A DNA stretch of 64,000 bases from an uncultured Catenibacillus sp. (lineage in GTDB: Bacteria; Bacillota; Clostridia; Lachnospirales; Lachnospiraceae): contig CAKRHR010000002.1 in the NCBI GenBank assembly GCA_934339005.1, positions 41,675 through 105,674 on the forward strand. The letters run 5' to 3'. The stretch's first letter is position 1. The number at the start of each line of letters is the position of its first letter. A model generated the notes under the pieces. It saw nothing but the letters and a program-made list of their open reading frames with translations. It did not search any database and was not told where the DNA came from. The position numbers were made by a program, and so were the translations under genes. Positions 1-64,000 of the stretch are shown piece by piece.

Positions 1-2
1 CT

Positions 3-572
3 TATCTGATGGCAACTTATCCGGAATATCAAATCAACTTGAAGCTGATGGATTTATTTGCAGGCAAACAGCATTTGATGGATGGTAAGATTGACATTTT
101 GCTATCAAATATTCATGAGCAGGATGATTTGACTGAATACAGAGTGCTGTCCTACAAAAAATTCGAGGCTAATGTGGTTGTGTCACTCAGACATCCATGG
201 GCGGTGAAGGACACAATTACTGTTTCAGATATGCAAAAAGAAGTTTTCTTAAAAATGGATGAGGGTGAATCTGTCTATAATGTGCCGGAAAGACAGATTT
301 TTTACAATCATATTCCGTGCCGTGAGGTTGTGCGTGTTGCCAATTTTGATACATTGTGTGCACTATTGCAGCAGGGCGAAGCCTTTGCCATTTTCCCGAT
401 GTTTTTCTCCAATATGAATCAGGCAAAATTTAAAGGATTTACCTATCCTGGACAGCCGTTTTATTTTCATGCGGCAATGGTATACAATCCAAACAATCCG
501 CTGGAGGGTTTGGGTAAAATTATGGAAGACTTGCAAGAAGAATTTGAACTTAAAGCATTGGAATTGGGTTAG
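3..572 (+). CDS. LysR-family transcriptional regulator, C-terminal effector-binding domain (5' end cut by window edge)
   Basis: The reading frame of the 9..572 ORF stays open to the window edge. The pattern (..GKIDILLSN.., ..VVVSLRHPWA.., ..LLQQGEAFAIFP..) is typical of the LysR substrate-binding fold. No HTH is present, so the N-terminus lies upstream. Confidence 0.55.
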   Translation, partial: YLMATYPEYQINLKLMDLFAGKQHLMDGKIDILLSNIHEQDDLTEYRVLSYKKFEANVVVSLRHPWAVKDTITVSDMQKEVFLKMDEGESVYNVPERQIFYNHIPCREVVRVANFDTLCALLQQGEAFAIFPMFFSNMNQAKFKGFTYPGQPFYFHAAMVYNPNNPLEGLGKIMEDLQEEFELKALELG

Positions 573-618
573 CTTAAAGTATTGGACCAAGGTGGCTTAA
601 AACACTGGAATCGGGTTA
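549..618. repeat. Three tandem imperfect 23-24 nt direct repeats (CTTAAAGCATTGGAATTGGGTTAG / CTTAAAGTATTGGACCAAGGTGG / CTTAAAACACTGGAATCGGGTTA) spanning the stop codon of the LysR-like gene
   Basis: Read directly from the sequence. By hand alignment, repeat 1 vs repeat 3 is 20/23 identical and repeat 1 vs repeat 2 is about 16/23. Confidence 0.8.
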
Positions 619-768
619 AATATAGTAAGCGCATAAATTAATGCATATATTATTACATACATACAACCGTAAGTTGTAACTATGCCAGATATAAACTGTT
701 TCTCAAAATCCATAAAATATGGTATTTTTTAAGTAATTTAAAAGAAATACCGAGGAGATAGGTTTAAG

Positions 769-1773
769 ATGGAGGTTGATAGTATGCAGACACCAAAAGA
801 AGCATTACTTGCATTATTGCGCGGCGAAAAAGCAGATTTTATTCCGGAAGTTTATTCAACAATGAAGGATGTTGTATTTCCTGGGGACAGATTTATTGAA
901 CTTGGACCAAATTTTGATCCATATGGTACAGGTCCGGATGCATGGGGTGTGCTCTGGACAAATCAGGGACCTAATCCGGTTGTAGATGGCAACACAGTGG
1001 CAGCTAATTTCAGATTATTTGAAGATTTGGAAGACTGGAGGGACCATGTCAAATTCCCACCGCTTGATTTTATGCCAATCGAAGACATTTTTAAGGGCAT
1101 GTGTGCGGGAATGCATGTGAATCCTGAAACAGATGTCGTTTCCTGCCTGATTCTTTCAGGACAGTTTGAACGTTTAAATCAGATGATTGGCATGGAAAAT
1201 GCATTATGTTCATTTTATGAATATCCGGATGAACTGCATGAATTTTTTGATGCCATGCTTGAATACAAATTAAAATGTATCGATTTGGCGCACAAGTATT
1301 TGAACCCTGATGTCATTCATATGCACGATGACTGGGGCACAAATGACAATATGTTCTTCTCGCCTGAATTGTGGAGAGAGTACATTAAACCAAACGAAGA
1401 AAAAATTACACAGCATATCCACGAACTGGGAATGCTGTACATTCATCATTCTTGTGGTTACATCAAACAGATTATTCCAGACCTTGTTGAAATCGGTGTG
1501 GATGCCATCGAACCAATGATGCCACAAAACGATTTGGATGAGCAGCTTGAAAAATATGGAGATAAGATGACATTTATGGGCGGCATCGATAACCGCCTGA
1601 TTGACCGCGAAGAATCCACACCGGAAGAAATCGTAGCCGAAGTCAGACGCGCCATGGACGCCTTCGCCCACAAAGGCCGCTACATCCCATACTATATCCC
1701 AAGCATGGAAAAGAAATGGTTTATCTACATGGACGCCGTCAGAGAATACGGCCAGACAATTTTTCAGAAATAA
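769..1773 (+). CDS. Uroporphyrinogen decarboxylase (URO-D) family protein, MtaA/CmuA-like methyltransferase type
   Basis: 334-aa ORF with an AGGAGA RBS 10 nt upstream. Has URO-D-family blocks (..HMHDDWGTNDNMFFSP..; ..HHSCGYIKQIIPDLVEIGVDAIEP..). Confidence 0.7.
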   Translation: MEVDSMQTPKEALLALLRGEKADFIPEVYSTMKDVVFPGDRFIELGPNFDPYGTGPDAWGVLWTNQGPNPVVDGNTVAANFRLFEDLEDWRDHVKFPPLDFMPIEDIFKGMCAGMHVNPETDVVSCLILSGQFERLNQMIGMENALCSFYEYPDELHEFFDAMLEYKLKCIDLAHKYLNPDVIHMHDDWGTNDNMFFSPELWREYIKPNEEKITQHIHELGMLYIHHSCGYIKQIIPDLVEIGVDAIEPMMPQNDLDEQLEKYGDKMTFMGGIDNRLIDREESTPEEIVAEVRRAMDAFAHKGRYIPYYIPSMEKKWFIYMDAVREYGQTIFQK

Positions 1774-1787
1774 AAAATGATTGCAAA

Positions 1788-1826
1788 CCCGCCCGTCAAT
1801 CGGAAACGATAGACGGGCGGGTTTTC
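1788..1826 (+). terminator. Rho-independent terminator after the URO-D-family gene
   Basis: Perfect 10-bp GC-rich stem CCCGCCCGTC / GACGGGCGGG with a 14-nt loop, followed by TTTT. Confidence 0.85.
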
Positions 1827-1965
1827 GCATGTTATAATATAAACTATAGAAAATCAAGAAAATTTCTGTCATACAGCCAAACATTTGCATATGTAAACGC
1901 AGTATATAACACAATATCTAAGCTGTATAGCAGAATTATGAATAGTCAAAACAGAGGTGTATATC

Positions 1966-3189
1966 ATGGATATTTTAAAACGTTTTGAGCGTTACGTTAC
2001 TATTGAAACAACTTCAGATGAGGCATCAGACACAGCGCCATCTACGGCGATTCAGTTGAATCTGGCGCGTGTGCTTGAACAGGAATTAAAAGAGATTGGT
2101 GTGCCAAAGGTCATGCTGGATGAATATGGTATTGTGTATGGATGGCTTCCTGCCAGTGAGGGTCTTGAAAAGTGTCCGCCAATCGGTTTTATCGCACATA
2201 TGGACACAGCACCGGCCGCTTCCGGTAAGGATGTTAAGATTTGTTACCACGAGAATTACGATGGCAAAGATGTCAGGTTAAATGACGAACTGACTTTATC
2301 CGTAAAGATGTTTCCGCACCTTTCAAAGCTTGCAGGCCGTACATTGCTGACAACAGACGGTCATACATTGCTTGGTGCGGACGATAAAGCTGGGATCACA
2401 GAGATTATGACAGCCATTGAGCGTGTGATTTCCGAAGAAAAACCACATGGTCCAATTTGTATTGCATTTACACCGGATGAAGAAATCGGCCGCGGTGCGG
2501 ATAATTTTAACGTGGATTTGTTTGGTGCTGATTATGCTTATACTGTTGATGGCGGCCCTGAAAATGATCTGGCATGGGAAACATTTAATGCTGCTTCTGC
2601 ACAGATTAAAGTACATGGTGTGTCTGTACATCCGGGCGAGGCTACAGATGTCATGGTCAATGCTGTCCTTGTGGCTTTTGAATTTAACCAGATGCTTCCG
2701 GCGAATGAAACACCAAGATATACGAAAGATTATGAAGGCTTTTATCATTTAGACCAGATGAACGGTGATGTGGCAGAGGCTTCCATGGACTATATTATCC
2801 GTGACCATGACAGAGAAATCTTTGAACAGCGTAAAATAAAAATGCAGGAAATTGCAGATGCGTTGAATGCAAAATACGGTGAAGGCACAGTTGAAATTTG
2901 TATCAAAGATTCCTATTACAATATGAAAGAAATCCTCGTACACCATATGCATTTGGTGGATAATGCCAAAGAAGCGATGCGTCAGGTGGGGATAACTGCT
3001 GATGTTTTGCCGGTGCGTGGAGGTACGGATGGTTCAAGACTTTCATTTATGGGTCTGCCTTGCCCGAACCTTGGTACAGGTGGCTATGCTTATCACGGAC
3101 CATACGAACACATTACAAAAGAAGGTATGGAAACAGCAACTAAAGTGATTGAAAAAATCATTGAATTGTACGCAAAGGGTGAAAATTAA
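1966..3189 (+). CDS. pepT: Peptidase T (tripeptide aminopeptidase, M20B family)
   Basis: Full-length match to the PepT pattern (MDILKRFERYV.IETTSDE.., HMDTAP, TLLGADDKAGI, FTPDEEIGRGA, RGGTDGS, GLPCPNLGTGG). ATG 1966 is preferred over the in-frame GTG 1957 because AGAGG sits just upstream. Confidence 0.9.
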   Translation: MDILKRFERYVTIETTSDEASDTAPSTAIQLNLARVLEQELKEIGVPKVMLDEYGIVYGWLPASEGLEKCPPIGFIAHMDTAPAASGKDVKICYHENYDGKDVRLNDELTLSVKMFPHLSKLAGRTLLTTDGHTLLGADDKAGITEIMTAIERVISEEKPHGPICIAFTPDEEIGRGADNFNVDLFGADYAYTVDGGPENDLAWETFNAASAQIKVHGVSVHPGEATDVMVNAVLVAFEFNQMLPANETPRYTKDYEGFYHLDQMNGDVAEASMDYIIRDHDREIFEQRKIKMQEIADALNAKYGEGTVEICIKDSYYNMKEILVHHMHLVDNAKEAMRQVGITADVLPVRGGTDGSRLSFMGLPCPNLGTGGYAYHGPYEHITKEGMETATKVIEKIIELYAKGEN

Positions 3190-5589
3190 ATGTATGGAGT
3201 GCCGCAGACCGGCATGGGTATCAGACTTTTAAAAGGTCAGGGCGAAAATGAACATTATCACAGTGATGTGGAGTTGATTTTTGTTATTGATGGGGAGGCA
3301 AGCGTGTGGCTGAAGCATCAGCAACAGAAAATGCAGCGGGAAGATGTGCTTGTGATTAATTCGGGTGTAATGCATACATTGGAATGCTCGGAAGATGCGA
3401 TAATTTTTCAGATTTTTTATTCAACACGAAAGATGCTTGGCCTTTTGAATGAGAAAAATGTCGTATTTGCCTGCAACAGCGTGACGGACAAACTGCATAC
3501 TTACAGTGAATTAAGAAATATGCTCAGAGATACGGTGTATATTTATGTCAATGGTACACATTCCACACAGTGTCTTGAGCAGAGCAAGCTGCTTCAGGTG
3601 TTAGATTGCCTTTTTGAAAATTATAGAATCGATATGTCGATTGAACATATTCAGATATCAGATGATATACGGCTTCAGAAAATTTTTCAATATGTGAATA
3701 CGAATTATCAAAACAGTTTTAATCTCAAAGATTTGGCGGAAGCGATGTACGTGTCTACATCGACACTGTCCAGATTTTTTAAGAAAATGACAGGCTATTA
3801 TTTTGGTGATTATGTGACAAATGTGCGCTTAAAGCATGCTGTCAGTGATTTGTTAAACACAGACAAAAATATGACACGTATTTCGGTAGACTGTGGTTTT
3901 TCAAATCCTTCGGTGTTTAATAAAACTTTTAAAAATACTTATGGTATGACACCGTCAGAATATCGTGTAGCCAATCGTGAGCAGGTAGCAATGCAGAATC
4001 AGGCACAGGAGAAAATGCGACTTTTTCTGCGCAGCAGACTGGAATATCCTGAGCGTATGGGTGAGAAAATTCCTCATTTCGGTACAATCAAACAGATTGT
4101 GGATATGTCAGTGCAGATACCGTACCAGCCAATTATTGGACAGGCGATGAATATGGGTTCGGCAAGTCATTTGCTTAACGCCAACATGCAGTACCACACG
4201 ATTTATCTGCACGACATGCTGAAATTTAAATATGGTCGAATCTGGAGTCTGTTTTCCACAAAATTACATATGTGCGATGGCGGCGAGAATCATTATTATA
4301 ATTACGATGATGTAGACAGTTTGTTTGATTTTCTTATCAAAAATCATATCAGACCATTTTTGGATTTGGGAAAACGGCCTGCAACTGCAGTGGGCAGCGC
4401 CAATCAGTCAGTCTATTATGAGGAGGATAATATTCATTTTACTTCAAAAAAAGCATGGGAAGATTTCTTTGAAGATTTTATCTGCCATCTTGTGAACCGA
4501 TATGGCAGGGATGAAGTTGGTACATGGATTTTTGAAGTGTCCTGTGACAGCACCCATGGGGAAAAATGTCATTATTATTCGGATGTGCAGTATGATTTTT
4601 GCGAAGTCTATCATTTTATATGGTGTGTGATTAAGAAAAATGTGCCGCAGGCATGTGTATGCGGCATTGGCGCGATTACAGATATTGATTATGAGCAGAC
4701 GCTGCAATTCTTTAAATATTGCAGGGAAAATCAATGTGTACCGGAAATGGCAACTTTTTTGTGCTTTCCATATGTGAATATGAATAAGGAAAATGTTCAT
4801 TATTATAATTATTCAGAAAATGCATACTTTGAACGTGAAGAAATTCAGAAAATGCACGGTATTTTAAAGGCTGCAGGGCTGGATGAAGTGCCAATATGTA
4901 TTTCTGAATGGAATTGTTCGATTGTCAGCCGAAATTATATTAATGACAGTTGTTTCCGGGCGGCATATATTGTCAGAAAAACGATGGAGATGGACGCGCA
5001 AGTCAAAATGGTGGTGCCGTGGATGCTGTCAGACTGGATGAGCAGTTATTATGATACGTCCAGACTGGCAAATGGCGGATCTGGCTTTGTGACAAAGGAT
5101 ACGATATGCAAACCGGCTTGCTATGCACTGCAATTTCTAAATCAGCTTGGCGGTTACGTCATTGCAAAAAATGATTATTTTATTGTGACACGCAAAAAGC
5201 CGGAGGATTATTATATTTTGTGCAACCATTTTAAATGGTTTGGTATGCATTATTTTATGCATGGCGAAAATACGACCTCACCGGAGGAGGTTCAGGGCAT
5301 TTATATTGATGACAAAGAACTTGAGATAGAGTTGTTATTGACAGGTCTGACAGAGGGTGAAAATTATGTTATTAAGCGTCGACAGGTCAATCGCCATGCC
5401 GGAAGTTTCCTGGATATGTGGAAGCAATTTGGTTATGATGCCGGGCTTCTGCCATCAGATATTGCATATATTCGGGAGAGCAGTATTCCAAATCTGAGTA
5501 TGCAAAGACAAAAATGTGAGCATGGTACGCTTGAAGTGCGTTTGATACTTGAACCGCAGGAGATTACTTTATTGCATATTTATAAATAA
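3190..5589 (+). CDS. AraC-family transcriptional regulator (cupin + HTH) fused to a roughly 500-aa GH39-like (clan GH-A) domain
   Basis: N-terminal cupin (HYHSDVELIFVIDGEA). AraC HTH pair (LKDLAEAMYVSTSTLSRFFKK..; ..CGFSNPSVFNKTFKNTYGMTPSEYR). The C-terminal TIM-barrel-like region carries ..WIFEVSCDS.. and ..ICISEWN... The ATG directly abuts the pepT TAA. Confidence 0.75.
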   Translation: MYGVPQTGMGIRLLKGQGENEHYHSDVELIFVIDGEASVWLKHQQQKMQREDVLVINSGVMHTLECSEDAIIFQIFYSTRKMLGLLNEKNVVFACNSVTDKLHTYSELRNMLRDTVYIYVNGTHSTQCLEQSKLLQVLDCLFENYRIDMSIEHIQISDDIRLQKIFQYVNTNYQNSFNLKDLAEAMYVSTSTLSRFFKKMTGYYFGDYVTNVRLKHAVSDLLNTDKNMTRISVDCGFSNPSVFNKTFKNTYGMTPSEYRVANREQVAMQNQAQEKMRLFLRSRLEYPERMGEKIPHFGTIKQIVDMSVQIPYQPIIGQAMNMGSASHLLNANMQYHTIYLHDMLKFKYGRIWSLFSTKLHMCDGGENHYYNYDDVDSLFDFLIKNHIRPFLDLGKRPATAVGSANQSVYYEEDNIHFTSKKAWEDFFEDFICHLVNRYGRDEVGTWIFEVSCDSTHGEKCHYYSDVQYDFCEVYHFIWCVIKKNVPQACVCGIGAITDIDYEQTLQFFKYCRENQCVPEMATFLCFPYVNMNKENVHYYNYSENAYFEREEIQKMHGILKAAGLDEVPICISEWNCSIVSRNYINDSCFRAAYIVRKTMEMDAQVKMVVPWMLSDWMSSYYDTSRLANGGSGFVTKDTICKPACYALQFLNQLGGYVIAKNDYFIVTRKKPEDYYILCNHFKWFGMHYFMHGENTTSPEEVQGIYIDDKELEIELLLTGLTEGENYVIKRRQVNRHAGSFLDMWKQFGYDAGLLPSDIAYIRESSIPNLSMQRQKCEHGTLEVRLILEPQEITLLHIYK

Positions 5590-5829
5590 TAAAGCCGTCT
5601 GATGATGTCTGTGGCGGAAAGTGTTTAATAAATGAATATATGCAACAAATATATGATAGTTGTTGCGATGACGGGTTTGTAAATGAAAATGCGCAATAAA
5701 AGACAATGAAAACAAAAGAAAAAAGTGGTTGCAGGGGAAATAAATAACTATAATAATGTACGATAATGATATTTTATGAGTTGAGGTCAAAAATATTAAT
5801 TTTTATGATATGAATGGAGGATTTTACAA

Positions 5830-6834
5830 ATGGCAAAGAAAGTATTAGGTATTTCTTTTGGACGTAAGATGAGCAATTGTGACGTTATGGTTAAACATGC
5901 TCTGATGAAATGTGAAGAAGAAGGTTGTGAAGTTGCATTTATCCGTGCAGATGATTTGGAAATTAACAACTGTACAGGTTGTATCGCATGTGTTATCGGT
6001 ATGATGAGCGGACGTGGTCGTGGTTATTGTGTAAAACATGATGATTTTGATATTCTGGACGAATGTGTTATGCAGTCAGATGCAGTGATTATTGCCTGTC
6101 CTACATATGAAACATCCGTTACAGGACGTTTCAAGACAATCTGTGACAGAATCGGACCTAGCCATGATATTACATTCCGTAAAGCTGCTTACGAAGAAGG
6201 TGTGGCAGCAGGCAAAGAAGAAGCTAATCTGCCGGATGCACGTTCATTTAAGAAACGTACAGGCGCTTTGATTTCTGTTGGTGGTGCGATGACAGAAAAC
6301 TGGATTGCACTGACAATGCCAATGATGTATGAATTTACATTCCCACTTGCAATTGATGTTGTGGATACAGTTGAATACTACGGTGCTATGGCACATGAAT
6401 CCGTACTTGGAAATCCTGAAATGATGGAACGTATGACAAAAGTTGGTGAAAATATTGTTGCTTCTTTAAATGCTGAAACAGAAGAAGAACGTATCGCATG
6501 GAGAGGCGAAGAAGAAGGTTGCTGTCCAATCTGCCATACTCGTCTGCTTCAGGTTTCACATGATAAAAAATCAGTGGATTGTGTTGTTTGCGGCAGCCAC
6601 GGTACATTTAGCATTGATGCAGGCGGTTGCCTCCAGGTAGATTACACACCGGAAGAACTTGACCGTTCACGTCTGCGCTGGGGTGGTAAGCTGGAGCATT
6701 CTACAGAAATCAAGACACAGGCTCAGCCATCTGGTACAATCAAGAATCTTAAAGAGTTAAAAGCACCTTATGCAGCTTTTGACCGTCCACCATTTGCAAC
6801 AGATGAAAAGGCATTTGGCAATGTGGTAAAATAA
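5830..6834 (+). CDS. Flavodoxin-fold NAD(P)H-dependent FMN reductase / iron-sulfur-flavoprotein-like protein with a C-terminal zinc-ribbon extension
   Basis: GGAGG RBS. The N-terminus (KVLGISFGRK..) is typical of the FMN_red/flavodoxin fold. Compact Cys motif CTGCIAC...C. C-terminal CPIC..(21 aa)..CVVC ribbon. Confidence 0.6.
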   Translation: MAKKVLGISFGRKMSNCDVMVKHALMKCEEEGCEVAFIRADDLEINNCTGCIACVIGMMSGRGRGYCVKHDDFDILDECVMQSDAVIIACPTYETSVTGRFKTICDRIGPSHDITFRKAAYEEGVAAGKEEANLPDARSFKKRTGALISVGGAMTENWIALTMPMMYEFTFPLAIDVVDTVEYYGAMAHESVLGNPEMMERMTKVGENIVASLNAETEEERIAWRGEEEGCCPICHTRLLQVSHDKKSVDCVVCGSHGTFSIDAGGCLQVDYTPEELDRSRLRWGGKLEHSTEIKTQAQPSGTIKNLKELKAPYAAFDRPPFATDEKAFGNVVK

Positions 6835-6903
6835 ATATAGAAAGATGTTATAAGTGGCTTTGGAGTGGTACTGCTCATGTAAGTTTGAAAAACATTAAAT
6901 AAA

Positions 6904-6943
6904 GATGCCTGCACAGTCGGAAAGGATTGTGTGGGCATTTTTG
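6904..6943 (+). terminator. Probable intrinsic terminator after the flavoprotein gene
   Basis: Imperfect hairpin GATGCCTGCACA..TGTGTGGGCAT followed by TTTTT. Confidence 0.45.
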
Positions 6944-7134
6944 AGTTGTTCTCACTGCAATTGAAAATTTGATAATTTTTGATAATTGAAATTTCCAGGC
7001 GTTTTTCGTATAATAACAATCGTGTGCTTTTGTGAGGAAATATTTTGAATGATTTTATATTTTTATTGCGGAGGCAATGAAAGTAAATCATTCAAATGAA
7101 CATTTTATGATAAAATAAAAGGAGATTGGTAAAT

Positions 7135-8031
7135 ATGGATGAGAAATCTGTAGATAAAAAAACTGTGGATAGAAAATCTGTACTTCATCATATAATGTCA
7201 GTATTATGTGTACTTGCAGGAAATGCGTTATACGCACTGACAGTTAAGTTGTTTTTGCTTCCATCAGATGTTATTGTTGGTGGAACAACAGGTATATCAC
7301 TGTTTGTTGAACACACTTTTGGTATATCTATATCCCTGTTCATTCTTATTTTTAACATTATTATGCTGCTTGTTGGATTGATGATCCTTGGAAAAAAATT
7401 TGCATTAACGACGATTATCAGTTCATTTGCATATCCGGTTTTTCTTGAATTATTTAATCGTTGCTTTGGAGATTTAGTACTGACGACAGACCCGTTTTTA
7501 GGGACATTATTTTCTGGCCTTGGCATCGGCATTGCTCTTGGAGTTGTGATTCGAAGCGGTGCTTCCACAGGTGGCATGGATATTCCGCCACTTGTATTAA
7601 ATCGTTTTTTCAAAATTCCGGTATCAGTGAGTTTGTATGTATTTGATTTTTGTATTCTGATTTTACAGTTTTCATTTACACCAATCGACAAAATTCTCTA
7701 TGGTATTGTATTGACACTGATTTACACAGTTGTACTTGATAAAATATTACTGAAAGGTACTTCTAAGACAGAGGTTAAAGTCATCAGTCAGAAAACCGAA
7801 GAAATCCGCAGTGCCATTCTGTCACAGCTTGACAGAGGCGTGACGATTCTTTATGGTGAAGGTGGATACCTTCAGCAAAAATCACAGATTCTGATGAGTG
7901 TAGTGTCCAACAGAGAGGTTGTTCAGATTGAACGCCTGATTCATCGGATTGATCCGGAATGCTTTATGGTTGTCAGCAGAGTCAGCGAAGTGTCAGGACG
8001 GGGATTTTCAATGAAGAAGAAGTATAGATAA
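7135..8031 (+). CDS. YitT-family membrane protein (DUF2179 C-terminal domain)
   Basis: Five or six predicted TM helices, then a soluble C-terminal domain (..VTILYGEGGY..MSVVSNREV..IERLIHRIDPECFMVVS.V.EV.GRGF). ATG 7135 is preferred over TTG 7126 because GGAG lies 10 nt upstream. Confidence 0.75.
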   Translation: MDEKSVDKKTVDRKSVLHHIMSVLCVLAGNALYALTVKLFLLPSDVIVGGTTGISLFVEHTFGISISLFILIFNIIMLLVGLMILGKKFALTTIISSFAYPVFLELFNRCFGDLVLTTDPFLGTLFSGLGIGIALGVVIRSGASTGGMDIPPLVLNRFFKIPVSVSLYVFDFCILILQFSFTPIDKILYGIVLTLIYTVVLDKILLKGTSKTEVKVISQKTEEIRSAILSQLDRGVTILYGEGGYLQQKSQILMSVVSNREVVQIERLIHRIDPECFMVVSRVSEVSGRGFSMKKKYR

Positions 8032-8182
8032 AATATTTGGCTATAAATAAACCAATCCTTTTGCTACTTATATCATAAGATGATATTTAAATAGTTGGTG
8101 AAGGTCGAATTTTGCAGAAAAATATCGATTTTTTAATGTCGAAATGTGTCGTTAGAATGTGTGTATTTTTGCACGAATTCTC

Positions 8183-8210
8183 TTGAAAAAGAAAAAATAA
8201 AAAGTATAAT
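8183..8210 (+). promoter_or_regulatory. Sigma-A-type promoter candidate (TTGAAA-16 nt-TATAAT) for the DUF951-rpsF-ssb-rpsR cluster
   Basis: -35 TTGAAA at 8183-8188 and consensus -10 TATAAT at 8205-8210, 28 nt upstream of the DUF951 start. Confidence 0.5.
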
Positions 8211-8237
8211 TAAATCATCAGACAGGAGGAATGGCAG

Positions 8238-8423
8238 ATGGATATCAAAACAGGTCAGATTTTGAAACTTAAAAAGAAGCACCCGTGTGGCAGTTTTGAA
8301 TGGGAAGTTCTGCGCATCGGTGCAGATTTTCGACTGAAGTGTCTGGGTTGCGGGCATCAGGTGATGCTGCCAAGAACTCAGGTCGAGAAAAGTATTAAGA
8401 GCATCCGAACACCAGAGTCATAA
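8238..8423 (+). CDS. DUF951-family small protein (zinc-ribbon-like)
   Basis: 61 aa with an AGGAGG RBS 8 nt upstream. Sequence LKLKKKHPCGS..W.VLR.GADF.LKC.GCGH. Synteny directly upstream of rpsF-ssb-rpsR is conserved in Firmicutes. Confidence 0.75.
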   Translation: MDIKTGQILKLKKKHPCGSFEWEVLRIGADFRLKCLGCGHQVMLPRTQVEKSIKSIRTPES

Positions 8424-8580
8424 CATCAGGTTAGGGACAGAGTATCTTTCAGAATTTCGTAAAAAAGTCCTTGATTTTATACAAAAGATATGATATTGTA
8501 GTTAAATGTGGGATTTAGTGATACCACAGATAAATCCTTGCTCTGAAAAGGGCCATAAAGACCATAAGGAGGTGCAGCAC

Positions 8581-8871
8581 ATGCATAAGTACGAATTGAC
8601 CGTTGTAGTTAACGGCAAAGCTGAAGATGAAGTGAGAACTGCAACAATCGAAAAAGTTAAAGAACAGATTGCTCGTTTTAACGGCACTGTAACAAACGTT
8701 GATGATTGGGGTAAGAGAAGACTTGCTTACGAAATTCAGAAAATGAAAGAAGCATACTACTACTTCGTTACTTTCGAATCAGAAGATTCAAATTGTCCGA
8801 ATGAAGTAGAAAGCCGTGTTCGTATCATGGATAATGTTATCAGATATCTGTGTGTTAGACTTGATGCTTAA
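8581..8871 (+). CDS. rpsF: 30S ribosomal protein S6
   Basis: MHKYELTVVV... has the S6 pattern. AAGGAGG RBS at 8566-8572. The longer 8506 ORF start is an upstream in-frame extension with no RBS. Confidence 0.93.
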   Translation: MHKYELTVVVNGKAEDEVRTATIEKVKEQIARFNGTVTNVDDWGKRRLAYEIQKMKEAYYYFVTFESEDSNCPNEVESRVRIMDNVIRYLCVRLDA

Positions 8872-8892
8872 TTAGAGAGGAAGGTCTAAATT

Positions 8893-9354
8893 ATGAACAA
8901 AGTTGTTTTGATGGGAAGATTGACAAGAGATCCTGAAGTGAGATATTCACAGGGTGAGAAGGCAACAGCGATTGCCAGATACACACTGGCTGTTGACCGT
9001 ACATTCAAACGTGATGGTGAACAGACTGCAGATTTTATTAACTGTGTTGTTTTCGGACGCAGTGCTGAGTTTGCAGAGAGATATTTCAGACAGGGAACAA
9101 AGATTGCAATCAGCGGCAGAATTCAGACAGGCAGCTATACGAATAAGGATGGCGTCAAAGTTTACACAACAGAAGTTGTTGTAGATGAACAGGAATTTGC
9201 CGAGAGCAAAGCAGCCAGTGCCAACAACAGCGGATTCCAGCCACAGGGTGGATATCAGCAGGCAGCGCCGGCTAAACCATCACCAAATGCAGCTATTGGA
9301 GACGGTTTCATGAATATTCCGGACGGAATTGATGAAGAGTTACCTTTCAGCTAA
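8893..9354 (+). CDS. ssb: Single-stranded DNA-binding protein
   Basis: OB-fold N-terminus (MNKVVLMGRLTRDPEVRY..), a Gly/Gln/Pro-rich linker and an acidic tail ..DEELPFS. Confidence 0.93.
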   Translation: MNKVVLMGRLTRDPEVRYSQGEKATAIARYTLAVDRTFKRDGEQTADFINCVVFGRSAEFAERYFRQGTKIAISGRIQTGSYTNKDGVKVYTTEVVVDEQEFAESKAASANNSGFQPQGGYQQAAPAKPSPNAAIGDGFMNIPDGIDEELPFS

Positions 9355-9399
9355 ATTGAAAGGTCAAATGATGAGAAATGAATGAAGGAGGTAAATATC

Positions 9400-9660
9400 A
9401 TGGCATTCAATAAAGAGAGAAGCGACGCTCCTATGAAAAGACGTGGCGGACGCAGAAGAAAAAAAGTTTGTGTATACTGTGCAGACAAGAATGCAGTTAT
9501 CGATTATAAAGATGTAAACAAATTAAAGAGATATGTATCTGAAAGAGGTAAAATTCTTCCTAGAAGAATCACAGGCAACTGTGCTAAACACCAGAGAGCT
9601 CTTACAGTAGCTATCAAGAGAGCTAGACATATCGCTTTAATGCCATATGTAGCAGAATAA
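9400..9660 (+). CDS. rpsR: 30S ribosomal protein S18
   Basis: ..[57 protein letters not shown] lies 8 nt before ATG 9400. Confidence 0.93.
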
Positions 9661-9700
9661 TTCTGAATAACTCATAATTATTTATAATTATTGCAAAATT

Positions 9701-9753
9701 ACAGGAATGTTTGAAATTAAAGAAGATTTAATTTCGACATTCCTGTTTTTTTT
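9701..9753 (+). terminator. Rho-independent terminator of the rpsF-ssb-rpsR operon
   Basis: Long hairpin ACAGGAATGTTTGAAATTAA...TTAATTTCGACATTCCTGT followed by a T8 run. Confidence 0.85.
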
Positions 9754-10009
9754 CTATATTTACATAAAAAGCACCTCAAATTACATAAGAATTATACCAA
9801 AATGATCATACAAAATGAAACAAAATTACATAAAAACCATACACAAAAACTATAAAAACTCGCCTGTCAAATGATTAACGTTAAAAATATATCCTGCCAA
9901 TAGATAAGAAATTAAGTGTCGGGGGTGGACATTTTCACTTGCTTGTGCAAAAAACCTTTGTTAAAAATGCAAAACTGTGCAAAATATGTAAAAACTAAAC
10001 AGATTTTAT

Positions 10010-10027
10010 TTGATATTTAATTAACAA
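10010..10027. promoter_or_regulatory. Candidate Rex-type operator (TTGATATTTAATTAACAA) upstream of the hydrogenase operon
   Basis: Compared by eye with the clostridial Rex consensus TTGTTAA-N4-TTAACAA. The right half matches 7/7 and the left half 5/7. It lies 270 nt upstream of the oxidoreductase start. Confidence 0.3.
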
Positions 10028-10298
10028 TGCACAAAGTGTTGCAATCGTTCTCAATATACGTTATTATTAGTATTAATATAGTTCTGTGCAGATTGTGCAA
10101 AATTGTTTAAATCATACAAAAGATGATCTAAGTGTCAGAAGTGAATTTTGCCACTTACGTCAAATGATTAAAAGTATAAATAAAAAGTATAGGGTTAGAA
10201 AAATATACCAAATCATAAAGTGTGAGAAATACAATACATGCATTCGGCAGAACAAACCTCAGTAAGATGCTGGGGTGGGATATTTGGGAGGATAGGAT

Positions 10299-12131
10299 AT
10301 GAGTAGATTAAAAGTAGTGTCTTCGGACAGGGTGAATACGACAACTGAAAAGTTGATGAAAGAATTCACACAGCGTATCGTAGCAAATCCGCCGGGTGTC
10401 TGTCCTGTGGATATGCAGTTGGCATTCTTAAAGACATGTCACGCACAGACCTGTGGTAAATGCGTGCCTTGCCGTGTCGGTTTGGAGAAACTGGAAGATT
10501 TGCTGGAAAGTGTATTGGATAACACTGCCACAGAAAGAACATTGGATTTGATTGAAAAGACGGCAACAAACATTAAAAACTCCGCAGACTGTGCGATTGG
10601 TTTTGAATCTGCGAGAATGGTGCTTGCCGGATTTGAAGGGTTTAAAGAAGATTATTATTCTCATGTGAGAGAACATAAATGTACAGGTGCATTTGAACAG
10701 CCAATTCCGTGTGTTACATTATGCCCTGCAAATGTTGACATTCCTGGTTATATCGCATTGGCGGGTGCAGACCGCTGCGAAGATGCTGTGCGTCTGATTC
10801 GTAAAGATAACCCATTCCCTACAGCCTGTGCATTGATTTGTGAGCATCCATGTGAATCTAGATGTCGTCGTACGATGATCGATGATGCAGTTAATATCCG
10901 TGGTATGAAGCGTTATGTAGTAGATAAGGCACGCAGTAATGAAGTGCCTGTGCCTGAATGTGCACCATCTACAGGCAAGCGTGTAGCGATTGTCGGTGGT
11001 GGACCGAGTGGTCTGACAGCCGCTTATTTCTTACAATTAATGGGCCATCAGGTAACAGTATTTGAAGAAAAATCAAAACTTGGCGGTATGCTGCGTTATG
11101 GTATTCCAAATTACAGATTCCCTCGTGTGCGTCTGCAGGAGGATATTGATGCAATTTTATCTACAGGTGTTGAAGTTCAGTTAAATGCTAACATCGGTAC
11201 AAAAGAGCTTGAAGAACTTAATCAGCAGTATGATGCAACTTACATTGCTATTGGTGCGCATACAGATAAGAAACTTGGCCTTGAAGGCGAGGAAAGTGGC
11301 AATGTTATTTCTGCTGTTGACATGCTGCGTGAAATCGGCGATGACGAATACCCTGATTTCACAGGCAAACGTGTCATTGTTGTCGGCGGAGGCAATGTAG
11401 CTATGGACTGCGCAAGAACAGCGATTCGTGCACATGCAAAGACTGTAAGTATTGTCTACAGAAGACGTCAGGACGATATGACAGCACTGCCGGATGAAGT
11501 TGAAGGCGCTATTGCAGAAGGTATCGAATTACTGACATTGAAAGCACCATTGCGTATTGAAGCCGATGAAAATGGCAATGCTGCCGCATTATGGGTACAG
11601 CCTCAGATGATTGGACCTGTCAGAGGCGGCAGACCATCACCGAAGAAAGCAACAAAACCGGAAGAACGTCTTGAATGTGATGTGATTTTGATGGCTGTTG
11701 GACAGGATATCGTGTCTAAACCATTTGAAAAAGCAGGTATTGCTGTGAACAGAGGATGTCTGCAGGCTGATGCAACAGGTGCATTAAATCGTGTTGGTAT
11801 GTATGCCGGAGGAGACTGTGTATCAGGTCCGGCAACAGTGATTAAAGCAATTGCAGCAGGTAAAGTTGCTGCGGCAAATATTGATGAATTTCTTGGATTT
11901 AATCATCAGATTTCTGTGGATGTCAACATTCCTGAACCTCTGTTGAATGATAAGACACCTTGTGGTCGTGTGAATCTTGCAGAAAAAGAATCATGGGCAC
12001 GCAGGGATAATTTTGAACATATTGAATATACCATGAGTGAAGAAGAAGCTGTACAGGAAGCAAGTCGCTGCCTGCGTTGTGATAAGCATGGATGTGGTAT
12101 GTTAAGAGGAGGCAGACAGGACAGATGGTAA
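10299..12131 (+). CDS. GltD-like NAD(P)H-dependent FAD oxidoreductase with an N-terminal NuoF-type [4Fe-4S] domain (hydrogenase-associated electron-input subunit)
   Basis: NuoF C-terminal cluster motif TCGKCVPCRVG. DPD/GltD-type Cys clusters (CEHPCESRC). Rossmann motif VAIVGGGPSGLTAAYFL and a second VIVVGGGNVAMDCA. GGGAGGA RBS. Confidence 0.8.
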   Translation: MSRLKVVSSDRVNTTTEKLMKEFTQRIVANPPGVCPVDMQLAFLKTCHAQTCGKCVPCRVGLEKLEDLLESVLDNTATERTLDLIEKTATNIKNSADCAIGFESARMVLAGFEGFKEDYYSHVREHKCTGAFEQPIPCVTLCPANVDIPGYIALAGADRCEDAVRLIRKDNPFPTACALICEHPCESRCRRTMIDDAVNIRGMKRYVVDKARSNEVPVPECAPSTGKRVAIVGGGPSGLTAAYFLQLMGHQVTVFEEKSKLGGMLRYGIPNYRFPRVRLQEDIDAILSTGVEVQLNANIGTKELEELNQQYDATYIAIGAHTDKKLGLEGEESGNVISAVDMLREIGDDEYPDFTGKRVIVVGGGNVAMDCARTAIRAHAKTVSIVYRRRQDDMTALPDEVEGAIAEGIELLTLKAPLRIEADENGNAAALWVQPQMIGPVRGGRPSPKKATKPEERLECDVILMAVGQDIVSKPFEKAGIAVNRGCLQADATGALNRVGMYAGGDCVSGPATVIKAIAAGKVAAANIDEFLGFNHQISVDVNIPEPLLNDKTPCGRVNLAEKESWARRDNFEHIEYTMSEEEAVQEASRCLRCDKHGCGMLRGGRQDRW

Positions 12132-13858
12132 ATTTAACAATTAACAATAGAAAAGTATCCGTTCCGGAGGGAACGACAATTTTAAGCGCTGCCGCAAAGG
12201 CCGGCATCAAGATTCCTACACTCTGCTTCTTAAAGGATTTAAATGAAATTGGCGCCTGCCGTATTTGTTGTGTGGAAATCGAAGGTAAGGAAACACTCGC
12301 TGCCGCATGTAACACACTGGCAGAGGATGGCATGGTAATTTATACAAGCAGTGAAAAGGCTCAGTACGCAAGACGTATGAACTTGCAGTTTATTTTATCC
12401 CAGCATGATTTCAGATGTGCGGGTTGTCAGCGAAATGGTACATGTCAGCTCCAGAAAATCTGTGCGGATATGAATATCAATGAAGTACCATTTAATCAGA
12501 AATTTGAACCAAATGACTGGGTAGAAGATTTTCCGTTTGTTCGAGAATCCAGCAAATGTATCAAATGTATGCGTTGCGTACAGGTTTGTGATAAAATTCA
12601 GGGATTAAGCATCTGGGATATTGTCAATACTGGTAAACGTACAAGTGTTGATGTGTCCAGACGTCGTAAAATCACAGAAACAGAATGTGCAATTTGCGGT
12701 CAGTGTATTACACATTGTCCGACAGGTGCACTCAGAGAACGTGATGATGTGCGTAAATTAATGGATGCAATCCATGATCCGGATAAGATTGTTGTGGCTC
12801 AGGTGGCACCTGCAGTGCGTACAGCCTGGGGTGACGGTCTTGGACTGCCTCAGGAATTAGCGACAGAACGCCGTATGGCTGCAGCGATTCGTGCGCTTGG
12901 TGTGGATTATGTATTTGATACAAATTTCAGTGCTGATTTGACGATTATGGAAGAAGCCAATGAATTCCTTGAACGTCTGAATCACAGAGAAGATTATCAG
13001 TGGCCGATGTTTACATCATGTTGTCCTGGATGGGTACGCTTTATCAAATCCCAGTATCCGGAGATGGTTGACCAGTTATCTACAGCAAAATCTCCGCAGC
13101 AGATGTTTGGTACGATCGCAAAGACTTATTTTGCAGAAAAAGTGCTTGGTGTTGAGCCTTCACAGATTGTCTGTGTATCTATTATGCCTTGTACAGCTAA
13201 GAAGTTTGAATGTGAGATTCCAAGTATCAATGATTCAGGTGCAGATAAAGATGTCGATATCGTTCTGACGACAAGAGAGTTTGACCGTGTACTTCGTTCA
13301 GAACTCATCAGCCCTGCAAATCTTCGAGAAGAAGATTTTGATTCACCGCTTGGTATGGGCTCTGGAGCTGCTGTTATTTTTGGTGCGACAGGTGGTGTTA
13401 TGGAAGCTGCACTTCGAACAGCATATTATAAATTAAATGGTGAAAATCCTAATCCGGATGCATTTCAGTTGGTTCGTGGCAAAGAAGGCATTCGCGAAGC
13501 TGAATTGGAAATTGCAGGTATAAAATTAAAAGCAGCCATCGTCAGTGGACTTGGCGATACACGCAAACTGATGGAAAGCATTAAAGCCGGTGCAGAATAT
13601 GATTTTGTAGAAGTCATGGCATGTCCGGGCGGATGTGCAGGTGGCGGCGGTCAGCCGATTTCTGAAGGACGTGAGCTGGCAGGTGACAGAGGTGCGAGAT
13701 TGTACAAAATCGACAAAAAGAATCCTCTGCGTTTCTCACATGAGAATCCTTCAATTATCACGCTGTACAAAGATTACCTGGGACAGCCATTATCTCATAA
13801 ATCCCATGAGCTTTTGCATACAGATCATCATGCATGGAAAATGCCGGGAGAAAAATAA
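12125..13858 (+). CDS. hydA: [FeFe]-hydrogenase catalytic subunit (M3-type: 2Fe-2S + His-ligated 4Fe-4S + 2x 4Fe-4S + H-cluster domain)
   Basis: H-cluster signatures TSCCPGW, MPCTAKKFE and EVMACPGGCAGGGGQP. Ferredoxin motifs CIKCMRCVQVC and CAICGQCITHCP. ATG 12125 overlaps the upstream stop (ATGGTAA), with AGGAGG 12 nt upstream. Confidence 0.9.
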   Translation: MVNLTINNRKVSVPEGTTILSAAAKAGIKIPTLCFLKDLNEIGACRICCVEIEGKETLAAACNTLAEDGMVIYTSSEKAQYARRMNLQFILSQHDFRCAGCQRNGTCQLQKICADMNINEVPFNQKFEPNDWVEDFPFVRESSKCIKCMRCVQVCDKIQGLSIWDIVNTGKRTSVDVSRRRKITETECAICGQCITHCPTGALRERDDVRKLMDAIHDPDKIVVAQVAPAVRTAWGDGLGLPQELATERRMAAAIRALGVDYVFDTNFSADLTIMEEANEFLERLNHREDYQWPMFTSCCPGWVRFIKSQYPEMVDQLSTAKSPQQMFGTIAKTYFAEKVLGVEPSQIVCVSIMPCTAKKFECEIPSINDSGADKDVDIVLTTREFDRVLRSELISPANLREEDFDSPLGMGSGAAVIFGATGGVMEAALRTAYYKLNGENPNPDAFQLVRGKEGIREAELEIAGIKLKAAIVSGLGDTRKLMESIKAGAEYDFVEVMACPGGCAGGGGQPISEGRELAGDRGARLYKIDKKNPLRFSHENPSIITLYKDYLGQPLSHKSHELLHTDHHAWKMPGEK

Positions 13859-13878
13859 CATGATATGACAGACATGAT

Positions 13879-14769
13879 ATGACAGAAGGGAATGATGAAG
13901 TGATGAAAATAGAAACCTTGCTGAAATTAACAGACTGGACGATGACAGAACCTGTGGATGGCAGCGCATTTCATCTCATCATTGCCGTTGTTGGTATATT
14001 GTTTGCAATTATAACAGCCGTTGCTTTCGCTAGAAAGCAGCGGCTTGCTGCATATCGCATTGATTTAATTATAGGACTCATTCTTTTGCTTAGCGAGATT
14101 TATAAGCAGCTTTTTCGTTATTTCATTGTGGACGGCAGACATTATTGTGTGGAATTTGTACCGTTTCAGTTATGCAGCCTGCCGATGTATCTATGTCTGA
14201 TAAATGCATGGCTGATGCATCGTCATACTAAGTGGGAAAGCAGACAAAAAAATAAATGTTTTACGAGAAGTAAAGAAAATCAATATACAAAAAATCTCAC
14301 AGAAAAAATTATCTGTGTTATCAACACATTTATCATTGATTTTAACTTGATGGGTGCTCTCATGGTATTTGTCGAACCATCGGGAATATTTTCAAAATAT
14401 GTTGTGCTGACGTGGCATGGTATTTTGTGGCATCTGTTGATTATTTTTCTTGGCGTTTATAAAGGACTGACTTGCAGGAATACACATTTGTCTATGAGCA
14501 GTTTTTGCAAGACACTGCCGATTTTCTTTGCAGGCTGTGGTATTGCAACGATTTTAAATATCGTACTACATCCATATGGCTTTATCAGTATGTTTTATAT
14601 TTCACCTTATGAGCCATCGATCCAGATTGTATTTTCGGATATTGCCACAAAGTGTGGTATAGTTGCCGGAAATATCGCATATATTCTGGCAATGTTGCTT
14701 GGTGGATTTGTATTTCACGGAATATTTTATTGTATACAAAAAGTATATTTGAAGCGTGTCCAGGCTTAA
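13879..14769 (+). CDS. Polytopic membrane protein, YwaF/TMEM164-like (function unknown)
   Basis: Six to eight hydrophobic segments. The motif ..VPFQLCSLPMY.. resembles the PLHLCS motif of the TIGR02206/YwaF family. The start codon is uncertain. Confidence 0.45.
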   Translation: MTEGNDEVMKIETLLKLTDWTMTEPVDGSAFHLIIAVVGILFAIITAVAFARKQRLAAYRIDLIIGLILLLSEIYKQLFRYFIVDGRHYCVEFVPFQLCSLPMYLCLINAWLMHRHTKWESRQKNKCFTRSKENQYTKNLTEKIICVINTFIIDFNLMGALMVFVEPSGIFSKYVVLTWHGILWHLLIIFLGVYKGLTCRNTHLSMSSFCKTLPIFFAGCGIATILNIVLHPYGFISMFYISPYEPSIQIVFSDIATKCGIVAGNIAYILAMLLGGFVFHGIFYCIQKVYLKRVQA

Positions 14770-14777
14770 TCTTTATT

Positions 14778-15743
14778 TTAAATTAACGCCAATGATTTCA
14801 AAACAAATACCCACGCAGTCAATGTAATTGAAGACAATAAAGTTGCCATAACGACGATACTGGAGGACAGTACTTCGTCATTGCCCATATTCTTTGCCAT
14901 GATGTAGCAGGTGACGGTTGTTGGTGAACCGAGCATAACAAGGATAGCAACAAGTTCGCTGTTTCTGAAGCCCATCATAACTGCAAATGGGAAGAATACG
15001 AGTGGAATACCAATCAGCTTGATAAATGTGGCAATCATTGTAGGTTTAATCTTTTTGATAGCTTTGCGGCCTTCAAATGTAGCACCCACAACAAGCAGTG
15101 CAATTGGTGTTGCTGTATTTGCAATATTTGTGACAGCCTTGGACAAAATTGTTGGCATTTCAATACCAAGCAGTGACACAATCAGGCCAAGCACGATACC
15201 AATGATGATAGGGTTTTTAGCGATGTTGATAAATGCTTTTTTAATTGTGCCTTTTGAATTTTGATTTTCGCTTGAGCAAAATGTCAAAATAATGACAGAG
15301 TAGATATTGTACAGTGGCACAGCCGCAACAATCATCATTGGTGCCATGCCTGAACTGCCATAAATATTATTGACAAATGCGATACCAAGAATGGCGGCTG
15401 AGCCCCGGGCAGAAGCCTGAACAAATGCACCGACCATGGACTTATCCTTCATAAAAATAGTGGCGAGTGCCCAGACACCCATGAACATAATCGTTGTTGC
15501 GATCATGCAAAACAACACAAATTTCAAATCAAAACTTTCTGTAATTTCTGCAGTGGCAATATCTTTAAAAAGTAAAACCGGAAGGGCTACTTTAAAAACA
15601 TATTTATCTGCAACTGTTGTAAATTCCTTGTTGAACAATTTAATCTGCATTAAAAACCATCCAAGCACAATCAGCAAAAAGATAGGAATTGTGGCATTCA
15701 AACTGAAAATAAGATTCTCCTTAATAAGCAAAAGACTTTCCAT
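14778..15743 (-). CDS. AEC (auxin efflux carrier) family transporter
   Basis: 321-aa, 10-TM pattern. The N-terminus ..IPIFLLIVLGWFL.....F...F......KYVFKVALPVLLF is typical of the AEC family. Confidence 0.8.
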   Translation of the reverse strand: MESLLLIKENLIFSLNATIPIFLLIVLGWFLMQIKLFNKEFTTVADKYVFKVALPVLLFKDIATAEITESFDLKFVLFCMIATTIMFMGVWALATIFMKDKSMVGAFVQASARGSAAILGIAFVNNIYGSSGMAPMMIVAAVPLYNIYSVIILTFCSSENQNSKGTIKKAFINIAKNPIIIGIVLGLIVSLLGIEMPTILSKAVTNIANTATPIALLVVGATFEGRKAIKKIKPTMIATFIKLIGIPLVFFPFAVMMGFRNSELVAILVMLGSPTTVTCYIMAKNMGNDEVLSSSIVVMATLLSSITLTAWVFVLKSLALI

Positions 15744-15993
15744 ATGTATATCACCTTAAAATAGAATTTTGAGGAACAAAATATATTTGTGCCATGACAT
15801 CATATTGTTATGTAAACTTGAATAAAAATAAAATTTAAAAACAAATGTCATAAATAAAAGTAGCACTAAATTTTGTGAGTGTCAAGTTTGGAAGTGCGAA
15901 TGCATATATATCAAATGGTGAGATGTGATGTCTGACCTGAAACAAATGAAATATAAGGATGGTTGACTTATCAAGTATATGGGAGGATTTGCG

Positions 15994-17568
15994 GTGCGTA
16001 AACAAATTTTAAAGGGCACACTGATTTTGACGATCGCCGGATTGATTACCCGTGTGATTGGATTGTATAATCGTGTATTTCTGGCAAATGTCATCAGTGC
16101 GGCAGAACTTGGTCTGTATCAGTTGATTTTTCCGGTGCTTGCAGTCTGCATGGCGGTGTGTTGTTATGGTATTGAAGCTGCACTGTCAAAAATGGTGGCA
16201 GAACAAAATGCAAAAAAATGTTTTTCGGAAATGCAGCATACAACACACATCGGTCTAAGTCTGGCATTGGGCTTATCAATGCTGTTAAGTCTTGGTGTGT
16301 ACATAGGGGCGCAGCCTATTGCTAAATATTTTTTGCAGGAAACAGCTTGTGTACCATATTTAAAAATTATGGCGTTATCCATTCCGTTTTCAACCATTCA
16401 CGCATGTGTATCAGGATATTTTCTTGGCATCGGAAAGGCAACGATTCCGGCATTATCACAGTTAATCGAGCAAATTGTGCGTGTGGCGACAATTTATGGT
16501 TTTATTTATGTATTTTACCAAAATGGCGGTGCCAACGCGCGTGCAGCCGTGTGGGGACTTGTGGCTGGTGAACTGGTATCAAGCCTGTTTTCTGTGATAA
16601 GTTATAAAATTTCGGCTTGTATACAGAAGCGGCGGGGAAAAATGACAGAATGCGGATATAAGAAAAATGATTACCAAGATGCTAATGTTAAGAAGAATCA
16701 TCGAATATTTTCAAATTTGTGCGCCCTTGCCCTTCCGATGACGGTTAACCGCCTGTTGACAACGATACTTTCAAGCCTTGAAGCGGTGCTGATTCCGGTT
16801 ATGTTAAAGGTGTATTACGGGGATAGTGTGACTGCACTGGAAATATTTGGGATTGTCACAGGTATGGCATTTCCGTTTATCATGTTTCCAACAACGCTGA
16901 CGAATGCCCTTGCAACGATGCTTTTACCTGCCGTGTCAGACGCAGGTGCACGCAATGATTACGAAACGGTTAAAAGTGCTGTTTCAAAAAGTGTGCATTA
17001 CTGCATTTTAATTGGTATTCTGGCAATGACACTCTTTTTTGTTTACGGTAATTTGCTTGGCATCATCGTATTTAAAAATGATACAGCAGGTTATTTCCTG
17101 AAGCGTTTTGCATTTTTGTGTCCATTTATTTACAGCGCATCCGTATTTTCAAGCACGCTTAACGGTCTTGGAAGGGTAAAAACAACTCTTGTGAATCATT
17201 TGATTTCCCTGATTGTGCGCATTGCATTTTTGATATTTGCAGTACCAAAACTTGGTGTGACCGGCTACATGTGGGGCATGATGGCTGGTTATCTGTTGCT
17301 TGTGGTATTAAACGGAAATGCAGTGTACCGGCTGACGGGACTTGATGTGAGCCCACTGAGAACGATGATATTTCCGGGATTGTTTGCTGTGATGGCATCA
17401 ATATTTTCACTTGGAATTTATCAGATGGTACTGCACCGGCTTGTTGTGCCTGTGATTGTTGCCGCACTGATTTCCTGCGCGGCACTGGCATTACTTTATC
17501 TGGGAATGCTTTTTGCAGGCGGTATCATAGAGCAAAACCGAAATCTTTTGCATTTATATAGGCGATAG
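15994..17568 (+). CDS. MOP-superfamily polysaccharide/lipid II flippase-like protein (SpoVB-like)
   Basis: (M)RKQILKGTLILTIAGLITRVIGLYNRVFLAN.I.AAELGLYQLIFPV matches the SpoVB/MurJ-like N-terminus, with about 14 TM segments. GTG 15994 is preferred because GGGAGG lies 7 nt upstream; ATG 15979 is the in-frame alternative. Confidence 0.7.
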   Translation: MRKQILKGTLILTIAGLITRVIGLYNRVFLANVISAAELGLYQLIFPVLAVCMAVCCYGIEAALSKMVAEQNAKKCFSEMQHTTHIGLSLALGLSMLLSLGVYIGAQPIAKYFLQETACVPYLKIMALSIPFSTIHACVSGYFLGIGKATIPALSQLIEQIVRVATIYGFIYVFYQNGGANARAAVWGLVAGELVSSLFSVISYKISACIQKRRGKMTECGYKKNDYQDANVKKNHRIFSNLCALALPMTVNRLLTTILSSLEAVLIPVMLKVYYGDSVTALEIFGIVTGMAFPFIMFPTTLTNALATMLLPAVSDAGARNDYETVKSAVSKSVHYCILIGILAMTLFFVYGNLLGIIVFKNDTAGYFLKRFAFLCPFIYSASVFSSTLNGLGRVKTTLVNHLISLIVRIAFLIFAVPKLGVTGYMWGMMAGYLLLVVLNGNAVYRLTGLDVSPLRTMIFPGLFAVMASIFSLGIYQMVLHRLVVPVIVAALISCAALALLYLGMLFAGGIIEQNRNLLHLYRR

Positions 17569-17634
17569 CGTATAATAAAATGATATGAGTACTGAAACGG
17601 CAGATGAATTATAGGAAAGGACGATTTTATCCCG

Positions 17635-19848
17635 ATGGAACAGGTTTGTGGATTTGTAGAGCATATAATATATAGAAATGATACGAATGGATATACGGTC
17701 ATGAACCTGATGAGCCAGGGGGATGAAGTCGTTTGTGTCGGTATTTTATCAGCCATTGCCGAGGGTGAGTATATTCGTGCGGATGGCGATTATGTAGAGC
17801 ATCAGATTTATGGCCAGCAGTTTAAGATAGATTCTTATGTTGTGGAAATGCCGGAGGATATCTATTCCGTAGAACGTTATCTTGGCTCAGGGGCGATTAA
17901 GGGCGTTGGACCGGCGTTGGCAACCCGGATTGTCAAGAAATTCAAAGAAGATACGTTTCGGATTATCGAGGAGGAACCTGAACGTCTGGCGGAAGTGAAA
18001 GGCATCAGCGAGCGAAAGGCACAGGAAATTTATGCCCAGTTCCATGAAAAACAGGATATGCGACAGGCGATGATGTTTCTTGAAAAATACGGTATTTCGA
18101 CAACTTATGCCATTAAAATTTATAATGAATATCATGATCAGCTTTATCAGGTGATTCAGGAAAATCCTTACCGTCTGGCAGAGGATATTCATGGCATTGG
18201 TTTTAAGCTGGCAGATGAAATCGCGGCAAAGGCGGGCATTGGCACAGATTCTGATTATCGTATTCGAAGCGGTATTTTGTATACATTACAACTTGCTTCG
18301 TTAAATGGCCATGTGTATCTGCCGGAGGATACATTAATTGAGCAGACATGCCGGCTGTTAAATATTGACAGCAGTTACATTGAAAAACATTTGATGGATT
18401 TGAGCATTGATAAAAAAATCGTTATTAAAGAAATTGACGGCAAACGTGCCATTTATGCATCTGTATATTATTTTATGGAATTAAATGTGGCACGAATGTT
18501 GACGCAGTTAAATATTCGTTATGATATCGATGTGAATGTGACGCGAAAGACAATTGAGCGTATTGAAAAAGAAGAAAATATCACACTGGATGAGATGCAG
18601 CGGATGGCGGTTGTGGAAGCAGCAAGTAACGGAGTGATGGTCATTACAGGTGGTCCGGGTACAGGTAAAACGACAACGATTAATACGCTGATTCATTATT
18701 TTAAAAATGAGGACATGGACATCCGTCTGGCGGCACCTACCGGTCGTGCGGCAAAACGAATGACCGAGGCAACAGGCTGTGAGGCGCAGACAATTCACAG
18801 AATGCTTGAACTTTCAGGTGCGCCGGATGAGGAGATGACAGTGCGTTTTGAGCGGAATGAACTTAATCCTCTGGAAGCTGACGTCATCATTATTGATGAG
18901 ATGTCCATGATTGATATTCAGTTGATGAATTCTTTATTAAAAGCGGTGATACCGGGTACAAGATTGATTCTTGTTGGTGATGTCAACCAGTTGCCGAGTG
19001 TTGGACCCGGTAACGTATTAAAAGATATTATTGGTTCGCACTGCTTTAATGTCGTAATGCTGACAAAGATTTTCAGACAGGCGCTGGAGAGTGCGATTAT
19101 TATAAATGCTCATCGTATTAATGATGGCCTGCCGCTTGACCTTGAACATAAGACCGTGGATTTCTTCTGTCTGAAGCGTCAGGATCCAGCTTCAATTATC
19201 GGTGTGACAGCAACATTGATTCGCGACAAACTGCCGCCAAATGTCGGTGCACAGCCCGGGGAAATCCAGGTGTTGACACCGATGCGTAAGGGTGAACTTG
19301 GTGTGGAACGTTTAAATACGGTGTTGCAGCAGTTCTTAAATCCGCCGGATGATACAAAACGTCAGAAAGAAGCCCATGGATGCATTTTCCGCGAAGGCGA
19401 TAAAGTTATGCAGATTAAAAATAATTATCAGATGGAATGGGAAGTTGTCAGCAAATACGACATTCCAATTGATAAAGGCATTGGCGTGTTTAATGGTGAT
19501 ACTGGGATTGTCAAAGAAATCAATCTGTTTTCAGAATTGCTGACGGTGGAGTTTGATGAAGGCCGTCGATGCAATTATCCGTTTTCACAGTTGGACGAGC
19601 TTGAACTTGCCTATGCGATGACAATACATAAATCTCAGGGCAGTGAGTACCCGGCGGTAATTTTGCCGTTGTTATCAGGTCCGAGAATGCTCTTTAACAG
19701 AAATATTTTATATACAGCGGTGACAAGAGCAAAAAAATGTGTTGTGATTGTGGGCAGCCCGGATACTGTTCAGATGATGATTCAAAATAAAAATGAGCAG
19801 CTTAGATGTTCTTCGTTGGCGTTGCGCATCAGTGAACTGATGAAATAA
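17635..19848 (+). CDS. recD2: SF1B ATP-dependent RecD-like DNA helicase
   Basis: Helix-hairpin-helix region. Walker A GGPGTGKTT, DEMSMID, GDVNQLPSVGPG, and the C-terminal AMTIHKSQGSEYP..AVTRAK. Confidence 0.9.
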   Translation: MEQVCGFVEHIIYRNDTNGYTVMNLMSQGDEVVCVGILSAIAEGEYIRADGDYVEHQIYGQQFKIDSYVVEMPEDIYSVERYLGSGAIKGVGPALATRIVKKFKEDTFRIIEEEPERLAEVKGISERKAQEIYAQFHEKQDMRQAMMFLEKYGISTTYAIKIYNEYHDQLYQVIQENPYRLAEDIHGIGFKLADEIAAKAGIGTDSDYRIRSGILYTLQLASLNGHVYLPEDTLIEQTCRLLNIDSSYIEKHLMDLSIDKKIVIKEIDGKRAIYASVYYFMELNVARMLTQLNIRYDIDVNVTRKTIERIEKEENITLDEMQRMAVVEAASNGVMVITGGPGTGKTTTINTLIHYFKNEDMDIRLAAPTGRAAKRMTEATGCEAQTIHRMLELSGAPDEEMTVRFERNELNPLEADVIIIDEMSMIDIQLMNSLLKAVIPGTRLILVGDVNQLPSVGPGNVLKDIIGSHCFNVVMLTKIFRQALESAIIINAHRINDGLPLDLEHKTVDFFCLKRQDPASIIGVTATLIRDKLPPNVGAQPGEIQVLTPMRKGELGVERLNTVLQQFLNPPDDTKRQKEAHGCIFREGDKVMQIKNNYQMEWEVVSKYDIPIDKGIGVFNGDTGIVKEINLFSELLTVEFDEGRRCNYPFSQLDELELAYAMTIHKSQGSEYPAVILPLLSGPRMLFNRNILYTAVTRAKKCVVIVGSPDTVQMMIQNKNEQLRCSSLALRISELMK

Positions 19849-19969
19849 AAATCTTAAGAAAATCTTCAGATAATCAAACAGCAAAATACAGGATAATATG
19901 GTATGATTATAAAATACGATAAAACTAAAAACATATTTATGTGGACGCTAATGTCAGGTGAGGAGAGAA

Positions 19970-21139
19970 ATGAAGGTAAACAAAAGAAAAAAGCATAGCG
20001 GGGTTATTGCTTTTTGTGTTATTATAATTGTATTGTGTGTCGGTGTATTTGCAGGATTTGCAGTATACGGACGATTGTTTAAAAAGATGGTTTCCGGCGC
20101 AGAGATGACATTTGAACATAATCGAAACGCAGAGATACATGTGCAGCAGGCCGAAGGCTGGGTAACATGGGAAAATCAGCAGTTTTATTACAAAGCAGGG
20201 CAGAAACAAAAAGGTGCCGTTGAGATTGATGGCAAACAGTATTATTTTGATACACGCCTTGGCAATATGAGAACCGGTTGGATTACAGATGAAACTTCCA
20301 CACGCTATTATGGTGATGATGGCGTGATGGTGACCGGAGCCGTAGCGATTGGCGATGGACATTATTATTTTGATGAACAGGGTGCTATGTTTAAAGGCTG
20401 GCTTGAACTGGATGGCAAAAAATACTACTACGGTGAAGACGGACGACAATTATTCGGTGAACAGACCGTTGATGGACAATTTTGTAAATTTGATGATGCA
20501 ACAGGCGAATTTATCGAAACAATGATTGACCCGAACAAACCGATGGTTGCATTGACCTGGGATGATGGACCGGCAGATGCAACGTCAGTTATTCTGGATG
20601 CGTTGGAAGCGGTCGGTGGCAAAGGCACATTCTTTGTGGTCGGACAGCGCGTGGATTATTATCCGGATAATGTCAGACGTGCAGTGGCACTTGGTTGTGA
20701 GATTGGTAATCATACATGGCAGCATGCGTATCTGGATACGCTTTCAGCAGAAGATATCCAGTCACAAATCCAGAGGACAAATGATAAAGTTGAAGAAATC
20801 ACAGGCGTTCGTCCAACGATTATGCGTCCAACAGGTGGCCGTGTCAACAGTGCAGTCAAGGAAAATGTTGGCATGCCGATGATTCAGTGGACCATTGATA
20901 CGCTGGACTGGAAAACAAGAGATGCCAAGTCAACGATTGACGCGGTTTTAAATAACGTCAGCGATGGCGATATCGTGCTGATGCATGATTTATACGATGC
21001 AACAGCCGAAGCCTCAAAGACGATTATCCCTGAATTGGTCAGCCGCGGATATCAGCTTGTGACCGTCAGTGAACTGGCACAGTATAGAGGTGGGCTGGAA
21101 GCTGGAAAACAGTATTTTAGTTTCAGACCGCAAAATTAA
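19970..21139 (+). CDS. Secreted/membrane-anchored polysaccharide deacetylase (NodB domain) with N-terminal cell-wall-binding (CW_binding_1/YG-type) repeats
   Basis: N-terminal TM/signal segment. About six roughly 20-aa repeats (GW...E....YYF...G.M.TG). NodB motifs ALTWDDGP and HTWQH. GAGGAGA RBS before ATG 19970. Confidence 0.85.
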   Translation: MKVNKRKKHSGVIAFCVIIIVLCVGVFAGFAVYGRLFKKMVSGAEMTFEHNRNAEIHVQQAEGWVTWENQQFYYKAGQKQKGAVEIDGKQYYFDTRLGNMRTGWITDETSTRYYGDDGVMVTGAVAIGDGHYYFDEQGAMFKGWLELDGKKYYYGEDGRQLFGEQTVDGQFCKFDDATGEFIETMIDPNKPMVALTWDDGPADATSVILDALEAVGGKGTFFVVGQRVDYYPDNVRRAVALGCEIGNHTWQHAYLDTLSAEDIQSQIQRTNDKVEEITGVRPTIMRPTGGRVNSAVKENVGMPMIQWTIDTLDWKTRDAKSTIDAVLNNVSDGDIVLMHDLYDATAEASKTIIPELVSRGYQLVTVSELAQYRGGLEAGKQYFSFRPQN

Positions 21140-21207
21140 AACTTGAATCTCAAAGAATATGAGTATATATGCCTGCTCAGGATAAAGACTAAATGGAGGA
21201 TGACGTT

Positions 21208-23007
21208 TTGAAGAAGATTAGGATGAGCAAAAAGATAAGTTCAGGAATTATTGCAGTATTGATGACATTGACGATGTTGGGTGGCCAGACACCTCAGGTA
21301 TATGCCGATGAATATGTATCAGAAACTACAGAGAAAGAAAACTTGTCAGCAGAAAGTACTAATTCTGATGAATCAATGCAGCAAACTGCAGAAACCCAGA
21401 ACACTTTGACTGAAATTGAAAATTCAGGACAAGCTCAGGAAAATTCAGACACAAATGTACTTTCAGAAGGGATAAATGATGATCCGGAAGCATACAGATG
21501 GGAACAAAGGCAGGCAACAATTACAGATGATTACGGTATCGCCCCGTTTGCACTTGAAGATAATATGGATATAGCAGGTTACGGTATTGATGTATCACAA
21601 CATAATGGTGTTATTGATTGGAAAAAAGTCAGAAACTCCGGTGTTGAATTTGCCTTAATTAGAGTTGGTTATAGAGGCTGGGGTCCAAGCGGAACACTGG
21701 TAGAAGATAGCAAAGCACGTCAAAATCTTGAAGGTGCGACAAAAGCCGGGATCAGAGTCGGTGCTTATTTCTTTTCAACAGCAATTACCGAGGAAGAAGC
21801 TAGAGAAGAAGCCCAGTTTACACTTGATATTGTGAAAAATTATGAGATTACATATCCGATTATTTATGACAATGAAGGTATGTATAAAGTATATTACAAT
21901 GGAGAGATGGTAGAAGGCCGGGATTATGATCTGACTGCAGCACAAAGAACGGATATGGCTATTGCTTTCTTAGATTGTATCAGAAATGCAGGGTATTATC
22001 CGATGATGTATGGTAATACAAGCTGCTATAAAAATTATGATGGCAGAGGATTTGAAGTGGGAAGACTTGAAAATCGTTATGATATCTGGGTGGCAGAGTA
22101 TTTTTGGTATGATTCTGATACTAAACAAGAATATCCATCTTTTGAATCAGCCAGAAGCAGAGAAACCACATATACAGGTGTACATAGTATCTGGCAGTTT
22201 TCATCACAAGGTCAGATAGATGGTATTTCAGGCAATGTTGATTTGGATTTTTGTTATAATGATATTTACGACAGTACACGATTAGTCAGACAATTTGTGA
22301 AACGGCTATATACATTGGTTCTTGGACGTGACGCTGATTCTGCAGGTCTTGTGGCGTGGACAGATCAGTTAATTAAGAAGAATAATACAGCTGCAGAAGT
22401 TGCATTTGGATTTGTATATAGTAAAGAGTTTCAGGAGAAGAATTTAAGCGATGAAGATTATATAGACGTTTTATATCAGACATGTCTTGGCAGAGATTCA
22501 GATGCTGTAGGAAAAGCAGCCTGGACAGACTGTTTAAATGGTGGATTTTCAAGAAGATATGTACTTCGCGGGTTTATTGAATCTATGGAATTTTCTGAAC
22601 TCTGTGCAGATGTCGGTATTGAGCGCGGCAGCATAGAGATGATTGAAAATAGAGATAAAAACGACAATACAACAAAATTTGTCAGAAGATGTTATAATGT
22701 ATTCTTAGACAGAGAACCGGATGCAGATGGATTAAATGAGTGGACAGGGCAGATTCTGGAGAATACAGATAATGCAAGAGAAGTTCCTTATGGATTTGTT
22801 TTCTCAAGAGAAATGACAGATAAAAAATTATCAAATGAGGCATTTGTGGCAATACTTTATAAAGGTATTATGGACAGGGAACCGGATGCAGATGGCTTAA
22901 AAGCGTGGACAGCAGTGCTTGATAAGGGTGAATCACGTTATCATGTTTATGAAGGCTTTGTATATTCAAAAGAATTTACAGAATTACTTTCAAAGTATGG
23001 TCTGTAA
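21208..23007 (+). CDS. Secreted GH25 muramidase (lysozyme) with a C-terminal four-repeat DUF4214-type module
   Basis: Signal peptide, acidic/Ser-Thr linker, GH25 block GIDVSQHNGVIDWKKV...GVEFALIRVGYRG, and four repeats of LY..(V/F)L.R..D..G...W. The start is ambiguous: TTG 21208 lies 8 nt after GGAGG; ATG 21193 and ATG 21223 are in-frame alternatives. Confidence 0.85.
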   Translation: MKKIRMSKKISSGIIAVLMTLTMLGGQTPQVYADEYVSETTEKENLSAESTNSDESMQQTAETQNTLTEIENSGQAQENSDTNVLSEGINDDPEAYRWEQRQATITDDYGIAPFALEDNMDIAGYGIDVSQHNGVIDWKKVRNSGVEFALIRVGYRGWGPSGTLVEDSKARQNLEGATKAGIRVGAYFFSTAITEEEAREEAQFTLDIVKNYEITYPIIYDNEGMYKVYYNGEMVEGRDYDLTAAQRTDMAIAFLDCIRNAGYYPMMYGNTSCYKNYDGRGFEVGRLENRYDIWVAEYFWYDSDTKQEYPSFESARSRETTYTGVHSIWQFSSQGQIDGISGNVDLDFCYNDIYDSTRLVRQFVKRLYTLVLGRDADSAGLVAWTDQLIKKNNTAAEVAFGFVYSKEFQEKNLSDEDYIDVLYQTCLGRDSDAVGKAAWTDCLNGGFSRRYVLRGFIESMEFSELCADVGIERGSIEMIENRDKNDNTTKFVRRCYNVFLDREPDADGLNEWTGQILENTDNAREVPYGFVFSREMTDKKLSNEAFVAILYKGIMDREPDADGLKAWTAVLDKGESRYHVYEGFVYSKEFTELLSKYGL

Positions 23008-23092
23008 AAATATTAAAGTTATATGAAAATGTCAGAATAAAGAGAGATTTTATGCCTGATATTATATTAAAAAGATACAGGAGATAGATGTT

Positions 23093-24481
23093 TTGGTCAG
23101 GTTTTTAAAAAAAATAGAAAAATCAATAGTGTTTGTTCTGAAGTCTTTGTTATATGTATGGATTCTTGGCAGTTTCTATTTAATTATGGCGATAGAGAAC
23201 TGGCCGTTGTTGCGTATTTCCCGTACAGCGGGTGTAACTTTACTGACGTTTTGCGCTGTATGGATCGGTATGATTGCTGCTTATGGTACATATGATATCG
23301 GCAAGCGTAAAAGTAAACCGATTATATCATCACTGGCTCTTGCAACAGCGATTACGGATATTGTAACATTTTTGCAGATTTCGATCATGAATACAAATGA
23401 GGCTAATGGCCTTGAGTTTAATCTTGCCAATATAGGCTTATTGGTAATTTCGTATGTAGCGCAGCTTGCAGGAATTATTGTCTTTGTATATGGTGGAAAT
23501 TGGTTGTATTTTCGATTGAATCGACCGGAACGATGTTGCCTGGTAGTATCAAGCAAGGAGGATTTTCTGGAAATTGTGGAAGCAATTAAAAGCTTTCACA
23601 GACAATATAATATTAAATATGTCCGTGGATATCAGGCAGATGATTTGAATACAGTTATGCTAAAGAGTGATACTGTATTTATTTATAATTTGCCTGTTGA
23701 AAAACGAACAGAGATTGTTGAATTTTGTTATCGCAATATGATTAATATTTACTACAATCCTGAAATAGCTGATATTGTAGAGATTAATTCAAAGTTTACA
23801 ATTTTAGATGATGCATCCTTTATTGCATCACCTGTTAAAGAATTATCTTTTGAGCAGCGTGTGATGAAGCGATTTATGGACATTTTATTTTCTGGTGTGG
23901 CATTGATTATTTTATCACCATTAATGATTATATGTGCTATAGCGATTAAAGTTGGCGATGGTGGGAAAGTTATTTTTAAACAGCAGAGAGCAACAAAGGA
24001 TGGCAGGATATTTTCAGTATATAAGTTCAGGACGATGAAAGAAAATGTTGAAAATTATTCTGCACTTGAAGATGATGACAGAATAACAAAGGTTGGAAAG
24101 TTACTGCGCAAATACCGTCTGGATGAACTTCCACAGTTGCTGAATATTCTTAAAGGCGAGATGAGTCTTGTCGGACCAAGACCGGAGATGCTGCGGAATG
24201 TATATATATATACAAAAGAATATCCCGAATTTGAATACAGACTTCGTGTGAAGGCAGGATTGACAGGATATGCACAGATTGCAGGTAAATATAACACTTC
24301 CCCAAAATACAAATTAATCCTCGATTTGATGTATATAGAAAATTATTCTGTTATAAAGGACATTAAATTGATTTTACAGACGCTGATCGTATTTTTTAAA
24401 TCAGACAGTACAGAAGGTTTTGGCCAGCAGACGGATGCATCTGTAAAGAAATACGAAAAAACAATGGATATCAAATTTTGA
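23093..24481 (+). CDS. Polyprenyl-phosphate glycosyl-1-phosphate transferase (WbaP/CpsE-type initiating PGT, large polytopic form)
   Basis: Four or five N-terminal TM helices. C-terminal bacterial sugar-transferase domain (KRFMDILFSG.ALI.LSP...I.AIAIK..DGG.VIFKQ.R....GR.F..YKFRTM; DELPQLLNILKGEMSLVGPRP). TTG start 8 nt after AGGAGA. Confidence 0.85.
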   Translation: MVRFLKKIEKSIVFVLKSLLYVWILGSFYLIMAIENWPLLRISRTAGVTLLTFCAVWIGMIAAYGTYDIGKRKSKPIISSLALATAITDIVTFLQISIMNTNEANGLEFNLANIGLLVISYVAQLAGIIVFVYGGNWLYFRLNRPERCCLVVSSKEDFLEIVEAIKSFHRQYNIKYVRGYQADDLNTVMLKSDTVFIYNLPVEKRTEIVEFCYRNMINIYYNPEIADIVEINSKFTILDDASFIASPVKELSFEQRVMKRFMDILFSGVALIILSPLMIICAIAIKVGDGGKVIFKQQRATKDGRIFSVYKFRTMKENVENYSALEDDDRITKVGKLLRKYRLDELPQLLNILKGEMSLVGPRPEMLRNVYIYTKEYPEFEYRLRVKAGLTGYAQIAGKYNTSPKYKLILDLMYIENYSVIKDIKLILQTLIVFFKSDSTEGFGQQTDASVKKYEKTMDIKF

Positions 24482-24510
24482 TTTTAAGTGATAACGGAGG
24501 CAAATTCGAT

Positions 24511-25272
24511 ATGAAGAAATTGCACGTGACATGCGGAATCGTAACATACAACAATGCGGATATTATTGAAAAATGTATAGGCACCCTTTTGGAGTATACT
24601 AAAGGGTGCAGTATTCGTATATATGTCTACGATAATCATTCATCAGATGGCACAGTAGAATTGATACAAAAGAAGTTTAAACAGGTACGGATAATAGCGA
24701 AGAAGAGTAATAAAGGGTTTGGCTATGGACATAACCGTATTCTTCAATCGTTGCCGCAGGCAGATTATCACATTGTTGTAAATCCGGACATTATGGTAGA
24801 TACAGATGTAGTTACTCAGATGGCAGAGTATATGGAGGCAAATAAAAATATTGGCATATTAATTCCAAAGGTTTTAAATACAGATGGTACAGAACAGTTC
24901 CTGCCAAAGTATCAGCCGAATTTTAAATATGTTATCATGAGTAAATTTAAACACTGGAAATATTACCGGGATATTTATACCCGGAAAAATGACCAGATCA
25001 AAGAACCTGTTAAGTGTGAAAATATATCGGGCAGCTTTTTTATGATACGAAGAAGTCTTGTTGAAGAATTACACGGATTTGATGAACGATATTTTATGTA
25101 CTTTGAAGATGCGGATTTGGCAAGACGTGCTAATCAGAAAACAGATTTGGTTTATAATCCCAACGTTTATGTTTATCATGCATGGAAACGGGATAACACA
25201 GGAAATATCAGAGGTATCTGTATTTTCTTAAAGTCGATGCTTAAATATGCGTTGAAGTGGAAAGGTTTTTAG
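24511..25272 (+). CDS. GT2-family glycosyltransferase (rhamnosyltransferase-like)
   Basis: ..CGIVTYNN..., DNHSSDGT and ..FFMIRR....LHGFDERYFMYFEDADL. ACGGAGG RBS before ATG 24511. Confidence 0.8.
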   Translation: MKKLHVTCGIVTYNNADIIEKCIGTLLEYTKGCSIRIYVYDNHSSDGTVELIQKKFKQVRIIAKKSNKGFGYGHNRILQSLPQADYHIVVNPDIMVDTDVVTQMAEYMEANKNIGILIPKVLNTDGTEQFLPKYQPNFKYVIMSKFKHWKYYRDIYTRKNDQIKEPVKCENISGSFFMIRRSLVEELHGFDERYFMYFEDADLARRANQKTDLVYNPNVYVYHAWKRDNTGNIRGICIFLKSMLKYALKWKGF

Positions 25273-25282
25273 GTAAGAGCAG

Positions 25283-26233
25283 ATGAAGATTCAGGTAGAT
25301 ATCTTAATGGCTGTATATAATGGCGAAAAATATCTTGAAGAACAATTGGCATCAATTGCAGAACAGACATATCAGGACTGGCACCTGATTATCAGAGATG
25401 ATGCTTCAACGGATAGAAGTATGCAAATTATAAAAGCTTTCCGGGATAAATATCCTGAAGGTAAAGTTGAGGTATATAAAAATGAGCCTGCTTCGGGATC
25501 TGCAAAAAATAATTTTTGTAAACTAATCCAGGATGCGAAAGCAGAGTATGTGATGTTCTGCGATCAGGATGATGTATGGATTTCTGATAAAATTGAACAG
25601 ACGCTAAAACAGATGCGCAGGCAGGAGATAAAAAATGGCTCTAAACAAGTACCGGTGCTGGTGCATTCGGATTTGTATGTTGTTGATGAACATTTAAATA
25701 TTATATCGGATTCGATGCAGAAATATCAGAAATTACCAAAAACTTCAAGTATACAGCGTTTGTTAATTCAAAATCATGTAACTGGCTGTACGATGATGGT
25801 CAACAGGTCTTTAATGGATTATTTGAAGCGGGCAGAGGATACAACTGCAATAGTTATGCATGATTATTGGGCAGCACTTATTGCAATGGTATTTGGAACA
25901 ATTGTTTTTATCCCCAGACCAATGATTAAATACCGTCAACATGGGGATAACTCCGTAGGCGCGATGAATGCAGCGGGGATAAAGTATTTATATATCAGAT
26001 TTAAAGCAGGAAGAAAGCAGTTTAGAGAACGAACAGAAGCAACGATGCTGCAGGCACGGGCCTTTTGTAAAGTATATGAATATGAATTAAGTAAAAATCC
26101 ATACAAAGATTTAATTAAAGCGTATTCAGAATTGACGGAAACGACTAAAATGCATAAAATAGAGTTTTATATATCGAAACACGTAACGAAATATGGTATA
26201 ATTAGAAAGATAATGCAATTTATTTGGAGTTGA
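25283..26233 (+). CDS. GT2-family glycosyltransferase
   Basis: ILMAVYNGEKYLEEQLASIAEQTYQDWHLIIRDDASTDRS, then the DQDD acidic motif. Confidence 0.8.
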   Translation: MKIQVDILMAVYNGEKYLEEQLASIAEQTYQDWHLIIRDDASTDRSMQIIKAFRDKYPEGKVEVYKNEPASGSAKNNFCKLIQDAKAEYVMFCDQDDVWISDKIEQTLKQMRRQEIKNGSKQVPVLVHSDLYVVDEHLNIISDSMQKYQKLPKTSSIQRLLIQNHVTGCTMMVNRSLMDYLKRAEDTTAIVMHDYWAALIAMVFGTIVFIPRPMIKYRQHGDNSVGAMNAAGIKYLYIRFKAGRKQFRERTEATMLQARAFCKVYEYELSKNPYKDLIKAYSELTETTKMHKIEFYISKHVTKYGIIRKIMQFIWS

Positions 26234-26237
26234 AAAG

Positions 26238-27500
26238 ATGAGTATACAACAAAAAATAATGTCAGGCGCAGATAAAATTAAGCCTGTATTAAAAAAAATA
26301 CTGCCTCAGAAATTTTTGAGTCAGGTTAAAAATAATATGCTTGATAAACAATTGAATACCATATTAACACAAAAAAGATTGCCATTTGAGAGAGAATGTT
26401 ATCCTGATGGTATTAATCTGATTGGTCTTGTACGTGCTGAGATGGGATTGGGACAAAGCTGCAGATTGATGGCGTCAATGATTGACCATACAAAATATCC
26501 GCTGATGCTTTATGATTTTAATCTCGGCAGTGAACTTTTGCGCTCAGAAGACCATTCATATGATGATAAGATTTCTGATGAATTAAAATATAATGTAAAT
26601 CTCATTCATATTAATCCGGATGAGATGAAATTATTATATACAAGAATGAACAGGGAAAATTTTGATAAACATTACAATATTGCATTCTGGCTGTGGGAAC
26701 TGGAAGATATTCCAAAATCATGGCAAACGTATTTCCCGATGTTGGATGAGATTTGGACACCATCGGAATTTATCAGCAATAGTCTGAGAAAAGTAACCGA
26801 TCTTCCTGTACGCACAATCCCGTATTGCGTGAAGGCACCGGTAAAAGATGAATATTCAAGAAGTTATTTCGGACTTCCAGAGGATCAGTTTTTGTTTCTG
26901 GCGATGTATGATTCCAACAGTACCAGAGAACGAAAAAATCCTATGGGAGCCATTTTGGCGTTTAAAACAGCTTTTGAGCGGGGTAATAAAGATGTTGGTC
27001 TGGTACTTAAGATCAACAATGCCAGAGATGAAGATATTACTTTATTAAAGAGTATGCTTGAAGGTTATGACAATATATATTATATCACGCAGACAATGAG
27101 TAAAGTTGAAGTAAACAGTCTGATCAAAGATGTAGATGTGTTTATTTCTATGCACAGAGCAGAAGGATTCGGCCTTGTAATGGCAGAAGCTATGTTAAAT
27201 GGCACACCAGTGATTGCTACAGACTGGTCATCAAATACAGAATTTATGAATCAAGATGTTGCATGCATGGTTGATTATACTTTTGTGACATTGAAAGAAG
27301 ATTTTCCACCATATAAGGCTGGAGCGGTATGGGCAGATCCAAATCCGGATACAGCTGCGGATTATATGAAAAAGTTATATAGTCAGCCTGAATTTTACAG
27401 AGAAAAAGCTCAAAAAGCTCAAACATATATTACAGATAAATTAAGTATGGGCAAAGCTGTTGAACTAATTGAAAAACGTATGGAGGAAATATATGATTAA
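26238..27500 (+). CDS. GT4 (GT1-fold) glycosyltransferase
   Basis: C-terminal E-x7-E signature EGFGLVMAEAMLNGTPVIATD. Confidence 0.75.
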   Translation: MSIQQKIMSGADKIKPVLKKILPQKFLSQVKNNMLDKQLNTILTQKRLPFERECYPDGINLIGLVRAEMGLGQSCRLMASMIDHTKYPLMLYDFNLGSELLRSEDHSYDDKISDELKYNVNLIHINPDEMKLLYTRMNRENFDKHYNIAFWLWELEDIPKSWQTYFPMLDEIWTPSEFISNSLRKVTDLPVRTIPYCVKAPVKDEYSRSYFGLPEDQFLFLAMYDSNSTRERKNPMGAILAFKTAFERGNKDVGLVLKINNARDEDITLLKSMLEGYDNIYYITQTMSKVEVNSLIKDVDVFISMHRAEGFGLVMAEAMLNGTPVIATDWSSNTEFMNQDVACMVDYTFVTLKEDFPPYKAGAVWADPNPDTAADYMKKLYSQPEFYREKAQKAQTYITDKLSMGKAVELIEKRMEEIYD

Positions 27501-28272
27501 ACATTTAAAAGAAATTTATGCGTATCGACAGATGATATTCAGTTTGGTCAGGAAGGAATTAAGGGGTCGATACAAAGGATCCGTATTAGGATTTTTGTGG
27601 ACATTTATTAATCCGCTGCTTCAATTGATGGTGTATACATTCGTATTTTCAATCGTATTACCGAATAACATTGATAAGTTTTATCTCTACCTGTTTGTAG
27701 GTCTTGTGCCGTGGTTATTTTTCAGCGGTTCCATGACAGGCGGTGCGGCATGTATCGTAAACCAGAAAGATATGGTAAAGAAAATTTACTTTCCGAGAGA
27801 AGTTATGCCGATATCCTATGTAGCCAGTGGATTTGTTAATATGCTGTTTTGCTTCATCGTTATTTTTGCAGTAATCATCGTTTCAGGTGTAGGTGTGAAT
27901 CCGGTAGCATTATTGTATCTTCCGGTGATTATGATTGTTGAGTTTATTATGGCACTCGGCGGGGCGATGCTTACATCTGCATTGACAGTTTATTTTAGGG
28001 ATTTGGAATACATTCTGGGTATTTTAACAATGGCCTGGATGTATTTTACACCGGTCGTATATTCTATGGAGATGGTACCAGACTGGATTAAACCATATTT
28101 TAATCTTAACCCAATGACACCGGTAATTAATGCATATAGAGATATTTTGTATTATAAACAAGTACCGCACTTGTCAACACTGGTGCAGGGACTGGTGCTT
28201 GGAATTATTGTCCTTATTATTGGTAGTATTTCATTTAGAAAACTTCAGAGAGGCTTTGCGGAGGAACTGTAA
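27493..28272 (+). CDS. ABC-2-type polysaccharide/teichoic-acid export permease (Wzm/TagG/RgpC-like)
   Basis: ..YRQMIFSLVRKELRGRYKGSVLGFLWTFINPLL.. is the ABC-2 signature, with six TM helices. ATG 27493 follows GGAGGA and overlaps the upstream stop. Confidence 0.88.
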   Translation: MIKHLKEIYAYRQMIFSLVRKELRGRYKGSVLGFLWTFINPLLQLMVYTFVFSIVLPNNIDKFYLYLFVGLVPWLFFSGSMTGGAACIVNQKDMVKKIYFPREVMPISYVASGFVNMLFCFIVIFAVIIVSGVGVNPVALLYLPVIMIVEFIMALGGAMLTSALTVYFRDLEYILGILTMAWMYFTPVVYSMEMVPDWIKPYFNLNPMTPVINAYRDILYYKQVPHLSTLVQGLVLGIIVLIIGSISFRKLQRGFAEEL

Positions 28273-29594
28273 TGATAGATAAGAATAATTCAATCGAAGT
28301 TCGTGATGTGACGAAAAAATTTAAAGTTTATTTTGATAAAGGCGCACAGCTTAAAGAACGATTATTATTCCGTAATCGAAACAGATATGAAGAACGCTGG
28401 GTATTAAACGGTGTCAGCTTCAATGTCAAAAAAGGTGAAGCCATTGGTTTGATCGGACATAACGGATGCGGAAAAAGTACAACTTTAAAGCTTTTGACAA
28501 GAATTATGTATCCGGATTCAGGTACCATTGAGATGCAGGGACGTGTATCCAGTCTGATTGAACTTGGTGCAGGATTTCATCCGGATATGAGTGGCCGTGA
28601 AAATATTTATACGAATGCTGCCATTTTTGGATTGACAAAAAAAGAAATTGATGAACGTTTGGATGATATTATCGAATTTTCGGAGATGGCACCGTTTTTG
28701 GATAATCCGGTACGAACATATTCATCCGGTATGTATATGCGACTGGCATTTTCTGTAGCCATTAACGTGAATGCAGATATTTTGTTAATTGATGAGATCC
28801 TGGCTGTTGGTGATGTGAATTTCCAGGCAAAGTGCTTTAATAAACTTAGAGAAATTAAGGCGCAAGGTACAACAATTGTGATCGTATCACATTCAATGGG
28901 TCAGATTGAACAGATTTGTGACCGAACTATATGGATTCATGATGGAAAAATCAAGATGGAGGGTAAACCAAGAGATGTAGACCCAGCCTACCTTGATTTT
29001 ATGGGTCAGCAAAGACAGGATATTGCACAGCAGGCGCAAAAGCATCAGGAACAAAAAGCCCAGGCACAGAAAGAAAAAGAACAGAAAAAGACTGAAGATA
29101 AATCGAATGATGTTAGCGCGGCTGAAGTCGAAGCGAATACGAAAAAGGCTGAAAACAGTGAAAAATTAAAGAAACGCTGGGGAAATGGTAAAGCCAGAAT
29201 TACATCAGTAAAAATGTGTGATGCAAGTGGTCAGAAAAAGACAGTGTTTTCTACAGGCGAGCAAGTTTCTATATGTTTAGAATATGAACTGATTGAAAAA
29301 GTTCAGGATGCTGTTTTTGGTATTGGTATTTTCAGAGGTGATGGGCTTCAGTGTTATGGTACGAATACACGTATTGAGCAATTTGATAAATTTGACCTTA
29401 CAAAAGATGGAAATGTAAAAATCAATATTGACCAGATGAATCTACTTCCAGGACAATACACACTGGATATTGCGATTGAGTCAGATGATGCGACACCTGT
29501 AGATTATTATAAAGAGTCTTATAAATTTGAGATATTCTCAAGCATTGGTGATGTCGGGGTTGCAAGACTTGGTCATACATGGGAGGTAGAATAA
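28272..29594 (+). CDS. ABC polysaccharide-export ATPase (Wzt/TagH/RgpD-like) with a Q/K/E-rich linker and a C-terminal Wzt-C-like putative glycan-binding domain
   Basis: Walker A GHNGCGKST, signature YSSGMYMRLAF and Walker B ILLIDE. A charged linker of about 70 aa (QQRQDIAQQAQKHQEQKAQAQKEKEQKK..), then a roughly 140-aa beta-rich domain (ARITSVKMCDASG..FSTGEQVSICLEY..). TAATG overlap with the permease. Confidence 0.85.
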   Translation: MIDKNNSIEVRDVTKKFKVYFDKGAQLKERLLFRNRNRYEERWVLNGVSFNVKKGEAIGLIGHNGCGKSTTLKLLTRIMYPDSGTIEMQGRVSSLIELGAGFHPDMSGRENIYTNAAIFGLTKKEIDERLDDIIEFSEMAPFLDNPVRTYSSGMYMRLAFSVAINVNADILLIDEILAVGDVNFQAKCFNKLREIKAQGTTIVIVSHSMGQIEQICDRTIWIHDGKIKMEGKPRDVDPAYLDFMGQQRQDIAQQAQKHQEQKAQAQKEKEQKKTEDKSNDVSAAEVEANTKKAENSEKLKKRWGNGKARITSVKMCDASGQKKTVFSTGEQVSICLEYELIEKVQDAVFGIGIFRGDGLQCYGTNTRIEQFDKFDLTKDGNVKINIDQMNLLPGQYTLDIAIESDDATPVDYYKESYKFEIFSSIGDVGVARLGHTWEVE

Positions 29595-30523
29595 TGATAG
29601 GTGAGAGGGAAAAGTTTTCTCAGAAATTCATAAAAAAATTTATGAAAGAAGAAATTGAAAAAACTGTTGAAAAAGAAGTCCAAAAAAGATTTATTGAGAT
29701 TGAAAAGCAGCTCAATAAAGTGAAAGAAGATATCCCTGTTCAGGTTAAAAATACAATCAATGAACATCAATTTGATGAACGGATGATTCAGGCAGAAAAG
29801 AATTTAAGAAGCATTAATCAGTATATTGAATCAAAAGAAAATAAAAATCAGGATGATGGTGCGATAGATTATTTTGATTTTGAAAATTATTTCCGTGGTC
29901 CAAGAGAAATGATCAAGGAATGGCAAAAAGTTTATCTGCCTTACTTTGAAGGACATAAAAATGTGCTGGATATCGGCTGCGGCAGAGGTGAATTCCTTGA
30001 ATTAATGACTGAACATGGTATAGATGCCACAGGTATAGATCTTTATGATAAATTTGTAGATTATTGCAAGAGCCTTGGGCTTAAAGTTGTGTTGTCAGAC
30101 GGTATAGCATATCTTGGCGCACAGGAGCAGGTCGGTGGCATATTTGCATCACAGGTGATTGAACATTTGCCATCAGACAAAATGATTGAATTTTGCAGAC
30201 TAGCTTATCAAAAACTTGAAAAGGGTGCATATTTGATATTGGAAACACCGAATCCAATGTGTCTGTCTATATTTACACATGCATTTTATATTGATCCTTC
30301 GCACAACAAACCGGTGCATCCATTAACTGTTAAATATATATTGGAACGAGCAGGGTATAGTGAAATTCAGATTATTTATCCTGAAGTCAGCAAATATCCG
30401 GAACAGATTCCGATGCTTAAAGGTGATGGTATAGAAAATATAGATGAATTTAATGCTGCAATTGTCAAGCTTAATGATGTACTTTATGGTCATCAGGATT
30501 ATGCGATTATTGCTAAAAAATAG
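29594..30523 (+). CDS. Class I SAM-dependent methyltransferase with a roughly 95-aa N-terminal charged coiled-coil-like extension
   Basis: SAM motif I VLDIGCGRGEF. The N-terminus EKFSQKFIKKFMKEEIEKTVEKEVQKRFIEIEKQLNKVKED.. is heptad-like. TAATG overlap with Wzt. Confidence 0.8.
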   Translation: MIGEREKFSQKFIKKFMKEEIEKTVEKEVQKRFIEIEKQLNKVKEDIPVQVKNTINEHQFDERMIQAEKNLRSINQYIESKENKNQDDGAIDYFDFENYFRGPREMIKEWQKVYLPYFEGHKNVLDIGCGRGEFLELMTEHGIDATGIDLYDKFVDYCKSLGLKVVLSDGIAYLGAQEQVGGIFASQVIEHLPSDKMIEFCRLAYQKLEKGAYLILETPNPMCLSIFTHAFYIDPSHNKPVHPLTVKYILERAGYSEIQIIYPEVSKYPEQIPMLKGDGIENIDEFNAAIVKLNDVLYGHQDYAIIAKK

Positions 30524-30538
30524 AAACCTTGGAGGTAT

Positions 30539-31030
30539 ATGATGGAAGAACAGATGAAATCAATTAACGTTGAAGAAATCATGGCAGAAATTCGCCTGAA
30601 TATAGAAAAAAGAGGGGAAACACCGGATATTTTAGATTTTGATGAGGCCGAGGCTGACAAAGTGTGTGCGGGTGGCTTTAAGGGCAGCGTGCGCTATGAT
30701 GAAAATGTATTACATCAGGCACTTTCAAGAGCAAATGAAGAACATAATATTCCATATTATCAGATGATTCCTGCCGGCGGCTTTAAATCTTTTGTCAAAC
30801 GCAGTATCCGAAAAGTCATTGCATTTATCGTGCTGCCGCTCAGAGATGCGCAGAATCGTTATAATGCATATACAGTCGAGACAATGATGCAGTTAGAAGC
30901 ATGTACATTGATGCAGCAGGAGATGCTTAAAAAGCAGGAAGAAGATCTGGAAAAAATGACAGAACGTCTTCAGAAATTGGAAAAGAAATGTGAACAGTTA
31001 CTTTCCGAAAGAGAAAATGGAGAAATGTAA
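30539..31030 (+). CDS. Hypothetical soluble coiled-coil protein (163 aa)
   Basis: No TM segment. C-terminus ..MQQEMLKKQEEDLEKMTERLQKLEKKCEQLLSERENGE. The ATG doublet at 30539/30542 follows GGAGG. No family recognised. Confidence 0.55.
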   Translation: MMEEQMKSINVEEIMAEIRLNIEKRGETPDILDFDEAEADKVCAGGFKGSVRYDENVLHQALSRANEEHNIPYYQMIPAGGFKSFVKRSIRKVIAFIVLPLRDAQNRYNAYTVETMMQLEACTLMQQEMLKKQEEDLEKMTERLQKLEKKCEQLLSERENGEM

Positions 31031-32239
31031 ATGAAACCAAGAGTTTGTTTTGTTGTACAACGATATGGATTAGAAGTTAATGGCGGTGCGGAGTTGCAGA
31101 GCAGACAGATGGCAGAGCATTTACTTCCGTATTGTGATGTTGATGTATTAACTTCAAAAGCGATAGATTACATGACATGGAAAGATGAGTATACAAATGA
31201 AACTGAAATTATCAATGGCGTTCATATTCGTCGTTTTAGTGTTGGGCATCCAAGAGATATTTCAGAATTTAATATCATTAATCAGCGCTTCATGGATAGC
31301 ATTCATACAACACCGGAGCAGGAACAGGAATGGGTGGACGCACAGGGACCATATCTGCCGAATTTGATAGAATATATCAGAAAACATAAAAATGATTATG
31401 ATGCATTTGTATTTTTCACATATCTGTATTATCAAACAGTGATGGGTGTGCAGGAAGTTAAAGATAAAGCTATTGTTATTCCGGAAGCACATGATGAACC
31501 GTTTATGCGTATGCGTATTTTTGAGAATGTTTTCAGATTTCCTAAAGCGTTTTTCTTTAATACGGCTGAGGAACGTCAACTTGTCCACAGAAAATATTAT
31601 AACCATTTTGTCAGAGACGATTTGGGTGGTGTTGGCATAGAAATGCCGGAAAAGGTATGTGCAAAAGATTTTATACAAAAATACGGCATTGATAATTATA
31701 TTATTTATGTTGGTCGAATTGATGAAGGTAAAAATTGTCGTCAGTTATTTGATGATTTTATTGCATACAAGAAAAAACACCCATCTGACCTTAAATTAGT
31801 TTTAATGGGTAAAGAAGTCATTCCTGTACCTGAGTGTGATGATATTGTTTCACTTGGATTTGTCAGTGACCAGGATAAATTTGATGGTATTGCAGGTGCA
31901 AAATTGCTCGTATTACCATCTAAGTTTGAGAGTCTTTCAATGGTAGTACTTGAAGCCTTTTCATTGGATGTCCCGGTTCTTGTTAATGGTGTGTGTGAAG
32001 TACTTAAAGCACATTGCCAGAAAAGTAATGGTGGTTTTTATTATGAAACATCTGAAGAATTTGAAGCTATGCTGGACTATATGATCAAGCATGAAGATAT
32101 TCGGAAAATCATGGGACAGCATGGACATCGGTATGCAGATGAAAATTATCAGTGGGATGTTGTTATTCGAAGATTATATACATTAATTCAATATGTCATG
32201 GATGAAAATAAAAAAGAGTGTCAGGAGAGAAGCAGATGA
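31031..32239 (+). CDS. GT4 glycosyltransferase
   Basis: ESLSMVVLEAFSLDVPVLVNG (E-x7-E). The start abuts the upstream TAA. Confidence 0.8.
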   Translation: MKPRVCFVVQRYGLEVNGGAELQSRQMAEHLLPYCDVDVLTSKAIDYMTWKDEYTNETEIINGVHIRRFSVGHPRDISEFNIINQRFMDSIHTTPEQEQEWVDAQGPYLPNLIEYIRKHKNDYDAFVFFTYLYYQTVMGVQEVKDKAIVIPEAHDEPFMRMRIFENVFRFPKAFFFNTAEERQLVHRKYYNHFVRDDLGGVGIEMPEKVCAKDFIQKYGIDNYIIYVGRIDEGKNCRQLFDDFIAYKKKHPSDLKLVLMGKEVIPVPECDDIVSLGFVSDQDKFDGIAGAKLLVLPSKFESLSMVVLEAFSLDVPVLVNGVCEVLKAHCQKSNGGFYYETSEEFEAMLDYMIKHEDIRKIMGQHGHRYADENYQWDVVIRRLYTLIQYVMDENKKECQERSR

Positions 32240-33300
32240 GAATTGTACAAATGCTGCCGGTATTTGCATTCGGGGATGCGATAGGAAATGATACATTAGC
32301 CTTAGATAAAGCGTTAAAAGATAATGGATATGAATCAGCAATTTATGCAGAACATGTGGATGACCGTGTGAAATATGCCGCAGATATGATAGCTGAATAT
32401 GATAACAGACCTGATGACATTATTTTATTTCATTTATCAACCGGTGCAGATATGAATTACAAAATTTCAGAATATGATAATCCTTTGATTGTTATGTATC
32501 ATAATATTACACCGGGGTCTTTCTTTGAAAAATATGACATGAATGCATACAATGTTTGCGAGAGTGGACGCAGGGCGGCAAAATATTTAAAAAAGAAAGC
32601 AACAATATGCATCGCAGATTCTGAATATAATAAGCAGGAATTAGTAGAGATGGGATATGAATGTCCGATCGAAGTTTTACCGATTTTGATTGCATTTGAT
32701 GATTATCAGAAAAAACCGACAGAATCTGTCATTGAAAAATACAAAGACGGATATACAAACATTGTGTTTACAGGTCGTGTGGCACCAAATAAAAAGCATG
32801 AAGATCTGATTGCAACATTTTCATACTATAAAAAATATATTAATCCAAAATCGAGATTACTTCTTGTTGGAAGATATGATTTCTTCCCTGAATATTATAG
32901 ACGGCTTCAAAAATATGTGGAGCAACTCGGTGTTGAAGATGTGATCTTTACAGGTCAGGTTAAATTTCCGGATATTCTTGCATATTACAAGGTGGCGGAT
33001 GTGTTTTTGTGTTTGAGTGAGCATGAAGGCTTTTGCGTGCCGCTTGTTGAATCAATGATGTTTGATGTACCTGTAATTGCGTATGATAGCTGTGCAGTCG
33101 GTGAAACATTAGGAGGCAGCGGTTTGTTGCTCAATGATAAAACACCTGCAGTTGTTGCAGAAGCGATTGAACGTGTAAGAACAGATGAGTGTTTGAAACA
33201 GACAATTATTGAAAACCAGAAAATTCGATTAAAATATTTTGAGCATAGCCGTATTAATGCGCAGTTTATAGATATTATTAATAGACTGGTACAAAATTAG
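32236..33300 (+). CDS. GT4 glycosyltransferase
   Basis: EGFCVPLVESMMFDVPVIAYD. ATGA overlap with the upstream gene and an AGGAGAGA RBS. Confidence 0.8.
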   Translation: MRIVQMLPVFAFGDAIGNDTLALDKALKDNGYESAIYAEHVDDRVKYAADMIAEYDNRPDDIILFHLSTGADMNYKISEYDNPLIVMYHNITPGSFFEKYDMNAYNVCESGRRAAKYLKKKATICIADSEYNKQELVEMGYECPIEVLPILIAFDDYQKKPTESVIEKYKDGYTNIVFTGRVAPNKKHEDLIATFSYYKKYINPKSRLLLVGRYDFFPEYYRRLQKYVEQLGVEDVIFTGQVKFPDILAYYKVADVFLCLSEHEGFCVPLVESMMFDVPVIAYDSCAVGETLGGSGLLLNDKTPAVVAEAIERVRTDECLKQTIIENQKIRLKYFEHSRINAQFIDIINRLVQN

Positions 33301-33317
33301 CATGAGGATGAACAACG

Positions 33318-35051
33318 ATGAATAATCAGAAGGATTCTATCTATGAAAATATGAATAGAAAAAATATGTTATGTGTATTTTTTCTGGGCGTACTTATCGG
33401 AACAGTTTATTTTTTGGCAATTTATGGTATCAGGCCATTAAATGTATGTGACGATTCATGGCTGTTATCCGGAGGAGATTTAAGTCAGCATTATTTTGGC
33501 TGGTGCTTTTATCGTAATTCACCGTGGCAATATCCTATAGGAATGATTGACGGATTAATGTATCCGGATAAGTTATGCATTACGTATACAGATTCCATTC
33601 CTTTATTTGCGATTGTATTTAAAGTTTTATCACCGATATTGCCAAAAACATTTCAGTACTTTGGATTATGGGGTATATTTTCTTATATGATGCTTGGAGG
33701 ACTTTCTTCAATCTTAATTCGTAAAGTTACTCCGAAATGGTATTTATGCGGTGTTGGTTCTGCATTTTTTGTGATGTCACCATATGTTTTGCAGCGAATG
33801 TTTAAACACACATCACTTGCGGGACAGTGGATAATAATTGCTGCGCTTATAATCGTAGTATATAAACCGTTTTTCAATAGCTTTAGAAGACAATTAACAG
33901 CATGGGCAGCATTATTATTTATAGCGGCTTTTACACATATTTATTTTGTGCCGATGGTTGCAATATTCATGTTCGGGTTTTGCGTGGAAGATGTTCTTGC
34001 AAATGCCAGCCATATTGGAAAAAGTTTTTTGAAAAATCTGTGCCTGGGTATTTGTTCATGCATTCCGGCATTAATAGGACTGAAATTACTCGGAAGTTTT
34101 GATGGTACAAGCAATCTGTCAGCAGATGGACTTGGTGAGTATAGTGCCAATTTGAATGTTTTGTTTAATCCCCTGGGATATGCAGGACACAACATATTTC
34201 CTATATTAAAATCACTTCAGACACAGTACGAAGGTTTTGGTTATCTTGGTGCAGGCATAATCTTACTTGCTATTTCTATTTTGTTTTATAAAATATTTGC
34301 GTCTTTTTTGAAAAAGAAATTGCAAAAATCAGTTCCGGTTAAAGATAACCCAGAAAATAAGAAGCAGATTTTTGGCAGATGGATAAAAAAGCATGCATTT
34401 GCGATAGCAATGATTATAGTGAGTATCATATTTATAGTGTTTGCGCTTAGTCCGGTAATTACTTGGGGAGATCAGGAATTGATGACCATTCACTATCCTG
34501 GTTTTGTCATAAAAATCTGGTCAATGTTTAGAGCTACAGGACGATTTATCTGGTGTATTGATTATATTATTTTTACATGGGCGCTTATGGGCGTTATGCG
34601 TATTGGCGAGAAAATAATATCGATGATTCTTCTGTTTGCATGTTTTGCAGTCCAGGTGTATGATCTGATGCCATTAATGTCGATGTCTCATTATTGGTCT
34701 GCATCTCTTGAATCCACTTTAATGCCATTAAATGATGAACATTGGAATCAGTGGGCAGATCAGTACAAACATATTCAGTTCATGCCATACAATATTTGCC
34801 TTGCACATCAGGAATGGATGTTTAGCCTGGCTGATTATGCCAAAGATCATCATATGACACTAAATTACTATGTTTCAGCCAGATCAGATTTTGAACGCTT
34901 AGAGGCTGTTACGCAGGAAGCATACACAGAACTTTCAAGAGGAGAAGGTCAGACAGATACATTGTATATTTTTATGGATGAACAATCTGCAAAAGATAGT
35001 CATTTAAATATCTATAATGTCGATGGTATGTTTGTCGGTACGACCGATTAG
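33318..35051 (+). CDS. Polytopic membrane protein, putative GT-C-fold glycosyltransferase (about 12 TM plus a C-terminal extracytoplasmic domain)
   Basis: Hydrophobicity pattern. Acidic motif (..NVCDDSWLLSGGD..) directly after TM1. A C-terminal soluble region of about 120 aa. No named family recognised with confidence. Confidence 0.5.
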   Translation: MNNQKDSIYENMNRKNMLCVFFLGVLIGTVYFLAIYGIRPLNVCDDSWLLSGGDLSQHYFGWCFYRNSPWQYPIGMIDGLMYPDKLCITYTDSIPLFAIVFKVLSPILPKTFQYFGLWGIFSYMMLGGLSSILIRKVTPKWYLCGVGSAFFVMSPYVLQRMFKHTSLAGQWIIIAALIIVVYKPFFNSFRRQLTAWAALLFIAAFTHIYFVPMVAIFMFGFCVEDVLANASHIGKSFLKNLCLGICSCIPALIGLKLLGSFDGTSNLSADGLGEYSANLNVLFNPLGYAGHNIFPILKSLQTQYEGFGYLGAGIILLAISILFYKIFASFLKKKLQKSVPVKDNPENKKQIFGRWIKKHAFAIAMIIVSIIFIVFALSPVITWGDQELMTIHYPGFVIKIWSMFRATGRFIWCIDYIIFTWALMGVMRIGEKIISMILLFACFAVQVYDLMPLMSMSHYWSASLESTLMPLNDEHWNQWADQYKHIQFMPYNICLAHQEWMFSLADYAKDHHMTLNYYVSARSDFERLEAVTQEAYTELSRGEGQTDTLYIFMDEQSAKDSHLNIYNVDGMFVGTTD

Positions 35052-35096
35052 GGTGATTTACCTATTATAAAAATCTGGATAAAAAGAGGATGAAAG

Positions 35097-35834
35097 ATGA
35101 ATAACTCAGATGTGGAACTTTCCGTTGTGATGCCTGCATACAACGAAGGTGATAAAATCTATAATAACTCAATACATGTAAGTGCTGCAGTTGCAAAATT
35201 CTGTGACAGCTATGAGATCGTCGTTGTTAATGATGGCAGTAAAGATGCTACAAAAACAGAAACTTTAAGGGCACAGGAAAAAGATCATCATATTCGTCTT
35301 GTAACTTATGATGAAAACGGTGGTAAAGGCAAAGCAATCCGTAAAGGTATTGAGACTGCAAAGGGAAAATTCATAGCGATGCTTGATGCGGATCTTGATC
35401 TGCCGCCGGAACAGTTAAAGGATTATATTAATGTACTGCGGGCTGATCAGGCAGACGTTGTGATTGGTTCAAAGATGCATAAAGATTCACAGATTGATTA
35501 TCCGCCTATCCGTAAAGTTATGAGTTTTGGATACTATTGCTTTTTAAGAATGTTATTTCATTTGAAAATTAAAGATACACAGACAGGAATTAAAATGTTT
35601 AAGGCAGAGGTGATCAAACCTATTATTTCGTTAGTACAGACAAAAGGCTTTGCCTATGACATTGAGATTCTTGTTGCGGTAAATTGCAGACGTTATCGCA
35701 TCAAAGAGATGCCGGTTCAGCTTGTATTTACAAGAGGTAACGGTATGGGCAGAATTCATATATCTGATATTTTTAAGATGGTAGGAGATACATTTAAAAT
35801 TTTCAGACGTGCACGTAAGAAAGAATATAACTAG
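35097..35834 (+). CDS. GT2 polyprenyl-phosphate sugar synthase-like glycosyltransferase (DPM1/GtrB-type catalytic domain, no TM helices)
   Basis: LSVVMPAYNEG, VVVNDGSKDAT, GGKGKAIRKGI, LDADLDLPP. Confidence 0.7.
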   Translation: MNNSDVELSVVMPAYNEGDKIYNNSIHVSAAVAKFCDSYEIVVVNDGSKDATKTETLRAQEKDHHIRLVTYDENGGKGKAIRKGIETAKGKFIAMLDADLDLPPEQLKDYINVLRADQADVVIGSKMHKDSQIDYPPIRKVMSFGYYCFLRMLFHLKIKDTQTGIKMFKAEVIKPIISLVQTKGFAYDIEILVAVNCRRYRIKEMPVQLVFTRGNGMGRIHISDIFKMVGDTFKIFRRARKKEYN

Positions 35835-35878
35835 ATTTATCAGAACTTAGACAATAACAAACAAAGGGGTATTTGCAG

Positions 35879-37063
35879 ATGAAAAAAATAGGATTTGTTA
35901 TTCCATGGCATGGATCAAATATTCCTGGCGGTGCAGAGATGGCTTTAAGAGAAGTGACACAGCATCTTGCAGCGGCTGGAGAAAATATAGAAATCTTATC
36001 CACCTGTGTACGTGAGTTTACTGCAGATTGGAATGAAAATTATTATAAACCGGGCGTTACTGTAGAGGATGGTATTACGGTTCGCAGGTTTAAAGTGCGC
36101 AAACGCAATGTCGATGCATTTAACCAGGTTAATATTAAATTGATGCATAATGAAAAAATTACAGATGGTGAAGAAAAAATATTTATTAATGAGATGGTGA
36201 ATAGCCCGGATTTATATAAATATATTTCAAAACATCAGGCGGAATACGATTTATTTGTATATATACCATATATGTTTGGCCCAACATATTTTGGATGTAA
36301 GGCATGTCCTGAAAAATCTGTTTTAATTCCATGTTTTCATGAAGAAGCATATATTTATTTGAATATATTTAAAGATATGTTTTCAAAAGTCAGGGGTATG
36401 ATTTTTAACGCATTACCGGAAAAACAGATTGCAGAGCGTGTATATGATTTGTCACATGTTCGGACAATCGTACCGGGGCTTGGTATGAACACAGGTCTTA
36501 AATGTGATGCGGAACGTTTCAGAAGTAAGTTTGATATCGAGGAACCATTTATATTGTATGCCGGTCGTAAAGATGTCGGTAAAAATATCTATACATTGAT
36601 TCATTATTTTGAACAGTACAAAAAGAGAAATCAAAACGATATGAAGCTTGTTTTGATCGGCGGTGGCCAGGTTAATATCCCGAAAGATATTCAGGATGAT
36701 GTGATCGATCTCGGATTTGTCGATGTGCAAGATAAGTATGATGCCTATGCGGCAGCATTAACATTATGTCAGCCATCAAAACATGAAAGCTTTTCTTATG
36801 TTATTATGGAAAGTTGGCTGTGCAGACGTCCGGTACTTGTGCACAAGGACTGTGATGTTACAAAAAATTTCGCTGTAGAATCTAATGGTGGTTTCTATTT
36901 TGAAAATTATTTCGAATTTGAAGCACAGGTAAACTACTATATTGAACACCCGGATATTGCACTTCAAATGGGTGAAAATGGCAGACAGTATGTATTAAAT
37001 AATTTTGACTGGCCGGTTGTAGTGAAGAAGTATCGGGAGTTTTTTGACGAGTTGAGAAAATAA
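35879..37063 (+). CDS. GT4 glycosyltransferase
   Basis: ESFSYVIMESWLCRRPVLVHKD. ATG 35879 is preferred over the in-frame TTG 35873. Confidence 0.8.
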   Translation: MKKIGFVIPWHGSNIPGGAEMALREVTQHLAAAGENIEILSTCVREFTADWNENYYKPGVTVEDGITVRRFKVRKRNVDAFNQVNIKLMHNEKITDGEEKIFINEMVNSPDLYKYISKHQAEYDLFVYIPYMFGPTYFGCKACPEKSVLIPCFHEEAYIYLNIFKDMFSKVRGMIFNALPEKQIAERVYDLSHVRTIVPGLGMNTGLKCDAERFRSKFDIEEPFILYAGRKDVGKNIYTLIHYFEQYKKRNQNDMKLVLIGGGQVNIPKDIQDDVIDLGFVDVQDKYDAYAAALTLCQPSKHESFSYVIMESWLCRRPVLVHKDCDVTKNFAVESNGGFYFENYFEFEAQVNYYIEHPDIALQMGENGRQYVLNNFDWPVVVKKYREFFDELRK

Positions 37064-37103
37064 AATGATAGAAGTGATTTATATAAACTGAGGAACATAC
37101 ACA

Positions 37104-39548
37104 ATGATATATATTTTATTTTTATTGGGGATAGCAAGCAGTTTCCTCCTTTGCGGATTATGGAAACAAAATGAAAATATTATTAAAATATGCATAATGA
37201 CATGGGTATTTTATTTTGTTGAATATATTGTGATTAGCGGCATTTTGTTTTGGATAAATATTTATACAATTTCCAGAGCAATAGGAATAGTTTGTGGCGC
37301 AAATATAGTATGTTTTCTGATTCTGTATATTCCCAACAAGAAAAAATTTAATATTGAGTTTCGATTTAAAAAGTATATTATCCCAATTATTATATGTGTA
37401 TGTGCATTGCCTTGTGTATATTCAAAGTTTGAATTTTTCGGAATGGGACAGGATGAAGGCGTGTATCAGACTCAGGCAATTTTATTTATAAACGGTGAAA
37501 CTGGTAATCAATTAGATTTTCCGGAATACCAATCATTGACTACAGATGAGGAGAAAAAATATTATGCTGATGCATTAAAAGAGCAACTCGGAGGATTATA
37601 TAATTATGATGAGATGCTGCCATTTGCTTCGGCAGAAAAAGAATTAAGTGACGTTTCAGCAGTAATGCATGGTGTACCTACATTTTCCGCTATCCTGGCT
37701 TTATGGGGAAAAATGTTTGGAATTAGTCATATGTCAGATATTCAAACATTATTTTATTTGTGTACAATATTTATTCTTTATTTCATATTTGAAAAACTTA
37801 GTTCAAAAAAAAGTATAGCGACAATCTGTACAACACTATTTGCATTTTCACCGCTGATCATATGGGTTAGTAAATCTGCATTGACAGAAATAGAGCTGAC
37901 ATGTTTTGTAGCTTCATTTATATGTCTGATATTGAATCATGATAAAAAGTCGATTTATGCATCTGTTTTACCAATTATTGCATTTTGCTTTTATCATATT
38001 ACAATTTATACTATGATTCCAGTGATTCTTGTGATTTATTGGGTGAGCTATATATATACAAAAAGAAATGAGTACATATATGCGAGTCTGGTTGCTATAA
38101 TTGCTTTTTTAGCAGGTATTACAATGATTGAGATGATTGCAGGTACGTATGCATTTACATACAATTTTGTACCTGTATATCAGATATTGCCATTCGCTTC
38201 AGAGTATAATGTGGTGTATATTATATATGGATGCTGTATATTGGCTGCAGTATTTAGCATTATATTATTAAATTGTCAGGTTTTATCAGTAAGTATTTTT
38301 AAAGGACTTAAAAAAATAAAATATATCATTTTTTATGCGGGAATAGCATGTATTATTGTATTTCAGCTTAAAATAATCTTAAGCACACGAGAAATGTTTT
38401 ATGGGATGAAAAATGCAGCAATTCACACAACATTAATGGGTTTTGCATTGACGACAGGAATTTTCATACCAATTATTGCCGGAGTTATATCATTAATATG
38501 GGCTAAAGAATTTTGGAAAAATCAGCAGAATATCGTAATAATGATATTGTTTTTATATTGTGCAGGCGTCTATTCGTGTATTATGAAACCGTATATACAG
38601 TATTATTATTATTATGCAAGATACATTGCTCCATATATTGTAGTTATATTAGCATTTTCAGTGATTATGTTAAGTAAATTGAATCTGAAAATAGTTAAAA
38701 TAGCAGGGCTGTTGAGTTGGCTGATGTTATTGCCATATGCAGTATTCTGGATTAATCATAAAGATGATACCCGTTTGCTTTGGCAGGACATAGAAAATAT
38801 TGCAGATGAAATTACAAGTGATGATATAGTTGTTATTCATCCGGATGAGATGAAATATTATTATTTGCCGCTTAGAGCTATGACAGGTGCTCGTGCTTAT
38901 GTAGCTGAGAAAGATTATATCGAGCAGATGGAGCAGCTCAGTCAGTACACATCTGGAAATGTATATTATATTCGGCATGATATGGATTTGAAGGATGATA
39001 TGTTGGAAACAATTTATCAAAAAAAATATATTATGTCAGAAGATAACAATATTTTTGATGGAAGATACATTCCGTTCCCAAAGGAGTTATCATATAGCAA
39101 GCATACAATTATTTTAAAAAAATTGTTTAAAGAAGAATTAATCTATGATTTTATGTCAGAGGAACCTTCTTTTGCATTTGATGGTGTAGGTGTCATGGAA
39201 AGTGAATTTCGCTGGACAAATGCTGAAAATATATATGTAAATTGTATGCTGAAGAAGAAAGATTATACAATGAGTATTAATATGGGCGGCAAAGTACCGC
39301 TGAATGAGTTAAATATGGAACAGTATAATCTGGAAGTATTTATTAATAACCAGAGAATAGGTACATCTGTCATTGATACAGAGAATAATGGTAAAAAGAT
39401 AGATATAAACATTCCTGCAAGATATTTAATTGATGGAAAGAATGTTTTAAATATAAAAATGAAACTATGGAGTCCAAGTGAGTATGGAAGTATGGATCCA
39501 AGACAATTAGGCATTCCATTGCAAACAATCGAATTTACAGAGAAATAA
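37104..39548 (+). CDS. Large polytopic membrane protein (814 aa), putative GT-C-fold glycosyltransferase with a C-terminal extracytoplasmic beta-rich domain
   Basis: More than 14 hydrophobic segments. ..FFGMGQDEGVYQTQA.. lies in an early extracytoplasmic loop, resembling the ArnT/PMT-type acidic loop. About 230 aa of soluble C-terminus. Very AT-rich coding sequence. Confidence 0.55.
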   Translation: MIYILFLLGIASSFLLCGLWKQNENIIKICIMTWVFYFVEYIVISGILFWINIYTISRAIGIVCGANIVCFLILYIPNKKKFNIEFRFKKYIIPIIICVCALPCVYSKFEFFGMGQDEGVYQTQAILFINGETGNQLDFPEYQSLTTDEEKKYYADALKEQLGGLYNYDEMLPFASAEKELSDVSAVMHGVPTFSAILALWGKMFGISHMSDIQTLFYLCTIFILYFIFEKLSSKKSIATICTTLFAFSPLIIWVSKSALTEIELTCFVASFICLILNHDKKSIYASVLPIIAFCFYHITIYTMIPVILVIYWVSYIYTKRNEYIYASLVAIIAFLAGITMIEMIAGTYAFTYNFVPVYQILPFASEYNVVYIIYGCCILAAVFSIILLNCQVLSVSIFKGLKKIKYIIFYAGIACIIVFQLKIILSTREMFYGMKNAAIHTTLMGFALTTGIFIPIIAGVISLIWAKEFWKNQQNIVIMILFLYCAGVYSCIMKPYIQYYYYYARYIAPYIVVILAFSVIMLSKLNLKIVKIAGLLSWLMLLPYAVFWINHKDDTRLLWQDIENIADEITSDDIVVIHPDEMKYYYLPLRAMTGARAYVAEKDYIEQMEQLSQYTSGNVYYIRHDMDLKDDMLETIYQKKYIMSEDNNIFDGRYIPFPKELSYSKHTIILKKLFKEELIYDFMSEEPSFAFDGVGVMESEFRWTNAENIYVNCMLKKKDYTMSINMGGKVPLNELNMEQYNLEVFINNQRIGTSVIDTENNGKKIDINIPARYLIDGKNVLNIKMKLWSPSEYGSMDPRQLGIPLQTIEFTEK

Positions 39549-39615
39549 ATTTGTAAAGAAGTTTTTAAAATAGTATTTAAAGATAAATTATATGTGTAAT
39601 TGGAGGTAGCAAAAG

Positions 39616-40605
39616 ATGAAATTAATTATTCAAATACCATGTTATAACGAGGCTGAAACATTAGAGATTGCGTTGAATGATCTGCCAAAACATATCGATG
39701 GCATTGATGTCATCGAATATCTGATCATTAATGATGGAAGTTCAGACAATACAGTGGAAGTTGCAAAAAAATGGGGCGTTAATTATGTTGTAAACTTCAG
39801 AAACAATAAAGGACTGGCAAGAGGATTTATGGCTGGTCTGGATGCATGCCTTAGAAACGGTGCAGATATTATTGTAAATACAGATGCAGACAATCAGTAT
39901 TGTGGTGCAGATATTGAAAAATTAATACAGCCAATTTTACGTGGAGAAGCAGGTATGGTCGTAGGTGAAAGACCTATTGATGATACAGAACATTTTTCAC
40001 CATTAAAGAAAAAACTTCAGCATCTTGGCAGCTGGGTTGTAAGAAAGGCTTCAAAGACAGATATTCCTGATGCGCCAAGTGGCTTTAGAGCGTACAGCAG
40101 AAATACAGCGATGCGCATGAATGTTATTAATGAGTATACATATACTTTGGAAACGATTGTACAGGCCGGACGTAATAAAATGGCGATTACTTCTGTGCCA
40201 ATTCATACAAATCCGGAACTTAGAAAGTCAAGATTATTCCACAGTATGTTTGGCTATGTGAAAAAATCAATGATCACAATTGGTAGAACATATATGATGT
40301 ACCGTCCGTTGGCAGTATTTTCTGCAATTTCTGCAGTGCTTGGTTCATCAGGTATTGCATTGGGTGTCAGATTCATGATCAAACGTGCAAAAGGTAGAGG
40401 CCAGGGAAATGTACAATCTTTGATTCTTGCCAGTATGTTGATTATTATTGCATCTATTGCAGGTGTTATCGGATTATTGGCAGATCTTATCGCAGGAAAC
40501 AGAAAACTTCTTCAGGAAATTCAGTTTGAACTTCGCAGAATGGATTATGGTCCTGGTCATGAAGCACAGAAGAGAAGAAATTCTGTAGATGTAGAGGATG
40601 AATAA
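39616..40605 (+). CDS. GT2 polyprenyl-phosphate glycosyltransferase (GtrB/CsbB/GacI-like: catalytic domain plus two C-terminal TM helices)
   Basis: IQIPCYNEAETL, IINDGSSDNT and TDADNQY, followed by two hydrophobic helices (..LAVFSAISAVLGSSGIALGV.., ..LILASMLIIIASIAGVIGLLADLI..). Confidence 0.8.
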   Translation: MKLIIQIPCYNEAETLEIALNDLPKHIDGIDVIEYLIINDGSSDNTVEVAKKWGVNYVVNFRNNKGLARGFMAGLDACLRNGADIIVNTDADNQYCGADIEKLIQPILRGEAGMVVGERPIDDTEHFSPLKKKLQHLGSWVVRKASKTDIPDAPSGFRAYSRNTAMRMNVINEYTYTLETIVQAGRNKMAITSVPIHTNPELRKSRLFHSMFGYVKKSMITIGRTYMMYRPLAVFSAISAVLGSSGIALGVRFMIKRAKGRGQGNVQSLILASMLIIIASIAGVIGLLADLIAGNRKLLQEIQFELRRMDYGPGHEAQKRRNSVDVEDE

Positions 40606-40607
40606 TA

Positions 40608-41774
40608 ATGAAAAAAGAAAAATTATTGGTAACTGCCTCAACTTTTCCAAGATGGAAAGATGATACAGAACCAAGGTTTGTGTTAGATATTTCAAAGGCA
40701 TTAAATAAATATTTTGATGTGACAGTTCTTGTGCCTGCATGTCCAGGCGCAAAAGATAAGGAAATTTTAGAAGGCGTTAAAGTAATCCGATATCACTATT
40801 TTCCAATACATAAATTTGAAACTTTATGTTATCCAGGGGCAATTGTACCAAGAATAAAAGAAAAGAAAAGTAGAATTATATTAGTTCCTTTCTTATTTTT
40901 GGGATTGTGGATTAATTTATTATGGCGTGTCAAAAAATACGATTATATTCATGCACATTGGTTAATTCCACAGGGAATTATTCAGTCTTTTTTTAGAAAA
41001 AAATATATCGTAACAGGTCATGGCGCAGATGTTGTATCATTAAATAAAGGCTTAATTTTACGTTTGAAAAGAAATACATTAAAAAAAGCATCGGTTGTTA
41101 CTGTAGTTTCTAAACATTTGGAAAATATTGTTAAAGAAATATATCCTCAATCAAAAACGGAAATTTTACCGATGGGATGCTGGACTAAAAATTTTAGTCA
41201 AGATGAAAAAGTGGAGAATTATTTTAATCAGGGAAATAAAAAAGTCCTTTTATTTGTAGGAAGATTAGCGGAGAAAAAAGGGGTTAAATATTTGATTGAA
41301 GCAATGCGTTATATTGATGCTAAATTAGTCATTGTTGGACAGGGACCTCTTGAAAATGAATTAAAAGAGCAAGCACTGATGTATGGTGATAAAGTATGCT
41401 TTATGGGCGCCAGAACACATGAGCAGTTGAAAACGATATATGCATCAGCAGATATTTTTATTGCCCCATCTGTTACTGCAAAAGATGGTGATCAAGAGGG
41501 CTTTGGTTTAGTTATTCTTGAGGCTATGGCATCAGGTTTACCTGTAGTTGCCAGTAATTCTGGAGGAATTCCTGATATTATTAAAGATGGAGTAAATGGA
41601 TTCTTATCAGAAGAAAGAAATCCCAAAAGTATTGCTGAGAAGGTTAATATGATTTTGGATGATGATGAATTGTATAAAAAGATTCAGAAACAATCATTAA
41701 ATACAGTAAAACAATATGATTATGATGTTATCGGAAGAAGATATGCTCGATTAATTAAGGAGAGTACGAAGTGA
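40608..41774 (+). CDS. GT4 glycosyltransferase
   Basis: EGFGLVILEAMASGLPVVASNSGGIPDII. Confidence 0.85.
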   Translation: MKKEKLLVTASTFPRWKDDTEPRFVLDISKALNKYFDVTVLVPACPGAKDKEILEGVKVIRYHYFPIHKFETLCYPGAIVPRIKEKKSRIILVPFLFLGLWINLLWRVKKYDYIHAHWLIPQGIIQSFFRKKYIVTGHGADVVSLNKGLILRLKRNTLKKASVVTVVSKHLENIVKEIYPQSKTEILPMGCWTKNFSQDEKVENYFNQGNKKVLLFVGRLAEKKGVKYLIEAMRYIDAKLVIVGQGPLENELKEQALMYGDKVCFMGARTHEQLKTIYASADIFIAPSVTAKDGDQEGFGLVILEAMASGLPVVASNSGGIPDIIKDGVNGFLSEERNPKSIAEKVNMILDDDELYKKIQKQSLNTVKQYDYDVIGRRYARLIKESTK

Positions 41775-42781
41775 AGGCAATGATTTCTATTATTGTGCCA
41801 ATTTATAATTGCGAAACTACACTACATAAATGCTTAGAGTCTATTAGATGCCAGACTTATACAAATTATGAGGTTATTTTAATAGATGATGGTTCAACAG
41901 ATAATAGTGGGAAAATATGCGAAAAATATAGTCAGGTAGATTCAAGAGTTCAAGTTGTCCATCAGTCTAACAAGGGTGTTTCATCCGCCAGAAACAAAGG
42001 CATAGATATGGCGACCGGTGAATATCTGACATTTGTTGATGCAGATGATTATCTTGATAAAGAACATTTAGCTAATTTATTAAAAGCAATTCATACTACA
42101 GATATAGGGGCTGTTGGTCTGTATAATGTAAAAGATGGTTTGGTTAAAAAGAATATTTTATCTAAATCTTATCGATGGAGCAGTGAAGAATTCTTTTATC
42201 ATGTTGTAGCAGACAATCATATTGGAGGATATTTATGTAATAAACTTTTTATCTCAGATATTATTAAAAAAAATAATATTCGAATGAAAGAGAGTATAAA
42301 AGTATCAGAGGATATGCTTTTTATTTGTGATTATTTACAGTATTGTAAAAGAGGCGGATATATTAATATCCCGACATATTATTATGTTAGCAGTAATAAT
42401 TCTGCAATGCGTGAAATGTATAAAACTCAAAAATTTGATAGAAAAAAAATGTCAACTTTAGATGCTGCCGATGAAATCCTGAAGCTGGGTTATGCAGAAG
42501 GAGGACGTATGGAAGAAGGAAGTGAGTATCGGTTTATTCGTGCCAGATTATGGGCATTAATGAATATGATATTTTGCAGATTTTATGATGCTGAATTAAT
42601 TAGAAGAATTAAATCTTTTTCAGGAAAACAGATAAAGTCATATTTTAATTGTCCGTTTGCTACTACATTGGAAAAAATATGTGTAGTTATGATGCGTATT
42701 TGCCCTAGTATATTATATTTTTTTGGTGTAACCATAGGAAGACCATTTAGTAATATAATTAAGAAAAAAATATTGAATTAA
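41771..42781 (+). CDS. GT2 glycosyltransferase
   Basis: SIIVPIYNCETTLHKCLESIRCQTYTNYEVILIDDGSTDNS; FVDADD. GTG 41771 follows AAGGAGAG and overlaps the upstream stop; ATG 41780 is the alternative. Confidence 0.8.
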   Translation: MKAMISIIVPIYNCETTLHKCLESIRCQTYTNYEVILIDDGSTDNSGKICEKYSQVDSRVQVVHQSNKGVSSARNKGIDMATGEYLTFVDADDYLDKEHLANLLKAIHTTDIGAVGLYNVKDGLVKKNILSKSYRWSSEEFFYHVVADNHIGGYLCNKLFISDIIKKNNIRMKESIKVSEDMLFICDYLQYCKRGGYINIPTYYYVSSNNSAMREMYKTQKFDRKKMSTLDAADEILKLGYAEGGRMEEGSEYRFIRARLWALMNMIFCRFYDAELIRRIKSFSGKQIKSYFNCPFATTLEKICVVMMRICPSILYFFGVTIGRPFSNIIKKKILN

Positions 42782-42794
42782 TGGGAGAGATTGG

Positions 42795-43916
42795 ATGAAA
42801 GTTGTTATAGTTACACAAATGGATATATTCGAGAATTTAAATTATGGTGGCGTAATTGAAGCAAATCGACATTATCAAATGTGCTGTGATATATATGGTA
42901 AAGAAGAAGTAGGGGTTATTATTGTTACAAGTGATAATACAAAAAAATCAAATGATAGAATCAAATATATATATCAAAAACATTCAACTTTAGATGTTGT
43001 TATAAATTGTCTGGCTTTACGTGTAGAGATGGATAAAAAGACAGAAAAAAGCATTGCAGAATTAGTTGATTTAATGAATGCAGAAATTGTATTTTTTGAG
43101 GCATCTTTCTGGTATCGAAGCTTGAAATTACTTAAAAAAAATAGAAAAACGATAGTTTTTATGCATAATATAGAAAAAAATTATGCATGGAACCGTGTTA
43201 AATATAAAAGCATTTTAACATTACCAAGATATTTTGCGTGTAGTTATAATGAAAAAAAGATTTTAAAAGAAGCGGATAAGGTTATTTGTTTAACGGATAG
43301 AGATAGTAGCGGCCTTAAAAAAATGTATGGTAGAAAAGCAGATATGTTATTACCAATTACATTTCAGGATCAATTTAATATAGAAAAAATAAAAAGATAC
43401 GAGAAAAGCGAAGATTTGCAGTTATTATTTGTAGGAAGCAATTTTCCTCCAAATGCAAAAGGGATTTTATGGTTTGTTGATAAAGTAATGCCTAAACTTA
43501 AAAATTGTCACTTAACTATTGTTGGCAAAGGGATGGAAGAGTATCGTAACCAAATAGAAAATGACAAAATTACAGTTGTAGGAACGGTTGATAATACTTC
43601 TGAATATTATTATAAAGCGGATGCTATGGTGATGCCTATATTTTGGGGTGATGGTATGAAGTTAAAAACCGCTGAGGCAATGATGTACGGAAAAATGATA
43701 TTTGCTACAACAGAGGCATTAGTCGGGTATGATATTGAGAAAGTAACACATATATATACATGTAATAATGAAAATGAATTTGAGGGTAAAATAAATCAGA
43801 TTATTGACAGTAAGAAATATAAAAAGTTTTATGAAGATGTTCGAGATAACTTTTTAGCGCATTATGAGACAAAACAGTTAGAAAGTGAATTTCAAAAGTT
43901 CATGAAAGGAATTTAA
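42795..43916 (+). CDS. GT4-like glycosyltransferase (tandem paralogue 1)
   Basis: ..LLFVGSNFPPNAKGILWF.., ..GTVDNTSEYYYKADAMVMPIFWGDGMKLKTAEAMMYGK.. Clear paralogue of the next ORF. Confidence 0.65.
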   Translation: MKVVIVTQMDIFENLNYGGVIEANRHYQMCCDIYGKEEVGVIIVTSDNTKKSNDRIKYIYQKHSTLDVVINCLALRVEMDKKTEKSIAELVDLMNAEIVFFEASFWYRSLKLLKKNRKTIVFMHNIEKNYAWNRVKYKSILTLPRYFACSYNEKKILKEADKVICLTDRDSSGLKKMYGRKADMLLPITFQDQFNIEKIKRYEKSEDLQLLFVGSNFPPNAKGILWFVDKVMPKLKNCHLTIVGKGMEEYRNQIENDKITVVGTVDNTSEYYYKADAMVMPIFWGDGMKLKTAEAMMYGKMIFATTEALVGYDIEKVTHIYTCNNENEFEGKINQIIDSKKYKKFYEDVRDNFLAHYETKQLESEFQKFMKGI

Positions 43917-43917
43917 C

Positions 43918-45048
43918 ATGAAAGTTTTATTTATTACACCAGAGGATATCCCTGAAAAATGTCAAACTGGGGGAATGCAATGTGTGGCCAGAGATTTTCA
44001 GGCCATTCAAAAAATATATGGAGAAAATAATGTTCAAAGAATTTTTGTAGGACCGTCAGATACATTGAAAAATAATAATTCAGTAATGAGTTATCCGATG
44101 ATAGAAAATAGAGTTGATAAATTATTTAATGCACTTAAAGGCAGACGATATTTAAGTAAATCTGTTGAAAATCAATTAATAGAGGCAATTAGGAAATTAA
44201 AAGCGGATATTATATTTATAGTAGGACCATACTTTGGAAGCATGATTAAGCGATTAAAAAATGAAAATACAAAAATCATTTTGATAGAGCAAAATGTTGA
44301 AAAATCTTATTATCAAATGTTAACAAAGAAAAAGAAACATATGTGGTTATTGCAGAAAGCTGTTGAAAAACAGGAAAAATTATCTGTGAATAATTGTGAT
44401 TATATTATTTGTTTAAATCAGAGAGATTCTGATTTGATGAAGGAATGTTATAATCGTACTGCGGATTTCCTTTCATATATAAGTTTTGAGGATCAGTTTG
44501 ATGAAAACAAAGTTAATTTAGAATGTGATAATGAACTTTTATTTATCGGGTCATATTTTGAACCAAATTATGATGGCATTAAATGGTTTATTGAAAATAT
44601 TATGACAAAATTACCTGAGTTTCGATTGAGCATTGTCGGGAAAAATTTTGAAAAAGTAAGACAAGAGTTGGAACAAAAAAATGTGAAAGTTATAGGTACT
44701 GTAGACAATTTAGAAGAATATTATTATCGTTTTCCGGTAATAGTGATGCCTATATTATACGGTGCAGGTATGAAAGTAAAAACTGCAGAAGCTATGATGT
44801 ATGGTAAAACCATATTAGCCTCAGATGAAGCATTAGTTGGATATGAAACTGATGGCATTAAGGGGATTTTTAGATGTAACACAGCAGAAGAATATATAGA
44901 AGTTATTCATGATATTTTTAATAAAAAAAATATTTATAATTTTAACGAGGATCAGCAGAGCGTCAGAAATTTATATTTGGAAAAATATAATACGGCAGGT
45001 TTTGAAAAAAGATTAAAAGAATATTTAGAGGGAGAATGTTTAAGGTGA
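43918..45048 (+). CDS. GT4-like glycosyltransferase (tandem paralogue 2)
   Basis: ..LLFIGSYFEPNYDGIKWF.., ..GTVDNLEEYYYRFPVIVMPILYGAGMKVKTAEAMMYGK.. Confidence 0.65.
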   Translation: MKVLFITPEDIPEKCQTGGMQCVARDFQAIQKIYGENNVQRIFVGPSDTLKNNNSVMSYPMIENRVDKLFNALKGRRYLSKSVENQLIEAIRKLKADIIFIVGPYFGSMIKRLKNENTKIILIEQNVEKSYYQMLTKKKKHMWLLQKAVEKQEKLSVNNCDYIICLNQRDSDLMKECYNRTADFLSYISFEDQFDENKVNLECDNELLFIGSYFEPNYDGIKWFIENIMTKLPEFRLSIVGKNFEKVRQELEQKNVKVIGTVDNLEEYYYRFPVIVMPILYGAGMKVKTAEAMMYGKTILASDEALVGYETDGIKGIFRCNTAEEYIEVIHDIFNKKNIYNFNEDQQSVRNLYLEKYNTAGFEKRLKEYLEGECLR

Positions 45049-46007
45049 CGAATTTGATTTCAATCATAGTTCCAGTGTACAATGTTGAAAATTATATTGA
45101 TGAATGTATAAATAGTGTAATAAATCAAACATATAAATATTGGGAATTATTGCTTGTTGATGATGGAAGTGTTGATGCCAGTGGAGATATATGCGATACA
45201 TATGCTCAGAAAGATTCAAGAATTCATGTATATCATATGCAAAATGGCGGACAATCAGTAGCAAGAAATTATGGCATGGATCAAATGACAGGAGAATATG
45301 TTCTGTTTTTAGACAGTGATGATTTTTTGGCTGAAAATGCTTTGGAAGTAATGTACCAATATGCGAAGCAGTATGATAGTGAAATTGTATGTATTGGTAA
45401 TAGATTGTATAATGAAAATAAAAAGAGTTATATCGGTGAAGCCTATGTTTTTCCTGAAATAATAAAAATGACAGGTGTGGATGCGTTTAAACATATGCTT
45501 ATACGAGACGGGTTAGATAGTAATCCCTGGGGAAAATTATATTTAGCAAAATTATGGGAAAATAGAAGATTTCCGGAAGGGCATATTTTTGAGGATATTC
45601 CGGTAACATATAAAAATATGCTTGAATCTAAATGTGTAGTTAATACAGGAAAGCCTTTATGTACATATAGAATACGTAGTACAAGTGTAACTGGTGTTGG
45701 TTTTTCTGCAAAACGAGAGGATTATACGAAATTTTCGAAAGAAGTTTACCAGTTTGTAAAAGAAAAATATCCTCAGTTTGAAAAAGAAGGAAGAATTTTT
45801 TATTTAAATGCAGTTGTTGAAAATTATTTAAGATTAGGTCGTTTAAATGATAAAAAAGAATTTTTGACATATCATCGATTTTTAAAAACAGAAGTAAAGC
45901 ACTATTTGAAAGATATATTAAAGACGAATTATTTTTCTAATACAACAAAAATAGCAGTTGTATTGAATCTGATGGGAGTATACAGGTTGATCAAAAAGAT
46001 TATTTAA
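45036..46007 (+). CDS. GT2 glycosyltransferase
   Basis: SIIVPVYNVENYIDECINSVINQTYKYWELLLVDDGSVDAS; LDSDD. Confidence 0.8.
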   Translation: MFKVTNLISIIVPVYNVENYIDECINSVINQTYKYWELLLVDDGSVDASGDICDTYAQKDSRIHVYHMQNGGQSVARNYGMDQMTGEYVLFLDSDDFLAENALEVMYQYAKQYDSEIVCIGNRLYNENKKSYIGEAYVFPEIIKMTGVDAFKHMLIRDGLDSNPWGKLYLAKLWENRRFPEGHIFEDIPVTYKNMLESKCVVNTGKPLCTYRIRSTSVTGVGFSAKREDYTKFSKEVYQFVKEKYPQFEKEGRIFYLNAVVENYLRLGRLNDKKEFLTYHRFLKTEVKHYLKDILKTNYFSNTTKIAVVLNLMGVYRLIKKII

Positions 46008-46018
46008 CGAGGAAAAAA

Positions 46019-47554
46019 ATGAGACAAAGGAATTCGATTAGAAATGCATTAATTGGTTTAATAGGTCAAATTTTAACTATGTTGACCTCTTTTGTATGCA
46101 GAATGGTATTTACAAGAATGCTATCTGCTAATTTTTTAGGAATAGAAGGCTATTTTAGTAATATTTTAGTATTATTAAGTTTAAGTGAATTAGGTATTGG
46201 AACTGCAATTACATATTTTATGTATAAACCAATAGCTGAGAATGATACTGAAAAACTAAAACAATTATCATATCTGTATAAATTATTGTACGCTTGCGTA
46301 GGTACATTTGTATTGGTAGCAGGTATTATATTAACACCTTTTATTCATTTATTGATTAAAGAGGTTCCGAAAGAAATTCAGCATATACAGATTATTTTTA
46401 TGTTATACATATTAAATCTGGCGTTATCTTATTTCTTTTCCTATCGTAGAGTTATTATTGAAGCGCATCAACAGATGTATATTACTTCTGCATATTCTTA
46501 TTTTTTAACTTTAGGTCAGCATATTGCACAAATTATTATATTGCTGCTTACTCGAAATTTTATTTTGTATTTGATAATGCAGGTTTTGACTACATTTTTA
46601 ATTAATTTTGTGATTGCATTGAAATCAAAAAAAATGTATCCGTATGCAAGCGAAAAACCTATGAATAAATTGCCAAAATATGAAATAAAAGAGATATTTA
46701 GAAATGTTAAGGCAATGTTTATGCATCGAATAGGAAATGCAGTGGTTAATGGAACGGATAATATTTTAATAGCAAAATTTTCCGGGTTAATTGATACAGG
46801 AATATACTCAAATTATTATCTGATTGTAAAATCATTAACAAACATATTATCTGTTATATTTAACGGATTAACTGCAAGCGTAGGTAATCTAAGCGTTTTA
46901 TCTGATAAAAAATATGTCAGAGAAGTGTTTGAAAAATTGAATTTTTTTGATTATTGCTTATTTTCATTTGCCAGTATAAGTTATTTTGTTGTATCAGAAC
47001 CATTCATGAAATTATGTTTTGGGGAGAGTTACGTTTTCCCGGTCTACGTTAGTGTAATAATTGCATTTAATTTTTATTTATCCGGGATGCGTCAGGTTAC
47101 ATTAAGATTTAGAGATGCAATGGGATTGTTTTACAAAGATCGGTATAAAGCTGTAGCAGAAAGTATTATCAATTTAGTAGTCTCTTTAATATTAGCAAAA
47201 TATTTCGGACTTATAGGTGTGTTTTGGGGTACAGCAATCAGTACTTTAACGACTTCTGCCTGGGTTGAACCTTATATATTGTATAAATATGGTTTTGAGG
47301 AAAAATGTGGAAGTTATTTTAAAGAATATCTGATTTATGGATTGATTACAGTATGTGCAGGCAGTGTCACATATGGAGTTTCTATGTTATACCAGGGAAA
47401 TTTATTATTGAAGCTTATTTATAATATTTTGATATGCTTAATTATTCCTAATATGATAAATTGGTTGCTTTTCAGAAAAAGTACAGTCTTTATATATTGG
47501 AAAAAATTTGCATTTGCGAAGCTGTCAGGAATAAAGCATAGAAATATTCAATGA
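46019..47554 (+). CDS. Wzx-like oligosaccharide flippase (MOP superfamily, polysaccharide biosynthesis protein)
   Basis: 511 aa with about 14 TM segments. N-terminus ..IRNALIGLIGQILTMLTSFVCRMVFTRML....LGIEGYFSNIL.. is typical of Wzx/RfbX. Confidence 0.75.
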   Translation: MRQRNSIRNALIGLIGQILTMLTSFVCRMVFTRMLSANFLGIEGYFSNILVLLSLSELGIGTAITYFMYKPIAENDTEKLKQLSYLYKLLYACVGTFVLVAGIILTPFIHLLIKEVPKEIQHIQIIFMLYILNLALSYFFSYRRVIIEAHQQMYITSAYSYFLTLGQHIAQIIILLLTRNFILYLIMQVLTTFLINFVIALKSKKMYPYASEKPMNKLPKYEIKEIFRNVKAMFMHRIGNAVVNGTDNILIAKFSGLIDTGIYSNYYLIVKSLTNILSVIFNGLTASVGNLSVLSDKKYVREVFEKLNFFDYCLFSFASISYFVVSEPFMKLCFGESYVFPVYVSVIIAFNFYLSGMRQVTLRFRDAMGLFYKDRYKAVAESIINLVVSLILAKYFGLIGVFWGTAISTLTTSAWVEPYILYKYGFEEKCGSYFKEYLIYGLITVCAGSVTYGVSMLYQGNLLLKLIYNILICLIIPNMINWLLFRKSTVFIYWKKFAFAKLSGIKHRNIQ

Positions 47555-47564
47555 GGGAAATGAC

Positions 47565-49274
47565 ATGAAAAGAAAAGTTCTTCATAAGAAAAATATATTG
47601 ATATTTTTGTCAATGTTTATTCTGGCAGCAGTTTGTCTGTATCATATTGTAGACTTATATGGTCCTGTGGTTATGCCGGATGAAATGGGATATTGGGCAG
47701 TAGGAGCATTTATTTCAGGAAAAGATTGGTCTGGTGTAATGCAAAATGCACCATATTATGCTTATGGATATGGTATATTATTAGCTCCTCTATTTTTATT
47801 AAATAATCCAGTGTTGGCATTTAGAATGGCAATTTTATTAAATATTGTTTTTCTTGAAATAATATATTTGATTATTATAAAAATATGTTATAAAGTGTGG
47901 CCTCAAGTGTCACCTAATTATATATGTATAATTGCTTTTGCTGCATGTGTGTATCCATTTAATACTTTTTCGGCGCAAACAACGAATGCAGAACTGCCGA
48001 TGGTATTTCTGTTTGTATTGCTTGTATATACATTTGTTCAATATTTGTATAAAAACAATTTTATATATTTGTTTTTTGCAGGAATTTTATCTGCTTTAAT
48101 GATGGCATTTCATTTAAGAAATATTGGGATTATATTAGCTTTGGCATGTGTAATTTTGCTAAGACTATTTATGCGTGGCATGAGTTGGAAACAATTTGTT
48201 GGGGTAAGTATTTCGGTTATATGTGTGCTTGCTATCGTTTTATTATTTAAAGAGTATTTTTCTGATCATATATATACATCGTCAGAGATTCTTGCTAAAA
48301 ATGATTTTTCAGGACAGACAAGTAAAATTACGAAGTTATTTTCTGTGTATGGTATTAGACAATTATGCACTAATATAATGGGTCGTTTGTTCTATTTAGG
48401 ATGTTCTTCTTTTTTTGTAGTTTATTATGGTATATACACTATAATAAAATCAATTTGTAGTAGTATACATAAAAAAAATTATGATTTTAAATTCTATTTA
48501 TTAATTTTTATTTTGTTAGTATTTGTTTTTGAAGTAGGGATTAGTTCAGTATCAATGATCGATTCCTATCGTATAGATAATGTTTTATACGGAAGATATT
48601 CGGAACATGTTATAATACCTATTCTGGTAATTGGTCTTTTAGCATTATGGAATCGTAAAATAAAATACATAACGTTTACAATATTCATAGGAATACATAT
48701 ACTTATGACTACGGTTATGTATGCCTTTTTCAAAATTAAAGATTTAACACCACCGTCAGGTTATTCTATAGTAAGTTTTTTTGGATGGGATTTCCCAGAT
48801 GCATTTTCAGATGCATTTAAATACTCTGTTGGATATGGTTTGGTTGGTATGTTGATAGCTGTTTTGATTTATATTATTTCCGTGCTTCAAAAAAAAGCTT
48901 TATTTATAGCAATATCGAGTGCGTGGATTGTGACGACATTATCATCTGTAAATCAATTACTGTGCAGTGAACAAGAATTGAAACTAGGGTTTTCTGTGAT
49001 TATTCCAAAGATACAACAGATAGGAGATGCAAAAGAAATATATTATATAACAGATGAAGATGATGAGAATACATCTGTCTACTGGCACTTGTATAAGTTT
49101 CAATTTTTTGTTCCGGATTCAAGGATACATGTAGTTGACAAGATCGAATTGGAAAATATTCCGGAAAACAGCATTATTATGGTTCAACATTCTTCTGCAG
49201 CATTAGATGAAGTAAAAAGTAGATATACGCCTTTAATGGATGAAAGTGTTTTTGTTGTATTTTTGAGCAATTAG
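47565..49274 (+). CDS. Polytopic membrane protein (569 aa), GT-C-like glycosyltransferase or polymerase candidate
   Basis: ..VVMPDEMGYWAVGA.. acidic motif right after TM1. About 13 TM segments and a soluble C-terminus of about 110 aa. Family not recognised. Confidence 0.45.
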   Translation: MKRKVLHKKNILIFLSMFILAAVCLYHIVDLYGPVVMPDEMGYWAVGAFISGKDWSGVMQNAPYYAYGYGILLAPLFLLNNPVLAFRMAILLNIVFLEIIYLIIIKICYKVWPQVSPNYICIIAFAACVYPFNTFSAQTTNAELPMVFLFVLLVYTFVQYLYKNNFIYLFFAGILSALMMAFHLRNIGIILALACVILLRLFMRGMSWKQFVGVSISVICVLAIVLLFKEYFSDHIYTSSEILAKNDFSGQTSKITKLFSVYGIRQLCTNIMGRLFYLGCSSFFVVYYGIYTIIKSICSSIHKKNYDFKFYLLIFILLVFVFEVGISSVSMIDSYRIDNVLYGRYSEHVIIPILVIGLLALWNRKIKYITFTIFIGIHILMTTVMYAFFKIKDLTPPSGYSIVSFFGWDFPDAFSDAFKYSVGYGLVGMLIAVLIYIISVLQKKALFIAISSAWIVTTLSSVNQLLCSEQELKLGFSVIIPKIQQIGDAKEIYYITDEDDENTSVYWHLYKFQFFVPDSRIHVVDKIELENIPENSIIMVQHSSAALDEVKSRYTPLMDESVFVVFLSN

Positions 49275-49322
49275 CCACAATAATTTAATTATATAAAAGA
49301 TAGTATTTAGAGGATTTTATTT

Positions 49323-50267
49323 ATGATTATTAGCAAAGAAAAATCGAATTATATGAAAGCTATAGCAATTCTAATGGTTATAGGTGAAAATCTTATCAAT
49401 AGATATTTTAAAACTGGTGAATTTTTATGTAATATCATGGGAACTGGTGGAGTGGCTATATTTTTAATCTTATCGGGATATGGGATTACTGTGTCATATA
49501 ATCAAAAAGGGATTACAAAATATTATTGGCTGAACAAAATAAATAAGATATTTATTCCTTATTGGGGAATAACTATGGTATATATAATATTCAAAAATAT
49601 ATGGGATATTGAGATAATACTAAAAAATATGCTATTTATCGATTATGATAGAAATATTGATGGTACTATGTGGTATTTATCTTTTGCTGTACTATGGTAT
49701 TTGATTTTTTGGTGTATTTTTATACTAGATATTAATATTAGTATAAAAATAATATGTCTTTGTGTTGTTTCAGTATTTTTTTTCAAAAATCCTTTTTTAT
49801 ATTGGGGTACATGTGCTTGGCAATTTAAGAATAATGCATTTTCTTTTGTTATAGGTGTAATTTTAGCAACATTAGAAAATAGCAAAAAAGGATCAAGGTT
49901 TATCAGTATTATAAAAAATAAGATTATAAAAATATTTATTGCTATATTAAGTTTACTGATACTGATTTTGTTTATTCAGAAACAGATAGATATTTTCCAG
50001 ATAAGTGGAATAGCTGTATTTGTGCTTCTTTTACTGATGGTTCCTTACATAAAAATTACATTTAAAAAATTAGAAGTAATTGGTCTATGCTCATATTATC
50101 TCTATCTTATTGAAGGAAAATGGTTTGAAGTTGTTGATGTAGTTAGTAATCAAATAAATATAGAAAATAGATATATACAAGTATTAGTATATATTTGTTC
50201 TTTAGGAGTAGTAATAGGTATCATAAAACTATATAAAAATAAAATAAAAAAATTCGGAAAGGGATAA
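49323..50267 (+). CDS. Acyltransferase-3 (OafA/WecH-like) family membrane protein, short or atypical
   Basis: About nine or ten TM segments. N-terminus ..NYMKAIAILMVIGEN.. resembles the R/K-x-(I/A)-A-I-L-x-V motif of AT3 O-acyltransferases. Confidence 0.5.
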   Translation: MIISKEKSNYMKAIAILMVIGENLINRYFKTGEFLCNIMGTGGVAIFLILSGYGITVSYNQKGITKYYWLNKINKIFIPYWGITMVYIIFKNIWDIEIILKNMLFIDYDRNIDGTMWYLSFAVLWYLIFWCIFILDINISIKIICLCVVSVFFFKNPFLYWGTCAWQFKNNAFSFVIGVILATLENSKKGSRFISIIKNKIIKIFIAILSLLILILFIQKQIDIFQISGIAVFVLLLLMVPYIKITFKKLEVIGLCSYYLYLIEGKWFEVVDVVSNQINIENRYIQVLVYICSLGVVIGIIKLYKNKIKKFGKG

Positions 50268-50351
50268 AAAAGTTTTATTGTTATGAAAAAAGAAGTAAGC
50301 ATCTGAGAATGGTGAAACAGCAAGAAATTCTTAAAAAAATAAGTAATACAA

Positions 50352-50379
50352 TTGAAAATTGAATGCAGAGTAGTATAAT
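50352..50379 (+). promoter_or_regulatory. Sigma-A-type promoter candidate (TTGAAA-16 nt-TATAAT) for the CAP/DUF4214 gene
   Basis: TTGAAA at 50352-50357 and TATAAT at 50374-50379, 58 nt upstream of ATG 50437. Confidence 0.55.
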
Positions 50380-50436
50380 TATTTGTGTCAACAAGTTGAG
50401 TATACATTGTATACAAGAAAGGGGTATATTTTTATT

Positions 50437-52203
50437 ATGAAAAAACTGAAACGTTTGTGGAAATCTATTCCTGCGATTGCATTAGCTGTTGTGTTGGCTG
50501 TGCCATCATATGCGACTGTGCCAGTTGGTGAAAGTACAGAGAATGACATCCAGGAAAGTGAGAGTGTTTTCGAAAGCAGTGCTGATGAATCAGAAGAAAC
50601 AGAAGAAAATACTTCTGAAGAATCTGAAGAAAGTAAAATCGAAAATGCACCGGAGAGTGAAGAAGAAAAAGAATTTGAGGAAGTCAAGTCTGAAGAAACA
50701 ACAGGTATTGACGATGCATTTTCAACAGGAGATTCAAGTAATACTGCCGATGCGATTGGTGATCCTTCGCAAGTTATGGCAAAAGCAAAGCAATTGACTG
50801 AGAATATCATGAATGCGATGCCTGCCACATATGATTTGAATCAAAATGATATTCTTTCTCTTCAAATGTATGAAACGATAGTTGTCAATATAATTCGTTT
50901 AAATAATGGTGTAGAACCGTTAGCTTTGGCTCCGGATATTGTATCAGAAGCAGCAATGGTACGTGCGACTGAATGCAGAACACGTTTTGATCATACACGT
51001 CCGGATGGAAGATCTTGTGATACAGCACTTGATGATATTGATCCAAGTATCTATTGGGGCTATGTCGGTGAAAATATAGCCTATGGATTTATGACAGTCG
51101 ATGATGTCATTGAAGGCTGGTGGAATAGTGAGGGACATCGGCGAAATATGTTGGATTCAGATTTTCAGACGATTGGCGTAGGATTTGATGTATCGGGTTA
51201 TCCATATACATGGACGCAGTTTTTTACAGGTGCTACAGGTCAGATTGGTGTCAGCAAAATGCAGCTTGTGAATATGTCTGATACATATCAGCTTGGTACA
51301 GATCTTGAGCAACAGGGTATTTATGTTTATGTCGAGTATGAAAATGGTGTTGAGGGCATTGTTCCGGTTCTGAATGAGATGATTGAAGGATATAACCCAA
51401 ATCAGAAGGGAAAACAGACAATCAAGATTAATTGTCAGGGATATGAAGCGACGGTTTCTGTCACATTAGATGATTATGTGAAAAAGTTTGTTGAGCGTCT
51501 CTATACACAGGTACTTGGACGTGACGCAGATCCTTCAGGACTTGAGGCATGGTCTAACGTATTAAAGAATAAAACAGAAAACGGTGCTAAAGTTGCGCAG
51601 GGCTTTATTGACAGTACAGAATTTAAATCAAGATCACTTTCAGACGAAGATTATATCCGTATTTTATACCGTACATTTTTAGACCGTGAAGCAGATGCGT
51701 CAGGACTTGCTGCATGGAAGAGTGTATTAGACAGCGGTCTTTCAAGACTTCATGTATTTAAAGGCTTTGCAGAATCCCAGGAATTTACAGAAATCTGTGA
51801 AAGATATGGTATTGAGCGAGGTAATGCTGAGCTGACAGCACCAAGAGATCAGAATGAAGGTGTTACAAAGTTTGTTGTCAGATGTTACAGACTCTGCCTT
51901 GGCAGAGATGCCGATGAAAGCGGTTTAAATGGCTGGTGCAACGCAATCCTTACAGGTAAGAATACAGCAAAACAGGCTGCAGCAGGTTTTGTATTCTCAG
52001 ACGAATTTAAAAAGAAAAACCTGTCCGATACAGAATACGTTAAGACATTATATCGAGTATTTATGGACAGAGAAGCCGATGGTGCAGGATTAAATGCCTG
52101 GGTTAAAGTTTTAAGAAGTGGCAAGAGCAGAGAACATGTCTTTAATGGATTTGCAGATTCTAATGAATTTAGAGAAATCTGCGCACGCTACGGAATCAAA
52201 TGA
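50437..52203 (+). CDS. Secreted CAP/SCP (YkwD-like) domain protein with an Ig-like domain and a C-terminal four-repeat DUF4214-type module
   Basis: Signal peptide MKKLKRLWKSIPAIALAVVLAVPSYA. E/S-rich linker. CAP block (..RATECRTRFDHTRPDG.., GENIAYGF, EGWWNSEGHRRNML). Four LY..(L/M).R.AD..GL..W repeats from about 51487. Confidence 0.85.
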   Translation: MKKLKRLWKSIPAIALAVVLAVPSYATVPVGESTENDIQESESVFESSADESEETEENTSEESEESKIENAPESEEEKEFEEVKSEETTGIDDAFSTGDSSNTADAIGDPSQVMAKAKQLTENIMNAMPATYDLNQNDILSLQMYETIVVNIIRLNNGVEPLALAPDIVSEAAMVRATECRTRFDHTRPDGRSCDTALDDIDPSIYWGYVGENIAYGFMTVDDVIEGWWNSEGHRRNMLDSDFQTIGVGFDVSGYPYTWTQFFTGATGQIGVSKMQLVNMSDTYQLGTDLEQQGIYVYVEYENGVEGIVPVLNEMIEGYNPNQKGKQTIKINCQGYEATVSVTLDDYVKKFVERLYTQVLGRDADPSGLEAWSNVLKNKTENGAKVAQGFIDSTEFKSRSLSDEDYIRILYRTFLDREADASGLAAWKSVLDSGLSRLHVFKGFAESQEFTEICERYGIERGNAELTAPRDQNEGVTKFVVRCYRLCLGRDADESGLNGWCNAILTGKNTAKQAAAGFVFSDEFKKKNLSDTEYVKTLYRVFMDREADGAGLNAWVKVLRSGKSREHVFNGFADSNEFREICARYGIK

Positions 52204-52268
52204 TTTTAATATTATAAAAATTTCATAGTCATTTAACATAATTTATTGTATAATTAATTATGCGCACA

Positions 52269-52309
52269 AAGGGAAACAAGTGATGCTAAGCGTAACATTT
52301 GTTTCCCTT
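52269..52309 (+). terminator. Probable terminator hairpin after the CAP/DUF4214 gene
   Basis: 11-bp stem AAGGGAAACAA / TTGTTTCCCTT with a 19-nt loop. The U-tract is weak (GTGTTATAT). Confidence 0.4.
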
Positions 52310-52365
52310 GTGTTATATAGAGAGTAAGTGCTCACTTTAAAAAAGTAAGAAGGGGTGTGCAGTGG

Positions 52366-54066
52366 ATGTCAAAGATGTTGAAATTACCGATAGGTATTGA
52401 AAATTTTCAAGAGATGCGGCAATCTGGATTTTATTATGTTGATAAGACAAAATTGATTGAACAGTTGCTTGAACGATGGGGCAAAGTAAATCTTTTTACC
52501 AGACCCCGGAGATTTGGAAAGACTTTAAATATGAGCATGCTTCGATATTTTTTTGAAATTGATACAGATAAAAAGCTGTTTGATGGTTTATATATTTCAT
52601 ATAATGAAAAGCTTTGTGAAGAATATATGGGAAAATATCCTGTTATTTTTATTTCTTTAAAAAATGTTGAAGGTTTGTCTTTTGAGGAAGCACAGTATCA
52701 GTTGGTTGAATTGATTGGTATGGAGGCAGAACGTTTTCATTTTATATTAGAGAAAGAAAGATTGACCGATAATGAAAAGAAGAAATATCGTGCTTTAATA
52801 GAATTGCAGCACGGGAAATATTCTATGGATAAAGACATGCTCATTTCATCATTACAGGTTTTATCACAGCTTTTATATAAATTTTATGGAGAAAAAGTAA
52901 TCTTATTAATAGATGAGTACGATGTACCTTTGGATAAAGCTTTCCAGCATGGCTATTACAAGGAAATGGTTGCGTTGATCCGTGCATTATTTGGAAAAGT
53001 ACTGAAAACAAATGATTTTCTGCAGTTTGCAGTACTGACAGGATGTTTGCGCGTTTCAAAAGAAAGCATATTTACAGGACTTAACAATTTTAAGGTGCTT
53101 TCTATTACGGATGTACGGTTTGATGAACAATTTGGATTTACAGAAGAAGAAGTGAAAAAACTTCTGGAATCATATCATATGGAATCACATCTGGCAGAAA
53201 TGAAAAAATGGTATGACGGTTATCATTTTGGGGATACAGATGTGTATTGTCCGTGGGATGTGCTTAATCATGTAGATTGTCTTTGTGATGATCCGCAGGC
53301 ACATCCACAGTCGTATTGGATTAATACGAGTGGAAATGATTTAGTAAAGCGTTTTATTAATAAAGCTGATAAAAAAACAAAAGATGAAATAGAACGACTC
53401 GTTGCCGGTGAGATAATTGAAAAGCCTGTTCGTTTGGATTTGACCTATGATGAAATAGATCATCGTATAGATAATCTGTGGAGTGTGTTATTTACAACCG
53501 GATATCTTACACAGGATGGAATGTCGGAGAATGGTGTGTACAAATTAAAAATTCCTAATGAAGAAGTTAAGGAAGTTTATATGTATCAAATACAGGAATG
53601 GTTTAAAAATGTAGTACTGGGGGATACAGAACAGTTAACAGTTTTCTGGAAAGCGTTTGAAAGTGGAAATGCTGGATATGTTGAACAATATCTGGTTAGA
53701 GTACTGAATCAGACGATAAGCGTGTTTGATACGAAGGGACAAGCGTTAGAAAAAGAAAATGTTTATCACACGTTTTTGTTGGGTCTTTTGTCAGGTAATG
53801 CTAATTGGTTAGTTAAATCCAATATTGAATCAGGGGATGGATTTGCTGATATCATTATAGAAACAGAGCAGCCTGATTCTGGAATGATTATTGAACTGAA
53901 ATATTCCAAATCATTTTCTGGATTAGAAAAGTCTTGTAAAGATGCGATCGCCCAGGTCAGAAATCGCAGATATGATACTTATCTTAAGAATGATGGGCGT
54001 CAGAATATATTAGTGTATGGCATAGCTTTTTGCAAGAAAAAGTGTAAAGTGATGATTGAGGAATAA
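52366..54066 (+). CDS. AAA-ATPase-like (PF09820-type) plus C-terminal PD-(D/E)XK (PDDEXK_9-type) protein, function unknown
   Basis: N-terminus ..KLPIGIENFQEMRQSGFYYVDKTKLIEQLL....NLFTRPRRFGKTL. C-terminal ..GDGFADIIIE...(8)..IIELKYS (D..E.K). ATG 52366 lies 10 nt after AAGGGG; the in-frame GTG 52357 is less likely. Confidence 0.8.
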   Translation: MSKMLKLPIGIENFQEMRQSGFYYVDKTKLIEQLLERWGKVNLFTRPRRFGKTLNMSMLRYFFEIDTDKKLFDGLYISYNEKLCEEYMGKYPVIFISLKNVEGLSFEEAQYQLVELIGMEAERFHFILEKERLTDNEKKKYRALIELQHGKYSMDKDMLISSLQVLSQLLYKFYGEKVILLIDEYDVPLDKAFQHGYYKEMVALIRALFGKVLKTNDFLQFAVLTGCLRVSKESIFTGLNNFKVLSITDVRFDEQFGFTEEEVKKLLESYHMESHLAEMKKWYDGYHFGDTDVYCPWDVLNHVDCLCDDPQAHPQSYWINTSGNDLVKRFINKADKKTKDEIERLVAGEIIEKPVRLDLTYDEIDHRIDNLWSVLFTTGYLTQDGMSENGVYKLKIPNEEVKEVYMYQIQEWFKNVVLGDTEQLTVFWKAFESGNAGYVEQYLVRVLNQTISVFDTKGQALEKENVYHTFLLGLLSGNANWLVKSNIESGDGFADIIIETEQPDSGMIIELKYSKSFSGLEKSCKDAIAQVRNRRYDTYLKNDGRQNILVYGIAFCKKKCKVMIEE

Positions 54067-54141
54067 CTCTTTCAAAGGCGCGTGCTATGAGATTGACACC
54101 ATGCAGAAATTGCTATCATTAATTGAATAAGAAATTAAAAT

Positions 54142-54192
54142 AAATGTCAGTAACACGATGATTAATATGTGTTTCTGGCATTTATTTTTTTG
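54142..54192 (+). terminator. Probable intrinsic terminator
   Basis: AAATGTCAG ... CTGGCATTT stem (one mismatch) followed by ATTTTTTT. Confidence 0.5.
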
Positions 54193-54424
54193 GTTAATAT
54201 AAAATGCAGTTATTTAGGCAACTTGCATAAAAATTTTAAAAATTAATGATAGATATAATATGATATATTGAATATGAATAACGTATATGATACAATAAAT
54301 GCGTTAGTAACATACATAATTAGATGTATCTTATATGAAAAGCATCAGATTTTAATTAATCATATTAACGGCATCATAGTACTGAGGCGAAGATTATCAT
54401 ATAAGATTCAGAGGGAGTGGGAAG

Positions 54425-57070
54425 ATGAAAAGCAAAAGAATTTTGGCACTTATGATGAGTATGGCAATGGCATCAAGTATTGCAATGCCTGTAGCAGCAG
54501 AAACACCAGAAGGAGAACAGACAGTCGTAGATATTGAAAATATATCTGTCGATGAAAGCGAAGATGTATTGGAAGATTCAGATGAAGAGAGTGGTGTAGT
54601 AGAAAATTTTGCAAACAATGTGGAAACGGTTGATGAGAAAGAAGCCGTTGAACCTCAGATTGAAAATCAGGCAAATACCGGAGATGAAGTGCAGGTATTA
54701 GATAGTACAGATAGTGCTGCTGAGGATTCAAAGTGTGGTGAAAATGCAACCTGGACACTGCAGGATGGAGTATTGCATATTTCTGGTACTGGTGCTATGG
54801 ATGATTATCAATATGAGTATGAGGGGGATGCCAATACACCATGGTATAGTCGTAAAGATGAAATTAACACTATTGTGATTGATGATGGTATAACATATAT
54901 TGGTGCATCCGCTTTTTATCATTTGGAAAATGTAGTTAGTGTATCTATACCTGAGAGCGTTACAGTTCTTGGTGATGGTGCATTTTATGAATGTACAGGT
55001 TTAGTTAAAGTAACATTGCCAAGAGCGATGAAAACAATAGGAGAAGGTGCTTTTTATAGTTGTACATCATTGATAGAAATTAATATGCCTGAAAGTTTAA
55101 GTGAATTGTCTGGAAGTGCATTTTATAATTGTACAAGTTTGAAAGAAATTTCAATACCGCAAGGAATAACAGGAATTGAAATGGCAACATTTGCGGAATG
55201 CACTAGTTTGGAAACTGTTATATTGCCAGAAGGGATAAATAAAATTGGTTGGCAAGCATTTTTGAATTGCATAAATCTATCAAAAATAGTGTTACCAGAA
55301 ACAATAAAGACAATAGAAAATAGTGCATTTACAAATTGTGAGTCATTAACTGAAATTAATATACCAGAAAGTGTAACTACTATACAAGATTATGCTTTTG
55401 CGGGATGCACGAGTTTAAAAAGCGTTGTAATACCAAATAGTATAACAAGTTTACCTTATAAGATATTTTCTGGATGTAGTAGCTTAGAAAAAGTTACCCT
55501 TCCAGAAGGCTTGATTACGATTTATCCAAGTGCATTTTCTGAATGTAGCAGTTTAACAGGAATTATACTGCCGGGTTCAGTTAAAGAAATATGGTGGGAG
55601 TCATTTAAAAATTGTACAAGTTTAAAGAAGATCACAATTCCGGATGGAGTAGCCTATATTGCAAATAATCTTTTCAATGGCTGTACGAGTTTGACAGAAG
55701 TTAATCTGCCTGTAACGATAAACAGTATCCAAAATTGTGCTTTTGATAATTGTACAAACTTAAAGAGAATTAATTATGCAGGAACTGAGGAAAATTGGTC
55801 TGAAATAAGCATTGATTCAGATAATGAAGGACTTTCTAATGTAACAATATGTTATGAGAACACTGGAAATTCATGTGGTGAAAATGCAACGTGGACGCTG
55901 CAGGATGGAGTATTACATATTTCTGGTACTGGTGCTATGGATGATTATGATTATGATAATACAAAGGCGCCTTGGTATGGTGTGAAAGATCAAATCACAT
56001 CTATTATTATTGATAATGGCATAACATCTATCGGTGATTTCACGTTTACAGAATTAATCAATTTAGCATCAGTTGAAATTCCTGATAGCGTAACAGATAT
56101 AGAAATAAGGGCTTTTGATGGATGTACCAATCTGAAAAAATTGATTTTACCTAAAACATTGAAAATTGTTGGAGATGGTGCATTCAATAATTGTACAAAT
56201 TTAGAGGATGTTTATTATGCGGGTGCAGAATCTGATAGAGTAAATCTTAATATTGCTCAGGGAAATGACCTTTTAATAAATGCAACCTGGCACTATGAAA
56301 CAACTTCTGATAAACCGGAGGACAAACCAGAAGTTAAAGATTCAGAAGAAGCTTTTGTAGACCGTTTATATCAAAATATATTAGGTCGGGATTCTGATCC
56401 TGCAGGTGCAAAGGCATGGACAGAAGAATTACAGTCTGGTGAAAAAACAGGTGTAGAAGTCGCACAGGGATTTTTTGAAAGCGATGAGATGAAAAAACGT
56501 GAGTTTACCGATGAAGAATACATCAATGCATTATATTTGACTTTCCTGAATCGAGAGGCAGATGCATCTGGTATGGCTGCATGGAAAGCTGTGTTAGATA
56601 GTGGTTTATCAAGAATGCATGTATTTAAAGGTTTTGCAGAATCACAGGAATTTACAGTAATCTGTGATAATTATGGCATTGAGAGGGGGAATGCTGATCT
56701 GACCGCACCAAGAGATCAAAATGAAGGTGTAACTAAATTTATTGCGAGAAATTACAAAATGTGTCTTGGACGTTCGGCAGATGAAGATGGTATCAATGCA
56801 TGGTGTAATCAGATTTTAACAGGACAGAATACTGCCAAAGAAGTAGCGTATGGATTTGTATTTTCACAGGAATTTAAAGAAAAGAACCTTTCAGATGCTG
56901 ACTTCGTTAAATTACTGTACAACGTTTTTATGAATCGTGAAGCGGACGAAGCAGGTTTTAATGCATGGATGAAAGTTCTGAAGGATGGACAGAGTCGAGA
57001 ACATGTCTTTAATGGTTTTGCAGATTCTGTAGAATTCAGAGATGTATGCACAGGTTATGGCATACAATAA
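54425..57070 (+). CDS. Secreted BspA-type leucine-rich-repeat (LRR_5) surface protein with a C-terminal four-repeat DUF4214-type module
   Basis: Signal peptide MKSKRILALMMSMAMASSIAMPVAA. Acidic linker. Two CGENATWTLQDGVLHISGTG cap units. Twelve plus about four 23-aa repeats (..I...AF..CTSL..I.IP..). DUF4214 repeats from about 56354. Confidence 0.88.
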   Translation: MKSKRILALMMSMAMASSIAMPVAAETPEGEQTVVDIENISVDESEDVLEDSDEESGVVENFANNVETVDEKEAVEPQIENQANTGDEVQVLDSTDSAAEDSKCGENATWTLQDGVLHISGTGAMDDYQYEYEGDANTPWYSRKDEINTIVIDDGITYIGASAFYHLENVVSVSIPESVTVLGDGAFYECTGLVKVTLPRAMKTIGEGAFYSCTSLIEINMPESLSELSGSAFYNCTSLKEISIPQGITGIEMATFAECTSLETVILPEGINKIGWQAFLNCINLSKIVLPETIKTIENSAFTNCESLTEINIPESVTTIQDYAFAGCTSLKSVVIPNSITSLPYKIFSGCSSLEKVTLPEGLITIYPSAFSECSSLTGIILPGSVKEIWWESFKNCTSLKKITIPDGVAYIANNLFNGCTSLTEVNLPVTINSIQNCAFDNCTNLKRINYAGTEENWSEISIDSDNEGLSNVTICYENTGNSCGENATWTLQDGVLHISGTGAMDDYDYDNTKAPWYGVKDQITSIIIDNGITSIGDFTFTELINLASVEIPDSVTDIEIRAFDGCTNLKKLILPKTLKIVGDGAFNNCTNLEDVYYAGAESDRVNLNIAQGNDLLINATWHYETTSDKPEDKPEVKDSEEAFVDRLYQNILGRDSDPAGAKAWTEELQSGEKTGVEVAQGFFESDEMKKREFTDEEYINALYLTFLNREADASGMAAWKAVLDSGLSRMHVFKGFAESQEFTVICDNYGIERGNADLTAPRDQNEGVTKFIARNYKMCLGRSADEDGINAWCNQILTGQNTAKEVAYGFVFSQEFKEKNLSDADFVKLLYNVFMNREADEAGFNAWMKVLKDGQSREHVFNGFADSVEFRDVCTGYGIQ
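54950..55780 (+). repeat. Twelve consecutive 69-nt (23-codon) coding tandem repeats (BspA-like LRR units)
   Basis: The translated periodicity can be read directly: PESVTVLGDGAFYECTGLVKVTL / PRAMKTIGEGAFYSCTSLIEINM / PESLSELSGSAFYNCTSLKEISI ... The units are diverged at the DNA level. Confidence 0.85.
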
Positions 57071-57106
57071 AAGTTGGCGAATGCAGTAACTTTTGGAGGA
57101 AATAAA

Positions 57107-58327
57107 ATGAAAAAAGTCAAATATTTATCAGGAACGGTAGTTGCCATTATATTGACCATTGGTTTATCAATACCATCATTTGCTGCAGAAATAGAAAGTG
57201 AATATACAGACGAGGATGCTTTCCAGATTGAGTACAATCTGGAAAGTGAATCCGAGATGGATGATGCAGCTGATGAGGAAAACAAAGAAATATTGTCAGA
57301 TGTAGATGCTGATGATCAGAATGATAATGGTAATATAGAAAATATTGCAGAAGAAGCAAATTTTGAATATGCACCGCAGGCACAAAGTGATCCTGTAAAG
57401 GATTTTGTAGAGCGATTATATACACAGATTCTTGGACGTGCTGCAGATCCTTTAGGATTACAGTCATGGACGGATGTGCTGAAATCAGGTAAAGAACAGG
57501 GCGCAAAAGTTGCACAGGGCTTTATCGACAGTGCAGAATTTAAAGCAAGACCGTTAAGCAATGAAGAATACTTAAAAATCTTATATCGGACATTCTTTGA
57601 CCGTGAACCGGATGGCGCAGGACTGGAAGCATGGCTTGGTGTGCTGGACAGTGGCTTATCAAGACTACATGTCTTTAAAGGATTTGCTGAATCCCAGGAA
57701 TTTACAGAAATCTGTGAAAAATATGGTATTATCCGTGGCAATGCACAGTTGACTGCACCATGTGACCAGAATGAAGGCGTGACAAAGTTTATTGTGAGAA
57801 ACTATCGTCTTTGCCTTGGTAGAAACGCGGATGAAGATGGTTTAAATGGCTGGTGCAACGCAATCCTTACAGGACAAAATACAGCGAAACAGGCGGCACA
57901 TGGATTTGTATTCTCAGATGAATTCAAAAAGAAAAATCTGTCTGATACAGAATATGTTAAGACATTATACCGAGTATTTATGGACAGAGAAGCCGATGGT
58001 GCAGGATTAGAAGCATGGGTTAAAGTTCTGAGAAATGGACAAAGCCGAGAACATGTATTTAATGGATTTGCGGATTCAGACGAGTTTAAGAAAATCTGCA
58101 TAAGTTATGGACTTAAGGTGGAAAATGACAAATTAAGTCAAAATACAAATACACAACCAAGTCAGGGCAGTGGAACACATAGTCCTAATTATACATATAT
58201 TTATGATGATGGACGTAAAGAAAATTATTATATTGATTATGCTACTGGTGATATAACAAATACTGATACTGGAGAAACTGATAATATGTATAATAATCCA
58301 TTCTTTGGTGAATATCAAGGTAAATAA
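57107..58327 (+). CDS. Secreted protein made only of a signal peptide, an acidic linker, a four-repeat DUF4214-type module and a Tyr/Asn/Asp/Thr-rich tail
   Basis: MKKVKYLSGTVVAIILTIGLSIPSFA. GGAGGA lies 6 nt before ATG 57107; the longer TTG 57074 ORF is not favoured. DUF4214 repeats span 57404 to about 58117. Confidence 0.85.
   Translation: MKKVKYLSGTVVAIILTIGLSIPSFAAEIESEYTDEDAFQIEYNLESESEMDDAADEENKEILSDVDADDQNDNGNIENIAEEANFEYAPQAQSDPVKDFVERLYTQILGRAADPLGLQSWTDVLKSGKEQGAKVAQGFIDSAEFKARPLSNEEYLKILYRTFFDREPDGAGLEAWLGVLDSGLSRLHVFKGFAESQEFTEICEKYGIIRGNAQLTAPCDQNEGVTKFIVRNYRLCLGRNADEDGLNGWCNAILTGQNTAKQAAHGFVFSDEFKKKNLSDTEYVKTLYRVFMDREADGAGLEAWVKVLRNGQSREHVFNGFADSDEFKKICISYGLKVENDKLSQNTNTQPSQGSGTHSPNYTYIYDDGRKENYYIDYATGDITNTDTGETDNMYNNPFFGEYQGK
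57698..58076 (+). repeat. About 380-nt segment nearly identical to 59721-60099 (dispersed direct repeat inside two DUF4214 genes)
   Basis: Hand alignment at a constant offset of 2023 nt shows only a handful of mismatches, including an uninterrupted identical run of about 270 nt. Confidence 0.9.
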
Positions 58328-58403
58328 GGACATAGAAAGATTATGTAATATGTTTCTATTGTATCAGCTTTACAATGTTTATTAAATATAAGGATGAAAA
58401 ATT

Positions 58404-60143
58404 ATGAATAAAAGAATTTTAAGCGCAATGCTGGCAATATCATTAATTGCAGCATCAGGTGTGCCACAGTATGCATGGGCAGAAGAAAATGTGAATGCAG
58501 TTTCAGAAAGTGAAAGTACAGTTGAAGAATTACGACCAGAAAGTATTGATGAAAATACTGTTGAAGCGTATTTATCGGAAGGAATACAGGAAAATAATCA
58601 AGTAGATGAAGATGTATTGGTAGCAGGTGAATCAGAAAATACGTTAAATATTCAAAATTCACCAGATAACAGAACTGCGAATAAATGTGGTGAAAATGCA
58701 ACTTGGACATTAAGTAATGGCGTATTACATATTTCTGGTACAGGTGATATGCAAGATTATTCGGAAAATGCACCATGGTTTGATCAAAAAAATGACATTA
58801 TATCTATTGAAATAGATGATGGAATAACATCAATTGGTAGTTTCGCTTTTGCACAGTTGGAGAATTTATCTAATGTATCTATGGCAGATAGTATTATTCA
58901 TATTAAGGATTATGCATTTTTTGATTGCTCAAAATTACAAAAAATTTCATTATCAAAGAATTTGCAAGCTATTTGGAATGGTACATTTGGATCATGTGAT
59001 AGTTTACAAGAAATTGATATGCCTAATAGTGTAATATTTATAGGAGTGGATGCATTTGCATATTGCAAAAGTCTGAAAAAAGTAAAATTATCAAGTGGAT
59101 TGACAGAAATAACAAACAGATCGTTTAGTAATTGTACAGGGTTAGAAGAAATAGAATTTCCCAAAGGTGTTCAGCTGATAGATCAGCTTGCATTTATGGA
59201 ATGTGTAAATTTAAATAAGATTATTTTGCCAATATCTGTTAAACAAATTCTGGGGGCATTTATTCATTGTGAAAATATACATGATGTTTATTATGAAGGT
59301 ACGGAAGCTGATAGAAGCAATATAGAAGAAAATGTAGGAGAAATAAGATTTGACAACGGTTCTTTAAATGAGGCAACATGGCATTATGAAACAACTTCTA
59401 ATGTAACACTAGATCCAGTCGAAGCCTTTGTCAGCCGCTTATACAAAAATATTTTAGGTCGTGATGCAGATGCTTCCGGTTTGAAAGCATGGTCAGATGT
59501 TTTGAAATCTGGTAAAGAACAGGGTGCTAAAGTTGCGCAGGGATTTGTGGATAGCCAGGAAATGAAAAATCGTAAATTGTCAGATGATGATTATATTAAA
59601 GCTTTATATCAGACTTTCCTGAATCGAGAAGCAGATGCAGCAGGATTGGCAGCATGGAAGAATGTTTTGGATAGTGGATTGTCAAGAATGCATGTATTTA
59701 AAGGTTTCGCAGAATCTCAGGAATTTACAGAGATCTGTGAAAAATATGGTATTATCCGTGGCAATGCACAGTTAACTGCACCATGTGACCAGAATGAAGG
59801 CGTGACAAAGTTTATTGTGAGAAACTATCGTCTTTGCCTTGGTAGAAACGCGGATGAAGATGGTTTAAATGGCTGGTGCAACGCAATCCTTACAGGACAA
59901 AATACAGCGAAACAGGCGGCACATGGATTTGTATTCTCAGATGAATTCAAAAAGAAAAATCTGTCTGATACAGAATATGTTAAGACATTATACCGAGTAT
60001 TTATGGACAGAGAAGCCGATGGTGCAGGATTAGAAGCATGGGTTAAAGTTTTGAAAAATGGACAGAGCCGAGAACATGTATTTAATGGATTTGCGGATTC
60101 TAATGAATTTAGAGAAATCTGCGCACGTTACGGAATCAAATAA
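58404..60143 (+). CDS. Secreted BspA-type LRR surface protein with a C-terminal four-repeat DUF4214-type module
   Basis: Signal peptide MNKRILSAMLAISLIAASGVPQYAWA. CGENATWTLSNGVLHISGTG cap. About six LRR_5 units. DUF4214 repeats from about 59427. Confidence 0.88.
   Translation: MNKRILSAMLAISLIAASGVPQYAWAEENVNAVSESESTVEELRPESIDENTVEAYLSEGIQENNQVDEDVLVAGESENTLNIQNSPDNRTANKCGENATWTLSNGVLHISGTGDMQDYSENAPWFDQKNDIISIEIDDGITSIGSFAFAQLENLSNVSMADSIIHIKDYAFFDCSKLQKISLSKNLQAIWNGTFGSCDSLQEIDMPNSVIFIGVDAFAYCKSLKKVKLSSGLTEITNRSFSNCTGLEEIEFPKGVQLIDQLAFMECVNLNKIILPISVKQILGAFIHCENIHDVYYEGTEADRSNIEENVGEIRFDNGSLNEATWHYETTSNVTLDPVEAFVSRLYKNILGRDADASGLKAWSDVLKSGKEQGAKVAQGFVDSQEMKNRKLSDDDYIKALYQTFLNREADAAGLAAWKNVLDSGLSRMHVFKGFAESQEFTEICEKYGIIRGNAQLTAPCDQNEGVTKFIVRNYRLCLGRNADEDGLNGWCNAILTGQNTAKQAAHGFVFSDEFKKKNLSDTEYVKTLYRVFMDREADGAGLEAWVKVLKNGQSREHVFNGFADSNEFREICARYGIK
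59721..60099 (+). repeat. Partner copy of the 57698-58076 near-identical segment
   Basis: See 57698-58076. Downstream, 60081-60143 instead matches the 3' end of the 50437-52203 gene (52141-52203) at 60/63 nt. Confidence 0.9.
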
Positions 60144-60173
60144 TTTAAAAATTAAATCTGTGATGAATAAAGC

Positions 60174-60216
60174 AAAAGCGAAATAGTTCTATAAAAGGCT
60201 ATTTCGCTTTTGTTTT
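60174..60216 (+). terminator. Rho-independent terminator
   Basis: Perfect 13-bp stem AAAAGCGAAATAG / CTATTTCGCTTTT with a 12-nt loop, followed by GTTTT. Confidence 0.8.
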
Positions 60217-60345
60217 ATCTGGTAAAGAATTTATCTGTAAATTATAAAAATGTATGATATAATAGGAACACTCAAACAAGAGATTTGATTAATGAAAATA
60301 GAGATTTAGTTGATAAAATTAAAAACTACAGGGGTATAACTTTGA

Positions 60346-62187
60346 ATGAATGCAAATGAAACACTAAAAGTTTATTTTGGATATGATACGTTCAGGGATG
60401 GGCAGGAAGATATTATCAATGCGATTTTATCGGGCAGGGATGTGCTTGCGATTATGCCGACCGGTGCGGGCAAATCCATTTGTTATCAGGTGCCGGCATT
60501 GATGATGTCTGGTATAACGATTGTGATTTCGCCGCTTATTTCACTGATGCAGGACCAGGTGAAGGCACTTAATGAAGCAGGTGTGCATGCGGCCTATATT
60601 AATTCGTCACTGACGGAAAATCAGATTAATAAGGCATTGTCTTTGGCAGCGCAGGGACGCTACAAAATTATCTATGTTGCGCCGGAACGATTGACAAGCT
60701 ATACATTTTTAGATTTTGCATGTCATGCCGAAATCTCGATGGTGACAGTGGATGAGGCGCACTGCATTTCCCAGTGGGGACAGGATTTCAGACCGAGTTA
60801 TTTAAAAATCGTTGAGTTTGTAGCAAGACTGCCAAGACGCCCGATTGTCAGTGCATTTACCGCAACTGCAACAGAAGATGTAAAAAATGATATTATACAT
60901 ATTTTAAGGCTTGAACAGCCAAAAGTTGTTGTGACTGGCTTTGACCGCGAAAATTTGTATTACAGTGTTGAACGGATTCGAAGAAAAGATGATTTTGTAC
61001 TGGAGTATATCCACAACCATCCGCAGGAAAGTGGGATAATTTACTGTGCGACGCGAAAAAATGTGGATAAGTTGTTTGAATTGCTATTTAAGAGTGATAT
61101 TGCAGTGACAAGGTATCATGCAGGGTTAGATAATGAAACTCGAAAGAAAAATCAGGAAGATTTTATTTATGACCGTGCGCCGATTGTGGTTGCAACAAAT
61201 GCGTTTGGCATGGGTATTGATAAGTCGAATGTCAGATATGTGATTCATTATAACATGCCTCAGAGTATGGAAAACTATTATCAGGAGGCTGGTCGTGCAG
61301 GGCGTGACGGCGAAGCGGCGCAGTGTATATTGTTATTTTCAGAGCAGGATATGGTCATTAACCGTTTCCTTCTGGAACAGAAAGATTTTTCGGAGATGGA
61401 TATCGAGGATGCCAGACTGGTCATGGAAAGAGATGTGTGGCGGCTGCAGGTGATGGAGCGTTACTGCAAGACTTCGGAGTGTCTGAGAAATTATATATTG
61501 AGTTATTTTGGTGAACAGCCAGAGCATCCATGTGGTCATTGCGGAAATTGCCAGAAGGATTATCAGGAAATTGACATGACAGGGGAGGCTACATGGGTGT
61601 TGCGCAGTGTGGAAGAAGCACAGGGCAGATATGGTATTGCAATCATTGCAGGTGTATTGATGGGTGCTAACCGGGCCAGATTAAAAGAGCTTGGTATGAC
61701 AGAATATGCTTCATATGGTGCATTGAAAAATCTTAGTGAGGCGCGGATTCGGGAACTCATCAATCTGATGATTACCGAGGGTTATCTGTATCAAACGAAA
61801 GCACAATACAGTGTACTTCGAATCGGCGATATCGGACCACTTTTAAACGATGACGCACAAATCATATTAAAAGTGGATCGGCAGGAAACAGAACCGGAAA
61901 AGAAAAGTAAGAGTGCCAAAGCTATGCGTAAAAAGGTGGCAGGTGAACTCACTTCACAGGGTTCAGAATTATTTGAACTGCTCAGGAAACTCCGGACAGA
62001 AATCGCCAGCGAAGAAGGCGTACCTCCGTATATTATTTTCAGCGATAAGACACTCATTGATATGTGCATAAAATTACCGGAAAATGAAGAACAATTTTTG
62101 GACGTATCTGGTGTCGGTGCACATAAACTGGAGAAATATGGGGATAGATTTCTGAGGGTGATTCGGGAATTTAAAGGAAATCTTTAA
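60346..62187 (+). CDS. recQ: ATP-dependent DNA helicase RecQ (helicase + RQC/Zn + HRDC)
   Basis: ..FGYDTFRDGQEDII.., MPTGAGKSICYQ, VDEAHCISQWGQDFRP, Zn-binding cysteines C..(14)..CGHCGNC, and a C-terminal HRDC-like region (..IFSDKTLIDMC...P....F..VSGVG..K.EKYG..F). Confidence 0.92.
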   Translation: MNANETLKVYFGYDTFRDGQEDIINAILSGRDVLAIMPTGAGKSICYQVPALMMSGITIVISPLISLMQDQVKALNEAGVHAAYINSSLTENQINKALSLAAQGRYKIIYVAPERLTSYTFLDFACHAEISMVTVDEAHCISQWGQDFRPSYLKIVEFVARLPRRPIVSAFTATATEDVKNDIIHILRLEQPKVVVTGFDRENLYYSVERIRRKDDFVLEYIHNHPQESGIIYCATRKNVDKLFELLFKSDIAVTRYHAGLDNETRKKNQEDFIYDRAPIVVATNAFGMGIDKSNVRYVIHYNMPQSMENYYQEAGRAGRDGEAAQCILLFSEQDMVINRFLLEQKDFSEMDIEDARLVMERDVWRLQVMERYCKTSECLRNYILSYFGEQPEHPCGHCGNCQKDYQEIDMTGEATWVLRSVEEAQGRYGIAIIAGVLMGANRARLKELGMTEYASYGALKNLSEARIRELINLMITEGYLYQTKAQYSVLRIGDIGPLLNDDAQIILKVDRQETEPEKKSKSAKAMRKKVAGELTSQGSELFELLRKLRTEIASEEGVPPYIIFSDKTLIDMCIKLPENEEQFLDVSGVGAHKLEKYGDRFLRVIREFKGNL

Positions 62188-62227
62188 TTGAGAAAAATTA
62201 CAATATATCAAAGTGGGAAGATAAAGA

Positions 62228-62285
62228 GGGAAACATCAAAAACTGTGGATACAGTGAAATTTGATATTTCCTTCTTTAGTTTTAT
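62228..62285. terminator. Probable bidirectional terminator between the convergent recQ and AAA-ATPase-like genes
   Basis: GGGAAACATCAAA ... TTTGATATTTCC hairpin (one mismatch), with A-rich sequence on the 5' side and a T-run on the 3' side. Confidence 0.5.
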
Positions 62286-63961
62286 AATTTTTTTACAAGA
62301 CAACTTTTCTGATAAAAAGCAATGCCATAACAGAGTACTGTTTTGAAACCGGCATGTTCAAGTTTTTTTGCATATTGCCTGTCCTGAATTTGTGTTAATG
62401 CGTCCTGGCAACTTTGAAACATCGTTTCCAAAGATTTGGCGACTTTGGCTTCAATAATGATAGCACGTCGGTTTTTTCTGTCTTTGAGTGTGATGTCCGT
62501 GCGTCCAAGATCATTTTCATAGTTCGATTCAACGATATATCCAGCCTGTGACAATAACCCTGCAAGAAATGCATGATAATAGCTTTCTGCATAGTCATGA
62601 AAGCTGATTGTATCAAATAAAATATCAGAAATCAATTCGGTAAGCTTGTCTTCATTACCATTCCATAATGCCAAAAATAATTCTGTACGATTACTGTGAA
62701 CAGCTTTATGATTAAACCACTCAATAACGCTTTGACGAAAAATATGCATGATTTCAGCATTTGGAATTTTAAGTGCAGTTAATGGTGATGCTAAATCGGA
62801 TATAGTGTCTGTATTTTGAATATCAACTCGTGTAAGATATCCGGTAAGATATAGTAAACTCCATAGATTACTTTCAGAAGATGTAATAAAATCATAAGTC
62901 AGGTTCTCTGTGATATTTTCGTAAATACAGTTGCCATTTAATAATGATTCAAATTTTTCAGAAACATCAAAATCTGTACGTTCAAGAAAAGAACGTACAA
63001 TGGCATTATCACTTGTGTGTTCCCAGTAATTTTTAGGAGCAATCGTATAATTAGTCAGAACATTATTTACATAATTCAAAACATCCCAAGGACAGTAAAT
63101 CTCAGTATTCCCAAAATGATAACCGTCATACCATCTTTGAACGATGTCGGCATATTTTTCACAATGGCTGTCAATTAATAATTGCTGGACTTCCTGTTGT
63201 GTAAAACCAAAATATTTACAATATCGATAATCTGAAATCGTATCAGAAGTAAAGTTGTTTGTACCTGTAAAAATACTTTCTTTAGTAATTTTTAAACATC
63301 CGGTGATGACAGAAAGGCAAAGAGCAGGGTTATCTTTTAGAGCCTGCATAAGACCTTTCATAACATCAAGCATTTGTTCATAGTATCCATGGTTATTTGC
63401 CTTGGCTACTGGTACGTCATATTCATCAATAAGGAGAATCACAGGTTTGTGATAATAATTTTGCATAAGTCGGGTCAAAGTCAGTAAGCTACCTTTGATT
63501 TCGACAGATGAAGCATGGTTGGATGCGATATGGTCGAATATTTGATGATCAAATGCATTTAATCCAATGTTATCCAGCAGGTAAATGTGTTCACGATAAA
63601 GTTCTGAAATAATGGATGCAAGCATATCATAAGCATCAGAAAAATTTAATCCATCGACACGTCTGAAAGAGATAAAAATCGTAGGATACTGATTCATCCA
63701 GCGTTGGCAGAGCACTTTATTATCTGAAATTTTTAAACCGTCAAATAAATCAGCGTTATTCTTGCGGATATCAAAAAAACTGGAAAGCATACTCATTGCA
63801 AGTGTCTTTCCAAACCGACGTGGTCTGGTGAATAATGTGATTTCAGATGGATTTGGCTGTAGTAATTCGGAGATTAAATCTGTTTTATCGACATAGTAGT
63901 AATCGTTTTTTCGAATTTTTTCAAAATCAGAAATACCTACAGGGATATTTAAGGTGTTCAT
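62282..63961 (-). CDS. AAA-ATPase-like plus PD-(D/E)XK (PDDEXK_9-type) protein, paralogue of 52366..54066
   Basis: ..IPVGISDFEKIRKNDYYYVDKTDLISELL....TLFTRPRRFGKTL. C-terminal ..GRTDITLKD..(6)..IIIEAKVA (D..E.K). GGAG RBS on the minus strand after 63961. Confidence 0.8.
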   Translation of the reverse strand: MNTLNIPVGISDFEKIRKNDYYYVDKTDLISELLQPNPSEITLFTRPRRFGKTLAMSMLSSFFDIRKNNADLFDGLKISDNKVLCQRWMNQYPTIFISFRRVDGLNFSDAYDMLASIISELYREHIYLLDNIGLNAFDHQIFDHIASNHASSVEIKGSLLTLTRLMQNYYHKPVILLIDEYDVPVAKANNHGYYEQMLDVMKGLMQALKDNPALCLSVITGCLKITKESIFTGTNNFTSDTISDYRYCKYFGFTQQEVQQLLIDSHCEKYADIVQRWYDGYHFGNTEIYCPWDVLNYVNNVLTNYTIAPKNYWEHTSDNAIVRSFLERTDFDVSEKFESLLNGNCIYENITENLTYDFITSSESNLWSLLYLTGYLTRVDIQNTDTISDLASPLTALKIPNAEIMHIFRQSVIEWFNHKAVHSNRTELFLALWNGNEDKLTELISDILFDTISFHDYAESYYHAFLAGLLSQAGYIVESNYENDLGRTDITLKDRKNRRAIIIEAKVAKSLETMFQSCQDALTQIQDRQYAKKLEHAGFKTVLCYGIAFYQKSCLVKKL

Positions 63962-64000
63962 GATACATCTCCTTTCAACAACTTACTGCCTATCGTGAAT

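Follow-up and report, generated by a model that had tools for sequence, protein, structure and literature searches.

Lachnospiraceae are among the most abundant bacteria of the human gut, and how they retain proteins at their surface is largely obscure. The closest described counterparts of the proteins reported here come from segmented filamentous bacteria (SFB), in which DUF4214 has been proposed as a surface-anchoring domain (PMC3371716, PMC12780176). The secreted 'Cluster.1' proteins of SFB (Pamp et al. 2012, PMC3371716; PMC12780176) are alike in joining unrelated heads to four C-terminal DUF4214 regions, with a predicted fold resembling phycobilisome (PBS) linkers, and SFB are a member of the Clostridia without the usual wall-binding domains. 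The same domain is found in SFB on proteins that are major T-cell antigens. A second system is Psh of Pseudomonas putida, an RTX-DUF4214 protein for which O-antigen binding has been proposed from modelling and phenotype (bioRxiv 10.64898/2026.09.02.748959). Like the present proteins, Psh is secreted and encoded near a glycan locus, in its case that for O-antigen, and is proposed to sit on a surface glycan. Unlike them, it belongs to a Gram-negative host, contains an RTX domain and is exported through a type I secretion system (T1SS); according to the preprint, Psh-type glycan-locus neighbourhoods are not seen outside Gammaproteobacteria (bioRxiv 10.64898/2026.09.02.748959). An earlier sequence-only reading of the DNA described below held that DUF4214 has no assigned function. 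An anchor role was thus already on record in the SFB literature and O-antigen binding in that on Psh, although both are proposals only.

The locus studied here differs from the SFB case in several respects. It belongs to another family, the Lachnospiraceae, and many of the heads found on its tail family are peptidoglycan enzymes. In addition, the SFB reports name neither a ligand nor a link to a glycan locus, whereas here tail genes show conserved links with gmd operons and with an ABC-type glycan locus. The window, by which we mean the whole 64,000-nucleotide stretch from an uncultured Catenibacillus sp. (GCA_934339005.1 CAKRHR010000002.1:41675-105674), holds the following features, assigned by Pfam and, for the conserved and middle parts of the glycan locus, also NCBIfam; the strain-variable part was assigned by composition and Pfam.

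19958..21139, + strand: membrane-anchored polysaccharide deacetylase with choline-binding repeats, upstream neighbour of A
21193..23007, + strand: protein A; signal peptide, acidic linker, GH25 muramidase, DUF4214 tail
23093..33300, + strand: conserved 5' part of the glycan locus; phosphoglycosyl transferase (PGT), GT2, GT2, GT4, Wzm, Wzt with Wzt_C, methyltransferase, coiled-coil protein, GT4, GT4
33318..40605, + strand: middle part; DUF6311 membrane protein, small GT2, GT4, 814-aa multi-TM protein, GtrB-like GT2 with TM segments
40608..50267, + strand: strain-variable 3' part; GT4, GT2, GT4, GT4, GT2, Wzx flippase, 569-aa membrane protein, Acyl_transf_3
50437..52203, + strand: protein B; signal peptide, acidic linker, CAP/YkwD, Big_3, DUF4214 tail
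52357..54066, + strand: AAA-ATPase_like and PDDEXK_9 gene, between B and C-E
54425..57070, + strand: protein C; signal peptide, acidic linker, BspA-type LRR arrays, tail
57107..58327, + strand: protein D, headless; signal peptide, acidic linker, tail, 69-aa C-terminal extension
58404..60143, + strand: protein E; signal peptide, acidic linker, BspA-type LRR, tail

All five proteins begin, as had been described, with a Sec signal peptide, here with an AXA-type cleavage site, and continue into a linker in which D, E, S and T make up 38-55% of residues. Gene callers also use 21208 as the start of A. The heads proved as unrelated as claimed: Pfam assigns GH25 to A (6e-27), CAP (6e-15) and Big_3 (4e-5) to B, and LRR_5 to C (four matches, 8e-112) and E (two, 1e-44), while D has no head. 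The reported lack of familiar anchors was also borne out, as Pfam detects no SLH (PF00395), CWB2 (PF04122), LysM or choline-binding (PF01473/PF19127) domain in A-E, and no LPXTG-like sortase motif is present; the C-termini consist of the hydrophilic tail or, in D, a hydrophilic extension. The choline-binding repeats of the upstream deacetylase, a gene that adjoins RecD2 also in L028 and L038, indicate that wall-binding repeats of a second type exist in this organism.

The tails lie at about nt 22279-23004 (A), 51472-52200 (B), 56339-57067 (C), 57389-58117 (D) and 59412-60140 (E), so that the statement that every protein ends in this module applies to A, B, C and E, with D running 69 residues further. 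Similarly, of the four genes placed immediately downstream of the glycan locus, only B is there; C, D and E lie behind the 52357-54066 gene and form with it a strain-specific cassette that is missing from other strains of the species (L030, L031). Protein B is kept in all strain contexts seen and its 90% cluster has 42 members, while that of C has a single one. The tails of D and E have an exact stretch of 276 nt in common. Two further tail genes occur in L030, within the roughly 7.6 kb that follow the point matching the window end.

Each protein contains four DUF4214 (PF13946) stretches (Pfam, E of the order of 1e-57 to 1e-61; 7e-57 for A), scoring 190-203 bits against a cut-off of 23.2. The common module is 243 aa long, with 65-84% identity among the four downstream copies (B-E) and 45-49% between these and the GH25 copy (A). 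The AlphaFold (AF2) model (pLDDT 96.8) has 16 helices in two PBS-linker-like helical domains of two DUF4214 repeats each, which gives structural form to the 2+2 layout noticed earlier; the Pfam search and structure prediction then suggested as a check thus return a repeat-built helical double domain. In Foldseek (probability 1.0), each half matches the PBS-linker domains 3osj, 2ky4, 3ohw and 3pru, with a target-normalised TM-score of 0.5-0.6 and an rmsd of 3.6-3.9 Å. A profile match to ApcE (E 1e-4) points the same way, as do PF00427 matches in 28 of 57 unrelated DUF4214 representatives, and a PDB sequence search yields weak phycobilisome matches alone.

This kinship is one of fold and not of linker function, given the Sec signal peptides and the non-photosynthetic Lachnospiraceae hosts. 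The structural relatives in the PDB are exclusively phycobilisome linkers, i.e. protein-protein adaptors, and the fold is without carbohydrate-binding precedent. The invariant Y/R/G/W/S-E residues common to the tail and PBS linkers therefore reflect the fold rather than a sugar site, and the tails, with a pI of 4.6-6.9, show no electrostatic sign that they bind an anionic polymer. NCBIfam 'acylphosphatase' matches in the tails are spurious (about 17-24 bits against cut-offs of 92-117) and account for a misannotation in Catenibacillus.

The tail family is large, with 6,818 clusters at 50% identity (E<=1e-30). Among 59 tail proteins from about 13 genomes, the partner domains are CAP (12), YkuD (9), Transglut_core (6), Big_3 (6), LRR_5 (4), deacetylase (2), Amidase_3 (2) and NlpC/P60 (1). 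Among 57 unrelated representatives, they are LRR_5 (10), NlpC/P60 (4), YkuD (3), GH25 (2), M23 (1) and VgrG3-like_C (1). GH5, ricin-lectin and Ig-like domains also occur in the family. Partners are thus mostly peptidoglycan enzymes and LRR or Ig modules, which fits a module for retention at the cell envelope. Some tail proteins have 6-8 DUF4214 repeats, and some bear choline-binding or PG_binding_1 modules besides the tail. Headless members, consisting of signal peptide, tail and a short extension, are abundant and form clusters of 95-260 sequences. Tail genes occur in tandem arrays of up to seven, and Catenibacillus scindens has at least 17 of them in at least 11 places on 10 contigs. Use of this tail for wall binding by phage lysins would have strongly favoured the anchor idea; no match was found by tblastn in 50,697 phage genomes and none in IMG/VR, and BFVD returned only generic DUF4214 proteins of phages and giant viruses.

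The glycan locus combines a stable and a variable portion. In the 5' part, gene order is kept in three other lineages with proteins 38-81% identical (tblastn), and all components of an ABC-transporter-dependent pathway for a capped glycan are present: Wzm (ABC2_membrane, 1e-21), Wzt with Wzt_C (9e-33), an initiating PGT (Bac_transf, 3e-63; TIGR03025 above its cut-off) and a candidate terminating modifier. The latter is a methyltransferase (Methyltransf_23, 3e-15), probably the chain terminator, whose gene is followed by a 163-aa coiled-coil ORF. Among named organisms, Frisingicoccus sp. has the nearest relatives of the PGT (66-68% identity). Pairs in the middle part look like a polyprenyl-P-sugar synthase with an extracytoplasmic transferase, and a GT2 and DUF6311 pair also sits inside a DUF4214 gene cluster of L033. 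The 3' part is low in GC (27-34%); window positions 42523-50299 are 98% identical in L029, but in L030 the whole 10 kb upstream of B is swapped for unrelated genes. No pyruvyl-transferase family member and no Wzy_C or O-oligosaccharyl-transferase domain was detected among the locus proteins, and promoter and terminator scans gave results at shuffle level.

How closely are tail genes tied to glycan genes? In three of four lineages (the window, Frisingicoccus sp. and a third), the PGT of this locus type is preceded, at a distance of 29-85 nt, by a GH25-DUF4214 gene; the positional counterparts of A are those in L040 and L042. In the closest lineage that shares the locus, glf occupies the position of the GH25-tail gene. 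Synteny with the locus is just as strong for RecD2, and part of this adjacency may therefore reflect inherited gene order. Elsewhere, a manC-gmd-reductase operon lies immediately upstream of a gene for YkuD with six DUF4214 repeats in nine genomes, and nucleotide-sugar enzymes are the top families among 134 flanking ORFs. No gmd operon was found in the window or in the approximately 7.6 kb beyond its end as seen in L030. Against these links, a PGT occurs within 10 kb of only one of 26 tail loci in other genomes; the remaining 25 have no glycosyltransferase cluster, and one of them has a GT2. This sample is narrow, as the alignment used recovers close relatives only (52-80% identity) and a wider alignment of 43 sequences was too variable for a genome scan. 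The genome survey proposed earlier therefore gives a divided answer, and the link between the tail and neighbouring sugar-polymer genes is suggestive. Of the original idea that the tail anchors its proteins to the polysaccharide of the adjacent locus, the pattern of surface retention and the recurrent glycan-gene links endure, but adjacency is not general and C-E are strain-specific.

Most likely, the DUF4214 tail of the five proteins holds wall enzymes and adhesin-like proteins at the cell surface, and a new type of wall-anchoring module is plausible. Under this explanation, two PBS-linker-like helical domains of two repeats each would form a non-covalent retention module. After Sec export, the tail would keep a large paralogous protein set at the surface of this Lachnospiraceae clade, comprising peptidoglycan enzymes (here the GH25 muramidase), CAP/YkwD proteins and BspA-LRR or Ig adhesin-like proteins, with the acidic linker as a spacer. 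The ligand would most likely be a conserved wall glycan. A candidate is the backbone made by the ABC-transporter-dependent 5' half (PGT, GT2/GT4, Wzm, Wzt with Wzt_C, and the methyltransferase with its coiled-coil terminator), possibly composed of GDP-mannose or a GDP-6-deoxyhexose. A role as ligand was rejected for the strain-variable 3' decoration, since the B tail is unchanged (240 of 243 residues identical) in L030, whose 3' glycan genes are unrelated; any ligand from the locus would hence have to be the conserved backbone.

Judged from architecture and gene neighbourhood, wall retention by the tail is probable. A glycan ligand of any kind falls slightly below an even chance, and that the product of this particular locus is the ligand is less likely than not. 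The explanation as a whole stands at about even chances. Further points against it are that the abundance of headless members is unexpected for a pure anchor and that some tail proteins have additional choline-binding or PG_binding_1 modules.

Several other explanations deserve consideration. The tail may bind peptidoglycan itself, like PG_binding_1, LysM and SH3b, with the glycan locus a mere syntenic neighbour. The dominance of GH25, YkuD, NlpC/P60, Amidase_3, M23 and deacetylase partners fits this, as do the dispersal of most tail genes away from glycan loci and the conservation of the tail whatever the variation of the locus. However, the PG_binding_1 or choline-binding repeats beside some tails suggest a different ligand, and the recurrent linkage to manC-gmd and the PGT locus would go unexplained, which leaves peptidoglycan binding improbable. 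It is far less probable still that the locus glycosylates the Ser/Thr-rich acidic linkers by a pathway of the S-layer-glycan type, making the flanking proteins substrates rather than glycan binders. S-layer glycan clusters do resemble this locus in layout (a WbaP-like PGT, Wzm/Wzt and a methyltransferase), the linkers are rich in D/E/S/T, and the polyprenyl-P GT2s weakly match PgfS and AglJ. Yet these scores are far below the cut-offs, the locus proteins lack a Wzy_C or O-oligosaccharyl-transferase domain, and the common tail is left without explanation.

A protein-protein module, acting in a self-assembling S-layer-like coat or docking on a common protein scaffold, is about as improbable as direct peptidoglycan binding. 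It would accommodate the exclusive PDB matches to phycobilisome linkers, which dock inside phycobiliprotein rings, as well as the many headless members, the proteins with 6-8 repeats and the occurrence of DUF4214 in RTX-type S-layer-like proteins of Gram-negative bacteria (bioRxiv 10.64898/2026.09.02.748959). Nevertheless, the neighbourhoods of tail genes show no conserved candidate for a partner, and the nucleotide-sugar gene linkage is not accounted for. Alternatively, the proteins could be released, with the tail binding an external target (host mucus, dietary glycan or other bacteria) or merely stabilising them. BspA-LRR, CAP, GH5, ricin-lectin and Ig-like partners fit contact with the surroundings, and in SFB, DUF4214 proteins are internalised by the host and act as T-cell antigens (bioRxiv 10.64898/2026.04.29.720676). 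This is rather less probable than a protein-protein role, because L,D-transpeptidases, amidases and deacetylases work on the producer's own wall, and the presence of one highly conserved module on cargo this diverse points to a single self ligand.

We retain the envelope module with a wall-glycan ligand as the preferred explanation. In its broadest form, which we consider doubtful, the DUF4214 double domain would be a previously unrecognised secondary-wall-glycan anchor. It would be specific for a conserved backbone, perhaps a mannan or 6-deoxyhexan, that is capped by methylation and exported by the ABC transporter in a large gut Lachnospiraceae clade and, more widely, in SFB. Wall enzymes, adhesins and immunodominant antigens would then be displayed at the surface chiefly by this system, and DNA coding for the tail would also serve as a recombination handle through which heads are exchanged. 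Should the tail prove to be a wall anchor that recognises a defined glycan, it would join SLH, CWB2, choline-binding, LysM and GW modules among the few anchoring systems of Gram-positive bacteria and give a function to a domain family of tens of thousands of members. Surface proteomes would become predictable from sequence, and a tag for surface display or labelling of hard-to-culture commensals would be at hand. This would also tie in with the recent proposal of a Pseudomonas DUF4214 protein coating O-antigen.

Comparison with better-known systems places the two halves of this proposal in context. On the glycan side, the E. coli O9a polymannan and Pseudomonas aeruginosa D-rhamnan (CPA) loci likewise encode Wzm, Wzt with a C-terminal carbohydrate-binding domain, a methyltransferase with a coiled-coil partner and several GT4s. 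Their usual precursors come from GDP-mannose, gmd and reductase genes. Here the host is Gram-positive, a Bac_transf PGT replaces WecA, a Wzx-dependent variable part is added and the gmd operon was not found within the window. On the protein side, SLH of Bacillus anthracis and Paenibacillus is a small helical repeat module that non-covalently holds S-layer proteins and wall enzymes on a pyruvylated secondary cell wall polymer, the genes for which lie near those of surface proteins. The present system has no SLH motif in the five proteins, no pyruvyl transferase in the locus and an unrelated fold. In Clostridioides difficile, many paralogues have one triple-repeat CWB2 anchor and varied heads, including amidases and adhesins, with genes partly clustered beside the PSII polymer-synthesis locus and otherwise dispersed. 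The five proteins have no PF04122 match, and CWB2 has an alpha/beta fold, in contrast to the all-helical DUF4214 tail.

The 243-residue tail of four DUF4214 (PF13946) repeats shared by five secreted proteins is best read as a putative module for non-covalent retention at the cell envelope. The window encoding these proteins is a co-directional stretch of Firmicutes chromosome with low GC content (27-43%). All five open reading frames named in the sequence-only reading were found, each with exactly four DUF4214 stretches in Pfam (E 7e-57 to 5e-61), and the head domains it had proposed were borne out by Pfam throughout, including the missing head of protein D.

Tail proteins of the window and their Pfam head domains
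21193-23007: protein A, GH25 head
50437-52203: protein B, CAP and Big_3 head
54425-57070: protein C, head of four LRR_5 blocks
57107-58327: protein D, without head domain
58404-60143: protein E, head of two LRR_5 blocks

Alignment of the C-terminal parts of A-E yielded a single 243-aa module, with 65-84% identity within the downstream set of four (B, C, D and E) and 45-49% between these and the copy in the GH25 protein A. All five N-termini read as signal peptides, basic and hydrophobic up to an AXA-like site, with an acidic-type linker (38-55% D/E/S/T) behind them. None contains an LPXTG-like motif or a Pfam match to SLH, CWB2, LysM or choline-binding repeats. The earlier description is therefore confirmed with small corrections: the tail had been placed at the very C-terminus of every protein, and in headless D 69 residues (338-406) lie beyond it. 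This extension is rich in Tyr, Asp and Asn, and 65-150 residues also follow the tail in many other headless relatives; such extensions might be a small cargo domain.

Between RecD2 and protein A, at 19958-21139, lies a polysaccharide deacetylase that is anchored in the membrane and bears four choline-binding-type repeats, so that wall-binding repeats in this organism are of at least two kinds. The tails also attract weak, sub-threshold NCBIfam acylphosphatase matches, scoring about 17-24 bits where 92-117 are required (e.g. at residues 539-575 of protein B). These probably explain the public 'acylphosphatase' misannotation of one Catenibacillus scindens DUF4214 protein.

The tail family is large, with 6,818 representatives of 50%-identity clusters matching the tail profile at E<=1e-30 and 24,161 at E<=1e-10. 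The tail is C-terminal or lies N-terminally, right behind the signal peptide, and some family proteins have six to eight DUF4214 repeats. Two independent censuses of partner domains agree with each other, and searches of short proteins added Phage_lysozyme2 (PF18013), NlpC/P60, GH25 and Amidase_3.

Partner domains of the tail
Census 1 (59 tail proteins, about 13 genomes): CAP 12, YkuD L,D-transpeptidase 9, Transglut_core 6, Big_3 6, LRR_5 4, Flg_new 4, choline-binding 4, Big_2 3, polysaccharide deacetylase 2, Amidase_3 2; 1 each of GH5, NlpC/P60, PG_binding_1, beta-lactamase-like, GDSL, Ltp
Census 2 (57 unrelated representatives): LRR_5 10, NlpC/P60 4, Big_2 4, choline-binding 4, YkuD 3, GH25 2, CAP 2, PG_binding_1 2; 1 each of M23, M14, VgrG3-like_C

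The classic signature of a wall-retention module is one conserved module carried by many enzymes acting on the cell's own peptidoglycan and by adhesin-type repeats. Because the tail is joined to both, its domain architecture leads us to infer a putative wall-retention module.

An AlphaFold2 model built from 43 diverse tails is all helical, with 16 helices (mean pLDDT 96.8, pTM 0.88). Its sole PDB matches in Foldseek were phycobilisome (PBS) linker proteins, and no carbohydrate-binding structure in the PDB was matched. Either half of the tail, about 110 aa with two DUF4214 repeats, can be superposed on a single PBS-linker domain (3osj, 2ky4, 3ohw, 3pru) at target-normalised TM-scores of 0.5-0.6 and rmsd of 3.6-3.9 Å; the '2+2' repeat arrangement would thus be two PBS-linker-like domains in this model. 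Weak agreement came from searching PDB sequences with a profile (ApcE, E 1e-4). This search shows the invariant Y..R, G, W and S.E(F/Y) positions to be common to linker domains, so these residues mark the fold and not a sugar site. The pI of the tail is 4.6-6.9.

DUF4214 was defined on the 'Cluster.1' secreted proteins of SFB, which have four conserved C-terminal regions, and the likeness of SFB proteins to PBS linkers was noted in the same work (Pamp et al., 2012; PMC3371716). It has since been termed a likely surface-anchoring domain (PMC12780176; bioRxiv 10.64898/2026.04.29.720676). In a September 2026 preprint, the Pseudomonas putida RTX-DUF4214 protein Psh, encoded near O-antigen genes, is proposed to coat O-antigen; this binding is modelled, and the authors did not see the O-antigen-gene neighbourhood outside Gammaproteobacteria (bioRxiv 10.64898/2026.09.02.748959). 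In the literature we searched, no DUF4214 protein had an experimentally determined ligand.

The glycan locus lies between proteins A and B. GC content falls to 27-34% in its 3' part (about 40400-50267), against 35-42% elsewhere.

Content of the glycan locus (23093-50267)
WbaP/EPS-type phosphoglycosyl transferase (PGT), with a TIGR03025 score above the cut-off
About 14 GT2 and GT4 enzymes
Wzm, and Wzt bearing a Wzt_C domain
Methyltransferase, then a 163-aa coiled-coil ORF
Two pairs of a small polyprenyl-phosphate-type GT2 and a large multi-TM protein (DUF6311; 814-aa protein)
Low-GC 3' part: Wzx, 569-aa membrane protein, acyltransferase

From this layout, the predicted product is an end-capped polymer that depends on an ABC transporter, receives side chains outside the cytoplasm and has a variable part dependent on Wzx. 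The layout resembles O9a or CPA-type O-antigens, and also the loci for wall polysaccharide in enterococci, streptococci and lactococci, which have two parts. Neither an LCP ligase nor nucleotide-sugar genes were found in the 64-kb window.

Looking up the genomic context of PGT homologues gave four lineages, including that of the window. A Frisingicoccus sp., whose PGT is 68% identical, shares its gene order with a third lineage that is very prevalent (PGT 65%): RecD2, GH25-DUF4214, PGT, GT2, GT2, GT4, Wzm, Wzt, methyltransferase, coiled-coil and three GT4, with only 29-39 nt between the GH25-tail gene and PGT. In the closest lineage (74%), the GH25-DUF4214 slot holds UDP-galactopyranose mutase (glf; 8812-9918 in the looked-up stretches L038/L039) and no tail gene, which suggests galactofuranose in the polymer of that lineage. 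The GH25-tail gene is thus kept upstream of the locus in three of four lineages, and the positional GH25 counterparts (head 32%, tail 48%) are far more diverged than the locus genes. RecD2 is as conserved there as the GH25-tail gene, so inherited synteny is an alternative explanation for its adjacency to PGT.

Within the species, the 90% clusters of A and B have 37 and 42 members, and those of C, D and E have 1, 2 and 5. In strain L029 the 3' glycan genes are those of the window; it has one more AAA/PDDEXK gene and, besides B, a second CAP-DUF4214 gene. In the L030/L031 strain the 10 kb that precede B are unrelated (DUF2142, Wzx, three GT2, DUF2304), the 3' part of the locus being replaced by unrelated genes in L030 1-9860; the variable regions in the epa loci of enterococci or the cwps loci of lactococci are comparable. 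The tail of B is 240/243 identical in L030, so that a ligand, if it came from the locus, would have to be the conserved backbone and not the variable decoration.

In the same strain RecQ directly follows B, and at L030 11066-15619 the tail of B joins sequence that comes after the tail of E in the window. AAA/PDDEXK, C, D and E would therefore be an indel bounded by two tail copies; more exactly, it comprises the AAA/PDDEXK gene, C, D and the head of E, with tail copies at 51472-52200 and 59412-60140. Tail-coding DNA appears to act as a handle for recombination. An exact 276-nt stretch (57752-58027 and 59775-60050) is common to the tails of D and E, which are otherwise about 86% identical. Genes for AAA-ATPase_like and PDDEXK_9 proteins lie at junctions of variable segments (52357-54066, + strand; 62282-63961, - strand; also in L027, L029 and L030). 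Their number and their integrity vary from strain to strain (L029 has fragments), and they may be mobile or mark a recombination hot spot. Two further tail genes follow just past the window end in related strains, so the cluster is larger than the window shows.

Tail genes just beyond the window end
L030 15819-19043: 1074-aa DUF4214 protein
L030 19267-21516, opposite strand: LRR, Big_2 and tail protein of about 750 aa

Scanning GTDB species representatives with an alignment of close relatives gave 26 tail loci in about 12 Lachnospiraceae genomes, including Catenibacillus scindens, Frisingicoccus, Hominifimenecus, Ca. Onthocola and several MAGs. When 10-kb flanks were screened with all glycan proteins of the window, PGT was found in one of the 26 loci and GT2 in one other; by the measure proposed in the sequence-only reading, this speaks against a general physical linkage of tail genes to glycosyltransferase loci. 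Tail genes cluster together (up to seven in 18 kb, L014), and those of C. scindens are dispersed over at least 11 places on 10 contigs. The L033 cluster encloses GT2 and DUF6311 pairs like that of the window locus.

When Pfam families were counted without bias in 134 flanking ORFs, the commonest neighbours were nucleotide-sugar enzymes (GDP_Man_Dehyd/Epimerase 12, NTP_transferase 7). A manC-gmd-short-chain-reductase operon runs up to, or overlaps, the gene of a 720-880-aa YkuD protein with six DUF4214 repeats, followed downstream by more tail genes, in nine genomes (L001, L002, L003, L005, L014, L016, L020, L021, L033; e.g. L002 3172-8880). The arrangement is kept across several Lachnospiraceae genera. 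Gmd scores above its equivalog cut-off (485 vs 415). The third gene was rejected as Fcl (57 vs 500) and hence probably encodes an Rmd-like reductase that makes a GDP-6-deoxyhexose. The operon points to an unexpected coupling of GDP-6-deoxyhexose synthesis with a wall cross-linking enzyme.

Taken together, the results make a wall glycan the foremost, though unproven, candidate for the ligand of the tail. Anchoring to the product of the adjacent 27-kb locus, as first proposed, is moderately supported for the conserved 5' half and unsupported for the variable 3' half. Among rival readings, direct binding to peptidoglycan is less likely, and a protein lattice or scaffold module is about as likely as that. 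Release of the proteins instead of retention seems less probable still, and glycosylation of the tail proteins by the locus is the least probable. The putative envelope-retention module would belong to neither the SLH-SCWP nor the CWB2-PSII family, since every membership test for these families was negative; in its proposed function it is like both.

Follow-up and report, generated by a model that had tools for sequence, protein, structure and literature searches.

The window, a 64,000-nucleotide stretch of DNA from a Lachnospiraceae-like Gram-positive bacterium of the gut Clostridia type, carries a series of plus-strand genes centred on an ABC-type glycan exporter. The features considered here are as follows.

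23093..27500, plus strand: upstream block of the same operon-like unit, encoding a WbaP-type initiating phosphoglycosyl transferase, GT2, GT2 and GT4
27469..28272, plus strand: Wzm, ABC-2 permease of the glycan exporter (PF01061 ABC2_membrane, E 1.2e-21)
28272-29594, plus strand: Wzt, 440 aa
28272..28997, plus strand: Wzt nucleotide-binding domain (NBD), residues 1-242 (ABC_tran at residues 45-176, E 4.1e-24)
28998..29171, plus strand: Wzt linker, residues 243-300, low-complexity, 58 aa (composition Q11, K11, E8, A8)
29172..29567, plus strand: Wzt_C carbohydrate-binding module (CBM), residues 301-432 (PF14524, E 8.7e-33)
29594..29869, plus strand: charged N-terminal extension (stalk) of the methyltransferase, residues 1-92, predicted helical from sequence features
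29870..30523, plus strand: class I SAM methyltransferase catalytic domain, residues 93-309, 3DLI-like (Methyltransf_23, E 2.6e-15)
30539-31030, plus strand: 163-aa ORF, real and conserved, here called the adaptor
30539..30778, plus strand: adaptor head, residues 1-80, with the motif (I/V)(N/D)VExIMxEIR and two short helices
30779..31030, plus strand: adaptor long helix, residues 81-161 (AlphaFold2 pLDDT 90-95)
31031..32239, plus strand: GT4 glycosyltransferase, 402 aa (Glycos_transf_1, E 2.6e-13)
32218..33300, plus strand: second GT4 glycosyltransferase, 360 aa (Glycos_transf_1, E 4.4e-25)

These genes are tightly coupled. The wzm stop overlaps the wzt start, and the wzt TAA (29592-29594) overlaps the methyltransferase ATG (29594-29596) as TAATG, with GGGAGG preceding the ATG; both this overlap and the positions of the wzt, methyltransferase and adaptor genes agree with an earlier, sequence-only reading of the locus. 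The adaptor gene abuts the first GT4 gene, which starts at the base after the adaptor stop. A promoter and terminator scan of 22900-39700 gave matches at chance level and so contributes nothing to the operon evidence from the gene overlaps. The upstream block, whose initiating transferase matches Bac_transf at E 2.7e-63 and whose gene order is also found in L001, L004 and L064, is probably responsible for primer or adaptor synthesis. Within the ABC-transporter part of the locus, the coupled methyltransferase is the only modifying enzyme besides the glycosyltransferases. The position of Wzm directly 5' of Wzt is kept in related loci, and the whole block Wzm-Wzt(Wzt_C)-methyltransferase-adaptor-GT4 recurs in L001-L016, L030 and L062-L064. 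The first GT4 may be a component of the polymerase. The type to which the second belongs is the commonest direct follower of the adaptor elsewhere, being its downstream neighbour in 29 loci.

Wzt itself is readily classified. Its closest solved relatives over the NBD are A. aeolicus Wzt (E 4e-83 for 8dku/7k2t) and TagH/TarH, with the alignment to solved Wzt NBDs extending to about residue 246, and it is a Wzt/TagH-type NBD with an ABC-2 permease partner. The sequence-only reading had proposed an HMM check of the C-terminal region against Wzt_C (PF14524), and this check identifies a genuine CBM: residues 301-432 score 113.8 bits against a Pfam cut-off of 30.4, and the module matches the A. aeolicus Wzt carbohydrate-binding domain (PDB 6o14/8dky/7k2t; E ~1e-5 to 1e-6) as well as E. 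coli O9a Wzt-C (2r5o; E 0.012). Wzt_C occurs once in the genome, in this protein. A Wzt_C CBM is the hallmark of capped-glycan export, and the transporter, with a CBM on its own ATPase, shows this feature of the capped-glycan ABC class. The Q/K/E-rich linker is present as had been noted, but at 58 aa it is shorter than the roughly 70 aa claimed. Nor is it a special part of this system: equivalent linkers in 37 related Wzt proteins are hypervariable, at 20-74 aa with a median of 45, so that a long linker is a trait of the entire clade.

The 309-aa start of the methyltransferase is backed by an orthologue of 309 aa that is 96% identical. The Methyltransf_23 match spans residues 112-255. The match to 3dli covers the full catalytic domain (residues 93-309, E 1.9e-52), which contains SAM motif I, LDIGCGRG, with LDIGCGRGEF conserved. 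PDB 3DLI, a 240-aa structural-genomics methyltransferase of unknown function, is a full-length homologue of this domain, including the C-terminal G-x-QDYAIIAKK, although it lacks the N-terminal stalk present here. The enzyme belongs to an uncharacterised 3DLI-like family. Homology to WbdD, with which the earlier reading had compared the module, was rejected. Matches to WbdD structures (4azs, 4azw, 4uw0, 4ax8) are confined to some 40 residues around motif I (E 0.13-0.19), which is all that the two enzymes have in common, and Pfam and NCBIfam scans of the three proteins found no kinase family such as the O9a type of WbdD contains.

The stalk is likewise unlike the C-terminal coiled coil of WbdD, being a short N-terminal extension of 92 aa. 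It had been described as a heptad-like helix of about 95 residues. Strong charge is indeed present (42% of residues 1-92, with a single Pro at P48 and Gly at positions 3 and 89 only), and strict heptad order in residues 27-47 is significant, being reached by 2/500 shuffles, but the heptads do not extend beyond these 21 residues: order over 28 or 35 residues was not significant in the same test. The segment has a basic amphipathic start and a three-heptad stretch, followed by Pro48. Fourier periodicity was weak and uninformative, and a search of the stalk against the PDB returned no coiled-coil matches. We also considered whether the stalk is a degenerate adaptor helix, and rejected this relationship because the matches (E 0.03-0.4, with strong composition bias) were not significant.

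For the adaptor, an AlphaFold2 model built from a 60-sequence alignment (mean pLDDT 79, compared with 66 in a 14-sequence run) predicts helices at 11-24, 55-68 and 81-161, that is, a small helical head and one 80-residue helix. The long helix carries a basic amphipathic segment, KSFVKRSIRKVIAF, in which windows starting at residues 85-88 have a hydrophobic moment of 0.61-0.63 and a net charge of +3 to +5. An invariant P...QNxxN motif follows and then a heptad coiled-coil tail; the heptad pattern at about 126-160 is significant (reached by 0-4/500 shuffles), which bears out the earlier description of a protein with a coiled-coil C-terminus. The coiled coil is clear in this protein and its fused relatives, and marginal in the methyltransferase's own stalk. 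The family pattern K-x-F-x-K-R-x-I-R-K...P....Q-N-x-x-N, after an N-terminal (I/V)(N/D)VExIMxEIR helix, is present here in both parts, and E17, Q105 and N109 are invariant in 60 sequences. A profile search gathered 779 clusters at 50% identity, and the family is unannotated: searches of Pfam, NCBIfam and the PDB gave no matches to the adaptor, profile comparison of the head with PDB sequences gave none, and Foldseek of the model against the PDB gave none below E 3. The family profile matched PDB sequences only as generic coiled coils, weakly and in the tail.

Which protein the adaptor serves can be approached from its partners across relatives, and we scored 57 adaptor loci for gene content. 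The most constant neighbour is a GT4: in 43/49 cases it lies directly 3' of the stand-alone adaptor gene, at a distance of -4 to +20 nt and often with a 4-nt overlap, while the upstream neighbour varies. Some genomes (L050, L052, L055) contain two adaptor copies, each ahead of its own GT4. A methyltransferase of the present family occurs in only 17/57 loci and is therefore dispensable for the adaptor. These patterns would fit a purely GT4-accessory protein (a scaffold, membrane tether or oligomerisation factor) that makes no contact with the methyltransferase here. On this account the stalk would only let the enzyme self-associate or touch the membrane with its basic N-terminus; in methyltransferase homologues, residues 1-25 have a median net charge of +2, compared with -2 in the next segment. 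We nevertheless regard this account as unlikely, because natural fusions join the adaptor domain to the same methyltransferase family. Six one-chain proteins (P0154, P0221, P0279, P0282, L044, L045) combine adaptor domain, coiled coil and methyltransferase, with the adaptor domain N-terminal and joined via long coiled coils. The L045 fusion stands directly after Wzm-Wzt(Wzt_C). Further fusions link the domain to FkbM methyltransferases (P0240, L035, L042). Also weighing against a GT4-only role, adaptors beside a methyltransferase have longer coiled-coil tails (median 54 vs 44 aa, p 0.014 without phylogenetic correction), and the order methyltransferase-adaptor-GT4 is kept while the stalk ranges from about 60 to 317 aa.

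The fusions give Rosetta-stone support to the idea of a split coiled-coil partner and link the adaptor to the methyltransferase. The earlier proposal that the 163-aa protein is the methyltransferase's partner holds to this extent, but the more constant neighbour is the downstream GT4. Judged by these sequence comparisons, the protein seems better described as a GT4-docking adaptor able to carry a terminator.

The best explanation of the locus is that it forms the chain-termination and export-licensing core of an ABC transporter-dependent cell-wall glycan pathway, and it is plausible that the trio of Wzt, methyltransferase and adaptor is a split Gram-positive version of a cap-then-export system. 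In the model that we favour, and consider rather probable, the adaptor binds to the GT4 polymerase and tethers the methyltransferase via a helical stalk; the glycan receives its cap from this enzyme, and Wzt_C reads the cap before export. The WbaP-type transferase would start the glycan on undecaprenyl phosphate, and the GT2 and GT4 enzymes would extend it in the cytoplasm. Contact with the neighbouring GT4 polymerase, with the membrane face or with both may be made by the adaptor head and basic amphipathic segment. The coiled-coil tail could pair with the helical stalk at the N-terminus of the methyltransferase, such that two polypeptides rebuild the adaptor domain-coiled coil-methyltransferase arrangement found elsewhere in a single chain. 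O-methylation of the non-reducing terminal sugar would then halt polymerisation, and Wzt_C, on its flexible linker, would bind the capped end and admit the chain to the Wzm/Wzt channel. The stalk may also fix a minimum chain length. The cap-and-recognise logic suggested by the sequence-only reading is therefore retained in part: the Wzt_C module, the coupled methyltransferase and the fusions favour it, but the relation to WbdD and the special status of the linker fall away.

A methyl cap is not the only signal that Wzt_C might read. The methyltransferase could instead modify internal repeat sugars or another substrate, with Wzt_C recognising a terminal sugar added by a glycosyltransferase or the polymer itself. 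The 3DLI-like family has no characterised member, and sugar caps added by glycosyltransferases are documented, for example Kdo in Klebsiella O12 and O4 (PMC11231755). Moreover, Wzt_C is present in 39/57 adaptor loci and this methyltransferase in 17/57; since many adaptor/Wzt_C loci lack the enzyme, other cap chemistries must exist in the clade. For the present locus, however, we think internal decoration improbable. The methyltransferase gene begins on the last base of the wzt stop codon, and it lies immediately beside the adaptor gene in 12/12 loci that have it as a separate adjacent gene. The fusion of two methyltransferase families to the same adaptor and coiled coil is the architecture of a terminator and not of an internal decorator, and a methyl-capped glycan in an ABC pathway of a Gram-positive has a precedent in G. 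stearothermophilus.

That precedent is the S-layer glycan locus of G. stearothermophilus NRS 2004/3a, in which wzm, wzt and wsaE overlap and the methyltransferase domain of WsaE caps the glycan by 2-O-methylation, a mark that Wzt is proposed to recognise (PMC2943079). The two loci share a Gram-positive host, WbaP-type initiation, Wzm/Wzt export and overlapping wzm, wzt and methyltransferase genes. They differ in that the WsaE methyltransferase is fused to two rhamnosyltransferase domains, whereas the present enzyme is unfused and carries a stalk, the adaptor and GT4s being separate proteins. The proposed capping step can also be compared with the WbdD/WbdA system of E. coli O9a/O8 (K. pneumoniae O3/O5), which likewise belongs to an ABC-transporter pathway with a Wzt_C-bearing Wzt and in which WbdA is the GT4 polymerase. 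A helical spacer between the methyltransferase and a GT4-recruiting or membrane-binding region, as proposed here, would be a further shared trait. WbdD has a basic amphipathic membrane-proximal end (PMC11231755) and a site that recruits the polymerase; the counterpart of that end here would be the amphipathic segment of the adaptor. Unlike WbdD, the methyltransferase here is non-homologous beyond motif I and without a kinase, its stalk precedes the enzyme, and stalk and docking part reside on two polypeptides, so that the amphipathic segment and the GT4 adjacency belong to the separate 163-aa protein. The docking domain is of an unannotated family, and initiation is by a WbaP-type enzyme in a Gram-positive host.

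Division of such a system among polypeptides is not itself unusual. In Klebsiella and E. coli, coiled-coil terminators, some split over several polypeptides, are an established pattern (PMC11231755). In K. pneumoniae O4 every activity is on a separate protein and the cap is Kdo (PMC11231755, Kelly et al. 2024), and in O7 a methyltransferase-kinase provides a methyl-phosphate cap (PMC11231755). As proposed for the present locus, O4 and O7 show that terminator, coiled-coil and polymerase modules may share a polypeptide or be divided among several. In those systems, however, the catalytic protein bears the coiled coil, and no counterpart of the 163-aa domain has been described (PMC11231755).

The locus and the roughly 60 relatives examined point to a common, modular version of this logic in gut Lachnospiraceae and Oscillospiraceae, built from components without annotation: one is the adaptor domain, the other a methyltransferase family for which a structural-genomics entry is the sole reference. 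Nearly all that we know of cap-then-read export with a coiled-coil ruler comes from Gram-negative O antigens, and in Gram-positives we know of direct data only for the Geobacillus S-layer glycan. We tentatively suggest a broader interpretation, which we hold with much less confidence than the model for this locus: the adaptor may represent a new docking-domain family, common among gut Clostridia and present in some Actinobacteria, that couples GT4 polymerases to capping methyltransferases from two or more families, fused into a single chain or divided between two proteins, with the stalk acting as a molecular ruler that sets wall-polysaccharide length. Confirmation of the modular cap-and-export system would give a role to the adaptor family, with its roughly 780 clusters. 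It would also show how chain length is controlled, in abundant gut commensals, for wall polysaccharides exposed to phages and the immune system.

Against the favoured model, stalk and adaptor lengths showed no visible co-variation among relatives, and in two of the loci with adaptor-methyltransferase fusions (L042, L044) Wzt is short and without a CBM. The stalks themselves span 35-317 aa among 117 methyltransferase homologues and, if the ruler interpretation is correct, would provide natural length variants for tests of that model. Some related stalks are arrays of 17-residue ENVRNLN repeats, whose species-dependent copy number might, under this interpretation, contribute to the ruler; the stalk at the present locus has one copy of the family motif E-x-N-L-R-x-x-N, at residues 68-75.

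The genes for the ABC ATPase Wzt, the methyltransferase and the 163-aa protein, here called the adaptor, belong to one closely packed run in the window (21193-37063), in which all genes lie on the same strand:

21193-23007, GH25 muramidase with DUF4214 repeats
23093-24481, WbaP-type phosphoglycosyl transferase
24478-25272, GT2 glycosyltransferase
25283-26233, GT2 glycosyltransferase
26238-27500, GT4 glycosyltransferase
27469-28272, Wzm
28272-29594, Wzt
29594-30523, methyltransferase
30539-31030, 163-aa ORF (adaptor)
31031-32239, GT4 glycosyltransferase
32218-33300, GT4 glycosyltransferase
33318-35051, DUF6311 membrane protein
35097-35834, GT2 glycosyltransferase
35873-37063, GT4 glycosyltransferase

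The gene overlap noted in the sequence-only reading is present: wzt ends and the methyltransferase gene begins within a common TAATG, which is preceded by a GGGAGG ribosome-binding site. An in-frame ATG at 29579 offers an alternative methyltransferase start, but we favor TAATG because it is supported by a 309-aa orthologue with 96% identity. At the other end, the adaptor stop (31030) directly adjoins the start of a GT4 gene (31031), and a promoter and terminator scan of the locus gave no signal above chance. The locus is present once in this genome and is patchy in relatives, with the methyltransferase in 3 of 21 genomes, as expected of a variable surface-glycan locus.

The strongest evidence that the adaptor and the methyltransferase probably act as one working unit comes from fusion proteins. 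The adaptor itself matches nothing in Pfam, NCBIfam or the PDB. Searching 1.84 billion representative proteins with a profile built from 14 homologues retrieved 779 clusters at E ≤ 1e-3 (296 at E ≤ 1e-10), whose members are mostly 130-200 aa long. Longer matches combine the adaptor domain with a coiled or repeat region of 100-250 aa and end in a methyltransferase. In P0154, P0221, P0279, P0282, L044 and L045, this enzyme is of the same family as that in the window and shares with it the terminal YGSQDYAIIAKK; in L045, from a Coriobacteriaceae MAG, the fusion gene lies directly 3' of Wzm and a Wzt with the carbohydrate-binding module Wzt_C. An FkbM methyltransferase is found instead in the fusions P0240, L035 and L042. 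In P0187 (874 aa), a radical-SAM/SPASM domain precedes the adaptor domain, which a repeat-rich coiled coil connects to a methyltransferase; this hints at a second chemistry carried on the same stalk. The window pair is not a simple gene split, since its order, methyltransferase then adaptor, reverses the domain order of the fusions.

Gene neighborhoods, sampled at one genome per species, gave 57 adaptor loci, mainly from Lachnospiraceae, Oscillospiraceae, Ruminococcus and Saccharofermentans, together with one Coriobacteriaceae MAG, one Spirochaetaceae MAG and two loci of one Erysipelotrichaceae genome. Nearly all (56 of 57) have a GT4 related to those of the window, and most also have Wzm (41), Wzt (42) and Wzt_C (39); a methyltransferase of the same family is present in 17. 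Related loci also occur in cultured species such as Frisingicoccus caecimuris and Catenibacillus scindens (L014, L016). Of 49 informative stand-alone adaptor genes, 43 are directly followed by a GT4, usually at a spacing between a 4-nt overlap and a 20-nt gap, whereas the 5' gene varies (methyltransferase 12, Wzt 11, GT4 13, other 13). The GT4 is therefore the adaptor's constant partner and the methyltransferase an optional cargo. Some genomes hold two adaptor copies, each 5' of its own GT4. When the adaptor follows a methyltransferase, its tail beyond QNxxN is longer (median 54 versus 44 aa; one-sided p 0.014, kinship ignored).

Two helical motifs are conserved in the adaptor family, (I/V)(N/D)VExIMxEIR in the N-terminal helix and K-x-F-x-K-R-x-I-R-K-x3-F-x3-P-x4-Q-N-x-x-N in the second, and across 60 sequences E17, Q105 and N109 are invariant. 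An AlphaFold2 model built from 60 sequences (mean pLDDT 79) predicts helices at 11-24, 55-68 and 81-161, the last a single helix with pLDDT 90-95; a Foldseek search with this model found no match. The long helix includes a basic amphipathic stretch (windows starting at 85-88, hydrophobic moment 0.61-0.63, net charge +3 to +5). The coiled-coil C-terminus suggested earlier is borne out by a significant heptad pattern at residues 126-160, and generic coiled coils give weak matches to the family profile.

In the methyltransferase, residues 93-309 form a class I SAM-dependent domain (Methyltransf_23). All of this domain is homologous to PDB 3DLI (E 1.9e-52), which comes from structural genomics and has no assigned function. 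Kinship with WbdD, the E. coli O9a/O8 chain terminator, was rejected, as matches were confined to the SAM-binding loop (E 0.13-0.19); judged by sequence, the enzyme would be at most a functional analogue of WbdD, not a relative. Residues 1-92, the stalk, had been described as a charged, heptad-like helix. They are indeed 42% charged and nearly devoid of Gly and Pro, but strict a/d heptads are significant only at 27-47, and the stalk matched no coiled-coil structure in the PDB. Among 117 close homologues, the segment preceding the catalytic domain can be as short as 35 or as long as 317 aa, and in all of them an E-x-N-(L/V/I)-R-x-x-N motif closes the stalk right before the enzyme. Long stalks contain 9-13 tandem 17-residue units with ENVRNLN, occasionally 14- or 21-residue units (L062:7001-8398, L063:7001-8602, and the proteins P0062, P0116 and P0068); because 17 is not a multiple of seven, such arrays may not be canonical coiled coils. 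The stalk of the orthologue P0018 (83% identity) has 78 residues versus 92 in the window (29594-29869), a difference of exactly 14, or two heptads. The genomic context was checked for three homologues, two of which have long repeat arrays: each locus runs from Wzm and Wzt(Wzt_C) to methyltransferase, small protein and GT4, and the small protein always belongs to the adaptor family.

The C-terminal region of Wzt proved to be the proposed carbohydrate-binding module: residues 301-432 match Pfam Wzt_C (E 8.7e-33), and the isolated region matches the solved A. aeolicus Wzt domain (6o14, 8dky, 7k2t; E ~1e-5 to 1e-6) and E. coli O9a Wzt-C (2r5o; E 0.012). It is the sole Wzt_C in this 95%-complete genome. 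The Q/K/E/A-rich linker between it and the nucleotide-binding domain spans 58 residues; in 37 related Wzt proteins the linker is 20-74 aa long (median 45) and not conserved in sequence, so it is a disordered, fast-evolving, clade-wide tether. At the extreme of this hypervariable tether, that of L020:4613-5980 consists of about 20 Glu-Pro dipeptides, (EP)n. Locus L063 has two adjoining, divergently oriented Wzm/Wzt(Wzt_C) pairs (1-1223 and 1729-3865).

In E. coli O9a, a coiled coil lies between the catalytic domains of WbdD and its membrane-proximal end, where an amphipathic helix is found and the GT4 polymerase WbdA is recruited, and the cap is read by the carbohydrate-binding module of Wzt. 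In Klebsiella O4, these tasks are divided among separate proteins (PMC11231755). The Gram-positive Geobacillus stearothermophilus initiates with a WbaP-type enzyme; its genes wzm, wzt and wsaE overlap, and the methyltransferase encoded within wsaE makes the terminal 2-O-methyl group (PMC2943079). The window shares both the overlapping wzm/wzt/methyltransferase genes and the type of initiator. By analogy with these systems, the end near the polymerase and the membrane would here be provided by the adaptor, and the spacer would consist of the adaptor tail together with the stalk of the methyltransferase. The methyltransferase would cap the chain, and Wzt_C, flexibly tethered, would then license its export. 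Domain identities, gene coupling, synteny and fusions were observed directly, whereas the cap, the complex and the ruler are inferences. We consider this cap-and-export model reasonably probable as a whole, and a ruler function, taken by itself, distinctly more doubtful.

The methyltransferase may instead decorate internal residues, with the cap added by a glycosyltransferase. It is missing from most adaptor/Wzt_C loci, and in two fusion loci Wzt has only 255-257 aa and no carbohydrate-binding module (L042:4579-5346; L044:1799-2572), so that either the cap-reading module is located elsewhere or capping does not gate export there; the fusion architectures, however, weaken this explanation. They likewise weaken the idea that the adaptor may serve GT4s only, which draws on the same methyltransferase-free loci and module-less Wzt proteins. 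The cap-then-export logic that we favor is already known, including in one Gram-positive, and such capped-glycan systems were reportedly surveyed in a 2019 census. Features that seem undescribed are the adaptor family, the way it pairs with GT4s, the family of 3DLI-like methyltransferases on stalks of variable repeats, and the division over two polypeptides.

Downstream of the cytoplasmic glycosyltransferases, 33318-39548 encodes the polytopic DUF6311 protein, a GT2 of 245 aa and a membrane protein of 814 aa that has no firm family. These may form a polyprenyl-phosphate-sugar-dependent system that decorates the glycan outside the membrane, after its export. Farther along, 39616-50267 holds a second glycan cluster, which is of the Wzx-flippase type (Polysacc_synt 46019-47554, acyltransferase 49323-50267), with a G+C content of 27-34% versus 35-42% upstream. 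Three secreted proteins of the window, the GH25 muramidase (21193-23007), a CAP-domain protein (50383-52203) and a BspA-type LRR protein (54425-57070), each carry four DUF4214 repeats as a C-terminal block. DUF4214 also occurs in some methyltransferase homologues (P0099, P0133, L046:3748-5337) and may be a wall-glycan-binding module for the polymer of this locus.
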